A stretch of 32,000 nucleotides of DNA from Candidatus Saccharimonadota bacterium (lineage in GTDB: Bacteria > Patescibacteriota > Gracilibacteria > BD1-5 > UBA2023). The position numbers and the translations under genes are program-made. Where the stretch lies: assembly GCA_963706795.1 (NCBI GenBank), contig OY970170.1, forward strand, positions 630,001 through 662,000, in the 5' to 3' direction. This document shows, in pieces, positions 1-32,000 of the stretch. The notes beneath the pieces were generated by a model that did no database searches, had not been told where the DNA came from, and worked only from the letters and a program-made list of their open reading frames with translations. Each line of letters starts with the position of its first letter. Within the stretch, counting starts at the first letter, position 1.

Positions 1-2201
1 AAGTTTACACCGTTTTCGATTACGGTTGTTGTGAGAAGGATGTCATATTTTCCTTCTTTAAAATCCATGATGCGATCCTCGAGTTCTGTCGGATCGAGCT
101 GGCCATGAGTGATGACGATTTTGAGTTTTTTGCCCGCAATCCGCATGAGCTCCTTGGCAGTACCTTCGAGTGAAGCAATGCGATTATGCAAAAATATCAC
201 CTGACCACCACGATCGAGTTCGCCAGTGATAGCATCTCTCAGGACTTCTTCGCTCCATTTGGCAACGAGGGTGCGGATTGGTTTTTTGAGTGGGGGAGGT
301 GTTGTGATCATTGAGATCTTACGAAGCCCTGAGAGCGCCATATTGAGGCTTCGCGGGATCGGTGTTGCTGAGAGGGAGAGGATGTCGAGATGCGCCTTCA
401 TCGTGGTGATTCGCTCTTTGTCGATGACGCCAAATTTGTGTTCTTCGTCGACAATGAGGAGTCCGAGTCGCTTGCAGGTGATATCTTCGGAGAGGATACG
501 GTGGGTTCCAATAACTATGTCGATAGTGCCTTCTGCCAGACCGTGGATGATCTCTTTTGCCTCGCGGGCGCTCGTCATGCGCGAGAGCGTTGCGATGCGT
601 ATTCCTGTGCCATCAAATCTCTTTGCAAATGATTCAGCATGCTCATAGGCTAGTACAACTAATGGCGAAATTACCGCTACCTGCTTACCTCAGAGTACCG
701 CTTTGTAGGCAGCATTCATAGCAACTTCCGTCTTCCCAAATCCGACGTCACCCGAGAGAAGTCGATCCATGGGTTCGGAACTTTCCATATCGCCAAAGAT
801 TTCTTCGATCGAGCTGGTCTGATCGGCGGTGTGCTTGTAGGGGAATCGTGCCCTAAAATCTCATTCTTCCTTGCGGAATTTTGGGAAGGGATATCCCGTA
901 GAAACCTTGCGTCTTGCATAGACATCCAGAAGCTCGGCCGCAGTTTTTGCGATTTCGTCCTCGGTGTTCTGAAGTGCGGTTTTCCAGATTGTTCCGCCGA
1001 GTCTATGGAGATTTGGATGCTCATCTCCGAGGTATTTTGTCAGTCTATAGAGCTCAGTAACTGGCACGTAGAGTCGATCGTCATCAGCGTATTCAATCGC
1101 AACATATTCGCGTTTCACGCCATTCATTTCTTTTTCGATGAGTTCGCGAAATATTCCGATCCCGTGCTCAAAATGAACGACGTAGTCATTGGGTGCAAGC
1201 GATAACAAAAGGTCGAGTGACTTCGCGGCACTGCGTCTCGTGCGCTTTACCGCAAAGAGTCGAGAGAGAATATCATCCGCAATCGCAAAATGATCTGCCG
1301 ATCGAAAACTCTCGATCGCAAGACGTGGAATTGTTTCGATTCATTTATTTGCCAGACTGTTATATGACAAAAATTGCTCGATCGCTTTGGGATGACGAGT
1401 ATAAAACCGCGTCTTTTCACCAAATGCCCGCAGATGGTCTTCGAGAGCTTCGAGCGAATCAATCGTTAGTGGATCAATCTCAAGAGAAGTGCTCTCGCGC
1501 GTACTTTCAAAACAGAGATATCTTGTAAGTCCCGATCGCAAATCATTTGCCAGTGCAAAAAATTCGAGATCAAAAGTTACAACTAAAACATCATTTAACT
1601 CACTCGAGAGCTTCTGATCTATGGACTCTGCAAACTCCGGAAGAGGTTCAGAATTAGCCGCAAAAATGATACAACTCTCAGGTTTTTCTTTGGGTTCGCC
1701 GCCAAGTGTTCTCAAGATGATCTCATCGAGCTCATCTCCAAAAAACGAAGCAATCACGATCCGATCGCTTCTACGAATATGGAGCTCACCTCCATCGATT
1801 TTATAAGTAAAATCCTTGCTGAGATGAGGTCCGTGGCTGTATCCCATCTCAAGAAGTCGACTCACTATATCATCGAGTCGGTAGGTTTTCCCACGAATAA
1901 ACTCAAGTCCTCATTTTGTTCGTTTATATTCGTGCCGTACTCGTTCATCAAAAAATCCAGTGGTCGTACAATAGAGTCCGTTTTTCTCGACTAAAAAGGA
2001 CAAAAGATCTCATTCTGTACGAATATCCTTAATCGGCGTTGCCAAAAAATGCGCCAGAACTGCTGAAGCCTTGCGTGCATCCTCAAGATTTTCGAACACA
2101 AATAATGTCCGCCCTGCCGTAAGTGTCTCAAGGAGAAAAAGAGATCGGGAAAATGTGCTTCCCGATCTTGAATAGATGTGATTTTCGGCGAGTTTACGCA
2201 T
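1..2201 (-). CDS. mfd: Transcription-repair coupling factor Mfd. The C-terminus runs off the left edge of the window. It is re-stitched across 5 in-frame UGA(Gly) codons.
   Basis: ORF fragments 2010-2201, 1341-1865 and 861-1208 share one frame, as does the unlisted stretch 1-860. They are separated only by TGA, at 2010-2012, 1911-1913, 1341-1343, 861-863 and 690-692. The translation shows a UvrB-homology N-terminal region. It also shows the '[11 protein letters not shown]' CarD/TRCF-type segment, helicase motif I '[11 protein letters not shown]' and motif II '[11 protein letters not shown]'. Confidence 0.9.
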
Positions 2202-2207
2202 GGCTCA

Positions 2208-2765
2208 CTATATCTTCATAATTTCCACTTCCTTCTTATCAAACATAGCGTCGATCTTTTTTCCTTCGGCATCGATTGCCTTTTGGAGATCAGCTTCGTA
2301 GCCTTTGGCGATATCTTCGCTGATTTCTTTGGCAGTTTCAGCAGATTTAATCTTTTTAGCGTAGTCGCTGCGGATATTTCGGACTGCGATTTTGCCATCT
2401 TCGGCGAGTTTTTTGGCGATCTTTACGAGATCACGGCGGCGTTCTTCGGTGAGCGTTGGGATCTTGATCATGATGGATTCACCATTGTTTTGTGGATTGA
2501 GCCCGATATTTGCATCGGTAATCGCACGATCGATATCTTTAATAAGTGCTTTATCCCATGGTTGGATACTGATGGTTTGAGCGTCCATAATACTGACGCT
2601 GGCCACATTACGAAGTGGCTGAGCTGACCCGTAGGCACTGACCATAATACCTTCCACGATAGCTGGATTTGCGCGTCCTACCTGGAGCTTTGCAAACTCG
2701 TTATGAAGATGTTCTTCTGCTTTTAAAAGGTCGTTTGTTAAATTCGATAGCATAAGTAATGTCAA
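2208..2765 (-). CDS. frr: Ribosome recycling factor
   Basis: Intact 185 aa ORF. It reads as RRF over its full length (RANPAIVEGIMVSAYGS...IQPWDK...NPQNNGESIMIKIPTLTEERRRDLVK...RNIRSD). The true start may be the internal Met a few codons in. Confidence 0.95.
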   Translation of the reverse strand: MTLLMLSNLTNDLLKAEEHLHNEFAKLQVGRANPAIVEGIMVSAYGSAQPLRNVASVSIMDAQTISIQPWDKALIKDIDRAITDANIGLNPQNNGESIMIKIPTLTEERRRDLVKIAKKLAEDGKIAVRNIRSDYAKKIKSAETAKEISEDIAKGYEADLQKAIDAEGKKIDAMFDKKEVEIMKI

Positions 2766-2826
2766 AAACTAGGTGAGAATTATGGCGGGATTATAGACGC
2801 AATGCACTTTCTTTCCAAAATATTTT

Positions 2827-2854
2827 TTGACATACATTCGGACGAGACTATTAT
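2827..2854 (+). promoter_or_regulatory. Sigma70-like promoter for the 2888 gene
   Basis: TTGACA at 2827-2832, a 16 nt spacer, and TATTAT at 2849-2854, about 34 nt upstream of the ATG. Confidence 0.4.
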
Positions 2855-2887
2855 CCACAAGACGAATTTATTTTCTCTCTTCCCACC

Positions 2888-3625
2888 ATGAAGGCATCAC
2901 GACTGCTCATCGTAGGGGCCCTCCTCGCATTTGCTCCTGCAATTTTCGCTGCTAGCGGAGACTACAAGGAGGTTGCTTGTGGCACCCAGACGTTCTTTGG
3001 TAGCAATACCTGTAATCAGTGTTTTGACGGAGGAACCCTCACTCCTGGTCAGAAACTCACTGGACTCTATGACTCTTGGACAAACAAAAACGCGACGGAA
3101 CAGGTTATCTACCAGGATGAACAGATGAATCCAACTCTCATCAATCTCGGTGGGAACGGAACTTCATTCGTATCAAATCCTCTCGATGAGGCAAAATTCT
3201 GGAAGTTCGGATCAGAAATTATCTTCACTCCTGAGTCTAGTGGTTCAGGTTCAGTAAAACGAAATGTTTTTTCTCTTAAGCCAGGTAAGACAGTTCGCGT
3301 AATGGATAGCGAGTTTGGCGCATACTACCAGCTCGAAAAGACAGATGCAAAGAAGGGTGCGTTTGTAGCACTCGTAAAATTTCCAGTAAACTATCACGAT
3401 GTAAGTGATCAGACTGGTAAGGCTGGACTCGTTCAGAAACATCTCGAATGTGTGGCGTTCTCAGCTGACGTTCCTGCTGCATCAGTATCTACTCCAGTAA
3501 AGATCGTTCCTACTCCAGCACAGGTTACAACTGTAAAGACGGGAGCTGCAGATACATTCCTCTTTGTGGGATTGGCTATGCTCCTCGCCCTTGCATTCAT
3601 GTTCGCTCGTAAGAGACGTAGTTAA
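2888..3625 (+). CDS. Secreted protein of unknown function with a sortase-type tripartite C-terminal sorting signal
   Basis: The N-terminal signal peptide is MKASRLLIVGALLAFAPAIFAAS. The mature part carries a CxxxxxxxxxxCxxC cluster. The C-terminus is 'VKTGAAD', then the hydrophobic stretch FLFVGLAMLLALAFMF, then the basic tail ARKRRS (an LPXTG-like layout). No UGA codons. Confidence 0.8.
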   Translation: MKASRLLIVGALLAFAPAIFAASGDYKEVACGTQTFFGSNTCNQCFDGGTLTPGQKLTGLYDSWTNKNATEQVIYQDEQMNPTLINLGGNGTSFVSNPLDEAKFWKFGSEIIFTPESSGSGSVKRNVFSLKPGKTVRVMDSEFGAYYQLEKTDAKKGAFVALVKFPVNYHDVSDQTGKAGLVQKHLECVAFSADVPAASVSTPVKIVPTPAQVTTVKTGAADTFLFVGLAMLLALAFMFARKRRS

Positions 3626-3651
3626 ATTGCGATCTTCACTTTCAGATTTTA

Positions 3652-3719
3652 CGTTTCCTCACTCAACGTAGCTGCCGCTACGCCTCGTTGCGGTACGCAA
3701 TCTTCAAGCGAATATCATC
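3652..3719 (+). repeat. Copy A of a paralogous ~68 nt intergenic element (possible structured 3' UTR RNA)
   Basis: It aligns without gaps to 11525-11592, with 45 of 65 positions identical from the TTCCTC anchor. The hairpin is CGTAGC-TGCC-GCTACG at 3667-3682. The boxes TTCCTC, CGGTACGCA and CGAAT.TCATC are conserved at identical spacing. Confidence 0.55.
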
Positions 3720-3771
3720 AATTTTCCTACGTCTGGGGACCTTCGTTATGGTGGCTCCTGACAAAATTAAT

Positions 3772-3806
3772 AAAAAAATCCTCCTGCAAAAGGGAGGATT
3801 TTTTTA
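3772..3806 (+). terminator. Rho-independent terminator (bidirectional shape)
   Basis: A-run, stem ATCCTCC, loop TGCAAAAG, stem GGAGGAT, then T7. Confidence 0.8.
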
Positions 3807-3904
3807 TTTCTTTGACTTTAGTGCGAAACAATATCTCGGATATTTGCACAGCCAAAGAAACTATGCTAAGGTGAGAACATAACGGATATTTTATCTTCCC
3901 ACAT

Positions 3905-6900
3905 ATGAAGTTATTCCAATCTTACGGTCTTATTCGTGCACTTTTCCAAGAGGCCGAATCTCGTGCGAGTGCACCATCCACTCCAACTACCACTCCTATT
4001 GAGACAGTAAAGTCTACGACAGTTCTCGCTGATGCTGCAAGAGATGCCAAAACAAAGGCGGATCTTCTTTCGGCGATTGCTAACTCTCATCTTCCAGATG
4101 ATCAAAAAGCATCACTTGCTGAGGAAATCAACAGCCAGGAAGAGTTTTCACTGCTCGTAAGTCGCGCAATGTCGGCGCTCCGATCCGGTATGTCCCGAGA
4201 TCAGGTTGCATCGATTTTTGTACAGAGTTCTGGCATTGATGAAGCCAAGGCTCGCAAGCTCGCCGTGAGTGTGGTCGCGGTCTATGAGGATTCTAAAAAA
4301 TCTCTTGGTACACTCTCAAACGTACACAAGACTCTTGCGAGCATTCGCCCAGCATTCGAAGGTCGTCTTCGTTTCAATGATGCACTCGATGTGCTTCTTA
4401 AAAATCCAGAACTCTTTGCGGGCTTTACAAAAAATGACACACGCATTGTATCAAACAATATGGATTCATTTGATGCAAACACTGGATCTCAGCGTCTTGA
4501 GGCTGCGCTTACATCAAGTAACTATTTTGGGCTAGCACAATGGGGTACTGGTGAAAACAACTATACACAGTCAGAACTCGCGGCCATCATCGAACTCCGT
4601 GATGCTATCAATAAGGATCCAAAGACATTTGCACTTCTTAAGAACGGTACAAATATCCAACGAACAGTCCGCATCGTCAAAACTGCAGATGCTATGGACG
4701 AAAAAACAAAGTCACAAAATCAGCTCGCGAAGCTCCTCGACTTTAGTAATGATGGACTTCTTACATCGACCAATCACAAAGAAAAAAGCAGCAATCTCAT
4801 TATTGCGACATTTCAGGGGATATTTGGTGGTGGAAAAGATGCTCAGCTCCATGTTGCGACAGAGCTCGCAATGTATCTCAATCTCAAGGACCGAGCAACG
4901 ACAGAAAAGGGTCTTGTAGATATCATCGCAAAGGTTACTGGTCACGGATCAGAGTATGTGGAGGCACGCCTCGATGATCCAAAGAAGTTCGCTCTTCTCG
5001 TAAAGGAATTCCAGTTTTCGTTCCTCAATCAGGTTGCTGATACTACGCCTCAGGTTGCGGCAAAACTCGATGAAAAAACTTCTCAGGAATATTCATCCGA
5101 AAAGATCAAAGAGCAGAATGCAGCGATGAAATTCATCACTAACGCGCTCAAAAAAGAAGAAATGCCTGCTCTCGTCAATGCTAAGCTCAAGGCTGCCGGT
5201 TATCCTGCACTTGAGGGCAAGACGATGGAAGAACTCCTCGAACGTACGGCTTTCCAGATTTCTCTTAATCCACGTTTCTACTCATCAGTCGGAGCAAAGA
5301 TGAGTGTGACCGAAAAGACGTACAACAAAGAGATCATCACTGAAAATGTAAAGCTCATCCACACAATCGAAATTACCAACGATATCACACACGATCCAGG
5401 TACAACTATCGAACACACAAAAACAATCGATACCAAGACGTTACTTGATCGCAATGTCGTGATTGATGGGAATACTGGTAAAGTCATCTCTGATACCACT
5501 GTGGATACTGGTAAAAAGAATGTCACCATTACCGAAGCAACAAAGACCGTCCAGACTCGTACGCCAAGTGATACTTGGAAGTTCACAAAGGTTGATAAAG
5601 GAACTCAGACCGTAGTTGGTAAGACCGAAGTCACTCGTGAATCTGAAACAAAACGCGCATCTAAGCTCATCCCACATATCGTGGTTGGATTTAATCTCGG
5701 TGCATTCCAGGTGGAAGGCAAGGGATATTCGGCTGATGCTGGTGTCGGGGTCTCTGCAGTAGCTGGAGCTGATGGGGTTGTATTCCCAATCTCAGTTTCT
5801 GGTCGCGCAGACGTGGGCGTAGTAAACCGAAATGAATTTCTCCAGACAAGTAATCTCAAGGGTAATTTCACCGTTGGTGGCGAACTTGGATTTACAAAGA
5901 CGGCTGGAAATTCGGTGGTTCCATCGCTCGGATTTAATATCAATCCAAATAACGCGATCGATACTATCAAAGAAAAGCGTGTCGAGATCAAGGAGCTCTG
6001 GCCACTTCTCGGACTTACCCCAGATGGAAAGCTCGATGATAGCAAGATCCAGGCCCGACTTGCTGATCTCATCAAGGAGGCAAACTCAAAAAATCCCGTA
6101 GATGAAGAAATTCTCATGCGAGTTTCTATCATGATGAAGATGCTCGATGGAACAAAGAAGGTTGTTGAAACAACGAACATGACTGACGAGCAAAAACTCC
6201 ATGTACTTCGTAAGACTGCGTCTTTTGAAAAGACATATATGGCTATGGTTCATCAGAACCTCAGCGGACTTCGTGTTGCGGGTGTGAATATCACGGTTAT
6301 CCCAATGATCCATGCGATCTTCTTGGGTCTCAATCTCCAATATGTGAGTCATTCTGCCTCAAAGGACAAGGGAGTTGATGCTACCGAGAGCAAGGTTTTG
6401 AGTAAGAAGCACGCTGATCTTGCAAATGCCGAAACAATCAAAAAGTATGTAACGAGCTTTGATAAAACAACCGGAAGTATCTTGGTTAATCGAGCGGATG
6501 TTGAGGCAGGTATCGTCGTAATTGGCGAATCTCTTCAATCAACTGCCGAAGGAAATAACATCCGCGTAACTCCTCCAGTTACGAGCAAGCTCCGCATTGA
6601 GAGTCAATATTTTGTTACCGGAGAAGGAATTGCCACAACCGGTATCTCAATCGGTGAGGAAAAGGGATTACCAGCTGTCGCAGCTGCTCCAAGCGCTCCC
6701 GTTGCTCCAACAGAAGCTGGTGGCGAATTTAAGAACAGCTATGACAAAGATCTCTTTGGTAAGCAGATTCGCGATGAGCTCTTTGCTCTCGCTCATGATT
6801 CACGCAATACTGCGTTTATCAAGGCACTCAATAGCCTCATGGGTCACAGTGACTATGCCGGAGCTGAGGATCTCATCCGCAAGGGTGGAAAGAAACTCAA

Positions 6901-8074
6901 ATTCCTCACGATTGCGCTCGACAATCCAGGTGCCGACAAAGAAGCCATCATCCGCAATGCGCTTCTCGTAACTTCTGGTGGACGCGAAACTCGTGGTAAA
7001 GAAATCACGTATTCGACTGCAAAGCGAGTACATGATCGCACAAAGAACGCATTTGTTCGTCAGTTGGGCGTAACTGAGGCAGATTATGATGTGTTCATAA
7101 AAGCATACAATAAGTATGATGATCTCCTCATGCGCAATGAAAAGAACGCTAGTGTTCAGGAAGGCGGTCTCAATAAGAACGAAAAAGTAAAATCAGCACC
7201 ACTCTCGCTCATTCTCGGTAACGAAAAAGCGAACTACCGTGAGATTTCAGGAGTTGTAAATTTTGCTCAGATCGATAATCGTACTCACAAACCAACAGTT
7301 CGTGGAACATTCCCATTTAATGGTGACATCAGTGTTATTGGTGGATCAGCCGAAGTTGGAAATGGAGTTATGAAGGGATACATCCTCGGACTCATCGAAA
7401 AGTCTGGTGATCTCCAAAAAAATCTCGACAAAGCCAACAAGGCTATCCCAGGAGCTCGCAAATTCTCTATGGATGAATACAAGAGCTTCCTTCTCGAGGG
7501 TACGCTTCCTACAGACCTTGCAAATGTTGTATCTGCTGAACCAAAGGCAAAGTTTATCACGACTCGTGCTATGCTCCCAGGATCTGAGTGTATCAATGAC
7601 ATCTACGCAATTGCCTTCCCAGTAGTAAAACCGCTCGCAGGTCGTGCAGAAGTTGCACCACCACTCGATCATTCTCCAATCATCATCGAAAAGGAACAAG
7701 GAAATACCTACACAAATCAGGATGGTGTTTCGAGTTTGACACTCGGTATTGATTACCGAAAGGCATTAGTACAGGAGGCTTTCAATGAGTCTGTGCGCAG
7801 AAAAAATATAACAACAGAAGAAAAGGTGGAAACAAGGACAACTAATAAGGATCTTCCGCCAGGAGAATCATTTAAGACAGTGACTACTGGAAATCCTGTC
7901 ATTACAACAACGACAACGACTACTCCGAAGACTCCAGACATTCCAGTGAAACCAGTTGACGATACTAAAACGCCATCCACAAAACCAGTAGAAACACCAA
8001 CGCTTCCAAATGTAAATGGTGGAACTAACAACAACGGTGGTAATCAGACAACAACAGTTACCGAAGGCTTCTAA
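3905..8074 (+). CDS. Giant orphan protein (1389 aa) with a central beta-rich region and a C-terminal Thr/Pro-rich tail
   Basis: One uninterrupted ORF, with an in-frame TAA at 3881-3883 just upstream. There is no obvious signal peptide. I recognise no family. The tail reads TTTTTTTPKTPDIPVKPVDDTKTPSTKPVETPTLP. Zero UGA codons in 1389 codons. Confidence 0.85.
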   Translation: MKLFQSYGLIRALFQEAESRASAPSTPTTTPIETVKSTTVLADAARDAKTKADLLSAIANSHLPDDQKASLAEEINSQEEFSLLVSRAMSALRSGMSRDQVASIFVQSSGIDEAKARKLAVSVVAVYEDSKKSLGTLSNVHKTLASIRPAFEGRLRFNDALDVLLKNPELFAGFTKNDTRIVSNNMDSFDANTGSQRLEAALTSSNYFGLAQWGTGENNYTQSELAAIIELRDAINKDPKTFALLKNGTNIQRTVRIVKTADAMDEKTKSQNQLAKLLDFSNDGLLTSTNHKEKSSNLIIATFQGIFGGGKDAQLHVATELAMYLNLKDRATTEKGLVDIIAKVTGHGSEYVEARLDDPKKFALLVKEFQFSFLNQVADTTPQVAAKLDEKTSQEYSSEKIKEQNAAMKFITNALKKEEMPALVNAKLKAAGYPALEGKTMEELLERTAFQISLNPRFYSSVGAKMSVTEKTYNKEIITENVKLIHTIEITNDITHDPGTTIEHTKTIDTKTLLDRNVVIDGNTGKVISDTTVDTGKKNVTITEATKTVQTRTPSDTWKFTKVDKGTQTVVGKTEVTRESETKRASKLIPHIVVGFNLGAFQVEGKGYSADAGVGVSAVAGADGVVFPISVSGRADVGVVNRNEFLQTSNLKGNFTVGGELGFTKTAGNSVVPSLGFNINPNNAIDTIKEKRVEIKELWPLLGLTPDGKLDDSKIQARLADLIKEANSKNPVDEEILMRVSIMMKMLDGTKKVVETTNMTDEQKLHVLRKTASFEKTYMAMVHQNLSGLRVAGVNITVIPMIHAIFLGLNLQYVSHSASKDKGVDATESKVLSKKHADLANAETIKKYVTSFDKTTGSILVNRADVEAGIVVIGESLQSTAEGNNIRVTPPVTSKLRIESQYFVTGEGIATTGISIGEEKGLPAVAAAPSAPVAPTEAGGEFKNSYDKDLFGKQIRDELFALAHDSRNTAFIKALNSLMGHSDYAGAEDLIRKGGKKLKFLTIALDNPGADKEAIIRNALLVTSGGRETRGKEITYSTAKRVHDRTKNAFVRQLGVTEADYDVFIKAYNKYDDLLMRNEKNASVQEGGLNKNEKVKSAPLSLILGNEKANYREISGVVNFAQIDNRTHKPTVRGTFPFNGDISVIGGSAEVGNGVMKGYILGLIEKSGDLQKNLDKANKAIPGARKFSMDEYKSFLLEGTLPTDLANVVSAEPKAKFITTRAMLPGSECINDIYAIAFPVVKPLAGRAEVAPPLDHSPIIIEKEQGNTYTNQDGVSSLTLGIDYRKALVQEAFNESVRRKNITTEEKVETRTTNKDLPPGESFKTVTTGNPVITTTTTTTPKTPDIPVKPVDDTKTPSTKPVETPTLPNVNGGTNNNGGNQTTTVTEGF

Positions 8075-8082
8075 TAATTCCC

Positions 8083-8310
8083 ATGAAAAATAACCGATAT
8101 ATTATTCCGGTGCTCTTGGCACTTGCGATTCTTGGGGTATGCATATACTTTGTTTCGATGAAGGGATCGAATAAAGGTACTGACACGATGGGCAAAACAA
8201 CCGAAAAGACACAGGGCGTCACTCAGACATGAGATACTCCTGCGAAAGGATGAGCGTCATCGTCGAGTGGAAACACTGCAGTATCCGGCCCCGAAGGCTT
8301 CCAACCATAA
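8083..8310 (+). CDS. Small single-pass membrane protein (75 aa under table 25)
   Basis: The ATG at 8083 lies 8 nt after the giant ORF's stop. The TM segment is IIPVLLALAILGVCIYFV. In-frame TGAs are at 8230-8232 and 8251-8253, and the TAA stop is at 8308-8310. Without recoding this ORF is invisible. Confidence 0.5.
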
Positions 8311-8319
8311 TTTTTTCGC

Positions 8320-11300
8320 ATGAAATATACGGCATATTTTGTAGGATTCCTCCTTTTCCTCTTTCCTGCGTTTGCATTCGCTGCAACCTGTGATCAGACC
8401 TTTGAAGGAACGCTTCGAGTTGGGCAGTGATATAAATTCAGTGACGAATTTACAAACAGTACCGACAATGCGCTCAAGATTGCCGCATTTCGCCCTGAGT
8501 TCAACGAGCAATATGACTACGATGGTGCTGCCGGCGTTATGCATTATGGATGGACGCCATGGATTAGCTCACGAAAGGGTGTTATCCAGCCAGGTGAACA
8601 GGGTATTATAGTTGAGACAGATACGAATTATCCAATCATCTATTCACCACCCGTTCGATCAAAGAATAATCTCACGGTTCGTTACGTAGTCGATTATCGA
8701 CGCCAAGTAAAAGGTGTTTGGAATACTAATATCGAAAGCCACAGTGAATGTAAGTCATACGAAATCACCTGGTGTGGTGATGGAGTAGTGGATTCTCAAT
8801 ATGGAGAACTCTGTGATCAGGGTGCTCAAAATGGGAAGGTAGGTTCAAGTTGTAGTGCCACATGTACGCCCGTTACAACTCCTCCGCTCGATTGTAATCG
8901 CGGTAATGTAACACTTCCACTTACTGCTCCGATTAACTCAGGTACGGCAGGTCTCTGTCAGCCAGGAGTTGCGGTAAATGGCTTTGGTTCTACGATTGCA
9001 GGTACTGCTACAAATTTCTTTTGGGCATGTGGAGCAAGTGCGATTGGTGGTGCATGTAGCGCTACCTATGATACTTCAACCAATGGTGCGCTCTGTACTC
9101 GTGGAAATATCCCACTTCCACTTACGGGAGTAATTACGGTAGCGACTCCAGGACTCTGTCCAGTTGGTCAGACTGCGGAACGCTTTACGGCAACTCCGAA
9201 TGGTACAGGTACCGACTATAGTTGGGCATGTAGTGGTTCGGCTGTAGGAGGATCATGTGCGGCAAGTTTTACAGGTACGCCAGTTACGCCAACTCCGTAT
9301 TCTGCATGTATGCCAGCGAGCCCAACAACGGATTGTTCGGCAAACCAATATGCTACGCTTGCAGCCTGTCTCGTTGCTAATCCAGGAGCCTCAGGTCGTA
9401 CATGTTATCTCAATGATGTAGCGGCTTGTAACGCAACACGAGCAACTCAGTGTCCTGCAACAGTTCTTCCAGGTATTTGTAATAGTCTCACAGCAACTGC
9501 TACGTCTTCAACAACTGGTACTCTCACAACTAACGTGACATGTACAGCGGGAGTTGGCGCCGGAGCAAGTCCAACATTCGCCATCAATTGTGGAAATGGT
9601 CAGACAATCAATGCGGCAACTGGTACTTGTACTTATGCTGCTCCAGGAAACTTTGTAGCTTCGTGTACAGTAAATAACACTACTCCAACACCCGCAGCTT
9701 GTCAGTTACCAATCAGTGTAACCAATGGCGGTGGAGGTGGTCCAGGAGCATGTCGTGCGCTCAATATCCAATCAAGTATTCAGGTAGATAACGGATATCG
9801 TGTTTCATATACTTGTACTGCAAACCCAGGAGTTGCTGGTCCAAACCCAAGTTTCCGCGTAGATTGTGGAAATGGTCAGAGCGTTGGTTCAGATGTCGGA
9901 AGCTGTTTTTATACAGCGGCCAACACCTATAACATGGCTTGTTACGTAGAAAACTCTACAGACTCAGTGAATTGTCAGAAGCCTATCATCGTTGCATCAG
10001 CTGGTGCACCACTCCCAGGTGGAGGTGGTGGTATCGGAGGTGGTGGAGGAAGTGGCTACTGTGGAAACGGCCAGATCGATGCAGGTGAAACCTGTGATGC
10101 TGGAAGCAACGGGGGAGTTCCGATCAATAATGGATTTTGTAATAACTGTCATTCTGGTTGGACAAATCCAGGAGCCTGTGCACGTGGTGCGCTCGACTGT
10201 CCTGCAGGTTGGACAAATCCAGGTGGAAACGGTATCGACATCTACTATCGAGATGGAACAACGAATGCTTCACTCCTCGTACCAAAGATCCGATCGATCG
10301 TTGGTAATGGCGTAAACGTATTTAGTCCTGGTGATGCATTCACGATCCATGCAAACTATCCAATCTATATCGGAGGACTCACAGCTGGCTTCGTCAATAA
10401 CAACACAGGTCTCGTCACTGGAAGCTCAGTCTATCACCCAACTCCAGATACGTGTATCGGAGAAGGAAAGATGCAACTCTACGAAAATGGTCCAACCGTC
10501 AATTGTGGAGATTACACACTCTTTAAGGCGGATGCGAATGGTAAATTTGATGGTACAGCCTTTATCGGTGATACCTCAGGCATCCCAGCAGGTCAGTCGA
10601 GCGCGGATGTGAATCCCTCTCGTTCTGTAGGCTCTGCAGTACGTGAAAATAACTTCTTTGTTGGACTCAACTATCTCATCGAACCAATTCCTGTACGTGT
10701 TGCTCGCTCTGCGATCAGTAATACTGCCGGAGGAAATGCCTATGTTGGAATCCAAGTTGGATATAGCGTAAATTCGATTACGTCATCCTTCATGGATAGC
10801 CTCAAGAAGGGAAACTTCACAGTAACATCTTCGTCGAAGGATATCGCAAGCTCACTCTCTTCTGCTACATCTGAACAAGTCGGCAAGGCAGTCGATGCAA
10901 ATGGAGATCAGAATGCTTCGATCACAAAGTTCTCACAAAGTTCGGATGCTATTGCTAAGACGGTAGTGATTAATTCACAGGCAGACTTCGATACCTTCCT
11001 CTCAAAAGTCGGAGACAATCCAAATCTCTATACGCTTGCCAAGGGAAAAGTCATCATCAATGGCAATCTCCAGCTCTCAGGAGTGAAGACGCTCGTCATC
11101 GATGAAGGAAGACTCGAAATCAATGGCAATATCACCTACGCCGATGCAAATGCCAGCTGGGCATTCGTCATCAAACAAGCTGGAACTGAAAAGAAAGGAA
11201 TCGTCGTTGCTTCATCAGTTACTGATATCGCCGGAGTCTATATTGTCCTCGAGGGTGATATGGTCGGAATGGGTCAAACCATCAATCCACTCGCCGTCGA

Positions 11301-11484
11301 TGGAAACATCAGTGCGAATATCGCTCCACTCGTCAACGACCGAACCTATATCCGAGCAACGCAGAATTCATCGGCACTCTCTACAGGTGTAACGATCAAC
11401 TACTCGACCCGAGCATTCAAGAATCCACCACCGCTCCTCTCGCAGTATCTTGATCAGTACAATCTCGCAAAAATCTCACGATAA
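8320..11484 (+). CDS. Giant secreted Cys-rich repeat protein (1054 aa), putative surface adhesin
   Basis: The track ORF 8539-11484 extends upstream through TGA 8428-8430 to an ATG at 8320. This exposes the signal peptide MKYTAYFVGFLLFLFPAFAFA. Two CG[DN]G..D...E.CD.G motifs occur, near 8773 and 10060. There are two 67 aa tandem Cys modules (8893-9093 and 9094-~9280). There are also two ~90 aa 'CGNGQ' modules (9478-~9750 and 9751-~10060), poly-Gly linkers, and a beta-helix-like C-terminal region. Confidence 0.85.
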
Positions 11485-11524
11485 ATAAAATCGTATATAA
11501 CTTCGATATTCATGTTTAGGCTTT

Positions 11525-11592
11525 GCGTTCCTCGCTCGAAGTACTTACCAGTACATCTTGCTTCGGTACGCAGCCTGCGCACGAATCTCATC
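11525..11592 (+). repeat. Copy B of the paralogous ~68 nt intergenic element
   Basis: Same boxes and spacing as 3652-3719. The hairpin is GTACT-TACC-AGTAC at 11541-11554. Two base pairs are changed in a compensatory way relative to copy A. Confidence 0.55.
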
Positions 11593-11612
11593 GTTCTATA
11601 CGATTTTTTCAC

Positions 11613-11648
11613 CCTCCAAAGCTCATAAGAGTAAAAGGAGGTTTTTTT
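11613..11648 (+). terminator. Possible terminator (weak, long loop)
   Basis: Stem CCTCC, a 19 nt loop, stem GGAGG, then T7. Confidence 0.4.
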
Positions 11649-11874
11649 GAATTGCTGTTACTCAAATTCTGTGGATCTCGCTGTCTCGTGGACCTGTGCC
11701 CTTGGGTATCGTCCGTTTCTTTTTGTTTGTTCGACAAGGGTAGAGATTTGATTAATAAAACCTTCCTCGTTGTCTAGGTGCCTCACTGCACAAAAAGAAA
11801 TCGGATCGATCATGGCCGCGCTGCGATGGACGATCAGTGAGAAATATTTGGGGAAGCTTAGATGAAAAAGCTTT

Positions 11875-13683
11875 CTACAGATACTTCACCATATAGTCTC
11901 CCTCAAGCACATACCCGCGTTTTGCATAATACGCACGCGCTCCAACTCCAGAGATCACGGCAATTTTTGTGATTTGTGGATATTCTGATCGGACGATATT
12001 CTCGGCACGCTCGATAAGGCGTTTGCCAAATCACATATGTTGTCCACTTCCGTCAGAACTTGCTCCGATACCGATTTGGTCGCCGAAGGTGTGGACTTCT
12101 CGGATGATTGCAGCGCCCTGCAATTGCTCAATAAAATGAGCTTCTCCCGTAAAAATCTGTGAAGGGACTCGTAGCCGCAAGAGCGAGAAGACCGTGCGAT
12201 CTACTGGATCAATAAATTGGAGGAAGTAATCTTTTCCACCGCTTGCCTCATACGATATTTGATCAAGTACCGCATCAGCTGGAATATTGTCCTTGGCGCG
12301 AATCTCTCTCGCAGAAATATCCGAACGCGTCAGTCACTTTTCCTGCATTTTTTCGCTCGTGTGTTCACGGAGATTGGAGAGTTTGGAACCCTCGAGGATC
12401 TCAGATGCTGGAATATCGCGGTAGGCGCGATTAAGCCGGACATATTCGGGGATCATGGCTTCTAGATCGGACATGAGATCAATGAGTGTGTCATCGTCAT
12501 ACGCAGTAAATCCGCCATTTTTCCAGATCTCAGTCAGCTCGGATTTGTCCGTAACGACCATCGGATAAATCTTGAGCTCATCAGGCCTAAAAGCGCTATT
12601 AGCAAAGATTTCCAGCATACTTGCGCGATCCATATCCGGTGTCGAACCCAAGAGATTTGGCATCATATGGGCAACTACCTTAAATCCTGCATCTTTGAGT
12701 AGCCTCGTCGCTTCGGTGGATTCAGTATTACCATGACCACGTTTGTTGAGCTCGTTGATGGCATCATCAGTTGTTTGGTACCCGATTTCTACGCGAGTAA
12801 TTCCATAGTTTAAAAGCCGTTTTATTTCCTCGGCATTAATCCAGTCAGGACGCGTCTCAATCGCCATTCCGATGACACGAGAATGCGCGGTTTCATTTCG
12901 CTTTTTAGCTTCAGCGAGTGATGTAGAAGCCTTCATTTCATAGCTCTTTTTGAGTTTGAATTCTGCGAAGGGATCAGTTTTGTTGGCCTGTGCCTCGAGA
13001 AAACCCTTCATCTCATCAAAAGTTGTGTGCCCGTCATAGATGCTTTTGATCACCATTTCTTGGTATTCGATCGGATAGACACTCCATGTTCCGCCGATAA
13101 TGCGGATGTCGCATTTTTCGATCAAATGACCCGTTAATTCGAGTGACCGAAGTCTATTCTGCACCTGTCGAACAGGATCAAATTCATTCATTTCAGCGCG
13201 CATCACTGCAGGTTCGTGTGGCACGTAACTCTTTGGAAGGTTATCAAAAGTTGGACAATACACGCATTTGCCAGGACATCCCCAAAATTTAGTAAGCAGC
13301 GAAATAACTGCCACTCCTGAGAGCGATCGCACAGCACGTTTGCGGAGGATTCGAATAATTCGCGTATCATTCTCAAGCTTGCCGAGACTGATGAGTTCGC
13401 GATATCGCTCAAGCAGTCGAAAACCTGCTACAGAGCCACTTACTGGGTAACGTGCATAGATGGAATTCGCAAGTTTCTGGAAGTCCTGTTTGTCGGTGAT
13501 CGTTTTGTCCGCGTCGAGCGAGAAGAGAATCTCGTCATAAAGTTCGTTCTGCATGCGAGGATTATATGGCAACTTGCAAAACCGCCTAGTATGACTGCGA
13601 GTCAGCATATGAAATGGCTTCTGATTGCGAAAATCCTGCAAACATTTTTTGACTTTCGGGCCAGCTTTTCTACAATACGTCAC
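11875..13683 (-). CDS. elp3: Elp3-like radical SAM/GNAT enzyme (tRNA wobble-uridine carboxymethylation family)
   Basis: The radical SAM cluster motif is 'CPGKCVYCP', within an Elp3-type core. ORF 12334-13683 continues through TGA 12334-12336 and TGA 12031-12033 into a GNAT domain. That domain contains 'GQHM(G)FGKRL', the acetyl-CoA Q/RxxGxG motif whose first Gly is a UGA. The TAG stop is at 11875-11877. The start is more likely the Met at 13554 ([11 protein letters not shown]) than 13683, which sits 4 nt from the tRNA. Confidence 0.85.
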
Positions 13684-13686
13684 GTT

Positions 13687-13765
13687 GCGAGGGTAACATA
13701 AAAGAGTGAGTGTACTGAGGCTTCAACCCTCGGGTGTGCCGGTTCGAACCCGGTCCCTCGCTCCA
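13687..13765 (+). tRNA. tRNA-Gly(UCA), the UGA-decoding (recoding) tRNA
   Basis: The acceptor is GCGAGGG/CCCTCGC. The anticodon stem is TGAGG/CCTCG. The loop is C-T-TCA-A-C, with the anticodon at 13723-13725. The variable loop is 5 nt. The T arm is GCCGG-TTCGAAC-CCGGT. U73 and CCA are encoded. G1:C72, C2:G71, G3:C70 and U73 match bacterial tRNA-Gly identity elements. The D arm is atypical (a 20 nt D region with no clear GG), so a covariance-model check is needed. Confidence 0.8.
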
Positions 13766-13791
13766 AATTTTGCAGAGTCATACTCTATTCT

Positions 13792-13868
13792 GCGGATGTA
13801 GCTCAATTGGCTAGAGTACCGCCTTGCCATGGCGGCTGTTGTGGGTTCGAGTCCCATCATCCGCTCCA
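13792..13868 (+). tRNA. tRNA-Gly(GCC)
   Basis: Canonical cloverleaf: GCGGATG / GCTC-AATTGGCTA-GAGT / CCGCC-TTGCCAT-GGCGG / CTGTT / GTGGG-TTCGAGT-CCCAT / CATCCGC-T-CCA. The anticodon is at 13826-13828. Confidence 0.95.
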
Positions 13869-13914
13869 AATTTAGGTATCAAGCATAAGTTCATTAATGA
13901 TGGACTCGAACATA

Positions 13915-13937
13915 GGGAAGAGTCCCATCTCCGCTCC
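13915..13937 (+). pseudogene. Decayed copy of the 3' T-arm/acceptor half of tRNA-Gly(GCC)
   Basis: GGGAAGAGTCCCATC-TCCGCTCC compares with GGGTTCGAGTCCCATCATCCGCTCC of the tRNA 70 nt upstream. Confidence 0.35.
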
Positions 13938-13954
13938 TATGTAATTTCAAGAAG

Positions 13955-13984
13955 AAAAAGACTCTGGAAAGAGTCTTTTTCTTT
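13955..13984 (+). terminator. Rho-independent terminator after the tRNA-Gly pair
   Basis: Stem AAAAAGACTCT, loop GGAA, stem AGAGTCTTTTT, followed by CTTT. Confidence 0.75.
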
Positions 13985-14043
13985 GGGGAGAATTCCCTGG
14001 CCCAAAAGTTTCAAATTTTAAAAAATTCAGATACAATCCGCAC

Positions 14044-14355
14044 ATGATAAAACCAATTGACTCTCCTTCTGGCGTGCCAGCGATTACAAAAATCGAAAAG
14101 TCACCTCTCGCTGACAATAACCAGCCACCTCTTCAACATGAGCAAAATTCTGCTTCTCAAGAAGCATGATCACAGGCAGTCGAATGAGCCGTAGCAGGAA
14201 ATACTCCTGTACACACAACAGCCGCATCCGTTATGGCAGTGCACAATCTTGCAGTACATCTCGCACTCAAGGCTTCACAAGAAGAACAAGAAGCAGAAAA
14301 AGAAGAAAAAAACGATCAAGAATCCACATCAGAAGACACTCCAGATCAACAATAA
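14044..14355 (+). CDS. Acidic hypothetical protein (103 aa under table 25)
   Basis: The ATG is at 14044. Two in-frame TGAs give '..QEA(G)SQAVE(G)AVAGN..'. The C-terminus is Glu/Asp-rich, and the TAA stop is at 14353-14355. A possible -10 box, TACAAT, lies at 14032-14037, only 6 nt upstream, which suggests a leaderless transcript. Confidence 0.5.
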
Positions 14356-14356
14356 T

Positions 14357-14695
14357 ATGGCTAATTCCCACGGACTTTCACCCCGCATCGTCAAAAAGCA
14401 AGCTGCAGCCCGCAAGCTCTCAAAAGGAAAAAAGAAATCCTTTGCGGTCTATATCGGCAACGAAAATGCGCAAACTCGTAAAAATACGAGTTTCAAACGA
14501 CGTAAGCACTACATGGAAAACAAGCAAAATTTCCCGTCCAAACGTCTCCCAACCAAGAACATCGAAGCCCTCATGGAGCTCGGAATCCTCGACGAACGCG
14601 GATTCTTCAAGAAAGGGAAGAAGAAGAACTACATAACCAAGTCCATGGTGGATATCAAGGGGTTTGACTATTACGGACTTCCGCGCGCTGCGTAG
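14357..14695 (+). CDS. Very basic hypothetical protein (112 aa), translationally coupled to the acidic ORF
   Basis: The ATG lies 1 nt after the upstream TAA (TAATATG). The protein is Lys/Arg-rich (MANSHGLSPRIVKKQAAARKLSKGKKK...). I recognise no family. Confidence 0.6.
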   Translation: MANSHGLSPRIVKKQAAARKLSKGKKKSFAVYIGNENAQTRKNTSFKRRKHYMENKQNFPSKRLPTKNIEALMELGILDERGFFKKGKKKNYITKSMVDIKGFDYYGLPRAA

Positions 14696-14752
14696 TTTTT
14701 CGAAGCGTTATTTGCAAAAAAATAATTCTTCGTTACACTTCGCTCGCTTTTT

Positions 14753-14830
14753 GCAGCCGTAGCTCAGTTGGATTAGAGCGCCTCCCTGCGAAGGAGGAGG
14801 TCACTGGTTCGAGCCCAGTCGGTTGCACCA
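14753..14830 (+). tRNA. tRNA-Arg(GCG)
   Basis: Cloverleaf: GCAGCCG / GCTC-AGTTGGATTA-GAGC / CCTCC-CTGCGAA-GGAGG / AGGTC / ACTGG-TTCGAGC-CCAGT / CGGTTGC-A-CCA. The anticodon is at 14788-14790. The 5' half closely resembles E. coli tRNA-Arg. Confidence 0.9.
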
Positions 14831-14834
14831 TTTC

Positions 14835-14886
14835 AAAACTCAATAATAAAACCCGTCATATATGACGGGTTTTATTATTGAGTTTT
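14835..14886. repeat. Left copy of the 44 bp direct repeat, inside a perfect 52 nt palindrome (a bidirectional terminator)
   Basis: AAAACTCAATAATAAAACCCGTCATA|TATGACGGGTTTTATTATTGAGTTTT. Positions 14835-14878 are identical to 19262-19305. Confidence 0.9.
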
Positions 14887-14891
14887 GGTGT

Positions 14892-17408
14892 TTATTGAAA
14901 AAGTGCTCGAAGAGTGCTTTTTGTGGTTGATTGGGGTATTATTTGAAATTGATATCCAGTAAATTTTCTTACCCCGTCTCTTGCTCATTCTTCAGTCATT
15001 CTCTGGAATACTAGTTCTTTATATCTCGTATCGAGATTTTCTACTAACTGATCTCATTTACTTTCTATGATATAGATTAACTCAAGTTTTCACGCTGTAT
15101 CTTGTTTTGCAATAATAAAATCAGGATATATTTTATTCTTTCTCCACGCCTGTATCTTGTAGGCACTTTCTTCCACCTTATTTCTCATCCACCATAACAC
15201 CTTTTCTTTTGTTCTGAGTTCTTCTATAACCTCCTTTTCGAGATTATTCATAGTTACATAATCCACTGCCAGATGGAGACACTTTGGATCAGTCTTGAGT
15301 GGCAGAATTGTCTCGCTATCTTCGTCAAATTTTGCTGGAGCTGAATATAATGTTGGAATTGTATAACCTCACTCTTGTGTGATTGCAAGAAATATAGTTC
15401 ACTCAGATACAAGTTTATTAAAAACAATCTCTTCATTTTTATAGCACTCACTTCTGATAAATTTCGAAATTTCATGCGCAATATATCCAAAATCACTTTC
15501 GATAGTGGGTCTATCTATTTTTTTGGATAAATTTCAGACAATTTGTTGAACGAGGTCATAGGATACAAATGGATTCCCAATATATTCTGATATTATTTGA
15601 GAGGTGATATATTCATCTCATCACTCGACATGTTCTTTTTCATATTCTATACCCTCTCAGGCATATTCTCCTCAAAGAAAATATTGGAGATCAGTACCTT
15701 GCATCTTCTGTTTTCCTACAGTTTTTATGAGTACTTCCAAAAGTGGAGCAAGGTCTAGATTATTCCAGTCTATTCGAGGAAGAATATCTGATCTATATGA
15801 CAATGCACGAATCCCGTGAGTATCCTCTATATGCCAAATTGGAAGCGAGAGAGATTCTGGATATTCTTCGATAAATTGAGATTGTATAGAGAAATCTCTA
15901 TACATGAGTCATTTTCCACTTGGTCCTGAGCTTCCTTTGACCGTATCGATTATGTCTTCGAGCCCGTCACTTTCCAGAGATTTTTTGATTCCCTTGAGAA
16001 GCTCCTCACTATCTGAGTGATTGAAATACGCATAACACTGATCGAGTTCCGATATACCTGTACGCTTTGTGTATGGTTGTCTCAAAACACGCCCTATAAG
16101 CTGAGTGAGGGCAGTAGTACTACTGGAAGTAGGAATCACTCATAAAACATAAGCAAAGGGGCAATCCCAGCCCTCCATAAGTGCCTGTTTGGTGATAATA
16201 TATCGTATATCTGAATCTTGAGACATGAGGACCTCATCTTTGAGTTCGTCGATATATGATGATTTTATAGCTATCTGATTGCTTGGTATTCCTATCTCTA
16301 CGAGATACTCTTTTACATCGTCAGCGTGGACATGAAGCCCATCTCTCTTGTCCTTTCCAGTTCTATCCGCTTGGAGGAGTGCTATAGGTCTGATATAGTC
16401 ACCTTTTTGCTCTTTTAGTCCGAGTGCTTTCTTTTCAAGTTCTTCTCTCTTTTCTCGTACATCATGTATGAGTTCCCTCCAGTTATCATTTGACTCTGGA
16501 CGGACATTGATAGGGAGCTTTATCATCTCATCTCTATAGAGGTCCATTCACTTGATAGTGACGAGGATATTCATCCCAGCTTTTGGCGTGGCGGAGAGTC
16601 CTATCATACATCGAGGATTGAGAGAATCGAGAACTCTTCTCTGAGCATCAGTATAGACCTTATGAAACTCATCCACGATAAAAAGCGGATTACATACTCG
16701 TATGATATTTCCGAGACTTGTCTTTATTTGTTTGACTCATAGGAGGTCTTGCTCGAAGCAATCGAGCATAGGGAATTTTTCCACAAGAGCATCTATCTTA
16801 TCTTTCTCATGCTCCATAGGGAAGAAATCCATAAAATTCCCAGAATCTCGAAAGACTCTCAGATTTTCTTTTGTTTCTTGATTGGCTGATTGTATCATCA
16901 CCATAAGCACGACGAGGTTTTCTTGAGTATCTTGCCATCGTATTGCATCGGTTTTTTCGAGTATAAGGGTTCTATCACCACTTACCTGATCGAGCATCTG
17001 CCTATAGGGATTTGTCTTATCTTTGAGCTTCTCTATTGTCTGGAGGTATATAGAATCCGTATGAGTTACCCATACGATGAGTCCTGTTCTCTTTTCGAGG
17101 AATTGGTTTTGATAGTGCTCTACGGTTTTGATACCAAGTAGTGTCTTTCCTCCACCTGTAGGCACTTTGATACAGAGGCGTGGATATATCACTCATGCAC
17201 TTTCTGGAATATCAGAAAAATCCCTATATTCTGGAGTTTTTGTATATATCTCTTTTACTGGAGGAATAAGTGAAGCAATCATAGAGTCGAGTCCTGCCAT
17301 CTTCAATTTCTGGAGTTTATCATTGTACGAAAAAGACTCATCTTTCCATTTTTGGAAAAATGTCTCAAGTGTAAGTACCACTTTTTGTTGAGAGCTTTTT
17401 AGTAACAT
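14892..17408 (-). CDS. res: Type III restriction enzyme Res subunit (838 aa; SF2 helicase plus C-terminal PD-ExK nuclease)
   Basis: One frame, re-stitched through 15 TGAs. Motif I is 'VPTGGGKT', motif II is 'VDEFH', and there is an 'EGWDCP' box. Motif VI is 'QLIGRVLR'. The C-terminal 'YPDF...IIESKG' matches PD...ExK. The TAA stop is at 14892-14894. The start lies 2 nt after the mod stop. Confidence 0.85.
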
Positions 17409-17410
17409 AA

Positions 17411-19105
17411 TTATTTTCTTTGGAATAGATTATAAGGTACTTGTACGAAAGATATATGATTATCATCGAGGACCTCTTTATCGAGGAAGCACGCTGGAGC
17501 ATATACTATTTTCTTTCCCTCTGTAGATTTTACGCTTTCGAGCCAGTCACGAGTGATAGCAAGATTGCGGAGTTCCTCTATAGTATCTGCATATATGAGA
17601 TATACACCTGTATTTCGGTCCTCAGTACATATTTCCCATGTAGAATCTGGATCAGCAATATCATCTATTGGCTTGCCTGTAGCAAGGAAGTAGACATACT
17701 TTGCGAAACTTTCCCAGCTTGGAAGTGATTCTCATTCAAGGATTTTTCGTCACTCAATAGATGGACCAAGATTATAATAGGTAAAACCGACAGCGAGATC
17801 ATATTTTTCTACTACTTTTTTTATGCGGTCACGAGTTATTTCGTGAATAAAATCATATCAAGCTGATTTTGCCTGTGCCTTTTCTGTAAGAGTTTCTGGA
17901 AGTTGTACGAGGATAAATTTTCTATTTCCACCATCCTCTTGATTCAATTCCATAATAGCCTGTGCAGTTGTTCCAGATCCAGCAAAAGAATCAAGAAATA
18001 TTCCATTCTCAGAATTTGGAATAAATCAAAAGAAATACTTGAGCATATGCTTTGATTTCGGATTATCAAAGACTTTTACTCCACCAAACAATTCTGTAAG
18101 TTCGTTTGTACTTCAGCGACCATCCTCATAATAAAGACTTCGGAAACGATCCGAAATATTATCCAATCTTATTTTTGGCTTAATTAAAGTTGTCTCGTCT
18201 TTTCAAAACATTATGTCCTTATTCTTGAGCATATCAATCATCGTTGCCTCTGAAAATCTATATCAATTCGGCGGTAACGAACAAACTTCTCCAGTTAGTG
18301 GATGAACAACATCATATGTATACCCTCAAAGCCGAGTATTTGAGATATCTCAATCATGAAAGACTCATTTTTCATCAACATTATCGTAATGAGTTACTCT
18401 TTTTAAAGCATTTTCATTTTCTCGTATCCATTTTCTGAGTAACTTTTGAATTTTTTCAAAATCATCTCCAAATTCTTCTTTTAGTTCTGCATATTTTGTA
18501 TTTATCATCATTCATCAATGACTCATATTCTTCCAGTAAGTCTGAGAACTCTTATTTTTTGAATATATCAAAACATATTCATGTTCCATTACAATCTGGG
18601 TAGGATTATTATCTGTGGCAGTTTGAACGACTACAGTACCCAAAAAATCACCCTCCCTAAAAATATCATCACATAGAGATCTGAGATTATTTACCTCATT
18701 TTCATCTATCGAAATAAATATCACTCCATCTTCAGCAAGAAGCTCTCTCAAAAGTTTGAGACGAGGAGTCATCATACAGAGCCACTTATCGTGACGAGTC
18801 ATATCCTCTTTATCTATAACTTTTCCGAGCCATTCTTTTATAATGGGACTACTTACATTATCATTATATGCCCAGCCCTCTTTTCCTGTATTGTACGGGG
18901 GGTCAATATATATACATTTTACTTGCCCTTGATATTTCGGGAGGAGAGCCTTCAGAGCGAGGAGATTATCTCATTCTATAAGGAGATTTTCACTCGCATT
19001 TTCACCATCGAGAGAATTTGATTCTACTTTTTCGAGAGTGTGATATGGTACTGAGAGGTGATGATTCCAGACAGCTGATTTTCCTTTAAAATTAAGTGAT
19101 GCCAT
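17411..19105 (-). CDS. mod: Type III R-M Mod subunit (564 aa; beta-class N6-adenine/N4-cytosine DNA methyltransferase)
   Basis: One frame, re-stitched through 13 TGAs. The N-terminal segment reads 'LIE(G)DNLLALKAL'. The catalytic motif IV is 'IDPPYNTG'. It also has 'HDKWLCMMTPRLKLLRELL' and the AdoMet motif I 'DSFAGSGTT'. The mod-res gene order is typical of type III systems. Confidence 0.9.
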
Positions 19106-19261
19106 AACAAATACCTTTTGTGAATAAATCTCATTGTTCCTTATCTATCCTAGATGTAGAGCATCTTACACAATATGATTAAAACACCAATCATAAACCT
19201 CCTAAATGCACTATATTTGATAACAATTGATTCTTTATTGCTAACACAAGTTGTCCTTACA

Positions 19262-19305
19262 AAAACTCAATAATAAAACCCGTCATATATGACGGGTTTT
19301 ATTAT
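19262..19305. repeat. Right copy of the 44 bp direct repeat. It also serves as terminator for the S8 peptidase gene.
   Basis: Identical to 14835-14878. The palindrome is truncated on its right arm, after ATTAT. Confidence 0.9.
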
Positions 19306-19315
19306 GTTCTTTCTT

Positions 19316-21154
19316 CTATTGCGCCATGAGCTTATATGCTAGCTGAAACACTTCTGATCTCATTGCAAAGGTATTCGGCAAGAAGAAATCAGTCTTGGTG
19401 ATATATCCCTTAGTGGCTGCGGTATTGATATATCCTGCAAGGTCACCCATAGATACTGATACATCCTTAAAACCAGCACTTATTTGCGAGACCTGTACGT
19501 TTTTGGCTGCGAGGATGATCTTGATCATCTCAGCTTTGGTTACCAGATCTGAGGGGCGGAATTTTGAGTTATTTTTTGATACCATTCCTGCTTGTGCTGC
19601 TGCTTCGACATATCAGCAGAGATCTCCGATAGAGTCGCTTACATCACCGTAGATTTTGCCAGAACAGGGTACAGTGGCTTTACCCGAAAGCTTGATTGCA
19701 ATTTTTACAATCTCAGCGCGAGTAATTTGATCACCAAGACGATAACCTGACTCTGTGGATTGCGTAGAAATAACGCCTGATGCTGCGAGTGACTCAAAAT
19801 ATGTGAGAGACTTTTTTGTATCTGTAATTGGAGCAGTTGGTTTTACTGCAGTTGTTGTTGGTTTCTTTGCGGCTGCTTCTGAGAGCTTTCGACCCAAGAT
19901 ATCGAGATATTTTGCAGCATCTACTATTCTTGTTCGATCAGCAAGCTTGGTGAAGTTCATGTTGTCCGTCGAGTAATTAAAGTCACTCACACTCTCTGTG
20001 AGGCTGTCAAAAACCATGTCTGCAGGTGCACTTCCATATCTGTTGTAACCGAGTGCAACGATACCCGCGATGATCGGTGCAGAAAATGATGTTCCGTCTT
20101 TGCTATCGTACCTATATCCATCGGTATAAACAGGAATTGAGGTTGATAATATATCCTCCCCAGGAGCCCAGAAATTTACACAATTTCCAAAATTAGACCA
20201 TTCACTCTTTTTTCATTCTCTATCTATAGAGCCTACTCAGATAGATAATTTATTGTCCTTGCCACCATTATTACAGACAGGTGAGATAGGACTGACGCTG
20301 AGATCGAGTCACTTTATTCAGTACGTATAGGCATCTCAGTTTCCTGCGGCGATGACGGTTACAATATTTTTGCTTGCAGCTTTTTTGATTACTGCGTCAA
20401 AATTCGTGCTGTATGCAAATTGGCTTTTTCCAAGACTCAAATTGATAATATTGGCACCATTGTCTATAGCGAAGTTCATGGCGCGAATGATATTCTCTTC
20501 TTTTGCTGATCCAGATCACTCCACAGGGAAAACTCGCAGTGGCATAATTTTTGCATTCTTAGCAATTCCGGCAATTCCTACATTATTTTCGGAAGTCGCT
20601 CAGATAATACCAGCTACCATGGTACCATGCCCTTGTGATGCAAAGTTAGCCAGGTTATCGCCTACAAAGTCCTTTACCTTGCTTGCTCCATAGGCAGCAG
20701 TTGGATCAATCCATATGCTATTTATGAGATCAGGTTGACTAATATCCAGTCCATCATCTATGACCGCAACAACAACCTGTTTTGGATCTGTGACCTGTTT
20801 CCAAGCAGCAGGAACATTCATGGTCTTTAAATAATACTGCCTGTGCGAATACGTGTCATTTGTTGGGGCAGTTTTCTTGAGATTCTCATCTGCAACGAGA
20901 TCGAGCATAGCATCAATGCTTTCAATGCTCCACTTATATGTCGCATATACCTTTGCTCACTTAAGATAGGTTTCTGCTTGTTCGAGTTTTCCGTCATTAA
21001 AGGCGTCGATTCCTTTATCGTAGAGTCCACATGCATTCTGAGCCAGGTTTGTTTGATCTGGTGTACAGCGAGGAGGTGTAGTGACAGCAAGGGCTGTGGA
21101 ACTTGCTCCTGATATGAAACAAATAAGTGCCAAGATATAAAGAATCTTTTTCAT
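19316..21154 (-). CDS. Secreted subtilisin-like S8 serine peptidase with C-terminal SLH-like domains (612 aa)
   Basis: One frame through about 9 TGAs. The signal peptide is MKKILYILALICFISGASSTALA. The catalytic residues are Asp in 'VAVIDDGLD', His in 'GHGTMVAGII' and Ser in 'GTSFSAPIIAG'. Three SLH-like repeats follow, for example 'DVSDSIGDLC(G)YVEAAAQAGMV...FRPSDLVTKAEMIKIIL'. Confidence 0.9.
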
Positions 21155-21389
21155 GTGAAATGGAAGAAATAAATATTTCACAGAATACATAAAAAGGAGG
21201 ACTATATTCTGTAGTGATGCATTGTTTAGCGGGCATATATTAATTTTTGCCCGAACAATGCCAACTTTAAAATAAAGTATTCTTGAATCTTTCTTATTTT
21301 TCCCCCAAAACCTCTCATTCCAGTCTCTCAAGATTTTCTTCATTTGATGGCAAAAAATGTGCTCAATGCAGCCTGCAAGCTCTGAGTCT

Positions 21390-21983
21390 TTAAATGCTTG
21401 CACTCAGGACACTCTTCATCCCAAAGACTTTTTGAGGGAGATTTCCTATTTTTGGAAGTAGATTTTTGACTCGAGTTCAGACGATATAGCCGATTGAGAG
21501 TGGTGAGGCCCCAAACCAGCGCAGATAACTTTGTTCAGCGAGATGGAGATAGTCTTCGGCTCCGAGACGATTGTGGCGCTTCTCAAGCAAAAACCAATAT
21601 CCGTAGAGTGCAGCATCTCAGGCAGTTTTAAATTCTTGTTTTGCGAGATAATCGTGGACGTAGGGTTTTGCTACAATTTCTTGGCGCTCTTCTGGTAGCC
21701 CTCAGCATAAAAGCTGTGCAACGTATTCACATACATATTGAATCACGAGTGCATCCTCGACAAGCAACGAACCCTTCTTTGTGCTGAGCTCCTCACATGC
21801 TCGCAGAATCACAGCATCATAGACTTGAGCGTTATCCATGACGAGTATTTCGCCAGGTTGACTAGTCATCATATGCTGATGATTTTGATTTGCCGCATGC
21901 AATTGATGGGCAATCTGTATCATGGTTTTCTTTTCGCGAGCAGGCGATAATTTATTTTCAAGGAGGGACATAAACTGAATCAT
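21390..21983 (-). CDS. Hypothetical protein (197 aa under table 25)
   Basis: ORF 21702-21983 continues through TGAs at 21702, 21618 and 21477 to a TAA at 21390-21392. I recognise no confident family. Confidence 0.4.
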
Positions 21984-22074
21984 AGCCTAAGAATCCGAAA
22001 GTCAAATTATTGAATGATTCACTATAATCTCACTACAGAGGTGTCTTTCCATCTCGAATAATTTTCATGAGCTG

Positions 22075-22131
22075 CTCTTACTCATTTCTTACGGGGATTT
22101 GTTATTCTGTTTTCGTGACATTCGAGTTCAC
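22075..22131 (+). promoter_or_regulatory. Distal copy of a ~55 nt repeated upstream unit containing TCTTAC-N5-TCTTAC
   Basis: TCTTAC occurs at 22076-22081 and 22087-22092, an 11 bp phase. The unit is about 79% identical to the proximal copy over the first 42 nt. Confidence 0.4.
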
Positions 22132-22227
22132 CTGCCACCACGATCGGAGATTTCAACCACATTCTATAAATCCATTCCAATCAACCGGCACGAATACACG
22201 GAGACATATCAGTCGTAGAGGCAACCA

Positions 22228-22282
22228 TTCTTACTCCTTTCTTACGTTCAACTGCTATTCTGCTCTCGTGATCACTCGTCAC
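22228..22282 (+). promoter_or_regulatory. Proximal copy of the repeated upstream unit. It is a candidate response-regulator box overlapping the promoter of the 22314 gene.
   Basis: TCTTAC occurs at 22229-22234 and 22240-22245. The unit ends about 30 nt upstream of the ATG. Confidence 0.4.
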
Positions 22283-22313
22283 TTTAGTTTCTATCTTTAT
22301 AAGTTATACATAT

Positions 22314-22943
22314 ATGAAAAAAACAACTCTCGTAGCTTCTGTGCTTATCGCAGGAATTACTCTCGCATCTGCTGCTTCTACTTTTGCAGCCGTGAATACT
22401 ACGAAAAAGTTCACAACAAAGTCAAACACTTCTACTTCTCAAACTCAGGGAAATTACGGACAAGAAGGAAGAGGCGGACGAGGCGGACCAGGATTCGGAG
22501 GTCCAGAATCTCAGATGACTGATGCAGAAAAGACCGCTTTCGAAGCAATGTCTGACGCTGATAAAAAGACATTCATGGATTCAAAACGCGAAGCTGAAAA
22601 GACAAAGCGTGACGCTCAGGATGCAGTCATTGACAAGCTTCTTAATGGAGAAACGCTTACTGATGCCGACAAGGTTATCGTAACTGCTATCAAGGCAGAA
22701 CGAGCAGCACACAAGGCAAAGGAAACTGAAATGAAGACAAAGATGGATGCAATCAAGGCAGCTCTCGATAAAAAGGCTGCAGGAACGACCCTTACTGCTG
22801 ATGAACAGGCGCTCATTGATAGTATGCCAAAAATGAACCGCGGAGGGGATCGTGGTGGACATGGGGGCAATGGACAGCGAAGTCAGAAGCCTGCAAACGC
22901 AAATGCTACTACCAACACATCTACAACAACCGTAACACAATAA
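22314..22943 (+). CDS. Secreted Lys/Ala/Asp-rich helical protein, Spy/CpxP/ZraP-like (tentative)
   Basis: The signal peptide is MKKTTLVASVLIAGITLASAASTFA. Repeated 'LTDAEK', 'LTDADK' and 'LTADEQ' helix starts are reminiscent of the LTXXQ family. Gly/Arg-rich low-complexity ends are present. It sits immediately upstream of an OmpR-type two-component pair. Confidence 0.6.
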   Translation: MKKTTLVASVLIAGITLASAASTFAAVNTTKKFTTKSNTSTSQTQGNYGQEGRGGRGGPGFGGPESQMTDAEKTAFEAMSDADKKTFMDSKREAEKTKRDAQDAVIDKLLNGETLTDADKVIVTAIKAERAAHKAKETEMKTKMDAIKAALDKKAAGTTLTADEQALIDSMPKMNRGGDRGGHGGNGQRSQKPANANATTNTSTTTVTQ

Positions 22944-22965
22944 GACCTTTCTTGGGAAGCGAAAT

Positions 22966-22993
22966 GTGCCTGCCAGAAACGGCGGGCACTTTT
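22966..22993 (+). terminator. Rho-independent terminator or attenuator between the CpxP-like gene and the response regulator
   Basis: Stem GTGCCTGCC, loop AGAAAC, stem GGCGGGCAC, then TTTT. Confidence 0.7.
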
Positions 22994-23045
22994 GCAATCT
23001 GAGAGAAAATTACCAAAATGCAGTATCACATCATTTTTTAAATCC

Positions 23046-23720
23046 ATGCACGTCTTGCTTATCGAGGACAACATCCAGCTTGCGCAGACCGTCACACGAT
23101 ATCTCGCGAGCGAGGATATTGCCTGTACGCTCAGACTCGATGGTGCAGAGTGATATGCCGAAGCCGTAAATGGCAACTATGATGTCATCGTGCTCGATAT
23201 CGGGCTTCCGAGTATGGATGGTACGGCAATCTGTCGCAGACTTCGCGCCGAATGAAGCGCGGCACCCATTATTATGCTTACCTCTCGATCAACACGGGAT
23301 GATATCATCGAAGGACTCGATTATGGAGCGGATGATTATCTCGCAAAACCCTGTGATTACCGCGAGCTCGTGGCTCGTATCAGAGCACTTGGACGCCGTA
23401 ATAACACACAAAAAGGCACCGAAATCATCGATCTTGGTGATCTTAAAATCGATCTCCAAGATCACACGGTAGTATTCGAAGGCAAAAATATAGAGCTCTC
23501 TAAACGTGAATTTGAACTTCTACTCTATTTCGCACGAAATGCCGGAAACACTCTCACCAAACAGGATATCGCCGAAAAAGTCTGGTGAATCTATGATCTC
23601 TTCGCCGATCAAAAAGTTGTAGAAGTCTATATCGGATATCTTCGCAAAAAAATCCCAAACTGTATCACTACTAAAAAGGGCTATGGCTACAGTCTCGATG
23701 AGCGGTTTCTCAAGTCCTAA
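23046..23720 (+). CDS. OmpR/PhoB-family response regulator (224 aa)
   Basis: The receiver domain shows 'VLLIEDN' and 'DVIVLDIGLPSMDG', with 'IIMLTSR' and 'GADDYLAKP'. A winged-helix C-terminus shows 'LSKREFELLLYF' and 'VEVYIGYLRKKI'. In-frame TGAs are at 23151, 23253 and 23586. Confidence 0.9.
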
Positions 23721-23728
23721 AATCCACT

Positions 23729-24970
23729 ATGACAGCACATTCTCTTATTTCGACCGAACGTAAGCTCATACTCATTTTTGTGAGTGGTGCACTACTCTTT
23801 TTAGTGTCATTCGAGTGAATATTTCTCCTGACTCGCACACTTCAAGAAAATCAGCTTCAAAGGACGAATTTTGATCATGAGGCCAGCATGACGAATGATC
23901 GTCGAGGTGATAGCAATAGGCGCCCAGGTGCACCGTCATGAGATCGTCCTCCCCAAGCCCGTCAGGACAATAACAATGGCAGGCCGCCAGTAGATATTGG
24001 TTATATCGTAATTGATTCGAGTGGTGAACTCTTGCTCAGTCGACTCGGTGGAGCGTCGGATATTATCTCAACCGAAGACGTCCTAGATCGCAATATCTTG
24101 CTCGGACTTCCTATATGAGAGACGGTTTCAACTGGTGGATTCTTGCTTCGTAAAGTATCAAATACGACTGCACTTGGCGGCACCAAGATCTTTATTGGGA
24201 AGGGTGGATATTCATTTGATGACATGATCCGCGATATTTTGCGATTTGTAGCGATGGACGTACTGATTTTGATCCCGTTTTGGTTCGGGGCGCAGTATTT
24301 TATCCGCAGGACGCTCGAGCCAGTGACCAAAAATTTGGATGATATGACGCATTTTATTCATGATGCTGGACACGAACTCAAAACGCCGCTCGCAATTGTT
24401 TCCGGAAATATCCAATTTCTCCGTGATACCAAAAAACTCGATCCAGAAATCCTCGAAACCAGTCTCGCGACCGTGCATTCCATGGCCGAATCACTCGATG
24501 GACTGCTCGAACTCTCACAAATTCAGTGACTCGCAGACAAAGAAGACTGCCTACTCGCAGAAGTCGTTCAAGAAATCCTCACGCTTCATGCAACTAAGCT
24601 TGAGAGTAAAAAAATCACAACTATCGTAGAGATTGATCCACGTGCTGTGATCCAAATGAATCGAAAACACTTCCAGATTTTGTTTGCAAATCTCCTGCAA
24701 AATGCGATCAATTATAATATCCCAAATGGCAAAATCACGATCGCCTATGACAAAAAAATATTCTCAGTTCAAGATACGGGTATCGGTATCAAGCAGGAAA
24801 ATATCGACAAAATCTTCAATCGATTTTTCCGAGTAGATCGTAGTGGACAATACCCTGGAACAGGAATCGGTCTCGCCATTGTCGACCGCATCCTCAAGCT
24901 CTACAAATGGAATATCTCCGTCGAAAGTGAAGTCGGAAAAGGCACCAAATTTGCTATTAAAATGCGTTAA
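23729..24970 (+). CDS. Sensor histidine kinase (413 aa)
   Basis: There are two TM segments. The H-box is 'HDAGHELKTPLA'. The N box is 'LLQNAINYN', the G1 box is 'VQDTGIGI', and the G2 box is 'GTGIGLAIV'. In-frame TGAs are at 23816, 23939, 24116 and 24527. Confidence 0.9.
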
Positions 24971-24971
24971 A

Positions 24972-25007
24972 AAAATGATCTGTCCTATACGAAGGACAGA
25001 TCATTTT
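24972..25007. terminator. Bidirectional terminator shared by the convergent kinase and transglycosylase genes
   Basis: Stem AAAATGATCTGTCCT, loop ATACGA, stem AGGACAGATCATTTT. It overlaps the last codons of the minus-strand gene. Confidence 0.7.
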
Positions 25008-25899
25008 CGATTTTTTGGGCGAGCTCGAGTGCGAGGAGTTCGGGTTTTTGGGTGTCGCTTTGGACTACGGCTAACTGCACAGGCTTTGGAGCTTGAGCAC
25101 CGGTACTAATGAGTGATGCGTAGATATCACGATGTGTTACAGCTGGTGTGCTCGCAAGCTCTCGAGAAGTATTGCCATTGTAGTTTCGAAGAGAGATGTA
25201 TTCTTTCAGTTTTTCGGGATCTTGCAGCGTTTCTCGTAGCGACTGAGCTACGCTCTCAGGGGTTGAGCGAACACCGATATCTGAGAGTTTGCGAGAGATT
25301 CTTTTGAGGGTTTCTGGAGATTGGATGATCTGCGATATAGACGATTGGATGCGACTCGTTTTTTGGTTGCGGATCTGGTCATCGGCGCGGTCTTCGAGAA
25401 ATCGCATATATGTGCAGCCAATGACGAGATTGACGATAGGATTACCGCGCACAGAGCTGAGAGATCGGATAATACTCTCAAGTCCGGCAGGATTCGTGTG
25501 ATTGGGATTTTTTTTGGCCAAAAGAATTAAAGCCGTGAGTGCAGGCGGGGTCTCACGTGGGAATATCGTGTGATCTACCTTTGCCAAAATTGGTGCAAAT
25601 CGTGTGAAGCGACTCTGAATATCCTCAATCGGATGAGTATTGATTTGCATCAATCCCTGAGAAACTCCTGAATTGAGTTTTATAGAATATTTTGATTCAT
25701 GAGCAATGAGCGCGCTCATCTTTTGACGATCAAGACCGAGATCAGTACAAAGACTCGTGAGGATAAGTCCCTGATTTTCTTCGAAGGCTTCGCGATTTTT
25801 GGCGAGCTCACGGTGCCCTGGGAGATCAAAATTGGCAGACGCAGAAGTCTTTATGCTTTCTGCTTTTGGCGGGGGAGTAGTGGAGAATTTTTCGTTCAT
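24985..25899 (-). CDS. Lytic transglycosylase (SLT domain) protein
   Basis: Intact 304 aa ORF. It shows SLT family motifs: 'AHESKYS', which carries the catalytic Glu-Ser, together with 'GLMQIN' and 'YNGN'. Confidence 0.85.
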   Translation of the reverse strand: MNEKFSTTPPPKAESIKTSASANFDLPGHRELAKNREAFEENQGLILTSLCTDLGLDRQKMSALIAHESKYSIKLNSGVSQGLMQINTHPIEDIQSRFTRFAPILAKVDHTIFPRETPPALTALILLAKKNPNHTNPAGLESIIRSLSSVRGNPIVNLVIGCTYMRFLEDRADDQIRNQKTSRIQSSISQIIQSPETLKRISRKLSDIGVRSTPESVAQSLRETLQDPEKLKEYISLRNYNGNTSRELASTPAVTHRDIYASLISTGAQAPKPVQLAVVQSDTQKPELLALELAQKIENDLSFV

Positions 25900-25956
25900 A
25901 AATTCAGCCTACCAAATACCCGTTTAAAAAACAAATGTTGAGCACAAAAAATGAGC

Positions 25957-26487
25957 CTATTTGGCCCATTCCTCAATCTTTTTTTGAACTTCAATAAAAA
26001 TAGATGTTTCGAGAGTATCGATTTCTGCTTTGGTGAGTTTGGAGAGCACCCAGTCACTGACTTCGTATCGAGGATCGCGATCAATACCAATTTTGAGACG
26101 AGAGAATTCCTCTGTGCCGATGGATTCGATGATGGATTTGATACCATTTTGACCGCCCGAGCTTCCTTTTTGGCGGAATCGAATCTTGCCAAAATCCATA
26201 TCGAGATCATCCGAGAGAACGATGAGATTGAGTGCGGGATCGAGTTTATAAAATCCGGCAATGGAGGCAATCGATCTGCCGGAGAGATTCATATAGGTGA
26301 CTGGCTTTATGAGCATTGTCTTCTCTCAGTTATGTACGCCCTCACTTATCACCGCGTGATGCTTGCTGGCCGAAAAATCTGGAAATCCCCACGCATTTCT
26401 CAAAAATTCGAGTGCGAGAGCTCCCATATTATGTCGGGTATTTGCGTATTCGGGTCCTGGATTGCCGAGTCAGACGATGCATTTCAT
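25957..26487 (-). CDS. pth: Peptidyl-tRNA hydrolase (176 aa)
   Basis: ORF 25957-26316 extends upstream through TGAs at 26326-26328 and 26470-26472 to an ATG at 26487. This restores the signature 'MKCIV(G)LGNPGPEYANTRHNMG'. Confidence 0.93.
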
Positions 26488-26518
26488 GGTTGCAGTATAT
26501 AGTCAATTCCTCTCGTTC

Positions 26519-26546
26519 AAAAAAGTCTGCGATTAATTTCGCAGAC
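26519..26546 (-). terminator. Terminator of the ABC transporter operon
   Basis: On the minus strand: stem GTCTGCGA, loop AATTAA, stem TCGCAGAC, then T6. It overlaps the permease stop codon. Confidence 0.6.
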
Positions 26547-27306
26547 CTCGTCCTGTGGCAAAAAGCCAAGTACACCAAAGTGACATCAATATAAACATTC
26601 CTATGAGTACGCCGTAGCTCTGCCAGAGTGGCATATCCGAAAATCCTAGGAATCCATAACGGAATCCATTCACCATGTAGAGCACTGGATTAAAATGCGA
26701 AACTGCCTGCCAAAAAGGCGGAAGCAAGCTCACAGAATAAAATATTCCTCCAAGATATGTGAGTGGGGTGAGTACAAAGGTTGGCACGATTGAAACCGCA
26801 TCAAAATTCTTTGCGTACACTGCATTTACCAGACCCGCCATCGAAAAGAGTGCTGATGTCAAAAATACAAAGGCGATAATATGTATCACCGAAAAGAGCG
26901 AGAGATGCGTAAAGAACAGTGAAACAATGAGTACGAGCGCTCCAACGAGAAGACCGCGAAGCATTCCGCCAAGTACGTAGCCAGCAATAACTACTGATGC
27001 TGGAGTTGGTGAGACGAGGAGTTCCTCAAGATTTCGTTGGAATTTTGCTCCAAAAAATGAGCTTGAGACGTTAGCATATGCGCTCGTGAGCACACTCATC
27101 ATCACGAGTCCAGGGACAATAAATTGGATATATGATACGCCGTGTACCATCTGTATCTGACTCCCGAGGAAGGCCCCAAATACTATGAAATAGAGGCTCG
27201 TTGTGATCACAGGCGGGAGAAGAGTTTGCGGCCAAATGCGCAAAAATCTTCATACTTCTTTACGGATAATCGCGAGAAATGCGACATAGAGACCGGATGC
27301 ATTCAT
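26533..27306 (-). CDS. ABC-2 type transporter permease (257 aa)
   Basis: A multi-TM protein. The true N-terminus, '[18 protein letters not shown](G)RFLRIWPQT', is recovered through TGA 27250-27252. Its ATG overlaps the upstream stop (TAATG). Confidence 0.85.
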
Positions 27307-28217
27307 TATTTCGATGTAAGTTCGAGGAAATAGGCTTCGAGGCGATTGCTGGTATTGCGGAGACTTTCTACTGTGAGGCCGAGAGATTCGAGTCTGGTGA
27401 GAGCATCAATGATCTTATGCTCTTTGGTGACCGACAGTGTAATTGAACGATCTGTGAGTGTGGGATTGTAGGCCTTCAGAGCGCTGAGCTCGGCTTCGGT
27501 TGGGGCTCGTGGAATATCTACAGTGTAGTTCTCGGTTTTGAGATTGGAGAGTACTTCGCGCATCGTACCATTGGCAACGATATTTCCAGATCGGATGATT
27601 GCCACTTTGTTGCAGAGCATTTCTGCTTCTTCGAGATAGTGCGTAGTGAGGATGATCGTGACTCATTTTTTATTGAGCTCGATCAAAAATTTCCACATTT
27701 CTGCACGAATTTCGATATCGACACCGGCTGTTGGTTCGTCGAGGATGAGGATTTTTGGATCGTGTACGAGTGCACGGGCGATCATGAGTCGTCGCTTCAT
27801 TCCTCCAGAGAGTGCGCGTGCAGGAGTATTGAGTTTATCTCCGAGTCCGAGGGATTCGAGATACTGCTTAGCTTTTGGAAGCGCTTCATCGTAGGGGATT
27901 CCATAGTATCCAGCCTGGTTGACTACGATTTCGAGACACTTCTCAAAGATATTAAAATTAAACTCCTGCGGAACGACTCCGATAAAAGTTTTAGTAAGTG
28001 GACCTTCGAGTTCGGTATCATAGCCGAGCACCGAAACCTTACCAGCTGTCTTATTAACAAGGCCGGTAAGAATTCCAATAATGGTAGATTTACCAGCTCC
28101 ATTGGGTCCAAGAAGCGCGAAAAAATCACCGTTTTCGACGGTGAGATCGACTCATTTGAGCGCCTGTGTTCCTGAGTCGTAGGTCTTAGTAAGTCCTTGA
28201 AGTTCGATTGCGTGCAT
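27306..28217 (-). CDS. ABC transporter ATP-binding protein (303 aa)
   Basis: Walker A is 'GPNGAGKST', the signature is 'LSGGMKRRL', and Walker B is 'ILILDEPT'. In-frame TGAs are at 28152-28154 and 27663-27665. Its start overlaps the DUF1993 stop (TAATG). Confidence 0.9.
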
Positions 28218-28735
28218 TAGGTAAGATCATGAAGTTTGAGATTTCCGATATAGTCCGTTTTACCAATTTCCATCCCTTCTGCACGAAGAATATTGTATGC
28301 AGTCGTAAAGTGAAAGAAGAAATTTGGGAGAACCATGTCGAGCGTGAAGTCCATCATATTCTGATATTTTCCAGGAATATATGATAGTGTAGCTTGATAG
28401 TCATCCGCTTTTGAGAAACTTTCTGGATCTACGCTTTCGATGTAGAGAATAGTCTTTTTGAGGCGCTCGATACATTCGTCGATGGTTGACTCATTGTCTT
28501 CCATTTTTGGAGCAGTTGTTGCAGAGAGACGAGCAATAAGTCCCTTTGAGCTGTCTGAAACGGACTGGATTTGCCTCACGAGAGGAAACATATCTGGCGC
28601 GAGTCTGAGACCGAGAAGATCGGCATCACTCATTCCTTTCGATGCAGCGAAATCCTTGGCTTTTGTGAGGATCACCATGAGATTATGGAGATGCTTTGTA
28701 AAGATATATGGTGTGTGACTATAGAGATTTTGCAT
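28217..28735 (-). CDS. DUF1993 family protein
   Basis: Intact 172 aa ORF. It shows the family pattern 'RLAPDMFPLVRQIQ' ... 'LPNFFFHFTTAYNILRAEGMEIGKTDY'. Confidence 0.85.
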   Translation of the reverse strand: MQNLYSHTPYIFTKHLHNLMVILTKAKDFAASKGMSDADLLGLRLAPDMFPLVRQIQSVSDSSKGLIARLSATTAPKMEDNESTIDECIERLKKTILYIESVDPESFSKADDYQATLSYIPGKYQNMMDFTLDMVLPNFFFHFTTAYNILRAEGMEIGKTDYIGNLKLHDLT

Positions 28736-28801
28736 ATTGGTTTGGCTAAAAAAACGACCAAGTATCGTAGCGCGCTTTGATAGTATGTCAATTCTGATTC
28801 T

Positions 28802-29602
28802 CTAAAGTGTTCCCTGTCCTACAAGCCATCTAAAGATCCATTCAGGCAAAAATCTTCTTAAAAAAATAAGCTGGAAACCGAGATATCCAGTCACATATCT
28901 CAGCTTTTGATTCTCCGAATTTGCAGCTGTAAAAATCGTCTTTGCAATCACTTTTGGATCACTTCCACCCGTGCTCGATTCGGTCATTTTTTTAAGCTTT
29001 GCAAATGCTGGTGCGAGACGAGGAATATTGATGGACCCCACTCGTAAATTGCGACTCACAAAATCCGTTCTTACAAATCCAGGTTCGACTATTTTGATAC
29101 GGATTCCGGTGCTTTTTATTTCGTGCCAAAGAGATTCAAGTGTGGCTTCGAGTGCATGCTTTGATCAGTTGTAATAACCATAAAACGGAAAAGCAATTTT
29201 TCCTCCGATGCTCGTCACAGTGACAATATGTCCCGATTTTTGCTTTAAAAATTTTGGAAGTAATCCACGAATAATCGCGATATTTCCAAAATAATTTACA
29301 TCAAACTGTGCTCTGATTTCCTCATCCGTTGCTCACTCAAAACTCGACATCAGTCCGTAGCCGGCATTATTAATGAGTGCGTCTATATGGATTTTTTTTC
29401 ACAGAATTTCTTCTGTAAATGTATGAATCGAATTCGTATCCGAGAGATTGAGTGCCTTCCAAACAAGATTTTGATGCGAAAAAGACGGCTTTTTTATGTC
29501 ACGCGCTGTTGCGATTACGTCGTAGTCCCGCGCCAAAAAATATTCTGCCGTTGCACGTCCGATACCCGAGGATGCTCCGGTGATGATGGCGAGTTTTTTC
29601 AT
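28802..29602 (-). CDS. Short-chain dehydrogenase/reductase (266 aa)
   Basis: The cofactor-binding motif is 'ITGASSGIGRA' and 'NNAG' is present. The catalytic segment is 'YN(G)SKHAL', a YxxxK motif. In-frame TGAs are at 29399, 29333 and 29165. Confidence 0.9.
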
Positions 29603-29603
29603 A

Positions 29604-29975
29604 TTAGGATTTTATGAAGTGATTGGCCATCAAATAAATAGTCGAAGCGATCAAAAAAACCGGCACAATCCAGTCCGTAAAATTTAAAAACCAAGTTGGC
29701 TTGTCGTACACATATTTAAAAAATATGACCTCAACAGTGAAGAGACTCACCATAAAGGCAATCATGGTTCCAAAACTTTCAAATCCATTTGTGCCACGAA
29801 TATAGCGAATATAGAGCCAACTCATGAGCACAAATGTCAGCACTGAAATACTGTAATGTACTACCACGAACCAGATTCGAGGCCATTTTTCTGCAATTGC
29901 AAAATATCCTCAGAGGACCAACCAACCCAAAAATGCGGTTGTGAAGATCTTGAGGATTTCGATGAATGAATTCAT
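29604..29975 (-). CDS. Small integral membrane protein (123 aa)
   Basis: The ATG is at 29975, and there is an in-frame TGA at 29910-29912. About four hydrophobic segments are present. I recognise no family. Confidence 0.6.
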
Positions 29976-29991
29976 GAGGCAGGGGATGATA

Positions 29992-30540
29992 TTATTCCGT
30001 TGCTGCTTGTTCGCCATTACCGACTATGACCTTTGCATGACGAATGACTTCATCATGGTGCTTGTAGCCCTTTTCAAACTCGACGATGATCTTGCCAGAA
30101 GGTCCGACTCATTGTGAGAGTGCTTCGTGGAAGTGTGGATCGAGATCGGATCCGACAGATTCGTATGATTTTACACCCATGCTTTCGAGGACTTTTGAGA
30201 GTCCAGCTGCTGCCTGCTTTACACCATCATAGACCGCTCCAGTTTGGAACTCTGCTGGAGTACCCGAAACCACACGATCGAGATTATCGAGCGTTGGAAG
30301 AAGTTTTTTTGCAAAGTTTTGAGTAAAAAAACTCGACATTTCGACGCGATCTTTTTCGGTGCGACGAAGGAGATTTTGATAGTCAGCATTCGCACGTGCG
30401 AGGCTTTCATTTGCCTTTGCGAGTTGTTCTTTGAGAAGTGAAACTCCATCATCTCCAGATTGAGTGGGAGTTTCTTCGGTGATTTCTGAGGTTTGATTTT
30501 CGAGATCTTCCATCTCGATTGCTGGATTTTGGTCAGTCAT
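29992..30540 (-). CDS. grpE: Nucleotide exchange factor GrpE (182 aa)
   Basis: It has an acidic N-terminus and a coiled coil ('YQNLLRRTEKDR'). 'LPTLDNLDR' and 'DPHFHEALSQ' are also present. ORF 30109-30540 continues through TGA 30109-30111 into the beta-sheet C-terminus ('...GYKHHDEVIRHAKVIV') and ends at a TAA at 29992-29994. Confidence 0.9.
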
Positions 30541-30542
30541 GA

Positions 30543-31034
30543 TTATTTAATTTTTTTCTTAAGATTCTTGTAAGTACTTTCGAATTCGCTATTGAGGTCC
30601 TTTGCTATTGAGCGAACCTTTTTAGTGAGTTTCTTTGCAATTTCTCCACCTTCTTCGAGTCCTTCTTCGGCGAGTTCGCTCGCTTCTTCGAGGAGCTCGT
30701 CGAGGATTTCTTTACGACGAGCGTAGAGATCTGTGAGAGCTTCTTCGATTTCTTCACGCTTGAGCTCTCATTTTTTTGTGAGGTCGGCAATCGTCTTTTC
30801 TGCCTCTACGCGGAATGCATCAATTTCTTTAAGAGCTTTGACTTTCATATGAGCAACGCGTTCACGATTTTCTGGGCTAAAGATTTTTTCTTCACCTTCG
30901 GTCCAGAGATTTTTGTGGATAGCTTTAATGTCTTCGGCGAGTTCGGGCAGAGTTTTTTTCTTACCGTCATCTGCGAATTTAACTGCCACAAGAAGTCCTG
31001 CGACATACCCGAGACCGAGCAAAAAGAGGTTTCA
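30543..31034 (-). CDS. Membrane-anchored acidic coiled-coil protein, YtxH-like (tentative)
   Basis: The N-terminal hydrophobic segment is 'LLLGLGYVAGLLVAV', followed by a Lys/Glu-rich helix. There is an in-frame TGA at 30768-30770. The start is uncertain: GTG at 31034 or TTG at 31022. The nearby ATG at 31042 is out of frame. Confidence 0.5.
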
Positions 31035-31118
31035 CTTTTTCATAGAGTGTAGGATGAGGGATAACGATATATCCTATGGTATCTCTCTCAAAAATCAAGG
31101 TTGTCTCGCTCGTCATGT

Positions 31119-31146
31119 AAAAAGCCGTCTGTTAACAGACGGCTTT
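31119..31146 (-). terminator. Rho-independent terminator of the MCP gene
   Basis: The perfect palindrome is AAAGCCGTCTG-TTAA-CAGACGGCTTT, followed by a T-run on the minus strand. Confidence 0.8.
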
Positions 31147-31157
31147 ATTTCCTCCTT

Positions 31158-32000
31158 TTAGGAATTGATTTGAAATACACTCATACTCTTGGTAAGTCCT
31201 TGAGCTTGTGAGGTAAGTGATGCGGTTGCAGCGGCTGCTTCTTCGACCAGAGCTGCGTTTTGTTGCGTGACAGTATCCATCTGACCAATCGCTTCGCTGA
31301 TACCAGTGATATCATTGCTTTGTCTGGCAGATGCTGTGCTAATAGACTCCACGATGGCAGTAACACTGGCGATCGCTTTTACGATATCCTGCATACTCTC
31401 ACCGGCTTCGTCCACTAATTTGCTGCCCTGATCAACAGTTCTCATCGACGAGCCAATGAGTTTTTTAATCTCAGCGGCAGCGGCAGCTGATCGTTGAGCA
31501 AGGGTTCGAACTTCGGTCGCGACGACAGCAAAACCACGACCTTGTTCTCCGGCACGTGCAGCTTCTACGGCTGCATTGAGGGCTAGAATATTTGTTTGAA
31601 AGGCGATGCTATCGATAGTGCTGGTAATATCGCCAATCTTTTTGGAGCTTTCTTTGATTAATCCCATAGTTTCAATTACGGAATCAACCACCCTTCCCCC
31701 TTCAACAGCCATATTGGATGCCTGGATGGCGAGCGTGTTTGCTTGCTCGGCATTTTCGGCATTCTTTTTGACGCTGCTCGTGAGAGTTTCCATAGACGCA
31801 GCTGTTTCTTGGAGAGACGAAGCTTGCTCTTCGGTGCGGCTTGAGAGATCAAGATTTCCGTTGGCAATTTCGCTTGCTCCGATAGCAACTGTATTTACAG
31901 ACTGTCGCACTTCTCCCACGGTGTGTGCGAGATTTTCAGACATGTGAGCCACGGCTTCCATAAGTTTGCCGATTTCGTCACGGGTTGTGGCAGTTATTTT
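31158..32000 (-). CDS. Methyl-accepting chemotaxis protein. Only the C-terminal signalling domain is present, and the N-terminus lies beyond the right edge.
   Basis: It carries the highly conserved MCP hairpin core '[41 protein letters not shown]'. Methylation-helix heptads are present. The frame stays open to position 32000 and reads '..TRDEIGKL', the end of a HAMP domain. Confidence 0.9.

Follow-up and report, generated by a model that had tools for sequence, protein, structure and literature searches.

The window, i.e. the whole 32-kb stretch of DNA that was analysed, has a GC content of 0.44 and carries 23 protein genes in our gene model, of which 22 are complete; a conserved 112-aa ORF, taken as an extra gene, brings the number to 24. 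The tRNA genes and the protein genes discussed below are listed with their strand and in-frame TGA codons.

3-2201, minus strand: Mfd (transcription-repair coupling factor), truncated at the window edge; five TGAs; Pfam CarD_TRCF_RID, DEAD, Helicase_C and UvrB_inter
2208-2753, minus strand: ribosome recycling factor (RRF); no TGA; Pfam RRF; the identical protein is encoded on a 1,267,896-bp NCBI/ENA contig and on a Logan contig
8320-11484, plus strand: 1054-aa secreted protein, family not recognised; one TGA (codon 37) in the stretch that links signal peptide and body
11875-13554, minus strand: Elp3-like radical-SAM/GNAT protein; two TGAs (codons 407 and 508); Pfam; PDB Elp3, E = 1e-98
13687-13765, plus strand: tRNA with anticodon UCA, putative tRNA-Gly(UCA) and UGA decoder; ARAGORN, Rfam; 76 nt plus encoded CCA
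13792-13868, plus strand: tRNA-Gly(GCC); ARAGORN, Rfam; 26 nt downstream of tRNA(UCA)
14753-14830, plus strand: tRNA-Arg(GCG); ARAGORN, Rfam; directly adjoins the restriction-modification insertion
14892-17408, minus strand: type III restriction subunit Res; 15 TGAs; GC 0.38; Pfam ResIII
17411-19105, minus strand: type III methyltransferase Mod; 13 TGAs; GC 0.355; Pfam N6_N4_Mtase; EcoP15I Mod match, E = 8.5e-81
19316-21154, minus strand: S8 subtilase with SLH domain; nine TGAs, spanned by Pfam Peptidase_S8
21390-21983, minus strand: hypothetical 197-aa protein; three TGAs; no Pfam match
23046-23720, plus strand: OmpR-type response regulator; three TGAs; Pfam, PDB
23729-24970, plus strand: histidine kinase; four TGAs; Pfam HisKA and HATPase_c
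25957-26487, minus strand: peptidyl-tRNA hydrolase (Pth); two TGAs (codons 6 and 54); Pfam, E = 5.6e-55
26533-27306, minus strand: ABC-2 permease; one TGA; Pfam
27306-28217, minus strand: ABC ATPase; two TGAs; Pfam
28802-29602, minus strand: short-chain dehydrogenase (SDR); three TGAs, one within the Y-x-x-x-K motif; Pfam
29604-30017, minus strand: hypothetical 137-aa membrane protein; one TGA
29992-30540, minus strand: GrpE; one TGA, spanned by Pfam GrpE (profile positions 6-164 of 165)
30543-31043, minus strand: hypothetical 166-aa protein; two TGAs

The original prediction held that the whole window is written in genetic code 25, with UGA read as glycine, and proposed that the genes be re-called accordingly. 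With TGA as a sense codon, 19 ORFs in the window reached 300 aa or more, compared with four under table 11; the control readings with TAA or TAG as sense gave six each. ORFs of at least 150 aa filled 0.60 of the window when the standard code was applied; this rose to 0.99 once TGA was translated, but only to 0.72 when TAA was translated instead. We counted 67 in-frame TGAs in the gene model, slightly below the original count of about 70, spread over 16 of the 23 genes; if an upstream ATG is taken as the start of the first giant ORF, the TGA-bearing genes number 17. That genes are split by TGA was thus correct, while the counts given for it (at least 18 of about 28) were too high, the actual figure being 16-17 of 23-24. 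All of the named homologs were found by Pfam, namely Mfd, the Elp3-type radical SAM protein, Res, Mod, the S8 peptidase, the OmpR-type regulator, the histidine kinase, Pth, the ABC ATPase, the ABC-2 permease, the SDR and GrpE. The Pfam domain matches and PDB alignments continue across the TGAs, as in Mfd, where PDB matches (E = 1e-114) cross two of them. Standard-code calls on the same sequence chop Mfd into pieces of 63, 168, 88 and 453 aa, and the entry for the source contig's Mfd in a public protein collection is the 453-aa fragment; a standard-code annotation is wrong here, as anticipated. The 1054-aa secreted protein is shortened to 981 aa in the standard-code call, which begins only after the TGA.

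Over the 9,460 codons of the gene model, no in-frame TAA or TAG was found and no gene needed a frameshift to keep one frame, as had been claimed for the re-stitched genes. The 22 complete genes stop at TAA (16) or TAG (6), a result that is partly a consequence of the ORF definition used. The Pfam domain ends lie close to these stops, and the TGAs are distributed evenly along the gene lengths. None of the window TGAs falls at the C-terminus of a homolog; many TGAs at such ends had been named as a pattern that would speak against the recoding.

The tRNA gene with anticodon UCA adopts a cloverleaf architecture with a 7-bp acceptor stem and a 4-nt variable loop. Among Rfam families it scores highest with RF00005 (tRNA, 44.9 bits) and not with tRNA-Sec; the SeC label given by ARAGORN derives purely from the anticodon. 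The glycine identity set of G1:C72, C2:G71, G3:C70 and U73 is invariant across 18 sequences, and the first three acceptor pairs as well as the discriminator U73 are common to tRNA(UCA) and the adjacent tRNA-Gly(GCC). The gene is kept beside Elp3 in 17 relatives, and compensatory changes occur at three of its pairs among the 11 distinct sequences that were folded. Shulgina & Eddy (2021, PMC8629427) used a glycine-identity rule for classifying tRNA(UCA) genes, and the same rule was applied here. Because tRNA(UCA) carries the bacterial glycine identity set, it would be charged with glycine by glycyl-tRNA synthetase.

The residues facing the TGAs were examined in family alignments, of which those of Res and Mod comprised 120 full-length homologs each, mostly from standard-code organisms. 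The expected enrichment for Gly was observed: the log-likelihood ratio at the Res/Mod TGA columns was +40.8 for Gly, -24.0 for Ser as the next best residue and -27.3 for Trp. The mean Gly frequency was 0.43 at TGA columns, 0.64 at GGN columns, 0.02 at columns of other codons and 0.01 at TGG columns. Gly ranked first in 14 of 27 TGA columns, compared with 24 of 1268 other-codon columns, and Trp ranked first in no TGA column of Res or Mod. Four Res columns had Gly in 118/120, 116/120, 118/120 and 89/120 homologs, and in Mod Gly was more frequent than any other residue in 8 of 13 TGA columns, with 112/120 at codon 45. Nine homologs in these statistics come from recoded organisms and bear W instead of G, so they work against the Gly signal, not for it. 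All other sense codons seen more than once in the Res/Mod test had their standard reading, CGA included.

In the best solved homolog of each protein, the 33 aligned TGA sites faced G ten times and A seven times (binomial P = 1e-4 for G). Both Pth TGAs face G in 4/4 solved structures, Elp3 codon 508 in 3/3, and ABC ATPase codon 185 is also opposite G in PDB structures. Five TGAs had originally been placed on invariant glycines. Those in the Pth motif IVGLGNPG, the Elp3 motif QxxGxG and the Mod motif (G)DNL stand; the subtilisin AAGN(G) position is occupied by N/E/E/A in solved subtilases, with the conserved Gly one residue later, and the receiver DGAE(G) position by A/A/G in solved regulators. 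Opposite the S8 subtilase TGAs, PDB structures have small or variable residues (A, A, N, D, R) and no W, and SDR codon 146 is opposite A/G/A. All five Mfd TGAs lie at variable columns. We must also note that about half of the TGA sites overall are variable columns, which are uninformative on the amino acid.

TGA and GGN interchange among orthologs within the clade. In 81 Elp3 orthologs, codon 508 was aligned with 68 G and 12 TGA and codon 407 with 39 G and 35 TGA; 792 of the 961 TGAs in these orthologs fall in columns most often occupied by Gly, and no TGA falls in a Trp column. The codons facing 54 window TGAs in close orthologs were TGA (28), GGN (12), other sense codons (12) and gaps (2), an excess of GGN with P = 4e-8. 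In the closest relative (L002), the S8 subtilase TGAs are matched by eight TGA and one GGA, those of the OmpR-type regulator by GGG, TGA and GGG, those of the histidine kinase by GGT, a gap, TGA and AAG, and those of Pth by TGA and GGC; the ABC-2 permease TGA corresponds to GGG and ABC ATPase codon 185 to GGC.

The reading of TGA as Gly is thus supported by four independent lines of sequence evidence: the identity of tRNA(UCA), the Gly-enriched columns, the TGA/GGN interchange and the rejection of Trp. The last of these bears on genetic code 4, in which UGA encodes tryptophan, as in Mycoplasmatales, some insect endosymbionts and some Eggerthellaceae. This is the more widespread bacterial reassignment of UGA (PMC8629427), and W does occur at TGA columns in a few database homologs. 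However, W is borne by the nearest relatives among the homologs (51-87% identity). Their Trp content is raised (2.6-5.2% vs 1.2-1.6%) and their Gly content lowered, in keeping with recoded genes that were wrongly translated with table 4. Besides the strongly negative Trp ratio, W was found at 0/33 aligned sites in solved homologs, TGG was never opposite a window TGA in the orthologs, and U73 with G1:C72 in tRNA(UCA) differs from the G73 of tRNA-Trp; we regard code 4 as very improbable. Selenocysteine insertion or programmed read-through at UGA, for which the ARAGORN label could be quoted, would have to account for 67 sites over 16 unrelated proteins, none in a known selenoprotein family. The tRNA, with its 76 nt, short variable loop and 7-bp acceptor stem, scores best as an ordinary tRNA, and the aligned columns hold Gly and not Cys/Sec, so that we give this explanation practically no weight.

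Many genes are broken under the standard code, as would be the case if the TGAs really ended translation early, the genome being in decay or poorly assembled. Yet the interruptions are exclusively TGA, 28 of 54 TGA positions are shared with independent assemblies of relatives, and a cognate tRNA(UCA) is present. Moreover, in an independent Logan assembly (run ERR12037365) the RRF is identical and Mfd is fragmented in the same way; pseudogenisation or sequencing error is extremely unlikely. Incomplete reassignment or context-dependent termination, where UGA is mostly glycine and yet ends some genes, is compatible with the low usage of the codon: UGA accounts for 67 of 709 Gly codons (9.4%), several genes have none, and two giant ORFs contain 227 GGN codons between them but only one TGA. 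Low-level ambiguous decoding was also seen in a relative by proteomics (PMC4032931). Nevertheless, 22/22 complete genes reach TAA or TAG with Pfam domains ending nearby, no TGA coincides with a homolog's C-terminus, and Res continues for 30 codons past its last TGA, where homologs are full length. We therefore consider such dual use unlikely to a high degree.

The window is almost certainly chromosomal DNA of a bacterium of the Gracilibacteria lineage (CPR/Patescibacteria) that uses NCBI genetic code 25, with UGA read by tRNA(UCA). UGA would serve as an ordinary glycine codon, decoded by the dedicated tRNA encoded within the window at 13687-13765, and termination would be left to UAA and UAG only. 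Release factor 2 is probably absent, as established knowledge would suggest; no prfB was found within the 32-kb window (the genome is 1.27 Mb). The predicted position in the Gracilibacteria or Absconditabacteria is supported by the nearest Elp3 and Mfd matches, in a similarity ranking and not a phylogeny: the best 80 Elp3 loci among GTDB species genomes were nearly all from Candidatus Gracilibacteria or Patescibacteria MAGs, with 83% identity at the top, and the top named Mfd matches were labelled Gracilibacteria.

NCBI translation table 25, the Candidate Division SR1 and Gracilibacteria code, reportedly goes back to Campbell et al. and Rinke et al. (both 2013). The window agrees with it in UGA = Gly, in UAA and UAG as the only stops and in a tRNA(UCA) with the glycine set, and it differs in nothing of kind. 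Its clade (Gracilibacteria/BD1-5) is the same, and the GC content lies within the reported 0.21-0.53 (PMC8629427). Within this clade, proteomics has demonstrated glycine at UGA (Hanke et al. 2014, PMC4032931), with 97 Gly-specific vs 3 Trp-specific peptides in a relative, and a computational screen arrived at the same assignment (PMC8629427). The lineage of the window uses UGA sparingly (0.7% of codons), whereas low-GC relatives have up to 32 TGAs in Elp3 alone. Code 25 is found here in its expected clade, as a known code with a further member.

The extended code of Absconditabacteria (SR1), with UGA = Gly and CGA/CGG = Trp (Shulgina & Eddy 2021, PMC8629427), has the glycine assignment in common with the window, which also has tRNA-Arg(GCG) in place of tRNA-Arg(ACG), a general trait of CPR bacteria (PMC8629427). 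In contrast, CGA is abundant in the window (98 codons) and is read as Arg from 12 Res/Mod columns, and for CGG (15 codons) the test covered the four in Elp3, of which 3/4 face a conserved Arg in solved Elp3 structures, a small sample. On these alignments CGA and CGG appear to remain Arg, with no reassignment of arginine codons, which argues against an extended code of the Absconditabacteria type. Table 4 (Mycoplasma/Spiroplasma) likewise removes UGA from termination and fragments standard-code gene calls, but the amino acid here is Gly and tRNA(UCA) has a glycine-type acceptor stem. Selenocysteine recoding also employs a tRNA with anticodon UCA; unlike it, the decoding in the window appears genome-wide and context-independent.

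The Res/Mod pair (14892-19105) forms a 4.3-kb insertion adjoining tRNA-Arg that the closest relative lacks. Of the 67 window TGAs, 28 are in this pair, where roughly one Gly codon in three is TGA, compared with ~6% in the other 21 genes, and the GC content of the pair is 0.36-0.38 vs 0.45 in the flanks. The window Res is 94.5% identical to that of a Gracilibacterium with GC 0.37, whose Elp3 is only 61% identical. There is an even chance, in our judgement, that the pair was acquired by recent gene transfer between code-25 organisms, with TGA density as a fingerprint of the donor and the code as a filter. If so, TGA density would mark the donor of the Res/Mod pair, and the altered code would filter transfer, with defence genes flowing freely within the recoded clade and being unreadable outside it.

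UGA is a sense codon in the window, and only TAA and TAG were seen as stops. With a GC content of 43.7%, the whole window contained four ORFs of at least 300 aa under table 11 versus 19 with TGA as sense, in line with the original prediction of genetic code 25. The controls with TAA or TAG as sense each gave six. Coverage of the window by ORFs of at least 150 aa rose from 0.60 with the standard code to 0.99 once TGA was made sense; it was 0.72 in the TAA-sense control. Our gene model, built from TAA/TAG-delimited frames, Pfam matches and start codons, comprised 23 protein genes (24 if a conserved 112-aa ORF, found later, is added), with 67 in-frame TGAs in 16 of them. The predicted figures, at least 18 of about 28 genes and about 70 TGAs, were essentially right but slightly high. 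No in-frame TAA or TAG occurred in the 9,460 codons of the model, and none of its genes required a frameshift to keep a single frame, as had been claimed beforehand. The 22 complete genes ended in TAA (16) or TAG (6). TGA counts per gene decile (9, 4, 4, 9, 7, 9, 8, 6, 7 and 4) were evenly spread, and therefore showed no C-terminal clustering. Pfam domain matches continued through the TGAs in the re-stitched genes, and every family named in advance was matched: Mfd, Elp3-type radical-SAM, ResIII, N6_N4_Mtase, Peptidase_S8, OmpR-type regulator, histidine kinase, Pth, ABC ATPase, ABC-2 permease, SDR and GrpE.

The window also holds the following reading frames:
3905-8074: giant ORF of 1389 aa
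8320-11484: giant ORF of 1054 aa, with a signal peptide
14357-14695, plus strand: very basic 112-aa ORF without TGA, immediately upstream of tRNA-Arg
24985-25899, minus strand: hypothetical protein of 304 aa without TGA, between histidine kinase and Pth
31158-32000, minus strand: C-terminal 280 aa (MCPsignal and HAMP) of a methyl-accepting chemotaxis protein, without TGA, cut by the window end

Neither giant ORF matched a Pfam family, except for a weak PKD match. Between them they have 227 GGN codons but a single TGA, well below the window average, and they are fast-evolving, with 45% and 63% identity to the closest relative (L002) versus 80-89% for neighbouring genes. The Pfam search with the 112-aa ORF gave no match; its protein is conserved in at least six relatives, with 90% identity to L002 and ~83% to the L003 and L004 loci. 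The 304-aa protein had no Pfam match, and no ortholog of it was found in L002, where the equivalent gap is only ~660 bp. The chemotaxis protein gene has the highest GC (0.48) of all model genes.

The statistical meaning of UGA in the window is glycine. The family-column set covered Res (15 TGAs) and Mod (13 TGAs), the type III restriction subunit and methyltransferase, with 120 full-length homologs each at 40-87% identity. The few named homologs include Flavobacteriia, Bacteroidales, Mucilaginibacter, Thiobacillus and standard-code CPR lineages. Gly was present in 118, 116, 118 and 89 of 120 homologs in four Res TGA columns, and in 112, 98 and 84 of 120, as well as 75 of 75 ungapped, in four Mod columns. 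In a Codetta-style test on the 27 usable columns, the log-likelihood for TGA was +40.8 for Gly, -24.0 for Ser and -27.3 for Trp, which bears out the Gly enrichment implied by the prediction. All remaining codons with more than one observation were assigned their standard meaning.

Glycine in Res and Mod alignment columns, by window codon
TGA columns: mean Gly frequency 0.43; Gly commonest in 14/27
GGN columns: mean Gly frequency 0.64; Gly commonest in 41/57
TGG columns: mean Gly frequency 0.01; Gly commonest in 0/19
Columns of all other codons: mean Gly frequency 0.02; Gly commonest in 24/1268

In an Mfd alignment with 84 mostly standard-code homologs, all five TGAs lay in variable or poorly aligned columns, with a log-likelihood ratio of ~0; nearly all other codons took their standard meaning.

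The TGA sites were also compared with solved structures of homologs, mostly of standard-code organisms. Gly stood opposite both Pth TGAs in four of four structures, opposite the TGAs of the Elp3 GNAT motif QHM(X)FG and of LIE(X)DNL in Mod in three of three each, opposite codon 185 of the ABC ATPase, and, in two of three structures, opposite codon 181 of the response regulator. With the best structure per site, the 33 aligned TGAs faced Gly ten times, Ala seven times and Trp never, a Gly excess with binomial P = 1e-4 (Gly background 7.5%). The EcoP15I Res structure aligned over only ~150 residues, with three TGAs facing D, A and K. Five TGAs had been proposed to fall on invariant glycines; the structures uphold those in Pth, Elp3 and Mod, but not the other two. 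At AAGN(X) of the subtilase, solved enzymes show N, E, E and A opposite the TGA and the conserved Gly follows one residue later, whereas at DGAE(X) of the receiver domain solved regulators have A, A and G.

Raw codons in relatives provided a comparison independent of any translation table. An Elp3 scan of GTDB species genomes gave 80 loci and a codon alignment of 81 sequences, 80 of which lacked TAA and TAG. TGA was present in 96 columns, in which the pooled non-TGA codons encoded Gly 1,931 times and Trp four times. Gly was the commonest residue in the columns of 792 of the 961 TGA occurrences and made up at least 90% of the column for 513; no TGA fell in a Trp column. The number of TGAs per Elp3 locus ranged from 0 to 32 and rose with falling GC, from 0-3 at GC above 0.45 to 20-32 near 0.25; the gain in ORF coverage on making TGA sense was also seen in most relatives. 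Opposite the window TGAs, the closest orthologs, taken from L002 generally and from L038 (a Gracilibacterium with GC 0.37) for the restriction-modification (R-M) genes, had 28 TGAs, 12 GGN codons, 12 other sense codons, two gaps and no TGG; the P value for the GGN excess was 4e-8. In the reverse case, with TGA in the relative and not in the window, the window had GGN at 15 of 30 aligned sites. Under the standard code, the high-GC loci L071 (GC 0.60), L072 and L059 look nearly uninterrupted, and some of them are labelled Peribacteria. The S8 protease ortholog in L002 (6188-8095), recovered by nucleotide comparison, lies in two overlapping frames with a frameshift near 7222-7415, which could reflect either an error in the MAG assembly or a genuine disruption.

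ARAGORN located the following tRNA genes:
13687-13765: tRNA with anticodon UCA, the putative UGA decoder
26 nt downstream of tRNA(UCA): tRNA-Gly(GCC)
beyond tRNA-Gly(GCC): tRNA-Arg(GCG)

The 'SeC' label of tRNA(UCA) is merely the ARAGORN name for that anticodon. Without its CCA, the tRNA measures 76 nt. It folds into an ordinary cloverleaf whose acceptor stem has 7 bp and whose variable loop has 4 nt, and its best Rfam family within the tRNA clan is RF00005 (44.9 bits). It carries G1:C72, C2:G71, G3:C70 and discriminator U73, matching the adjacent tRNA-Gly(GCC) exactly. The same identity rule served Shulgina and Eddy to classify tRNA(UCA) genes as glycine acceptors (PMC8629427). The gene adjoins Elp3 in 17 relatives; differences among the 18 sequences are few, and their consensus cloverleaf has compensatory changes in three pairs. 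The D-arm (13696-13713) has an unusual A-rich D-loop of 10 nt (AAAAGAGUGA), in which the usual GG is absent. Moreover, an extra nucleotide precedes the anticodon stem (13715-13733), so that the stem is able to form six pairs. All 18 sequences share both features; the sole exceptions are two single-base variants within the D-loop of a few relatives. From established knowledge, GlyRS would charge tRNA(UCA) through the identity set of its acceptor stem and discriminator, and RF2 would have been lost.

We rejected code 4, in which UGA encodes Trp. The negative Trp score in the column test, the absence of TGG opposite window TGAs and of W at the 33 structural sites all oppose it, as does the discriminator U73 of tRNA(UCA), since the discriminator of bacterial tRNA-Trp is G73. 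W does occur at the window's TGA sites, at up to 13 of 15, in the database proteins most closely related to Mod and Res (P0124-P0128, P0153, P0156, P0244 and P0245). Their Trp content is 2.6-5.2% versus 1.2-1.6% in other homologs, and Gly is depleted; it appears that table 4 was used to translate code-25 genes.

We also rejected pseudogenes and sequence errors, because TGA alone interrupts the genes, independent assemblies share its positions, and the window encodes a cognate tRNA. Selenocysteine decoding was rejected as well, on the ordinary architecture of tRNA(UCA), on how many and how varied the sites are, and on the residues aligned with TGA. Residual dual use, with UGA still a stop in some genes, is very improbable; no gene within the 32 kb suggests it. 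Alignment columns, ortholog codons and tRNA(UCA) agree on glycine, and the original prediction was correct: the window is a case of NCBI code 25 in its expected clade, of a kind already known. NCBI has listed the reading of UGA as Gly in Gracilibacteria and SR1 as table 25 since 2013. Proteomics of a BD1-5 relative confirmed it in 2014, with 97 Gly-specific peptides versus three Trp-specific ones (PMC4032931).

By exact look-up, the window's TGA-free proteins were located on an NCBI/ENA contig of 1,267,896 bp and on a 13-kb Logan assembly of run ERR12037365. The best Elp3 locus was from a Patescibacteria MAG (83% identity), and almost all others were labelled Candidatus Gracilibacteria, 'Peribacteria' or Patescibacteria; the top named Mfd matches were Candidatus Gracilibacteria. 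A reassignment of CGA/CGG to Trp has been described for Absconditabacteria and some Gracilibacteria (PMC8629427). We tested for it and did not find it. Unlike in the extended code of Absconditabacteria, CGA is abundant in the window (98 codons) and was read as Arg by the column test, and three of four Elp3 CGG codons face a conserved Arg in solved structures.

The Res and Mod pair (14892-19105) forms an insertion of 4.3 kb; the two features on either side of it, tRNA-Arg and the S8 protease gene, are adjacent in L002 (8110-8404). Its GC is 0.36-0.38 versus ~0.45 in the flanks, and it carries 28 of the 67 window TGAs. Res shares 94.5% identity with an ORF of L038, in which the region compared with the pair is 4491-8828; the Elp3 of L038 shares only 61% with that of the window. 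The pair looks like a recent transfer within the recoded clade.

The expectation that standard-code annotation would be wrong held in public data. On the Logan contig, standard-code calls cut Mfd into pieces of 63, 168, 88 and 453 aa, and the call for the 1054-aa secreted protein begins after its TGA, losing the signal peptide. In the protein collection, the Mfd entry from a 1.27-Mb contig of the same genome is the 453-aa fragment; exact look-ups of full-length Pth, response regulator and GrpE, as Gly or Trp translations, found none in the collection searched. For the choice of table, tRNA(UCA) with its glycine identity set next to tRNA-Gly(GCC) is a compact window-level marker. The biology of UGA as Gly is already established, and the value of the result is practical, for annotation. 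In public data, roughly two in three genes of such organisms are truncated or mistranslated, and these proteins distort homology searching as well as the protein families and metabolic reconstructions of the clade.

Follow-up and report, generated by a model that had tools for sequence, protein, structure and literature searches.

A candidate cell-contact module in Gracilibacteria: a fast-diverging three-gene operon and a slowly evolving gene for an anchored protein beside frr

Giant PKD and DUF11 membrane proteins of Vampirococcus lugosii, a predator that uses genetic code 25, have been proposed as the means by which it attaches to its host (PMC8080830). A surface-protein gene that is hypervariable has also been reported from a BD1-5 Gracilibacterium, where the variation is that of a PTD repeat array within this single gene (10.1101/595074). 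Here we analyse a window of 32,000 nt (contig OY970170.1, positions 630,001 to 662,000) in which four plus-strand genes encode proteins of 245, 1389, 75 and 1054 aa, referred to below as g245, the giant, g75 and g1054. The locus resembles the giants of Vampirococcus and other code-25 CPR bacteria (PMC8080830) in its large PKD and DUF11 proteins, its reduced genome and a proposed part in recognising and holding a host; however, those giants are listed singly and are inferred membrane proteins, whereas the genes here form a fixed four-gene module whose largest member has no signal peptide, membrane segment, repeats or known domain. Like the BD1-5 hypervariable gene (10.1101/595074), it is a Gracilibacteria surface-protein locus far more variable than the rest of the genome, but here the divergence takes in an entire operon of three genes, has a sharp boundary and involves no repeat array. 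The differences from the LPXTG/MSCRAMM-type adhesins of Gram-positive bacteria are of another kind: the motif of g245 is VKTG and not LPXTG, its membrane segment is almost invariant family-wide (unusual for a cleaved signal), g1054 lacks a sorting signal and ends in a conserved, unclassified 440-residue domain, and no sortase gene lies within the cluster. A first-pass annotation of this DNA could name no secretion or adhesion system with such an arrangement, and our comparison of the four genes with known systems likewise found no match.

Code 25, in which TGA is read as glycine, is in use across the window: a tRNA of normal size with anticodon UCA (13687-13765) adjoins a tRNA-Gly(GCC), and in the TGA-holding columns of Mfd and ELP3 alignments 108 of the 185 other residues are glycine and none is tryptophan. 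Under this code all four ORFs are found at the coordinates given below, and domain and family searches agree with the first reading that none carries a recognisable enzymatic domain. That reading frames as long as 1389 and 1054 codons should stay free of stops, and also be conserved with a dN/dS of 0.13-0.27, is in our judgement far beyond chance. Export or anchoring signals are present on three of the four products (g245, g75 and g1054) and absent from the giant. The same window also encodes an S8 protease whose C-terminal repeats look SLH-like, judged by eye alone.

The first gene, g245 (2888-3625), starts 34 nt downstream of a promoter-like site on the plus strand (2827-2854; TTGACA, a 16-nt spacer and TATTAT, 11/12 matches) and is followed by a strong terminator hairpin (3769-3808; 17 pairs and then a T run) that is symmetric, flanked by A and T runs and kept in the related genome L001. 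With a promoter and a terminator to itself, g245 is a transcription unit apart from the downstream operon. Its product comprises a signal peptide (aa 1-21; Kyte-Doolittle 2.19), a Cys-containing head (aa 22-195), a Pro/Thr stalk (aa 196-213), a VKTGA sorting motif (aa 216-220), a 19-residue hydrophobic segment (aa 221-239) and an ARKRRS tail; together with a TIGR01167 score of 16.1 bits against a cut-off of 15.9, these features bear out the original call of a signal-peptide protein with a sortase-like C-terminal anchor. T218 and G219 are invariant in the family, and some of the 33 homologs were named LPXTG-anchored by JGI. Compared with its orthologs in L001 and L002, g245 has 87% identity and a dN/dS of 0.08-0.10, a pace of evolution as slow as that of housekeeping genes.

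The giant (3905-8074) contains no in-frame TGA, and its ATG and the residues M1, K2, S6, Y7, G8 and R11 are conserved in L001 and L002. It is laid out as a helical domain (aa 46-450), long beta hairpins with a conserved Gly-rich block (aa 456-683), helical and beta domains (aa 684-1140), a conserved C-terminal motif (aa 1180-1250) that holds the only Cys of the protein, and a Thr/Pro-rich tail over the last 90 residues (aa 1300-1389; 31% T+S, 12% P). The structure model is confident in the helical domains, and in the hairpin region it reaches a pLDDT of only 35-65. We found no Sec signal or membrane segment in the giant and no export signal in its orthologs or positional equivalents across deep divergence; nor does it contain internal repeats, unlike typical giant adhesins. 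Searches of Pfam, PDB and Foldseek, and of phage databases and viral structures, returned no relative, so that homology to a known cytoplasmic family, or to any other known family, was not found; only 26 relatives exist among 1.84 billion protein representatives. Of the first description, a signal-less protein with a beta-rich core and a Thr/Pro tail, the missing signal and the tail hold, but the core is modelled as mixed alpha/beta and not mainly beta. In composition the giant lies midway between the cytoplasmic and the secreted proteins of the window, its helical parts being cytoplasm-like and its Thr-rich beta region secreted-like. Given the lack of an export signal, the cytoplasm-like helical parts and the lack of repeats, the giant may never reach the surface; the view that all four genes encode surface proteins is supported for the three signal-bearing products but not for this one.

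Eight nucleotides past the giant stop codon begins g75 (8083-8310), whose reading frame requires two TGA codons read as Gly. Its product has one hydrophobic segment (aa 7-25) with a degenerate lipobox, LGVC, which fails the lipobox rule, and then a disordered Gly/Thr/Ser tail. The proposed single-pass membrane protein visible only under code 25 is present in this genome, but in most lineages the family is a canonical lipoprotein: positional orthologs in L003, L004, L006, L007, L009, L021 and L026 carry canonical lipoboxes (LASC, IVSC, LVSC, LSAC, LTSC), and the equivalents in L005, L011 and L015 are plain TM peptides.

A further 9 nt past the g75 stop codon, g1054 (8320-11484; one TGA, at codon 37) encodes a modular protein with a signal peptide (aa 1-21), a g245-like head (aa 22-150), a CGDG Cys-rich repeat (aa 151-183), two PGLC...WxC repeats (aa 190-320), two PKD/Ig modules (aa 387-467 and 480-560), a second Cys-rich repeat (aa 580-612) and a conserved domain (aa 613-1054) ending INYSTRAFKNPPPLLSQYLDQYNLAKISR. 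The signal peptide, 40 Cys and poly-Gly linkers (aa 470-476 and 567-577) confirm the secreted, Cys-rich character first ascribed to it; the beta-helix-like C-terminus survives only as a confident beta-rich block (aa 877-997), a beta-helix not being supported by the model, which is poor overall (mean pLDDT 48.9). The head is similar to g245 (hhalign 92% probability, E 7e-7; blastp in L009 E 1.5e-7), and on this sequence evidence the two are paralogous. Foldseek matched the PKD/Ig modules to bacterial PKD domains (E 1e-4, probability 1.0), the Pfam match for PKD is sub-threshold, and Pfam and NCBIfam recognise DUF11, PKD and Ig domains in members of the family. Between the conserved head and C-terminal domain the stalk of g1054-type proteins ranges from 750 to 1630 aa. 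We found no relative of the C-terminal domain in the PDB, and no recognisable anchor in g1054.

The giant, g75 and g1054 look like one operon, as had been suggested, because the gaps between them are only 8 and 9 nt, terminators lie before and after them, and one conserved block lies upstream. That block (3812-3846, plus strand) consists of TTGACT followed by the palindrome AATATCTCGGATATT at 3830-3844; L001 and L002 show the identical pattern, the motif is rare in the window (chance expectation 0.12), and we infer that the two parts are a candidate promoter and operator of the operon. The terminator expected at its end can be recognised as a hairpin, CCUCC...GGAGG and then U7 (11613-11650, plus strand; -14.2 kcal/mol), but it is weak and interrupted, and the pattern scan did not call it because its loop exceeds 8 nt.

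In each of the fetched loci that span the region, down to 34% g245 identity, the order is frr, g245, a signal-less protein of 900-1400 aa, a small lipoprotein or TM peptide and a g1054-type protein; the relatives are labelled Gracilibacteria or Patescibacteria. Conservation thus extends beyond the trio to all four genes, and by this comparison they are a module kept together across Gracilibacteria. Its parts nevertheless differ in pace. Between the window and L001, identity is 80% in Mfd, 89% in RRF, 83% in ELP3 and 87% in g245, vs. 62% in g1054 and 45% in both g75 and the giant. When the close relatives L001 and L002 are compared with each other, DNA identity is ~90% up to the giant start and drops exactly there to 60-75%, dS is 1.6 for both the giant and g1054 vs. 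0.4-0.5 in the flanks, and 0.53-0.60 of four-fold sites in identical residues differ vs. 0.24-0.29 in the flanks. By these measures the three-gene operon has diverged far more quickly than the flanking genes and in the manner of a cassette, a cassette signal that comes from one genome pair; its right-hand boundary lies outside view because L002 ends inside g1054. A dN/dS of 0.13-0.27 shows that the genes are functional. TGA accounts for 0/99 Gly codons in the giant and 1/129 in g1054, compared with 14% elsewhere in the window; most orthologs show the same depletion, which is consistent with high expression.

We reasoned that the module may build a surface complex for cell contact that is specific to this lineage, in which g1054 is an exposed fibril, g75 a tether and the giant a partner either on the surface or in the cytoplasm, a reading that we favour tentatively and place a little short of an even chance. 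g1054 would cross the membrane via Sec and be stabilised by disulfides, and its conserved C-terminal domain would dock non-covalently at the cell surface, most likely on membrane-tethered g75; this docking is a guess, since g1054 has no anchor of its own. So placed, it would present its variable stalk and head outwards as an adhesin fibril, and g245 would carry a head of this type on a short stalk anchored in the wall or the membrane. The giant would be a stoichiometric partner of the complex, either reaching the surface by a non-Sec route, in which case its conserved Gly-rich hairpin region could touch the partner cell, or forming a cytoplasmic base. The module may plausibly serve in contact with a host or prey, given the adhesin-type modules of g1054, the fast cassette-like divergence and the published attachment idea for PKD/DUF11 proteins (PMC8080830). 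Such divergence of the three-gene core is as expected for a cell-contact apparatus, and might reflect selection by the partner cell (host or prey), phages or competitors.

Alternatively, the four proteins could build or maintain a wall-associated or S-layer-like coat as a housekeeping envelope module with no specific host-contact role, its fast divergence reflecting weak constraint or pressure from phages. In all sampled lineages the module occupies one position, beside frr, as a core locus inherited vertically would, and the slow pace of g245, a TGA depletion that would suit the very high expression of major envelope proteins, and the S8 protease with repeats that look SLH-like by eye alone all point the same way. 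Relaxed protein constraint alone is insufficient, however, because the divergence at four-fold sites is doubled and confined to the operon; domain and family searches found no SLH or other known wall-binding domain in the four proteins, and a stalk that varies while the head and the C-terminal domain on either side of it stay conserved is a typical adhesin architecture. We regard such a coat as possible but doubtful. Signal peptides are missing from large clostridial toxins and from Tc toxins, and the giant could likewise be a released contact-dependent toxin or translocator whose Gly-rich amphipathic hairpins (aa 590-683) insert into the partner membrane, with g1054 binding the receptor and g75 acting as tether or protective factor. 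As in those toxins (including Tc toxin A subunits), the giant is very large and encoded beside small membrane proteins or partner subunits, and it is non-repetitive and multi-domain, a make-up more toxin-like than adhesin-like; its most conserved part is rich in Gly, Ala, Val and Ser with alternating polarity and is modelled as strands of 30-38 residues, it diverges fast, and it has one Cys where its secreted neighbours are Cys-rich. Yet no sequence or structural similarity to such toxins was found, Foldseek matches to pore-forming toxins and porins being all noise (E >1, probability <=0.05), the pLDDT of the hairpin region is low, the cluster holds no holin, secretion ATPase or lysis gene, and the small protein is a lipoprotein and not a holin; we consider a toxin unlikely.

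The Mycoplasma attachment organelle, which combines cytoplasmic HMW proteins with surface adhesins, offers a parallel for a giant that stays inside the cell: there too, large signal-less proteins with proline-rich regions are co-encoded with adhesins in wall-poor, host-attached cells of reduced genome, but the giant is neither homologous to them nor a coiled coil, and Gracilibacteria have peptidoglycan and sortase-type anchoring. An intracellular scaffold or enzyme, loosely linked to its neighbours through shared regulation or as the cytoplasmic base of a surface organelle, would agree with the lack of an export signal in any ortholog and with helical domains that are cytoplasm-like and the best-modelled parts. 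Against this, the giant keeps pace in its evolution with secreted g1054 and has a dN five to ten times that of the flanking cytoplasmic proteins, its tail is Thr/Pro/Gly-rich and its Thr-rich beta region secreted-like, and in each sampled lineage its gene is closely coupled in translation to those of two exported proteins; we hold a loosely linked cytoplasmic giant to be quite improbable. Large orphan genes and fast divergence could also mark a mobile or phage-derived island, with tail-fibre-like or defence genes, inserted beside frr. With a position fixed across the class, a GC content equal to that of the flanks, no PHROG or PADLOC match, no viral structural relative, and no integrase genes or flanking repeats, this was already very unlikely, and we give it hardly any weight.

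Both transcription units of the module also share a structured 3' UTR element. Copy 1, a long imperfect stem-loop in the g245 3' UTR (3626-3740, plus strand), and copy 2, directly 3' of g1054 (11500-11605, plus strand; z-score -4.8, covariance model 110 bits), are ~70% identical, and nhmmer located the element 3' of the g245 orthologs in L001 and L002. A search of Rfam gave no match. RNAalifold predicted 28 pairs, 13 of them with compensatory changes, and the covariance model places the element after the distant g245 ortholog of L009 as well (48 bits).

Four neighbouring plus-strand genes are flanked by minus-strand housekeeping genes, on the left Mfd and frr (ribosome recycling factor) and on the right one for an ELP3-like radical SAM protein. 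The models of the four under code 25 (TGA read as Gly) match those given by the first-pass annotation: g245 (2888-3625, 245 aa), the gene for a giant protein (3905-8074, 1389 aa), g75 (8083-8310, 75 aa) and g1054 (8320-11484, 1054 aa). We fetched 26 loci of relatives (L numbers below) and scored gene order where the contig was long enough. The same order, namely frr, a g245-type gene, a protein of 900-1400 residues that has no signal peptide and ends in a low-complexity tail, a small membrane peptide and a g1054-type gene, was kept in L001, L002, L004 (partial), L005, L006, L007 and L009, and also in the distant L011, L015, L019/L026 and L021/L022, in which g245 identity is 34-47%; L003 and L005 end short of the g245 side. 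The search for the three-gene arrangement in other Gracilibacteria that the first-pass annotation had called for thus found it, together with g245, in every long-enough locus. L006 carries a 735-residue ORF with no similarity to the module (4157-6364, minus strand) inserted between g245 and the positional giant, so the junction of these two genes can be broken without loss of the module.

The g245 gene forms its own transcription unit, which opens with a near-consensus promoter (2827-2854) and closes with a hairpin terminator of 17 pairs (3769-3808). On the 3' side of this terminator and upstream of the giant ATG, TTGACT is followed by the perfect palindrome AATATCTCGGATATT (3812-3846), and the block is identical upstream of the giant in two relatives (L001, 9915-9946; L002, 8483-8514); it is a candidate promoter with operator. 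A copy of the palindrome with two mismatches overlaps the g75 start (8089-8103, minus strand). The gaps between the giant, g75 and g1054 genes are 8 and 9 nt, as originally proposed, and an interrupted hairpin with a U7 tract follows g1054 (11613-11650, -14 kcal/mol); the spacing makes a single three-gene operon likely. An unannotated structured element of ~100 nt follows the stop codons of both g245 (3626-3740) and g1054 (11500-11605) and recurs in L001 (9746-9859), L002 (8312-8424) and L009 (7098-7209). It is a long stem-loop with compensatory changes in 13 of 28 pairs and no match in Rfam, and even a distant relative keeps it 3' of g245; in surface-protein genes it may serve to stabilise the mRNA or to mark the transcript end.

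The g245 product comprises a signal peptide, a ~175-residue head with four Cys, a short Pro/Thr stalk, VKTGA, a hydrophobic stretch and ARKRRS. Its Sec signal peptide, with a hydrophobic N-terminus (Kyte-Doolittle 2.19) ending IFA/AS, is kept in 26 homologs. The pentapeptide VKTGA has invariant T218 and G219 and lacks the L and P of LPXTG, and the putative sorting signal continues with the hydrophobic segment ADTFLFVGLAMLLALAFMF and the positively charged tail. TIGR01167 only just reached its cut-off (16.1 vs. 15.9 bits), DUF7601 stayed below threshold (15-21 bits vs. 27), and a PDB sequence search with the family profile gave no matches; some of the 33 homologs found carry the JGI name LPXTG-anchored. 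Even homologs with as little as 38% overall identity have an almost unchanged membrane segment. Residues 221-245 (window 3548-3622), ADTFLFxGLAMLLALAFMFARKRKS, are near-invariant across homologs that are 38-50% identical elsewhere, which is unexpected if a sortase cleaves off and discards the segment. No sortase gene was found in the window or in the fetched loci; one has been reported for another Gracilibacterium (10.1101/595074). The module differs from a sortase-assembled pilus cluster, which has a pilin-specific sortase gene and LPXTG on every subunit: in none of the loci do the cluster genes include a sortase, and g1054 and the giant lack sorting signals.

Aligned from N- to C-terminus, the g1054 family starts with a signal peptide and a g245-related head (hhalign probability 92%, E 7e-7; for the L009 ortholog, blastp E 1.5e-7). 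These are followed by a Cys-rich, acidic CGDG...C repeat with weak TIGR02232 matches, PGLC...WxC repeats of 50 residues each, two PKD/Ig modules, poly-Gly linkers and a C-terminal domain. Over aa 387-560, Pfam matches fell below the gathering threshold (PKD_4, 20.0 bits vs. 27; PKD, 18.8 vs. 23.5); the model places a PKD-type beta-sandwich here (pLDDT 70-90), and Foldseek matched it to the SorCS2 PKD pair (E 1e-4) and to Vibrio and Clostridium PKD domains (probability 0.96-1.0), so that the two predicted modules are supported by a confident part of the model. The structure model covers residue 38 onward and is mostly of low confidence, and for this reason the C-terminal domain is left without a class; it spans ~440 residues, ends in the almost invariant motif INYSxRAFxxPPPLLSxYLxQYxL and has no PDB relative in sequence searches with the domain and g1054 family profiles. 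Family members range from 750 to 1630 residues, with DUF11, PKD and Ig modules swapped in. In the window copy of g75, a basic N-terminus leads into a single hydrophobic segment and then a disordered tail; where a lipobox ([LVI][ASTVI][GAS]C) would end the signal sequence it has a degenerate L-G-V-C (Val at -1), and it is probably a signal-anchored peptide. Positional orthologs in seven lineages (L003, L004, L006, L007, L009, L021 and L026) have canonical lipoboxes, by which the family is predicted to be mostly lipoprotein, and in three lineages the ortholog is a plain membrane peptide; common to all g75-type proteins is a short membrane-tethered peptide. For g245, g75, g1054 and their family members, nothing beyond sub-threshold or generic matches came from Pfam, NCBIfam, PHROGs and PADLOC.

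The giant had been described as lacking a signal peptide, and this holds for every ortholog examined; they keep both the start codon and a short motif at the N-terminus. An upstream start with a hidden signal peptide is ruled out by the upstream terminator, the conserved promoter block and the conserved ATG, and readthrough fusing the giant to g75 by two consecutive TAA stops followed by a frame change. A word-based search of 5.8 billion proteins returned two relatives, a pattern scan of 185,579 species genomes two loci, and an exhaustive profile search of 1.84 billion representatives 26 relatives, all family members or fragments. For the giant, no significant match came from PDB sequences or from Pfam, NCBIfam, PHROGs and PADLOC, the last four searched with family members as well. 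The giant diverges so fast that some lineages retain only a ~70-residue recognisable C-terminal motif; the positional giants of L006 and L007 are putative homologs that match the window giant weakly and in a C-terminal motif only (hhalign E 0.002, probability 14%). An AlphaFold model of residues 1-1200 (26-sequence alignment, mean pLDDT 66.9) contains confident helical domains (aa 50-380, 690-810 and 950-1020), a confident beta domain (aa 840-920) and low-confidence strands of 30-38 residues over aa 456-640, which the best-conserved stretch of the family, rich in Gly, Ala, Val and Ser (aa 590-683), overlaps. Foldseek with this model found nothing below E 0.1 among PDB and viral models. Neither blastp self-comparison nor hhalign of its thirds detected internal repeats, and the giant is unlike the repetitive giant adhesins (Bap/Embp/SRR type) in having no signal peptide, repeats, anchor motif or Pfam domain.

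The predicted operon and its surroundings diverge at different rates. Between the window and L001, identity is 80% for Mfd, 89% for the frr product RRF, 83% for ELP3 and 87% for g245, vs. 62% for g1054, 45% for g75 and 45% for the giant; g245 thus evolves like a housekeeping gene (dN/dS 0.08-0.10). The closely related L001 and L002 are ~90% identical in DNA across Mfd, frr and g245 and 60-75% identical from the giant start onward; by Nei-Gojobori, dS reaches 1.6 for the giant and g1054, vs. 0.4-0.5 for the flanks. As a check without multiple-path bias, we counted four-fold sites in identical residues of this pair: the differences were 0.29 for Mfd (139/475), 0.24 for frr and 0.25 for g245, vs. 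0.53 for the giant (231/438), 0.43 for g75 and 0.60 for g1054. Because these values and dS exceed those of the flanks, the operon has an older neutral history than its surroundings, which suggests a divergent allele brought in by recombination or a locally raised mutation rate. With dN/dS at 0.13-0.27, the operon proteins are still under purifying selection.

We tentatively favour, at somewhat below an even chance, a lineage-specific surface contact complex in which a conserved frame carries a rapidly changing exposed part. In such a complex, g1054 would be an adhesin fibril in which a variable stalk joins the head to a conserved base, g75 would be the obvious candidate for a membrane tether, and g245 would show a g1054-type head on a short anchor. 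A putative role in contact with a host or prey is in line with what has been proposed in print for related bacteria (PMC8080830; 10.1101/595074). A structural envelope role for the module is possible, if clearly less probable. The giant is co-conserved and close-coupled with exported partners and equally fast-evolving, although it lacks an export signal. In overall composition it falls halfway between the cytoplasmic and secreted proteins of the window, and it has a single Cys. A cytoplasmic scaffold is doubtful, and the known cytoplasmic family whose homology would have spoken against a surface role did not emerge from Pfam, NCBIfam, PDB or Foldseek. A toxin or translocator role for the giant is unlikely, though marginally less so than a scaffold: against aerolysin/haemolysin-type beta-barrel pore formers the best Foldseek E was at least 1.9 (probability at most 0.02), and the giant has no Pfam or PDB sequence match. 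A phage or defence island is ruled against by the absence of matches (none below E 0.006 in PHROGs/PADLOC or below E 0.1 in BFVD), and a mobile island of any kind is very improbable.

Going further than the contact complex, the operon might be an undescribed, Sec-independent contact apparatus of Gracilibacteria, in which the giant, despite having no signal peptide, would be brought to or into a partner cell via its conserved Gly-rich hairpin region, with the g1054 fibril guiding and the g75 tether holding, and in which lineages would trade whole cassettes so as to change hosts or keep pace with them; we regard this as a long shot. If the giant does leave the cell, this would hint at an export route new for these bacteria. 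Those parts that can be classified are of familiar types (a sorting signal, a lipoprotein and PKD modules), and the idea of CPR bacteria attaching via large surface proteins is already established in the literature. In the papers searched we found no description of the fixed four-gene module or its spread over every sampled lineage, nor of the signal-less orphan giant, the g1054 C-terminal domain or the cassette-like divergence, in keeping with the earlier remark that the arrangement matches no nameable system. Searches of sequence and fold libraries detected no relatives of the giant or of the g1054 C-terminal domain, so new folds may be present in both. Hardly any Gracilibacteria have been cultivated; what began as a single-genome curiosity is now a defined module, found in all the lineages sampled, with clear parts, a fixed address at frr and a cassette-like signature of diversification, and it offers a concrete target for experimenters and for metagenome analysts seeking determinants of host specificity.

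Code 25 is in use across the window. Numerous long ORFs open only with TGA as sense, a tRNA of ordinary size with anticodon UCA (13687-13765) adjoins tRNA-Gly(GCC), and at TGA columns in Mfd and ELP3 ortholog alignments Gly accounts for 108 of 185 other residues and Trp for none. Strong depletion of TGA(Gly) codons marks the giant (0/99 Gly codons) and g1054 (1/129), vs. 66/460 in the other 20 genes of the window; the depletion, for which high expression may be the cause, recurs in most of the orthologs examined (L001, L002, L004, L007 and L009), with exceptions such as g1054 of L009 (12/194). Protein P0010 (g1054 family, from a Logan assembly) has Trp where all relatives have Gly (e.g. WGW, GWNL), evidently a database artefact of translating TGA as Trp rather than Gly, and a caution for code-25 lineages. 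Elsewhere in the window, a perfect 44-nt direct repeat, itself a terminator-like hairpin (14835-14878 and 19262-19305), brackets the type III restriction-modification genes res and mod (14892-19105), which lie just after tRNA-Arg, are low in GC (35-38%) and use TGA for 31-34% of Gly codons; the region looks like an inserted island from another code-25 organism. Finally, an ORF at 31158-31961 (minus strand), which may extend beyond the window end and has no TGA codons, encodes a methyl-accepting chemotaxis protein-type signalling domain, an assignment made by eye on the translated sequence. In a reduced CPR genome, a chemoreceptor would be out of the ordinary.

Follow-up and report, generated by a model that had tools for sequence, protein, structure and literature searches.

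The locus analyzed here raises the question of whether an enzyme of wobble-uridine modification, encoded next to the tRNA of a reassigned codon, belongs to the decoding machinery of that codon. In the window, i.e., the whole stretch of 32,000 nucleotides that was analyzed, a gene for an Elp3 homologue is transcribed divergently from a tRNA-Gly(UCA), which decodes UGA, and from the tRNA-Gly(GCC) behind it (Table 1). The sequence-only reading of this DNA placed the two units about 130 bp apart, which is accurate (132 bp, counted from Met 13554), and proposed that Elp3 could contribute to the fidelity with which the reassigned codon is read. The ambiguity between UGA and UGG in genetic code 25 is an acknowledged open problem (Shulgina & Eddy 2021). 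Elp3 is a concrete candidate for how code-25 bacteria, with a tRNA bearing U34, separate UGA (Gly) from UGG (Trp) and from UGU/UGC (Cys).

Table 1. Features of the elp3-tRNA(UCA) locus, in window coordinates.
Feature	Position	Strand	Basis
elp3, stand-alone Elp3 (radical SAM + GNAT/KAT)	11875..13554	-	559 aa under code 25; TIGR01211, Pfam and PDB matches
In-frame UGA, Gly508, first Gly of acetyl-CoA motif QHxGxG	12031..12033	-	column Gly in 80/80 with a residue; TGA-encoded in 12/81
In-frame UGA, Gly407, Elp3 linker region	12334..12336	-	column Gly in 74/81; TGA-encoded in 35/81 relatives
Radical-SAM [4Fe-4S] cluster motif CPGKCVYC (CxxxCxxC)	13261..13284	-	residues 93-100, within stretch 89-102; aligned to CPGKCIYC of DmcElp3
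Divergent intergenic region, back-to-back promoters, 132 bp	13555..13686	.	sequence reading
Sigma-70-like promoter of the tRNA(UCA)-tRNA-Gly(GCC) unit, TTGACT-16-TACAAT	13649..13676	+	10/12 consensus positions; consensus match only
tRNA-Gly(UCA), UGA decoder, 79 nt, CCA encoded	13687..13765	+	ARAGORN anticodon tca; Rfam tRNA 44.9 bits
tRNA-Gly(GCC), tandem, 26 nt downstream of tRNA(UCA)	13792..13868	+	ARAGORN, Rfam
tRNA-Arg(GCG), same recurrent tRNA neighbourhood	14753..14830	+	ARAGORN, Rfam

The elp3 reading frame, on the minus strand, opens with the ATG at 13554 and closes with a TAG at 11877-11875; with translation table 25 it gives 559 amino acids. The NCBIfam model for Elp3, TIGR01211, is matched with 482.7 bits (cutoff 350), residues 19-559 lying on positions 11-522 of the 522 in the profile. 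In a Pfam scan, Radical_SAM and Radical_SAM_C were found, and Acetyltransf_1 stayed below threshold. The acetyl-CoA motif of the KAT/GNAT domain (Q/RxxGxG) is nevertheless recognizable as QHMGFG at residues 505-510, aligned with QHRGLG and QHMGYG of the two top matches among solved structures: Elp3 of Dehalococcoides mccartyi (DmcElp3, 5l7j, 3e-99) and of Methanocaldococcus infernus (MinElp3, 6iaz and related entries, 2e-98). The product had been described as a full-length Elp3 homologue, and the model score, both motifs and the structure matches bear this out: by its sequence, the gene is a genuine stand-alone Elp3. Homologues in related genomes align from residues 1-7, supporting Met 13554 as the start. 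A GTG at 13683, only 3 nt from the tRNA, was rejected as a start codon, as the homologues begin at Met 13554.

With DmcElp3 and MinElp3 (6iaz/6ia8), the window protein shares the radical SAM and KAT domains, CxxxCxxC and QHxGxG, and, like MinElp3, it carries an N-terminal extension ahead of the conserved core. According to the literature, prokaryotic Elp3 needs no other Elongator subunits. Unlike both structures, the window protein has glycines encoded by UGA and an insertion of ~35 residues (176-210) in the radical-SAM domain, which breaks the alignment to the solved prokaryotic proteins. Furthermore, the CxCxxC zinc motif is lost: cysteines occupy its three columns in 0 of 81 code-25 Elp3 proteins, versus 11 of 11 from standard-code CPR. 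This motif is not a family-wide feature of Elp3, because eukaryotic Elp3 is without it and is yet a tRNA enzyme (Elongator literature).

The reading of UGA as glycine is visible in the elp3 genes themselves. Across the 81 genes compared, 796 of the 975 in-frame TGA codons (82%) fall in columns with a glycine majority, against a glycine background of 6.7%. As had been noticed from the sequence alone, one of these codons in the window gene encodes an acetyl-CoA-binding glycine, Gly508, at the conserved glycine of QHxGxG. The accompanying remark that Elp3 thereby depends on the tRNA it may modify is trivial, because most genes here carry UGA (15 codons in the neighbouring res gene), and the circular dependence was rejected as a meaningful feature.

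The Rfam tRNA model RF00005 fits all three tRNAs of the locus, with a gathering score of 29 to compare with the 44.9 bits of tRNA(UCA). The acceptor stem of the latter (GCGAGGG...CCCTCGC-U-CCA) contains G1:C72, C2:G71, G3:C70 and U73, which are the glycine identity criteria of Shulgina & Eddy (2021). A reading as tRNA-Sec was rejected: the 'SeC' label of ARAGORN derives from the anticodon alone, and the Rfam match is not to tRNA-Sec. The sequence is nearly invariant among 23 genomic and 110 metagenomic copies. At related loci, the tandem with a second tRNA-Gly (GCC or UCC) recurs, and tRNA-Arg(GCG) accompanies tRNA(UCA) at many of them; tRNA-Gly(UCC) is found on code-25 contigs, at times in tandem with tRNA(UCA).

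How widely the elp3-tRNA(UCA) pair is kept was assessed on 81 elp3 genes, those of the 80 species-representative genomes retrieved and that of the window. All 80 retrieved code-25 genomes carry elp3. The tRNA(UCA) lies directly upstream of the gene, in divergent orientation, in 16 of the 81 (window included), and these 16 fall in a single part of the Elp3 tree. The spacer measures about 96-145 bp, and 408 bp at one locus, and the promoter-like -35/-10 pair recurs ahead of tRNA(UCA) at the 16 loci. Their Elp3 proteins are 55-66% identical to that of the window, the GC content of the genomes spans 34-60%, and the protein-coding neighbours are mostly not conserved. Within this subclade, adjacency is immediate in 16 of 30 assessable genes, and tRNA(UCA) lies at most 10 kb away in 22 of 30; it is the best-conserved neighbour of elp3 there, the flanking protein genes turning over. 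This conservation of the tRNA exceeds what simple inertia would predict, and the two genes may be truly coupled, in function or in regulation.

Outside the subclade, the picture is different. A single locus has tRNA(UCA) near elp3, at a distance of 2 kb, and in the sister clade, supported by a bootstrap of 99%, none of the 37 assessable genes shows the adjacency. Complete genomes without it include CP042461.1, CP060226.1, OZ245922.1 and OY782392.1. In other code-25 lineages, the conserved neighbours of elp3 are an RND pump with an HlyD-like protein, a Nudix hydrolase, the ribosome recycling factor and a DNA ligase. Counted from the tRNA side, elp3 lies within 150 bp at six of 90 assessable metagenomic loci and within 1 kb at nine of them; tRNA(UCA) keeps company less consistently with elp3 than with the tRNA genes Gly-GCC, Gly-UCC and Arg-GCG. 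The proposed synteny thus stands for 16 of the 81 elp3 genes and fails in the sister clade (0/37) and from the tRNA side (6/90). A linkage general to code-25 genomes is not supported; the divergent pair is old and locally conserved, in one code-25 branch only. In the Elp3 tree (neighbour joining on Elp3 sequences, rooted with standard-code CPR Elp3), the 81 code-25 proteins form one clade in 200 of 200 bootstraps, on a long stem, and the nodes relevant to the history of the adjacency have bootstraps of 41-79%.

Elp3 itself is not confined to the reassigned code. A search for outside relatives, with homologue P0002 (68% identical to the window Elp3) as the query, showed that the protein occurs widely among standard-code CPR, the named sources including Portnoybacteria, Falkowbacteria, Peregrinibacteria, Parcubacteria and the Patescibacteria group. 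Outside the code-25 clade, the nearest relatives, a Peregrinibacteria protein among them, are 42-45% identical over their full length (440-450 bits) and outscore the solved structures from archaea and Dehalococcoides, which reach about 335 bits. Bacterial Elp3 had been called rare, and this agrees with the Elongator literature, where it is described as a rarity confined to Dehalococcoides; within Patescibacteria, however, it is common. Its equal presence in code-11 relatives (Peregrinibacteria, Portnoybacteria, Falkowbacteria) is one half of the pattern that the sequence-only reading had itself named as speaking against its proposal.

The closest of these standard-code proteins (Peregrinibacteria OIO53030.1, Portnoybacteria OGZ32176.1, Falkowbacteria PIT95444.1) resemble the window Elp3, some of them even in the insertion region. 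They differ from it in the retained CxCxxC motif, in the use of TGA as a stop and in the divergent neighbour, where a Trm9-like methyltransferase takes the place of the tRNA. In the standard-code elp3 genes, TGA never occurs in frame, and it is the stop codon of two of them. No tRNA(UCA) was seen near elp3 at the standard-code Patescibacteria loci. The methyltransferase gene adjoins elp3 divergently, at 35-535 bp, in three of the four standard-code loci that have it. All four methyltransferases are class-I enzymes and orthologous to one another, and one of them was queried against solved structures: the best match is Trm9 (5cm2_Z), in an alignment that spans nearly the whole length and takes in the RYYH motif, so that the Trm9-like assignment is based on one sequence match of 8e-15. 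Trm9 is the methyltransferase that converts cm5U to mcm5U. Standard-code CPR, with Elp3 and a Trm9-like class-I methyltransferase side by side, thereby resembles the eukaryotic and archaeal Elp3-Trm9 route to mcm5U34. Elp3, often paired with this methyltransferase, thus occurs more widely in Patescibacteria than the Elongator field has described, which suggests that the large CPR radiation uses a U34 pathway of the archaeal/eukaryotic type.

What a modification at U34 can achieve depends on the codon box. In a split box such as that of Cys, Gly and Trp, an unmodified U34 is expected to misread UGU/UGC. An xm5U blocks this misreading of pyrimidine-ending codons, and it tends to favour the reading of UGG rather than prevent it: the mcm5U of yeast promotes the reading of G-ending codons, and the tRNA-Trp(UCA) of mitochondria and Mycoplasma, which carries xm5U34, reads both UGA and UGG. 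The suggestion that xm5U keeps the tRNA from wobbling onto UGG therefore has the wrong direction by the established wobble rules. The tRNA-Trp(UCA) resembles tRNA-Gly(UCA) in having U34, the anticodon UCA and a reassigned UGA. As tRNA-Trp(UCA) must read UGA and UGG, and the code-25 tRNA-Gly(UCA) must not read UGG, the analogy argues against xm5U as a device to exclude UGG. The tRNA-Gly(UCC) also found in code-25 genomes has a counterpart in bacteria and eukaryotes that carries xm5U.

The other route to such a modification, MnmE-MnmG (cmnm5U34), acts like Elp3 on C5 of U34 in split-box tRNAs and restricts reading to purine-ending codons. The enzymes are unrelated: a GTPase with FAD, methylene-THF and glycine, versus radical SAM chemistry with acetyl-CoA. 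With E. coli sequences as tblastn queries, no MnmE or MnmG match was obtained in 1.32 Mb plus 0.82 Mb of scattered code-25 loci, which amount to less than two genome equivalents across ~200 genomes and are thus a weak test of absence. MnmA (s2U34) was found by the same approach in two code-25 loci, L026 and L028. In the gene table, possibly incomplete, of one standard-code CPR genome, that of the Saccharibacterium Southlakia, MnmA is listed, and MnmE, MnmG and Elp3 are not. Neither Elp3 nor MnmE, MnmG or MnmA is mentioned in the supplements to the papers on Vampirococcus and on groundwater Gracilibacteria. Literature searches on Gracilibacteria, Patescibacteria or CPR turned up nothing relevant on Elp3, MnmG or the modification of tRNA, the one match of Elp3 with Gracilibacteria being coincidental.

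With a probability of roughly 0.6, Elp3 is the lineage's general enzyme for the C5 modification of U34, with tRNA-Gly(UCA) as one probable substrate among several. Its radical-SAM and acetyl-CoA-binding KAT domains would together carboxymethylate the wobble uridine at C5 (cm5U34). The protein was probably inherited vertically within Patescibacteria, because the 81 code-25 Elp3 form one clade and their nearest outside relatives include a Peregrinibacteria protein. It would serve all split-box tRNAs with U34 as a general xm5U34 enzyme, and would not be a device created for the reassignment of UGA to glycine. A role as a general tRNA enzyme is preferred since the pairing exists in one branch only and Elp3 is common in standard-code relatives. 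The tRNA-Gly(UCA), 132 bp away on the opposite strand and with a strong predicted promoter of its own, is a probable substrate, having U34 in a split codon box; so may be the tRNA-Gly(UCC) also present in these genomes. The benefit of the modification would be to keep tRNA-Gly(UCA) from reading UGU/UGC (Cys), and discrimination against UGG would come from elsewhere, e.g., from competition by tRNA-Trp(CCA). Such are the enzymatic activity, substrate set and physiological role that we infer for this Elp3. The idea that it takes part in the fidelity of the reassigned codon survives insofar as the protein is a bona fide Elp3 and the pair is kept in 16 of 81 genes; it suffers from a linkage that is not general, from Elp3 in the standard code and from the reversed chemistry. 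On balance, the data point only weakly to a wiring of elp3 to the reassigned codon.

The adjacency could also be a historical accident, in which a cluster of tRNA genes came to lie beside elp3 in a single ancestor and a promoter-filled spacer of ~100 bp offers few breakpoints, so that the pair persists although tRNA-Gly(UCA) is not a substrate of Elp3. Its restriction to one clade, the unrelated conserved neighbours of elp3 in other code-25 lineages and the closer company of tRNA(UCA) with other tRNA genes would all follow. This is unlikely, however: the unmodified U34 would be expected to misread the cysteine codons, no C5 wobble-uridine enzyme other than Elp3 was detected in the scattered loci searched with E. 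coli queries, and the adjacency has outlasted every protein-coding neighbour in the subclade. That same persistence, at 55-66% identity of Elp3 and 34-60% GC, is among the arguments for the opposite view, in which Elp3 is a dedicated or co-adapted fidelity part for UGA, the head-to-head arrangement couples the expression of enzyme and tRNA-Gly(UCA), and the modification tunes UGA against UGG and UGY. The divergent slot tends to hold functionally related genes, because in standard-code CPR it is occupied by the pathway partner, the Trm9-like methyltransferase. Moreover, elp3 occurs in 80 of 80 retrieved code-25 genomes, the long stem and the lineage-specific loss of the zinc motif set the code-25 Elp3 apart, and the decoding ambiguity is an acknowledged problem. 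A dedicated role is nonetheless slightly less likely still. The linkage is lacking in the 99%-supported code-25 clade (0/37) and at more than 90% of the metagenomic tRNA(UCA) loci, and Elp3 is equally present in standard-code CPR. In addition, elp3 and the tRNA have separate predicted promoters and no shared transcript, and xm5U, favouring the U-G pair, would alone give no protection from UGG.

A change of function in the code-25 Elp3, coincident with the change of code, may be reflected in the long stem of its clade and in the missing zinc motif. A further reading, for which the missing zinc motif and the ~35-residue insertion relative to the solved prokaryotic structures speak, makes the protein a protein (lysine) acetyltransferase, or a radical-SAM enzyme of some other function, instead of a tRNA modifier. 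This proposal is very improbable: the Elp3 model is matched over its full length with both catalytic motifs intact, tRNA and not peptides makes the Elp3 of bacteria, archaea and eukaryotes hydrolyse acetyl-CoA (Elongator literature), and the eukaryotic tRNA enzyme likewise does without the zinc motif. Another reading, doubtful and a little below the dedicated role in our estimation, is that the inherited archaeal/eukaryotic-type pathway was co-opted for the UGA decoder. An Elp3-dependent xcm5U34 would be needed to keep tRNA-Gly(UCA) off UGU/UGC and, aided by a further modification, perhaps off UGG too; Elp3 would have been remodelled at the code change, with the long stem and the lost zinc site as its traces, and in one major branch the tRNA would have taken the slot of the divergent partner. 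If so, its position in place of the Trm9-like methyltransferase would couple the expression of enzyme and substrate. The elp3-tRNA(UCA) pair is a reasonable generator of hypotheses and not a discovery.

A homologue of the Trm9-like methyltransferase lies 3.2 kb from elp3 at one code-25 locus (L040). Such a gene is absent from the window, and no translation-related partner of elp3 was found among the neighbours there. The surroundings of elp3 in the window consist of a large Cys-rich surface protein, a type III restriction-modification system and a small basic ORF.

The protein encoded head-to-head with the UGA-decoding tRNA adds one more member to a known family and most probably does that family's usual job; the NCBI pipeline already labels these proteins Elp3. 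Its match to TIGR01211, the curated model for Elp3, runs nearly end-to-end (482.7 bits, cutoff 350); the protein contains Radical_SAM and Radical_SAM_C domains (Pfam), and its closest solved structures are the Elp3 proteins of Dehalococcoides mccartyi (3e-99) and Methanocaldococcus infernus (2e-98). Both the radical-SAM motif CxxxCxxC (CPGKCVYC) and the acetyl-CoA motif QHxGxG (QHMGFG) are complete, confirming the full-length bacterial Elp3 homologue recognized in the sequence-only reading. Met 13554 was retained as the start, because homologues from related genomes begin aligning at residue 1-7 of its product; an upstream GTG, abutting the tRNA, is ruled out by the same alignments. The divergent arrangement with the tRNA-Gly(UCA)/tRNA-Gly(GCC) pair, proposed with about 130 bp in between if Met 13554 is the start, is thereby upheld: a spacer of 132 bp separates elp3 from tRNA-Gly(UCA), which is upstream of it on the opposite strand. 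An insertion of ~35 residues in the radical-SAM domain (residues ~176-210; window 13027-13026..12925, minus strand) splits the alignments with the Dehalococcoides and Methanocaldococcus structures; it is common to the Elp3 of code-25 bacteria (UGA read as Gly) and to some standard-code Elp3 of CPR bacteria (Patescibacteria).

The reading of UGA as glycine was tested on an alignment of 81 elp3 genes from the code-25 group, window included. Columns with a glycine majority hold 796 of the 975 in-frame TGA codons, for a background glycine frequency of 6.7%. At the two TGA codons of the window, glycine is found in 74/81 (first) and 80/80 (second) sequences. The first glycine of QHMGFG is encoded by the second of these codons, which bears out the claim that an acetyl-CoA-binding glycine of Elp3 is itself encoded by UGA. 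All three tRNAs of the window (UCA, Gly(GCC) and Arg(GCG)) match the general Rfam tRNA model, and the UCA tRNA carries G1:C72, C2:G71, G3:C70 and U73, the criteria for calling a tRNA-Gly(UCA) (Shulgina & Eddy). The ARAGORN call of this tRNA as "SeC" was rejected, as it reflects the anticodon only and the glycine identity set is present. The window tRNA and 133 related copies (loci L001-L203) hardly vary among genomes that are far diverged (GC 18-60%). Their D-arm (UAACAUAAAAGAGYGAGUGUA) is unusual, the CCA end is encoded, and the anticodon stem shows compensatory changes; the gene usually leads a tandem with tRNA-Gly(GCC) or tRNA-Gly(UCC).

Coordinates of elp3, the tRNA genes and candidate U34-enzyme genes (window positions, unless a related locus is named)
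Feature	Position	Strand	Remark
elp3	ATG 13554 to TAG 11877-11875	-	559 aa with UGA = Gly
First in-frame TGA of elp3	12336-12334	-	interrupts ORF under standard code
Second in-frame TGA of elp3	12033-12031	-	interrupts ORF under standard code
Zinc-site position	12298-12327	-	Elp3 residues 410-415; alignment columns 447, 449, 452
tRNA-Gly(UCA)	13687-13765	+	79 nt; anticodon UCA
tRNA-Gly(GCC)	13792-13868	+	26 nt after tRNA-Gly(UCA)
tRNA-Arg(GCG)			about 900 nt beyond tRNA-Gly(GCC)
Trm9-like methyltransferase	L204:9255-9965	-	standard-code locus
Trm9-like methyltransferase	L205:9355-9945	-	standard-code locus
Trm9-like methyltransferase	L083:8752-9465	-	standard-code locus
Trm9-like methyltransferase	L206:15719-16423	+	standard-code locus
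Trm9-like methyltransferase homologue	L040:13369-14133	-	code-25 locus
MnmA	L026:3708-4688		code-25 locus
MnmA	L028:2833-3885		code-25 locus

Conservation of the pair was surveyed from both sides. Scanning one genome per GTDB species for elp3 gave 139 close relatives, and the best 80 loci were analysed. All are from MAGs of Gracilibacteria type, some of them under the label Peribacteria or Patescibacteria; elp3 holds 1-32 in-frame TGA codons in 75 of them and none in five. Upstream of elp3, 14 of these 80 loci have a divergent tRNA-Gly(UCA) at ~96-145 bp and one more has it at 408 bp (16/81, window included), while seven further loci have it within 10 kb. In a neighbour-joining tree rooted with standard-code CPR Elp3, the code-25 proteins form one clade (200/200 bootstraps). 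Every adjacent case falls in a single subclade of 32 leaves (bootstrap 47% alone, 79% with its sister group), where 16 of 30 assessable leaves show immediate adjacency and 22 of 30 have the tRNA within 10 kb. In a second clade, with 99% bootstrap support and 39 leaves that are mostly low in GC and rich in TGA, adjacency is seen in 0/37 assessable loci. The arrangement may have arisen once within the code-25 bacteria, or it may be the ancestral state, with a loss in the second clade; both scenarios stand, as the relevant nodes are weakly supported.

Within the 32-leaf subclade, no neighbour of elp3 is conserved as well as the tRNA, the flanking protein genes being common to the closest relatives only, and the pair is kept across genomes of 34-60% GC. 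A sigma-70-like tRNA promoter is conserved in the spacer (TTGACT-16-TACAAT in the window, 13649-13676), and a separate -10-like element, read by eye from the spacer sequences, just precedes the elp3 start codon. From the tRNA side, metagenome contigs scanned for the anticodon arm yielded 120 loci, 110 with a called tRNA-Gly(UCA), of which 90 were assessable (5' flank of 600 bp or more). A divergent elp3 lies within 150 bp in six of these 90 and within 1 kb in nine; the tRNA is accompanied more faithfully by Gly-GCC, Gly-UCC and Arg-GCG tRNA genes, often in tandem with 10-26 nt spacing. Elsewhere among code-25 lineages, the conserved neighbours of elp3 are different ones and functionally unrelated. 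As read by eye, the upstream genes encode an AbrB-like protein and an RND pump together with an HlyD-like protein, the downstream genes encode Nudix and membrane proteins, and some lineages have ribosome recycling factor or DNA ligase. The proposed linkage is thus real within one subclade but lineage-restricted, a clade-level synteny. In one code-25 subclade (L004, L007, L008, L009 and L022), the ribosome recycling factor gene frr precedes elp3 on the same strand and is directly adjacent in 3/5; in the window it is found at 2208-2753 (minus strand), 9 kb from elp3.

Elp3 had been suggested to belong to the fidelity apparatus of the reassigned codon. When 1.84 billion cluster representatives were searched exhaustively with a code-25 Elp3 homologue, the code-25 proteins fell into essentially one 50% cluster, and the next-best full-length matches were 42-45% identical, one of them from a Peregrinibacteria MAG. 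With the latter as query, at least 7950 of 8000 scored candidates were significant relatives; most matches are nameless, and the organism names among the top 120 are all Patescibacteria-type or unclassified-bacterium. Among the named sources of standard-code Elp3 are Portnoybacteria, Falkowbacteria, Parcubacteria and the Patescibacteria group. In-frame TGA is absent from elp3 in five such loci, and two of these genes end in TGA, so that their organisms use the standard code; no tRNA-Gly(UCA) was found near elp3 in the three scanned for tRNAs. Since standard-code relatives also possess it, Elp3 is not special to the reassigned code. This is the first half of the second outcome that the sequence-only reading named as refuting its idea, the other half being MnmE/MnmG in code-25 genomes. 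The Elongator literature treats bacterial Elp3 as a rarity; a 2026 paper mentions "numerous bacteria". No publication was found that connects Elp3 with Gracilibacteria, CPR or code 25.

Four standard-code elp3 loci encode a class-I methyltransferase of 196-237 aa, divergent from the adjacent elp3 in three (35-535 bp) and 9 kb away in the fourth. The four are 34-42% identical pairwise, and NCBIfam has no specific model for them. The top solved-structure match of the one queried is Trm9 (5cm2_Z, 8e-15), near full length and including the RYYH motif. Trm9 methylates the Elp3 product to mcm5U. One code-25 locus (L040) encodes a homologue with the same motifs at a distance of 3.2 kb from elp3. Judged from these sequences, the pairing suggests an Elp3-Trm9 wobble pathway of archaeal/eukaryotic type in CPR bacteria. 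It supports a Patescibacteria Elp3 that would be a working wobble-uridine enzyme in such a pathway, inherited by the code-25 lineage and not acquired for the new codon. Approximate E. coli queries gave no match for MnmE or MnmG in ~2.1 Mb of scattered code-25 loci. MnmA, the tRNA 2-thiouridine-34 synthase, was detected with an E. coli query in two code-25 loci, ~6 kb upstream of elp3 and 38-42% identical to E. coli MnmA; a combined xm5s2U-type modification of U34 would therefore be possible in these organisms. One cultivated standard-code Saccharibacterium lists MnmA and neither MnmE, MnmG nor Elp3.

By analogy with its family, Elp3 would bind the anticodon stem-loop, cleave SAM to a 5'-deoxyadenosyl radical and carboxymethylate U34 at C5 with acetate derived from acetyl-CoA, probably on all split-box U34 tRNAs. 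With its U34 in the Cys/Gly/Trp box, tRNA-Gly(UCA) is a plausible substrate. These genomes also contain tRNA-Gly(UCC), whose counterpart is xm5U-modified (C5-modified U34) in E. coli and yeast. Such modification blocks the reading of pyrimidine-ending codons and stabilises U-G wobble; mitochondrial and Mycoplasma tRNA-Trp(UCA) carry xm5U to read both UGA and UGG. These wobble rules contradict the proposal that xm5U-type restriction keeps the UGA tRNA off UGG: Elp3 would be expected to prevent misincorporation of glycine at UGU/UGC (Cys) and not at UGG. Shulgina & Eddy flag the UGG problem of tRNA-Gly(UCA).

A long stem leads to the code-25 Elp3 clade, which has lost the CxCxxC zinc site (cysteine in 0/81 sequences, present in 11/11 standard-code CPR sequences), a clade-wide loss which coincides with the code-25 lineage. 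Both features may reflect drift, or a remodelling coincident with the code change, and they keep alive the stronger hypothesis of an Elp3 tied to that change. The head-to-head arrangement as wiring to the reassigned codon is a testable hypothesis, weakly supported.

Between tRNA-Gly(GCC) and tRNA-Arg(GCG), a conserved, very basic ORF of 112 aa (MANSHGL...KKGKKKNYITKSMVD...; 14357-14695, plus strand) has no Pfam match and recurs at the same place in seven loci. Directly beside tRNA-Arg(GCG) lies a type III restriction-modification system (14892-19105, minus strand; Res helicase subunit 14892-17408, N6/N4 DNA methylase 17411-19105). This stretch is low in GC (0.34-0.37 vs. about 0.45), the res gene by itself contains 15 in-frame TGA codons, and the system may be an island inserted beside the tRNA cluster. 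Downstream of elp3 and convergent with it, two very large secreted/surface proteins are encoded on the plus strand (3863-8074, 1403 aa; 8320-11484, 1054 aa), the second being rich in Cys, Gly and Thr, with repeated CxxG modules, and of a family common to the closest relatives only.

What the first reader, a model, noticed from the sequence alone, without database searches (positions are those of the whole stretch)
13687..13765. Recoding tRNA: tRNA-Gly with anticodon UCA, tandem to tRNA-Gly(GCC)
- A 79 nt cloverleaf (CCA encoded) has anticodon loop CU-UCA-AC, so it pairs with UGA.
- Its acceptor end (G1:C72, C2:G71, G3:C70, U73) carries the elements that bacterial GlyRS uses for identity.
- It has a normal 5 nt variable loop, so it is not a tRNA-Sec.
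- It lies 26 nt upstream of a canonical tRNA-Gly(GCC) that shares the G1-C2-G3/U73 features. The arms otherwise differ, so it is not a recent duplicate.
- This gives a molecular mechanism, in the same window, for the reassignment inferred from the coding regions.
- The D arm is unusual: a 20 nt D region with no obvious G18G19, and a possible extra 26:44 C-G pair that extends the anticodon stem. This may matter for discriminating against release factor or against UGG.
Basis: partly seen in the sequence, partly recalled or inferred. Interest (0 to 1): 0.8.

Follow-up and report, generated by a model that had tools for sequence, protein, structure and literature searches.

The report
Known UGA-to-glycine tRNA of Gracilibacteria
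This is a genuine transfer RNA that reads the normal stop signal UGA as the amino acid glycine.

Summary
The 79-nt tRNA at 13687-13765 (+) is real. ARAGORN finds it, Rfam's tRNA model scores 44.9 bits (threshold 29), and the minimum-energy fold is the cloverleaf. It has anticodon UCA, G1:C72/C2:G71/G3:C70/U73, an encoded CCA, and a tRNA-Gly(GCC) 26 nt downstream.

The window uses TGA as a sense codon: 65 in-frame TGAs in 17 of 22 genes, and every gene ends in TAA or TAG. In alignments of three window proteins with distant homologues, TGA positions are 5.75-fold enriched for Gly (0.33). Trp is 0.000 and Cys 0.001, while TGG stays Trp.

The same 79-nt architecture recurs in 84 public loci (35 unique variants, including Gracilibacteria MAGs). 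It has a 10-nt D-loop without GG, an extra unpaired A and a 6-bp anticodon stem. Ten of 22 pairs show compensatory changes. Those loci also read TGA as sense.

This matches the published tRNA-Gly(UCA) of SR1/Gracilibacteria, including its "divergent D and anticodon arms". Verdict: observation confirmed, interpretation supported, already known. Absence of prfB could not be tested.

Side leads: an uncharacterised small basic protein gene tightly linked to this tRNA, an adjacent Elp3 gene, and strong TGA avoidance in two giant secreted-protein genes.

The parts
13649..13676 (+). Sigma-70-like promoter (TTGACT, 16-nt spacer, TACAAT) ending 10 nt upstream of the tRNA(UCA) gene
   Evidence: 10 of 12 consensus matches. 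The related locus L021 has TTGACA-16-TACAAT in the equivalent position. This is a consensus match only; function is inferred.
13687..13765 (+). tRNA-Gly(UCA), 79 nt, CCA encoded. Anticodon TCA at 13723-13725. Acceptor 13687-13693 pairs with 13755-13761. U73 is at 13762.
   Evidence: ARAGORN, Rfam tRNA at 44.9 bits, MFE cloverleaf, family covariation.
13766..13791 (+). 26-nt spacer between the two tRNA genes
   Evidence: Coordinates.
13792..13868 (+). Canonical tRNA-Gly(GCC), probably co-transcribed with tRNA(UCA)
   Evidence: ARAGORN and Rfam at 65.1 bits. The tandem order is seen in 12 of 74 evaluable related loci.
13952..13983 (+). Perfect 14-bp hairpin flanked by A and T runs. Likely terminator of the two-tRNA transcript.
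   Evidence: Inverted repeat I2, 100% complementary. The terminator scan did not call it, so its role is inferred.
14357..14695 (+). Small, very basic orphan protein gene (112 aa, pI 10.5, no TGA codons) that is syntenic with tRNA(UCA) across the family
   Evidence: Present in 59 of 84 family loci and 0 of 159 other loci. It lies co-oriented within 1 kb downstream in 47 of 70 loci with at least 500 nt of downstream sequence. No Pfam, NCBIfam or PDB match. Only 15 representative clusters among 1.84 billion proteins.
14753..14830 (+). tRNA-Arg(GCG), the third tRNA of the cluster
   Evidence: ARAGORN and Rfam at 67 bits. The same order is found in L021.
14838..14883 (+). Strong terminator-like hairpin (20 pairs) after tRNA-Arg
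11875..13554 (-). Elp3 gene (radical-SAM/GNAT enzyme that makes cm5U at tRNA wobble U34). It is divergently transcribed, with a 132-nt intergenic region shared with the tRNA(UCA) promoter.
   Evidence: NCBIfam TIGR01211 at 482.7 bits (cut-off 350). PDB hit to Dehalococcoides Elp3 5L7J at 3e-99. Adjacent and divergent at 99-153 nt in 7 loci including the window. A functional link to this tRNA is not shown.

Best explanation
This is the glycine-accepting, UGA-decoding tRNA (tRNA-Gly with anticodon UCA) of a Gracilibacteria-type bacterium that uses genetic code 25.

Proposed mechanism:
1. The gene is transcribed from its own sigma-70-like promoter, probably together with the downstream tRNA-Gly(GCC). 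The 3' CCA is genomically encoded.
2. Glycyl-tRNA synthetase charges it through the acceptor-end identity set G1:C72, C2:G71, G3:C70 and U73, which it shares with the neighbouring tRNA-Gly(GCC).
3. Its U34-C35-A36 anticodon pairs with UGA, so in-frame UGA codons are translated as glycine.
4. TAA and TAG remain the only stop codons, and UGG remains tryptophan.

Shown here:
- The tRNA exists and folds as a cloverleaf.
- It belongs to a conserved, covarying family confined to TGA-sense loci.
- TGA positions in this window's proteins correspond to Gly in homologues.

Inferred from the literature or from sequence alone: charging by GlyRS, absence of RF2, co-transcription, and any role of the unusual D arm and 6-bp anticodon stem.
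For: Detection:
- ARAGORN and Rfam both call the tRNA, and the MFE fold is the cloverleaf.

The window's code:
- Table-11 ORFs are fragmented, and reading TGA as sense restores long genes.
- There are 65 in-frame TGAs in 17 of 22 genes, and all 22 genes end in TAA or TAG.

Meaning of TGA:
- Pth residue 6 aligns with the invariant Gly of VGLGNPG in all 5 PDB alignments shown.
- In EcoP15I Mod, 5 of 12 TGA positions are Gly and none is Trp.
- In the Mod alignment, TGA columns have Gly fraction 0.49, against 0.63 for GGN columns and 0.02 for background.
- Over three proteins and 30 columns, Gly is 0.33 (5.75-fold enrichment), Trp 0.000 and Cys 0.001, and Gly has the best log-likelihood by about 34 units.

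Family:
- 84 loci carry the 79-nt architecture, in 35 unique variants.
- 99.7% of cells are paired and 10 of 22 pairs change on both sides; 0 of 500 shuffles reach this and the slid controls collapse.
- Family loci go from 0.32 to 0.88 ORF coverage when TGA is read as sense. The gain is 0.57, against 0.09 for a TAG-sense control.
- Named members are Candidatus Gracilibacteria MAGs, and the closest named Mfd relatives are Gracilibacteria.

Literature:
- The same identity rule is used to call tRNA(UCA) a Gly acceptor (PMC8629427).
- The SR1 tRNA has divergent D and anticodon arms but keeps GlyRS identity elements (PMC4695839).
- UGA=Gly in BD1-5 was validated by proteomics, and prfB is absent from all BD1-5 genomes (PMC6851277; PMC4032931).
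Against: - No isotype-specific covariance model (tRNAscan-SE) could be run, and no aminoacylation data exist for this tRNA.
- A36 departs from the C36 that is part of the E. coli glycine identity set (my own knowledge of Giege-type identity rules).
- U73 with C35-A36 also resembles cysteine identity, so the tRNA sequence alone does not exclude Cys. The codon alignments do.
- Gly conservation at TGA columns (0.33) is lower than at GGN columns (about 0.6).
- The search patterns that retrieved the family imposed C70-C72/U73 on every hit and, in the metagenome and viral scans, also G1-G3, U8-A9, A14, the T-loop core and CUUCAA. Conservation of those positions is not independent evidence.
- RF2 absence was not tested for this genome.
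Confidence: 0.93

Rival explanations
1. It is a selenocysteine tRNA, as ARAGORN labels it, and inserts Sec at UGA.
For: ARAGORN prints 'tRNA-SeC' for the tca anticodon. A 6-bp anticodon stem is also a feature of bacterial tRNA-Sec (my own knowledge).
Against: - The generic tRNA model beats tRNA-Sec in Rfam's clan competition.
- The structure has a 7-bp acceptor, 5-bp T stem, 4-bp D stem with a 10-nt loop, a 4-5 nt variable region and U73. Bacterial tRNA-Sec has an 8/5 arrangement, a 6-bp D stem with a 4-nt loop, a long variable arm and G73.
- 65 in-frame TGAs spread over 17 genes cannot all be SECIS-dependent.
- TGA columns align with Gly. Cys, the usual Sec counterpart, is at 0.001.
Confidence: 0.01
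2. It is a tryptophan tRNA(UCA), as in Mycoplasma and insect endosymbionts (genetic code 4).
For: UGA-to-Trp is the commonest bacterial UGA reassignment, and those organisms use a tRNA with the same anticodon (PMC8629427).
Against: - The Trp fraction at TGA columns is 0.000-0.004, while TGG columns give 0.68-0.70.
- The tRNA has U73 and G1:C72, not the G73 and A/G1:U72 used as Trp identity markers (PMC8629427).
Confidence: 0.01
3. It is charged with cysteine, because U73 and C35-A36 overlap the cysteine identity set (anticodon GCA).
For: U73 and GCA are the main CysRS identity elements, and some CysRS enzymes charge tRNA-Cys(UCA) (PMC5389517).
Against: - The Cys fraction at TGA columns is 0.001, an enrichment of 0.18.
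- The first three acceptor pairs are the glycine set and are shared with the adjacent tRNA-Gly(GCC).
Confidence: 0.02
4. It is an occasional opal suppressor or a decaying pseudo-tRNA, not the agent of a genome-wide reassignment.
For: Gly-type tRNA(UCA) genes also occur outside clear TGA-sense contexts, for example L014 (65% GC, standard-code contig) and viral contigs L241-L243.
Against: - TGA makes up 9% of all Gly codons in the window and up to 34% in the R-M genes. It occurs at invariant Gly positions of essential proteins such as Pth.
- No gene uses TGA as its stop.
- The tRNA is conserved with compensatory changes across 35 variants and has a near-consensus promoter.
Confidence: 0.02

Closest known systems
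tRNA-Gly(UCA) of candidate division SR1/Absconditabacteria and of Gracilibacteria (BD1-5); NCBI genetic code 25 (Campbell et al. 2013; Rinke et al. 2013; Hanke et al. 2014)
   Same: - UCA anticodon.
- G1:C72, C2:G71, G3:C70 and U73.
- D and anticodon arms that diverge from ordinary tRNA-Gly.
- Host genes full of in-frame UGA that align with Gly, with TAA and TAG as the only stops.
- Near-identical 79-nt genes in MAGs named Candidatus Gracilibacteria (L021, L048, L081, L093).
   Different: Nothing essential. This copy is a unique sequence variant (A4:U69 together with G:C at the third anticodon-stem pair and T stem GCCGG). It comes from a lineage whose Mfd is only 46-50% identical to named Gracilibacteria. 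At 43.7% GC it is at the high end of the family's range (0.18-0.46).
tRNA-Trp(UCA) of Mycoplasmatales/Entomoplasmatales and insect endosymbionts (code 4)
   Same: A dedicated UCA-anticodon tRNA reads UGA, and RF2 is lost.
   Different: The amino acid is Trp, not Gly, and the identity elements differ (G73). Reading of UGG by U34 wobble is harmless there but would cause Trp-to-Gly errors here.
Bacterial tRNA-Sec (selC)
   Same: UCA anticodon, a CUUCAA-type anticodon loop and a 6-bp anticodon stem.
   Different: tRNA-Sec has an 8/5 acceptor/T arrangement, a 6-bp D stem with a 4-nt loop, a long variable arm and G73, and depends on SelB and SECIS. None of these is present.
Laboratory glyT-derived opal suppressors of E. 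coli (tRNA-Gly UCC mutated to UCA; recalled from Murgola-lab genetics, not checked here)
   Same: A glycine tRNA body with anticodon UCA inserts Gly at UGA.
   Different: Those are single-base mutants of a canonical tRNA-Gly that compete with RF2. This is a natural, structurally divergent, conserved tRNA in a genome that uses UGA as a regular codon.

Membership tests
tRNA-Gly(UCA) of code-25 bacteria (Gracilibacteria/Absconditabacteria) | Cloverleaf tRNA with anticodon UCA | tested here: met
   Anticodon TCA at 13723-13725.
tRNA-Gly(UCA) of code-25 bacteria (Gracilibacteria/Absconditabacteria) | Glycine identity set G1:C72, C2:G71, G3:C70 and U73 (the rule used in PMC8629427) | tested here: met
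   Read directly from the sequence: 5' GCGAGGG ... CCCUCGC-U-CCA 3'.
tRNA-Gly(UCA) of code-25 bacteria (Gracilibacteria/Absconditabacteria) | The host genome uses in-frame UGA, and those positions correspond to Gly in homologues | tested here: met
   65 in-frame TGAs. Gly 0.33 (5.75-fold enrichment), Trp 0.000 and Cys 0.001 over 30 columns.
tRNA-Gly(UCA) of code-25 bacteria (Gracilibacteria/Absconditabacteria) | Sequence homology to the tRNA(UCA) of recognised Gracilibacteria genomes | tested here: met
   79-nt orthologues in Candidatus Gracilibacteria MAGs L021, L048, L081 and L093. Mean column identity is 94% across 35 variants.
tRNA-Gly(UCA) of code-25 bacteria (Gracilibacteria/Absconditabacteria) | Release factor 2 (prfB) absent from the genome | not testable with these tools
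   Only 32 kb is held. There is no GGQ[HN]VN motif in the window. The literature reports prfB absent from all BD1-5 genomes (PMC6851277).
tRNA-Gly(UCA) of code-25 bacteria (Gracilibacteria/Absconditabacteria) | Glycylation by GlyRS | not testable with these tools
   This needs biochemistry. It was reported for the SR1 tRNA by Campbell et al. 2013 (recalled; that paper was not held).
Bacterial tRNA-Sec | 8-bp acceptor stem, 6-bp D stem with a 4-nt loop, long variable arm, G73 | tested here: not met
   7-bp acceptor, 4-bp D stem with a 10-nt loop, 4-5 nt variable region, U73. The Rfam clan winner is generic tRNA.
tRNA-Trp(UCA) (code 4) | G73 discriminator, and UGA positions aligning with Trp | tested here: not met
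   U73. Trp fraction at TGA columns is 0.000.

The most novel reading that the evidence does not exclude
The tRNA is the core of a conserved, lineage-specific 'recoding module', not a lone gene. The module would have three parts:
1. The tRNA's invariant non-canonical architecture: a GG-less 10-nt D-loop, an extra unpaired A, and a 6-bp anticodon stem. The stem would be the opposite of the 4-bp stems proposed to broaden wobble.
2. The orphan 110-aa basic protein encoded just downstream in most lineages.
3. In this subclade, the divergently transcribed U34-modifying enzyme Elp3.

Together these would let the ribosome read UGA as Gly while avoiding misreading of UGG (Trp).

Nothing here excludes this, but the only support is conservation and synteny.
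Probability: 0.1. Interest if true: 0.6.

Novelty: already known. Interest (0 to 1): 0.18.

Why it matters
The finding correctly identifies the molecular agent of the UGA-to-glycine reassignment in this window. That matters in practice: genes here must be called with translation table 25, otherwise most proteins come out truncated.

Scientifically it adds nothing new. This tRNA has been known since 2013 and is built into NCBI code 25. The residual value lies in three details:
- There is now covariation support, across 35 variants, for the 6-bp anticodon stem and for an invariant GG-less D-loop.
- An uncharacterised, clade-restricted small basic protein gene travels with the tRNA.
- The wobble-uridine modifier Elp3 sits next to the tRNA in one subclade.

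These could guide experiments on how UGA and UGG are kept apart when a U34 tRNA reads UGA.

Tried and rejected
- **First genome contigs pattern.** It was too permissive.
- **Campbell et al. 2013.** It could not be read by DOI or PMC id, so its content is cited second-hand (PMC4695839) or from memory.
- **6-nt-loop tRNAs.** 35 metagenome hits turned out to be tRNA-Gly-like genes with a 6-nt anticodon loop. I considered them as possible alternative UGA decoders and set them aside, because their loci show no clear TGA-sense signal.
- **Tandem tRNA(UCA)-tRNA-Gly(GCC).** I considered it as a conserved feature and rejected it: only 12 of 74 evaluable loci have it.
- **Partial tRNA copies downstream.** The 10-nt direct and inverted partial copies of the tRNA-Gly(GCC) 3' end at 13902-13929 were considered as an integration scar. 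They are too short to judge and are absent in L021.
- **Elp3 adjacency as a specific functional link.** Downgraded. 35 loci with enough upstream sequence lack it, and other lineages carry other RNA-modification genes there: RsmE-like, MiaB-like, RsmB/F and RluD-like.
- **Small basic ORF.** No Pfam, NCBIfam or PDB-profile match. The single-sequence AlphaFold model had pLDDT 57, so no fold search was run.
- **CGA/CGG-to-Trp reassignment** (reported in Absconditabacteria). CGA reads as Arg. CGG has only 7 columns and is uninformative.
- **Exact lookup of TGA=Gly translations.** The Pth and ABC ATPase translations were not found in the protein collection, so the source record's own annotation could not be inspected.

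Full report
**Observation.** The window contains three tRNA genes on the + strand:
- a 79-nt tRNA with anticodon tca at 13687-13765,
- tRNA-Gly(gcc) at 13792-13868,
- tRNA-Arg(gcg) at 14753-14830.

Rfam's general tRNA model matches all three. The UCA tRNA scores 44.9 bits against a gathering score of 29 (E 1.3e-6), and this model wins the clan that also contains tRNA-Sec. The minimum-free-energy fold of the 79 nt is the cloverleaf.

Read from the sequence, the parts of the tRNA are:
- acceptor GCGAGGG/CCCUCGC, giving G1:C72, C2:G71 and G3:C70;
- U8 A9;
- D stem ACAU/GUGU;
- a 10-nt D-loop AAAAGAGUGA with no GG;
- one unpaired A;
- a six-pair anticodon stem CUGAGG/CCUCGG;
- anticodon loop CUUCAAC;
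- four unpaired variable nucleotides;
- T arm GCCGG-UUCGAAC-CCGGU;
- U73 and CCA.

The spacer to tRNA-Gly(GCC) is 26 nt, and that tRNA has the same G1-C2-G3/U73 end. ARAGORN's label 'SeC' appears to follow from the anticodon alone, since no tRNA-Sec feature is present.

**The code used by the window.** With the standard bacterial code the window breaks into short ORFs. Reading TGA as sense restores long genes:
- mfd, frr and an Elp3 homologue;
- a type III restriction-modification pair;
- a subtilase;
- a two-component system;
- pth, an ABC transporter, an SDR and grpE;
- a methyl-accepting-type signalling protein.

I counted 65 in-frame TGAs in 17 of 22 genes. All 22 genes end in TAA or TAG.

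To find out what TGA means, I masked TGA as X and compared with homologues:
- **Pth:** position 6 falls on the invariant Gly of VGLGNPG in all 5 PDB alignments shown.
- **EcoP15I Mod:** 5 of 12 TGA positions are Gly and none is Trp.
- **Mod, 115 homologues below 60% identity:** TGA columns have mean Gly fraction 0.49 and Trp 0.004. GGN columns give Gly 0.63, TGG columns give Trp 0.68, and background Gly is 0.02.
- **Mod, Res and Mfd pooled, only homologues below 50% identity (to avoid circularity from code-25 annotations):** 30 TGA columns give Gly 0.33 (5.75-fold enrichment), Trp 0.000 and Cys 0.001. Gly is the best-fitting residue by about 34 log units. TGG stays Trp (0.70) and CGA stays Arg.

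UGA therefore encodes glycine here.

**Relatives.** Pattern scans of reference genomes, metagenomes and viral contigs, followed by ARAGORN, gave 97 Gly-type tRNA(UCA) genes. Of these, 84 have exactly the 79-nt architecture of the window, in 35 unique variants. Several come from MAGs named Candidatus Gracilibacteria. One, L021, lies on a 1.28-Mb contig with the same tRNA(UCA)-tRNA-Gly(GCC)-tRNA-Arg(GCG) order.

On the alignment of the 35 variants (A1), the cloverleaf is paired in 99.7% of cells and 10 of 22 pairs change on both sides. No shuffle out of 500 reaches this, and versions with the partners slid by 1-3 columns collapse. The details are:
- The sixth anticodon-stem pair is C:G in 33 variants and U:A in 2, and is never unpaired.
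- The neighbouring U-G pair becomes C:G once.
- The third pair alternates between A:U and G:C.
- The D-loop core A14 A15 ... G-A-G ... A is invariant, so the missing G18G19 is a conserved trait and not decay.

Caveat: the patterns imposed C70-C72/U73 on every hit and, in the metagenome and viral scans, also G1-G3, U8-A9, A14, the T-loop core and CUUCAA. Conservation of those positions is not independent evidence. The D arm, the anticodon stem, the variable region and acceptor positions 4-7 were left free.

Loci carrying the 79-nt tRNA rise from 32% to 88% ORF coverage when TGA is read as sense. That is a gain of 0.57, against 0.09 for a TAG-sense control. The window's Mfd is closest to proteins named Candidatus Gracilibacteria, at 46-50% identity. 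Its frr protein occurs identically on a 1,267,896-bp NCBI/ENA contig.

**How it most likely works.**
1. A near-consensus promoter (TTGACT-16-TACAAT, 13649-13676) ends 10 nt before the gene. L021 has the equivalent.
2. A perfect 14-bp hairpin at 13952-13983 probably ends a two-tRNA transcript.
3. GlyRS is expected to charge the tRNA through the acceptor-end identity set it shares with tRNA-Gly(GCC).
4. The UCA anticodon then reads UGA as Gly.

Steps 1 and 2 rest on consensus matches, and steps 3 and 4 on published work. Shulgina & Eddy use this identity rule. A review of Campbell et al. 2013 states that the SR1 tRNA-Gly(UCA) keeps the GlyRS identity elements although its D and anticodon arms diverge. 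UGA=Gly in BD1-5 was validated by proteomics, and prfB was found in no BD1-5 genome. I could not test prfB for this genome. The window has no release-factor motif.

**Rivals.**
- **Selenocysteine.** Excluded by structure (7/5 arrangement, short variable region, U73) and by 65 dispersed TGAs with no Cys signal.
- **Tryptophan (code 4).** Excluded by the zero Trp fraction and by U73.
- **Cysteine.** A fair rival on identity elements alone, since U73 and C35-A36 fit it. The alignments exclude it, with Cys at 0.001.
- **Occasional suppressor or pseudogene.** Inconsistent with TGA at invariant Gly positions of essential proteins, with conservation and covariation, and with the promoter.

**Comparison with what is known, and novelty.** The gene meets every testable defining feature of the tRNA-Gly(UCA) of code-25 bacteria. 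The two untestable ones, RF2 loss and glycylation, are supported by the literature. The finding is correct but already known.

A 2026 survey of anticodon-stem lengths discusses this clade only with respect to 4-bp tRNA-Trp, and does not mention extended stems. The covariation support for the 6-bp stem is therefore a modest addition.

**Things found on the way.**
- **Linked small ORF.** The most conserved neighbour of the 79-nt tRNA is a 110-112-aa, very basic ORF (window 14357-14695, no TGA codons).
  - It occurs in 59 of 84 family loci and in none of 159 other loci.
  - It is usually co-oriented, with a median distance of 127 nt downstream.
  - It has no Pfam, NCBIfam or PDB match.
  - It has only 15 representative clusters among 1.84 billion proteins, all at 60-82% identity apart from one marginal repetitive hit.
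  - A single-sequence structure model was unreliable, at pLDDT 57.
- **Elp3.** The gene divergent from the tRNA promoter is a bona fide Elp3, the wobble-U34 cm5U enzyme. It is adjacent at 99-153 nt in 7 loci including the window, but absent from 35 loci with enough flank. Other lineages have other RNA-modification genes at this position. No held paper links Elp3 with these bacteria.
- **Uneven TGA use.** TGA makes up 31-34% of Gly codons in the R-M genes and about 16% elsewhere. In the two giant secreted ORFs it is 1 of 228 (binomial P about 1e-8 each).

These are leads, not findings.

Noticed in passing
window 14357-14695 (+); homologues in 58 other related loci, e.g. L021 4650-4986: A highly conserved small orphan protein gene (about 110 aa, pI 10.5, 25% K+R, no TGA codons) travels with the 79-nt tRNA(UCA). 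It is in 59 of 84 family loci and 0 of 159 other loci, usually co-oriented with a median distance of 127 nt downstream. It has no Pfam, NCBIfam or PDB match, and only 15 representative clusters among 1.84 billion proteins. It could be a lineage-specific ribosomal or translation factor.
   Followed up: partly
window 11875-13554 (-): An Elp3 homologue (the tRNA U34 cm5U radical-SAM/GNAT enzyme, rare in bacteria) is divergently transcribed from the tRNA(UCA) promoter region. The adjacency is conserved in 7 loci including the window at 62-68% protein identity, but is absent in many other family loci. No paper found links Elp3 to Gracilibacteria.
   Followed up: partly
window 3905-8074 (+) and 8320-11484 (+), compared with 14892-19105 (-): TGA use is very uneven. 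Two giant secreted-protein ORFs use TGA for 0 of 99 and 1 of 129 Gly codons (P about 5e-8 and 7e-9 against the 15.6% seen in other genes). The low-GC type III restriction-modification genes use it for 31-34%. The giant ORFs also favour GGT, which suggests translational selection rather than import, but this is untested.
   Followed up: partly
window 13902-13929: About 35-60 nt after tRNA-Gly(GCC) there is a 10-nt inverted copy (GGACTCGAAC) and a 10-nt direct copy (GAGTCCCATC) of that tRNA's T-arm/3' end. The window also has about 470 nt more than L021 between tRNA-Gly(GCC) and the small ORF. This may be a scar of an insertion at the tRNA 3' end, but the repeats are too short to be sure.
   Followed up: partly
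metagenome loci such as L125, L126, L132, L189 (35 loci): tRNA-Gly-like genes whose anticodon loop has only 6 nt (CUUCAA, i.e. the UCC type minus one C). There are 28 unique variants, and ARAGORN reports them as 'tRNA-???'. Their loci show no clear TGA-sense signal, and several have very low ORF coverage under any code.
   Followed up: partly
L014 16-90 (-): A canonical 75-nt Gly-type tRNA with anticodon UCA sits at the end of a 65% GC contig from an Anaerolineaceae MAG. The contig is fully coding under the standard code. It may be a natural opal suppressor or a binning/assembly oddity.
   Followed up: no
viral contigs L241, L242, L243: Three IMG/VR viral contigs carry canonical-length Gly-type tRNA(UCA) genes. 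L242 (29% GC) gains 0.29 ORF coverage when TGA is read as sense and 0.00 with TAG, which suggests a phage that uses or exploits UGA recoding.
   Followed up: no
window 31158-32000 (-): A methyl-accepting chemotaxis-type signalling domain protein (MCPsignal 5.6e-51, HAMP), with no TGA among its 17 Gly codons, runs off the window end. I would not have expected it in a small-genome Patescibacteria-type organism.
   Followed up: no
window 13762-13773 and 13865-13876: Both Gly tRNAs are followed by the identical 3' trailer AAATTT after the encoded CCA (CTCCAAATTT). This may be a shared processing signal or a trace of common origin.
   Followed up: no

What the first reader, a model, noticed from the sequence alone, without database searches (positions are those of the whole stretch)
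14835..19305. Type III R-M cassette inserted into a palindromic terminator with a 44 bp perfect target duplication, next to tRNA-Arg
- The 44-mer AAAACTCAATAATAAAACCCGTCATATATGACGGGTTTTATTAT occurs at 14835-14878 and again at 19262-19305.
- The left copy is part of a perfect 52 nt palindrome directly after tRNA-Arg. The right copy has lost the end of the right arm.
- Between the copies lie only mod and res, in a segment that is visibly more AT-rich than the flanks. No integrase or transposase is present.
- Removing the segment plus one repeat would recreate a simple layout: tRNA-Arg, then a bidirectional terminator, then the S8 peptidase gene.
- This is the signature of 'insertion with long target duplication'. 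That mechanism was proposed for R-M gene mobility in Helicobacter. I am not aware of it being reported in CPR bacteria.
Basis: partly seen in the sequence, partly recalled or inferred. Interest (0 to 1): 0.7.

Follow-up and report, generated by a model that had tools for sequence, protein, structure and literature searches.

The report
Restriction-modification genes inserted at duplicated terminator
A two-gene DNA-defence unit (a Type III restriction-modification system) was recently acquired from another Gracilibacteria lineage and now sits in the hairpin terminator between a tRNA gene and a protease gene, with 44 bases of that terminator copied on both sides; this is a clear new example of a known way such selfish gene pairs move, not a new kind of element.

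Summary
The 44-mer is exact at 14835-14878 and 19262-19305. The left copy lies inside a perfect 54-nt palindrome (14834-14887), 4 nt after tRNA-Arg(GCG). Only mod and res lie between the copies. They read as intact genes only under genetic code 25 (UGA=Gly), with 28 in-frame TGA codons.

The segment is a real, recent insertion:
- The closest available relative (L001) is syntenic across the window but lacks the R-M genes.
- The insert has 36.7% GC, against 44.8% for the rest of the window.
- The same res is 92% nt / 95% aa identical in a distant Gracilibacterium (L037), whose housekeeping gene is only about 61-65% identical.

The mechanism is not settled. The case meets the testable criteria of Furuta et al. 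2010 for "insertion with long target duplication". That mode is already known from many phyla and all R-M types. However, homologous R-M modules ride on large-serine-recombinase elements. These integrate at tRNA 3' flanks and have long direct repeats made of the tRNA-downstream terminator, and one is an 8.49-kb circle. The repeats here could therefore be att-type scars.

An 8-nt palindromic extension at the left junction only is a possible footprint of hairpin fold-back repair.

Verdict: new member of a known kind, moderate interest.

The parts
14753..14830 (+). tRNA-Arg(GCG). Its 3' end lies 4 nt before the left repeat copy.
   Evidence: ARAGORN; Rfam tRNA, 67 bits. The same tRNA is followed by serine-recombinase islands in L037 and L003.
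14834..14887 (.). Perfect 54-nt palindrome (27-nt arms, no spacer). It would act as a bidirectional intrinsic terminator for tRNA-Arg (+) and res (-).
   Evidence: the repeat finder I2, 100% complementary. DNA fold -27 kcal/mol, z = -10.8. Terminator-like on the scan.
14835..14878 (+). Left copy of the 44-bp repeat.
   Evidence: Exact match. Its leader AAAACTCAATAATAAAAC aligns with the tRNA-Arg terminator leaders of L001 and L093.
14879..14886 (+). TGAGTTTT: an 8-nt extension that mirrors AAAACTCA (14835-14842). It is present only at the left junction, on the insert side of the repeat.
   Evidence: Read directly from the sequence. The chance of an 8-nt match is about 1.5e-5. L001 and L093 terminators do not mirror their leader after tRNA-Arg.
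14892..17408 (-). res: Type III restriction subunit, 838 aa, 15 in-frame TGA (Gly).
   Evidence: Code-25 ORF. Pfam ResIII. PADLOC REase_III 9e-140. 95% aa identical to L037. TGA codons align with GGN in standard-code homologues.
17411..19105 (-). mod: Type III N6-adenine methyltransferase, 564 aa, 13 in-frame TGA. Its stop codon lies 2 nt before the res start codon.
   Evidence: Pfam N6_N4_Mtase. PADLOC MTase_III 2e-126. EcoP15I Mod 4.6e-84. Junction sequence.
17998..18692 (-). Central part of mod, presumably the target-recognition domain. It does not align to L037 although both flanks are 92-96% identical.
   Evidence: Gap in the blastn alignment. Mod is only 66% aa identical overall, against 95% for Res.
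19106..19261 (-). 156-nt region upstream of mod, inside the insert. It has no similarity to the mod-upstream regions of L037, L090 or L092, or to the L001 spacer. It presumably carries the mod-res promoter.
   Evidence: Flank comparison; local alignment with shuffle control.
19262..19305 (+). Right copy of the 44-bp repeat. It contains a 36-nt perfect palindrome (19270-19305) that would terminate the S8 gene and insulate mod.
   Evidence: Exact match. Terminator-like on both strands. DNA fold -15.6 kcal/mol, z = -8.6. Homology to L001 resumes at 19303.
19316..21154 (-). Host gene for an S8 (subtilase) peptidase with an SLH domain, 612 aa, convergent with tRNA-Arg.
   Evidence: Pfam Peptidase_S8 3e-42 and SLH. 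The L001 orthologue is 75-80% aa identical and sits 195 bp from tRNA-Arg.

Best explanation
A Type III mod-res operon was acquired horizontally and recently from a lower-GC Gracilibacteria lineage that also reads UGA as glycine. It was inserted into the single bidirectional hairpin terminator shared by the convergent tRNA-Arg(GCG) and S8 peptidase genes. 44 bp of that terminator were duplicated, so tRNA-Arg/res and S8 each keep a terminator.

Most likely mechanism (inferred): a recombinase-independent 'insertion with long target duplication'. A staggered break exposed the 44-nt hairpin region as single strands on both chromosome ends. On the tRNA side, the overhang AAAACTCA + 36-nt palindrome folded back on itself. 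It was then filled in up to the double-strand junction, which added TGAGTTTT. On the S8 side, the 3' tip of the overhang is unpaired, so no such extension formed.

Shown: the insertion, the foreign origin and the exact 44-bp repeat. Well supported: that the repeat is host sequence. Inferred: the break-and-fold-back steps.
For: Insertion:
- L001 is syntenic over the whole window but skips 14853-19302. It has 195 bp between tRNA-Arg and S8.

Foreign and recent:
- GC is 36.7% against 44.8%, about 7 SD below same-size windows. Tetranucleotide distance is 0.39 against at most 0.24 elsewhere. TGA supplies 31-34% of Gly codons in mod/res, against 0-19% in host genes.
- res is 92% nt / 95% aa identical to L037, whose ELP3-like gene is only about 61-65% identical.
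- Contigs bearing this R-M module have 36.7-37.4% GC.
- The donor used code 25. Ten TGA positions in res are shared with L037 and L089. Nearly all TGA codons align with GGN in the standard-code homologues.

Repeat is host DNA:
- Its left end continues the homology to the L001 and L093 leaders, and its right end abuts the conserved S8 flank.

Criteria of Furuta et al. 2010 met:
- R and M genes are both in the insert.
- The insert is 4.4 kb, under the 20-kb limit.
- The repeat is 44 bp, over the 30-bp limit.
- There is no integrase or recombinase, and no remnant of one.
- The repeat contains no tRNA sequence.
- The repeat lengths of 45-49 bp tabulated there are comparable (two of the five are classed as long target duplications, three as integrase-mediated).

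Fold-back reading:
- The left boundary of the repeat (14835) coincides, within 1 nt, with the left boundary of the palindrome (14834/14835).
- The mirrored 8 nt occur only at the left junction.
- A newly arrived foreign element is unlikely to carry 44 nt identical to a lineage-specific hairpin. L001 and L093 have different stems at this position.
Against: - Position immediately 3' of a tRNA gene is the classic signature of site-specific integration.
- The 92%-identical R-M of L037 lies downstream of the same tRNA-Arg in the same orientation, next to a 561-aa large serine recombinase.
- Related modules form an 8,490-bp circle (L092). Its integrated copy (L090) has 91-nt direct repeats made of the tRNA-Cys 3' end plus the downstream terminator.
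- L096 is a recombinase-less R-M island flanked by roughly 40-57-nt repeats, 23-40 nt from the tRNA-Glu 3' end.
- No empty-site allele with one copy of this 44-mer was found. The hairpin core is absent from the JGI metagenome contigs, from IMG/VR and from all 98 fetched loci except the source sample.
- The rest of the 1.27-Mb source genome could not be searched for further copies.
- The fold-back model is inferred from a single locus.
- The mechanism of long target duplication is not experimentally established.
Confidence: 0.45

Rival explanations
1. The 44-bp repeats are attL/attR-type scars. The R-M unit entered as, or on, a circular integrative element of the serine-recombinase family seen in L037, L089, L090/L092 and L094. 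It recombined (site-specifically or Campbell-type) through a segment identical to the tRNA-Arg downstream terminator. It is now a recombinase-less mini-element, either decayed or mobilised in trans. In this reading the element's own site carried the full 52-nt palindrome.
For: - The location is tRNA-adjacent.
- L037 has the near-identical R-M at the same tRNA-Arg, next to a Resolvase+Recombinase protein.
- L003 also has a serine recombinase abutting tRNA-Arg(GCG).
- L092 is a circular 8,490-bp element: mod, res, recombinase, DUF5681, Bro-N. Its integrated copy L090 has a 91-nt repeat covering the tRNA-Cys 3' end plus a hairpin terminator.
- In L094 the recombinase abuts tRNA-Asn.
- L096 is a recombinase-less island with 88%-identical repeats containing a hairpin near tRNA-Glu.
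- This model explains the 52-nt palindrome without any extra step.
Against: - There is no recombinase or remnant in the window.
- Only 13 nt (14879-14891) separate the left repeat from the res stop codon, and only 156 nt (19106-19261) separate the mod start codon from the right repeat.
- Nucleotide homology to every other copy stops exactly at the res stop codon and the mod start codon. Two deletions ending almost at the repeats would be required.
- The repeat contains no tRNA sequence.
- In L037 the junction lies at the tRNA 3' end and no long repeat is present.
- A recently arrived element with 37% GC would need 44 nt identical to a hairpin that differs even in the 90-94% relatives L001 and L093.
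Confidence: 0.33
2. The two hairpins predate the R-M or were homogenised later. Either the 44-mer belongs to a multi-copy terminator or repeat family and the R-M landed between two copies, or two separate terminators (as in L001) were made identical by gene conversion or a secondary duplication.
For: - L001 has two terminators at this locus, one after tRNA-Arg and one after S8. Both start with a similar leader, AGAAATCA..AGAAAAA.
- Both window copies sit where a terminator is needed.
- Only about 34 kb of a 1.27-Mb genome could be inspected.
Against: - No third copy with up to 3 mismatches occurs in the 32-kb window or in the roughly 1.8 kb beyond its left end held in L098.
- The core is absent from all other Gracilibacteria loci fetched and from two public collections.
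- The two L001 hairpins have unrelated stems, whereas the copies here are 44/44 identical.
- There is no flanking homology that could drive gene conversion.
Confidence: 0.15
3. Assembly ambiguity. The chromosome is really tRNA-Arg, one terminator, S8, and the 4.4-kb R-M unit is a separate circle (or lies elsewhere) that shares the hairpin. A short-k assembly graph is identical for both layouts.
For: In the independent Logan (k=31) assembly of ERR12037365, the contigs break exactly at the repeats. L081 ends at window position 19276, and L088 is a 4,434-bp contig holding only the R-M genes. The graph edges are the same for the integrated layout and for circle plus empty site.
Against: - A 44-nt repeat is spanned by ordinary 100-150-nt reads and by k >= 55.
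- The source is a single 1,267,896-bp contig, which implies the repeat was resolved.
- The four junction sequences are all distinct, so spanning reads would decide the matter.
Confidence: 0.05

Closest known systems
R-M 'insertion with long target duplication' (Nobusato et al. 2000, as cited in Furuta, Abe & Kobayashi 2010, NAR 38:2428, PMC2853133)
   Same: - R and M genes alone form a short insert flanked by a perfect direct repeat longer than 30 bp.
- There is no integrase or transposase.
- The insert GC is lower than that of the host.
- The repeat is 44 bp. The paper's Table 2 lists repeats of 45-49 bp; the two classed as long target duplications (H. influenzae) are 46 bp.
- The paper reports this mode for Type III systems too.
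   Different: - The host is a Gracilibacterium (CPR, code 25), and the cassette itself carries 28 UGA-Gly codons.
- The target is a palindromic bidirectional terminator 4 nt from a tRNA gene.
- One junction carries an 8-nt palindromic extension.
- The single-copy target in an empty-site genome, which the paper uses as proof, could not be shown here.
tRNA-targeting integrative elements or genomic islands carrying R-M genes (the site-specific class in PMC2853133, Fig. 3c-e; large-serine-recombinase elements)
   Same: - The insertion is next to a tRNA gene.
- Long perfect direct repeats flank AT-rich foreign DNA.
- Homologues of this very R-M module are cargo of such elements (L037, L089, L090/L092, L094).
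   Different: - No recombinase gene or remnant lies between the repeats.
- The repeat contains no tRNA sequence.
- Homology to the element-borne copies is confined to the two ORFs.
EcoP15I-type Type III restriction-modification systems
   Same: - The gene order is mod then res, and the genes are almost contiguous.
- Mod matches EcoP15I Mod at 4.6e-84.
- Res has ResIII helicase motifs (PTGGGKT, VDEFH) and a C-terminal PD…ESK motif (sequence). It gives PADLOC REase_III 9e-140.
- Variation in the central region of Mod resembles the known allelic target-recognition-domain exchange.
   Different: - Res is only weakly similar to EcoP15I Res (1.4e-07, helicase region only).
- The genes are translated with UGA=Gly.
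- Activity and recognition sequence are unknown.

Membership tests
Insertion with long target duplication (criteria of Furuta et al. 2010) | Both an R gene and an M gene homologue lie in the inserted sequence. | tested here: met
   res 14892-17408 and mod 17411-19105.
Insertion with long target duplication (criteria of Furuta et al. 2010) | The insert is shorter than 20 kb and contains only R-M genes, with no integrase or transposase. | tested here: met
   The insert is 4,383 bp. The two ORFs fill it except for 13 nt and 156 nt. tblastn with three serine recombinases finds nothing in the window.
Insertion with long target duplication (criteria of Furuta et al. 2010) | A direct repeat longer than 30 bp flanks the insert. 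| tested here: met
   44/44 identical.
Insertion with long target duplication (criteria of Furuta et al. 2010) | The repeat aligns to a single-copy target in a genome that lacks the insert. | tested here: inconclusive
   L001 lacks the insert at the syntenic site, but it has 195 bp with two different hairpins. Only the leader (about 18 nt) and the 3' TAT align. No closer empty-site genome was available.
Insertion with long target duplication (criteria of Furuta et al. 2010) | The repeat is unique in the genome and is not tRNA sequence. | tested here: inconclusive
   It is not tRNA sequence; it starts 4 nt after the tRNA. It is unique in the 32-kb window and in the roughly 1.8 kb beyond its left end held in L098. 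The remaining ~1.23 Mb of the source genome could not be read.
Site-specific integrative element (attL/attR) | A recombinase or integrase gene lies within the element. | tested here: not met
   There is none between the repeats or anywhere in the window.
Site-specific integrative element (attL/attR) | Integration next to or into a tRNA gene, with flanking direct repeats. | tested here: met
   The repeat starts 4 nt after tRNA-Arg. Relatives of the module show the same pattern with recombinases.
Site-specific integrative element (attL/attR) | An excised circular form or an attP junction is detectable. | not testable with these tools
   This needs reads from ERR12037365 or the source sample. A circular form was seen only for the related 8.49-kb element L092.
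Type III restriction-modification system | A Mod methyltransferase with DPPY and FxGxG motifs in beta-class order and similarity to Type III Mod proteins. | tested here: met
   IDPPYNTG lies before DSFAGSGTT in the sequence. EcoP15I Mod 4.6e-84. MTase_III 2e-126.
Type III restriction-modification system | A Res subunit with an SF2 helicase/ATPase domain plus a C-terminal nuclease motif, encoded directly downstream of mod. | tested here: met
   Pfam ResIII 4e-16. REase_III 9e-140. A PDF…ESKG motif near the C-terminus. The res start codon lies 2 nt after the mod stop codon.
Type III restriction-modification system | Methylation and ATP-dependent cleavage activity. | not testable with these tools
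   Both ORFs are intact under code 25, but no functional data exist.

The most novel reading that the evidence does not exclude
The one-sided 8-nt palindromic extension (TGAGTTTT) ends exactly where the 44-bp duplication begins. It may be a P-nucleotide-like footprint showing that 'long target duplication' proceeds through staggered opening of a hairpin or cruciform terminator, followed by fold-back priming of the 3' overhang. If so, it would be a first mechanistic trace for a mode of R-M mobility whose mechanism has stayed unknown since 2000. It would also imply that palindromic terminators are preferred landing sites.
Probability: 0.2. Interest if true: 0.7.

Novelty: new member of a known kind. 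Interest (0 to 1): 0.45.

Why it matters
- It documents recent gene flow of a defence system between Gracilibacteria lineages. The cassette carries 28 UGA-Gly codons and cannot be expressed in standard-code hosts, so the genetic code confines it to this group.
- The same R-M module is found in three states: cargo of 8.5-kb circular or integrated serine-recombinase elements, part of a recombinase-less island, and a "naked" pair flanked by a duplicated terminator.
- It provides a clean locus, with an asymmetric junction footprint, on which the unresolved mechanism of long target duplication could be tested.
- It also shows that table-11 ORF calling hides the genes entirely.

Tried and rejected
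- **Table-11 ORF calling.** It shows no long ORF in the interval. A pseudogene reading was rejected once code 25 gave intact genes with TGA at conserved Gly positions.
- **Exact look-ups with code-25 proteins.** Look-ups with table-11 fragments of the window's genes returned only one sample with the window's own sequence (ERR12037365) plus the withheld >1-Mb source contig. One res fragment also matched short R-M-only contigs (88-96% nt identical) in five other samples. No population variant or empty site was found.
- **Hairpin core search.** The 26-mer scan of JGI metagenomes and IMG/VR gave 0 hits. The 18-mer search in all fetched loci found only the source sample.
- **Res relatives in IMG/VR.** None were found.
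- **Cassette against plasmid and phage collections.** Only distant methyltransferase similarity was found.
- **Recombinase remnants in the window.** None were found.
- **Homology between the L001 spacer and the window insert.** This would indicate a decayed older insert; none was found above the shuffle level.
- **Flanks of other R-M copies against the window's 13-nt and 156-nt internal flanks.** They are unrelated.
- **Integron attC, IS200/IS605 or REP-type hairpin elements.** These were considered from memory and set aside. There is no matching core motif and no associated gene.
- **Rfam.** It finds only the three tRNAs.

Full report
**1. Observation**

The 44-mer is exact at 14835-14878 and 19262-19305, and no shuffle produced a match. 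The neighbouring bases differ on both sides, so the repeat is exactly 44 nt.

The left copy starts 4 nt after tRNA-Arg(GCG) at 14753-14830. It is embedded in a perfect palindrome of 54 nt at 14834-14887. The right copy keeps a 36-nt perfect palindrome plus the unpaired leader AAAACTCA. It lacks TGAGTTTT.

Because the sequence is palindromic, the 44-mer also matches the minus strand at 14843-14886. Orientation alone therefore cannot say whether the right copy is direct or inverted.

Both copies fold strongly: -27 and -15.6 kcal/mol as DNA, with z = -10.8 and -8.6. Both score as intrinsic terminators.

**2. Genetic code and genes**

Under table 11 the interval holds only fragments. Three observations pointed to code 25:
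- A tRNA with anticodon UCA (13687-13765) lies beside tRNA-Gly.
- Long ORFs appear when TGA is read through.
- TGA falls at invariant glycines, for example Mod "LIEGDNL" and subtilase "AAGNG".

All 80 related loci found with the neighbouring radical-SAM (ELP3-like) gene are Gracilibacteria or Patescibacteria. In res, TGA aligns with GGN in standard-code homologues at almost every position.

Under code 25 the genes are:
- res, 14892-17408(-), 838 aa.
- mod, 17411-19105(-), 564 aa.
- An S8 peptidase with an SLH domain, 19316-21154(-).

Supporting calls are 8-12 and 78. Mod and Res are Type III by Pfam, by PADLOC (REase_III 9e-140, MTase_III 2e-126) and by similarity to EcoP15I (Mod 4.6e-84, Res 1.4e-07).

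**3. It is an insertion**

L001 is the closest genome available (ELP3-like protein 83% identical). It is collinear with the window from 1.7 kb to 28 kb. It aligns to 14353-14852 and then directly to 19303-21038. Between tRNA-Arg and the S8 stop codon it has 195 bp with two unrelated hairpin terminators and no R-M genes.

A closer fragment, L093 (small upstream ORF 94% identical), has yet another hairpin after tRNA-Arg and different downstream content. The site is therefore variable among relatives.

**4. It is foreign and recent, from another code-25 lineage**

- The insert is 36.7% GC, against 44.8% for the rest of the window. Same-size windows average 44.9 +/- 1.1%.
- Its tetranucleotide distance is the highest in the window.
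- TGA supplies 31-34% of its Gly codons, against 0-19% in host genes.
- L037 is a Gracilibacterium whose ELP3-like gene is only about 61-65% identical. It carries res at 92% nt / 95% aa identity and the two ends of mod at 96% nt identity.
- The centre of mod (17998-18692) does not align to L037. That pattern is expected for exchange of a target-recognition domain.
- Fragments 88-96% identical occur in five further samples.
- Contigs bearing this R-M module have 36.7-37.4% GC.
- Ten TGA positions in res are shared by the window, L037 and L089. The module has therefore circulated among UGA=Gly hosts for a long time.

**5. The repeat is host sequence**

- The first roughly 18 nt of the left copy continue the alignment to the tRNA-Arg terminator leaders of L001 and L093.
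- The last 3 nt of the right copy, and everything beyond, align to the S8 3' flank of L001.
- Any conservative or duplicative model therefore implies an ancestral site of this form: tRNA-Arg, ATTTC, the 44-mer, GTTCTTTC, S8.

**6. What the relatives of the module show**

- In L037 the module lies downstream of the same tRNA-Arg in the same orientation. A 561-aa Resolvase+Recombinase protein sits between the tRNA and res, and two extra ORFs lie beyond mod.
- L003 also has a serine recombinase abutting tRNA-Arg(GCG).
- In L089 (Res 86% identical), res is followed by a Resolvase-domain gene.
- L092 has a 30-nt terminal overlap, so it is an 8,490-bp circle carrying mod, res, a 659-aa recombinase, DUF5681 and Bro-N.
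- The identical sequence is integrated in L090 and L091 beside tRNA-Cys. It is flanked there by a 91-nt repeat made of 9 nt of the tRNA 3' end plus the downstream hairpin terminator. The third copy in L090 is a scaffold-gap artefact.
- L094 has mod, res, further genes and then a 566-aa serine recombinase abutting tRNA-Asn.
- L096 is a 6.8-kb island without a recombinase. It is flanked by 88%-identical repeats of 40-57 nt that contain a hairpin, 23-40 nt from the tRNA-Glu 3' end.
- Across all copies, nucleotide homology to the window stops exactly at the res stop codon and the mod start codon, and the internal flanks are unrelated.

**7. Mechanism**

Two readings remain.

(A) Recombinase-independent insertion with long target duplication. 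This class is defined in PMC2853133 by four features: R and M genes only, insert under 20 kb, repeat over 30 bp, and no integrase or tRNA-like repeat. That paper reports it for R-M types I-IV in many phyla. Its mechanism is unknown but thought to involve double-strand breakage. All criteria that could be tested here are met.

(B) att-type repeats from integration of a circular element of the serine-recombinase family, now without its recombinase.

I favour (A) slightly, for three reasons:
- Nothing but the two ORFs is shared with the element-borne copies.
- Only 13 nt and 156 nt of other sequence lie inside the repeats, so (B) would need two deletions ending almost at the repeats.
- A newly arrived 37%-GC element should not carry 44 nt identical to a hairpin whose stem differs even in the 90-94% relatives.

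However, tRNA adjacency and the L037, L090 and L096 precedents keep (B) close.

A simple 44-bp duplication leaves one fact unexplained. The 8 nt TGAGTTTT (14879-14886) mirror AAAACTCA and sit on the insert side of the left copy only (chance about 1.5e-5). The palindrome's left edge also coincides with the repeat's left edge.

My proposal, which is inference, is as follows:
1. Staggered nicks left 44-nt 3' overhangs on both chromosome ends.
2. The tRNA-side overhang (AAAACTCA plus the 36-nt palindrome) snapped back on itself and was filled in to the double-strand junction. This added exactly TGAGTTTT.
3. The next base, G at 14887, pairs with C at 14834. That would fit one extra displaced nucleotide, or it could be chance.
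4. The S8-side overhang ends in unpaired TGAGTTTT-3', so it cannot prime in this way.

Under (B), the 52-nt palindrome would simply be the element's own terminator.

**8. Other rivals**

- A multi-copy terminator family or gene conversion is not supported by the sequence I could read. It cannot be excluded without the full genome.
- An assembly artefact (chromosome plus a separate R-M circle) gives the same k=31 graph. This matches the Logan contig breaks at 19276 and the R-M-only 4,434-bp contig. A 44-nt repeat is spanned by ordinary reads, though, and the source is one 1.27-Mb contig.

**9. Novelty and score**

- R-M genes on genomic islands in Patescibacteria have been reported (PMC12455944).
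- Long target duplication is established as a pattern in many phyla.
- This locus is therefore a new member of a known kind.
- It has three useful extras: confinement by genetic code, the same module seen in three mobility states, and an asymmetric junction footprint.
- Interest: 0.45.

Noticed in passing
window 3905-8074 (+) and 8539-11484 (+); L001 11929-15294 and 15559-19494: Two giant ORFs (1389 and 981 aa; no Pfam family except a weak PKD hit) contain no TGA among 99 + 123 Gly codons. Other host genes use TGA for about 12% of Gly codons (P about 6e-13). The L001 orthologues also have 0 TGA among 146 + 87 Gly codons. This complete avoidance of the reassigned codon is unexplained.
   Followed up: partly
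window 13687-13765 (+): ARAGORN labels this gene tRNA-SeC(UCA). It sits beside tRNA-Gly(GCC) and is best read as the UGA-decoding tRNA of genetic code 25. Table-11 tools fragment most genes in this window.
   Followed up: yes
window 17998-18692 (within mod): The central ~700 nt of mod do not align to the L037 copy, although both flanks are 92-96% identical. This looks like an exchange of the target-recognition domain and would imply a different methylation specificity.
   Followed up: partly
L092 1-8520; L090 1-8694; L091: An 8,490-bp circular contig (30-nt terminal overlap) carries mod, res, a 659-aa large serine recombinase, DUF5681 and Bro-N. The identical sequence is integrated beside tRNA-Cys with 91-nt repeats (tRNA 3' end plus terminator). 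The att region overlaps the 3' end of the recombinase ORF, whose length differs between the two forms (659 vs 607 aa).
   Followed up: partly
L001 8111-8326 (spacer between tRNA-Arg and S8): The two L001 terminators have unrelated stems, but both start with the leader AGAAATCA..AGAAAAA. This may be a relic of an older duplication at the same site. The 130-nt spacer has no similarity to the window insert.
   Followed up: partly
L093 917-1454: In the 94%-identical relative, tRNA-Arg is followed by a different hairpin and then by unrelated, G+C-richer sequence and a new ORF instead of the S8 gene. Rfam finds nothing there. The tRNA-Arg 3' flank appears to be a hot spot for variation.
   Followed up: partly
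L001 8950-9140 (between tRNA-Gly and the small ORF): L001 carries about 3.5 tandem copies of a ~57-nt unit (…GAGTTTTGAGAAATCAGCGATCATACTCAGGGG…). They are absent from the corresponding window region 13869-14356.
   Followed up: no
window 14826-14829 and 14887-14890: If ATTTC is bulged out, GGTG after the palindrome pairs with CACC at the tRNA-Arg 3' end. The predicted fold then extends into the tRNA acceptor end. This is a marginal match and may be chance.
   Followed up: no
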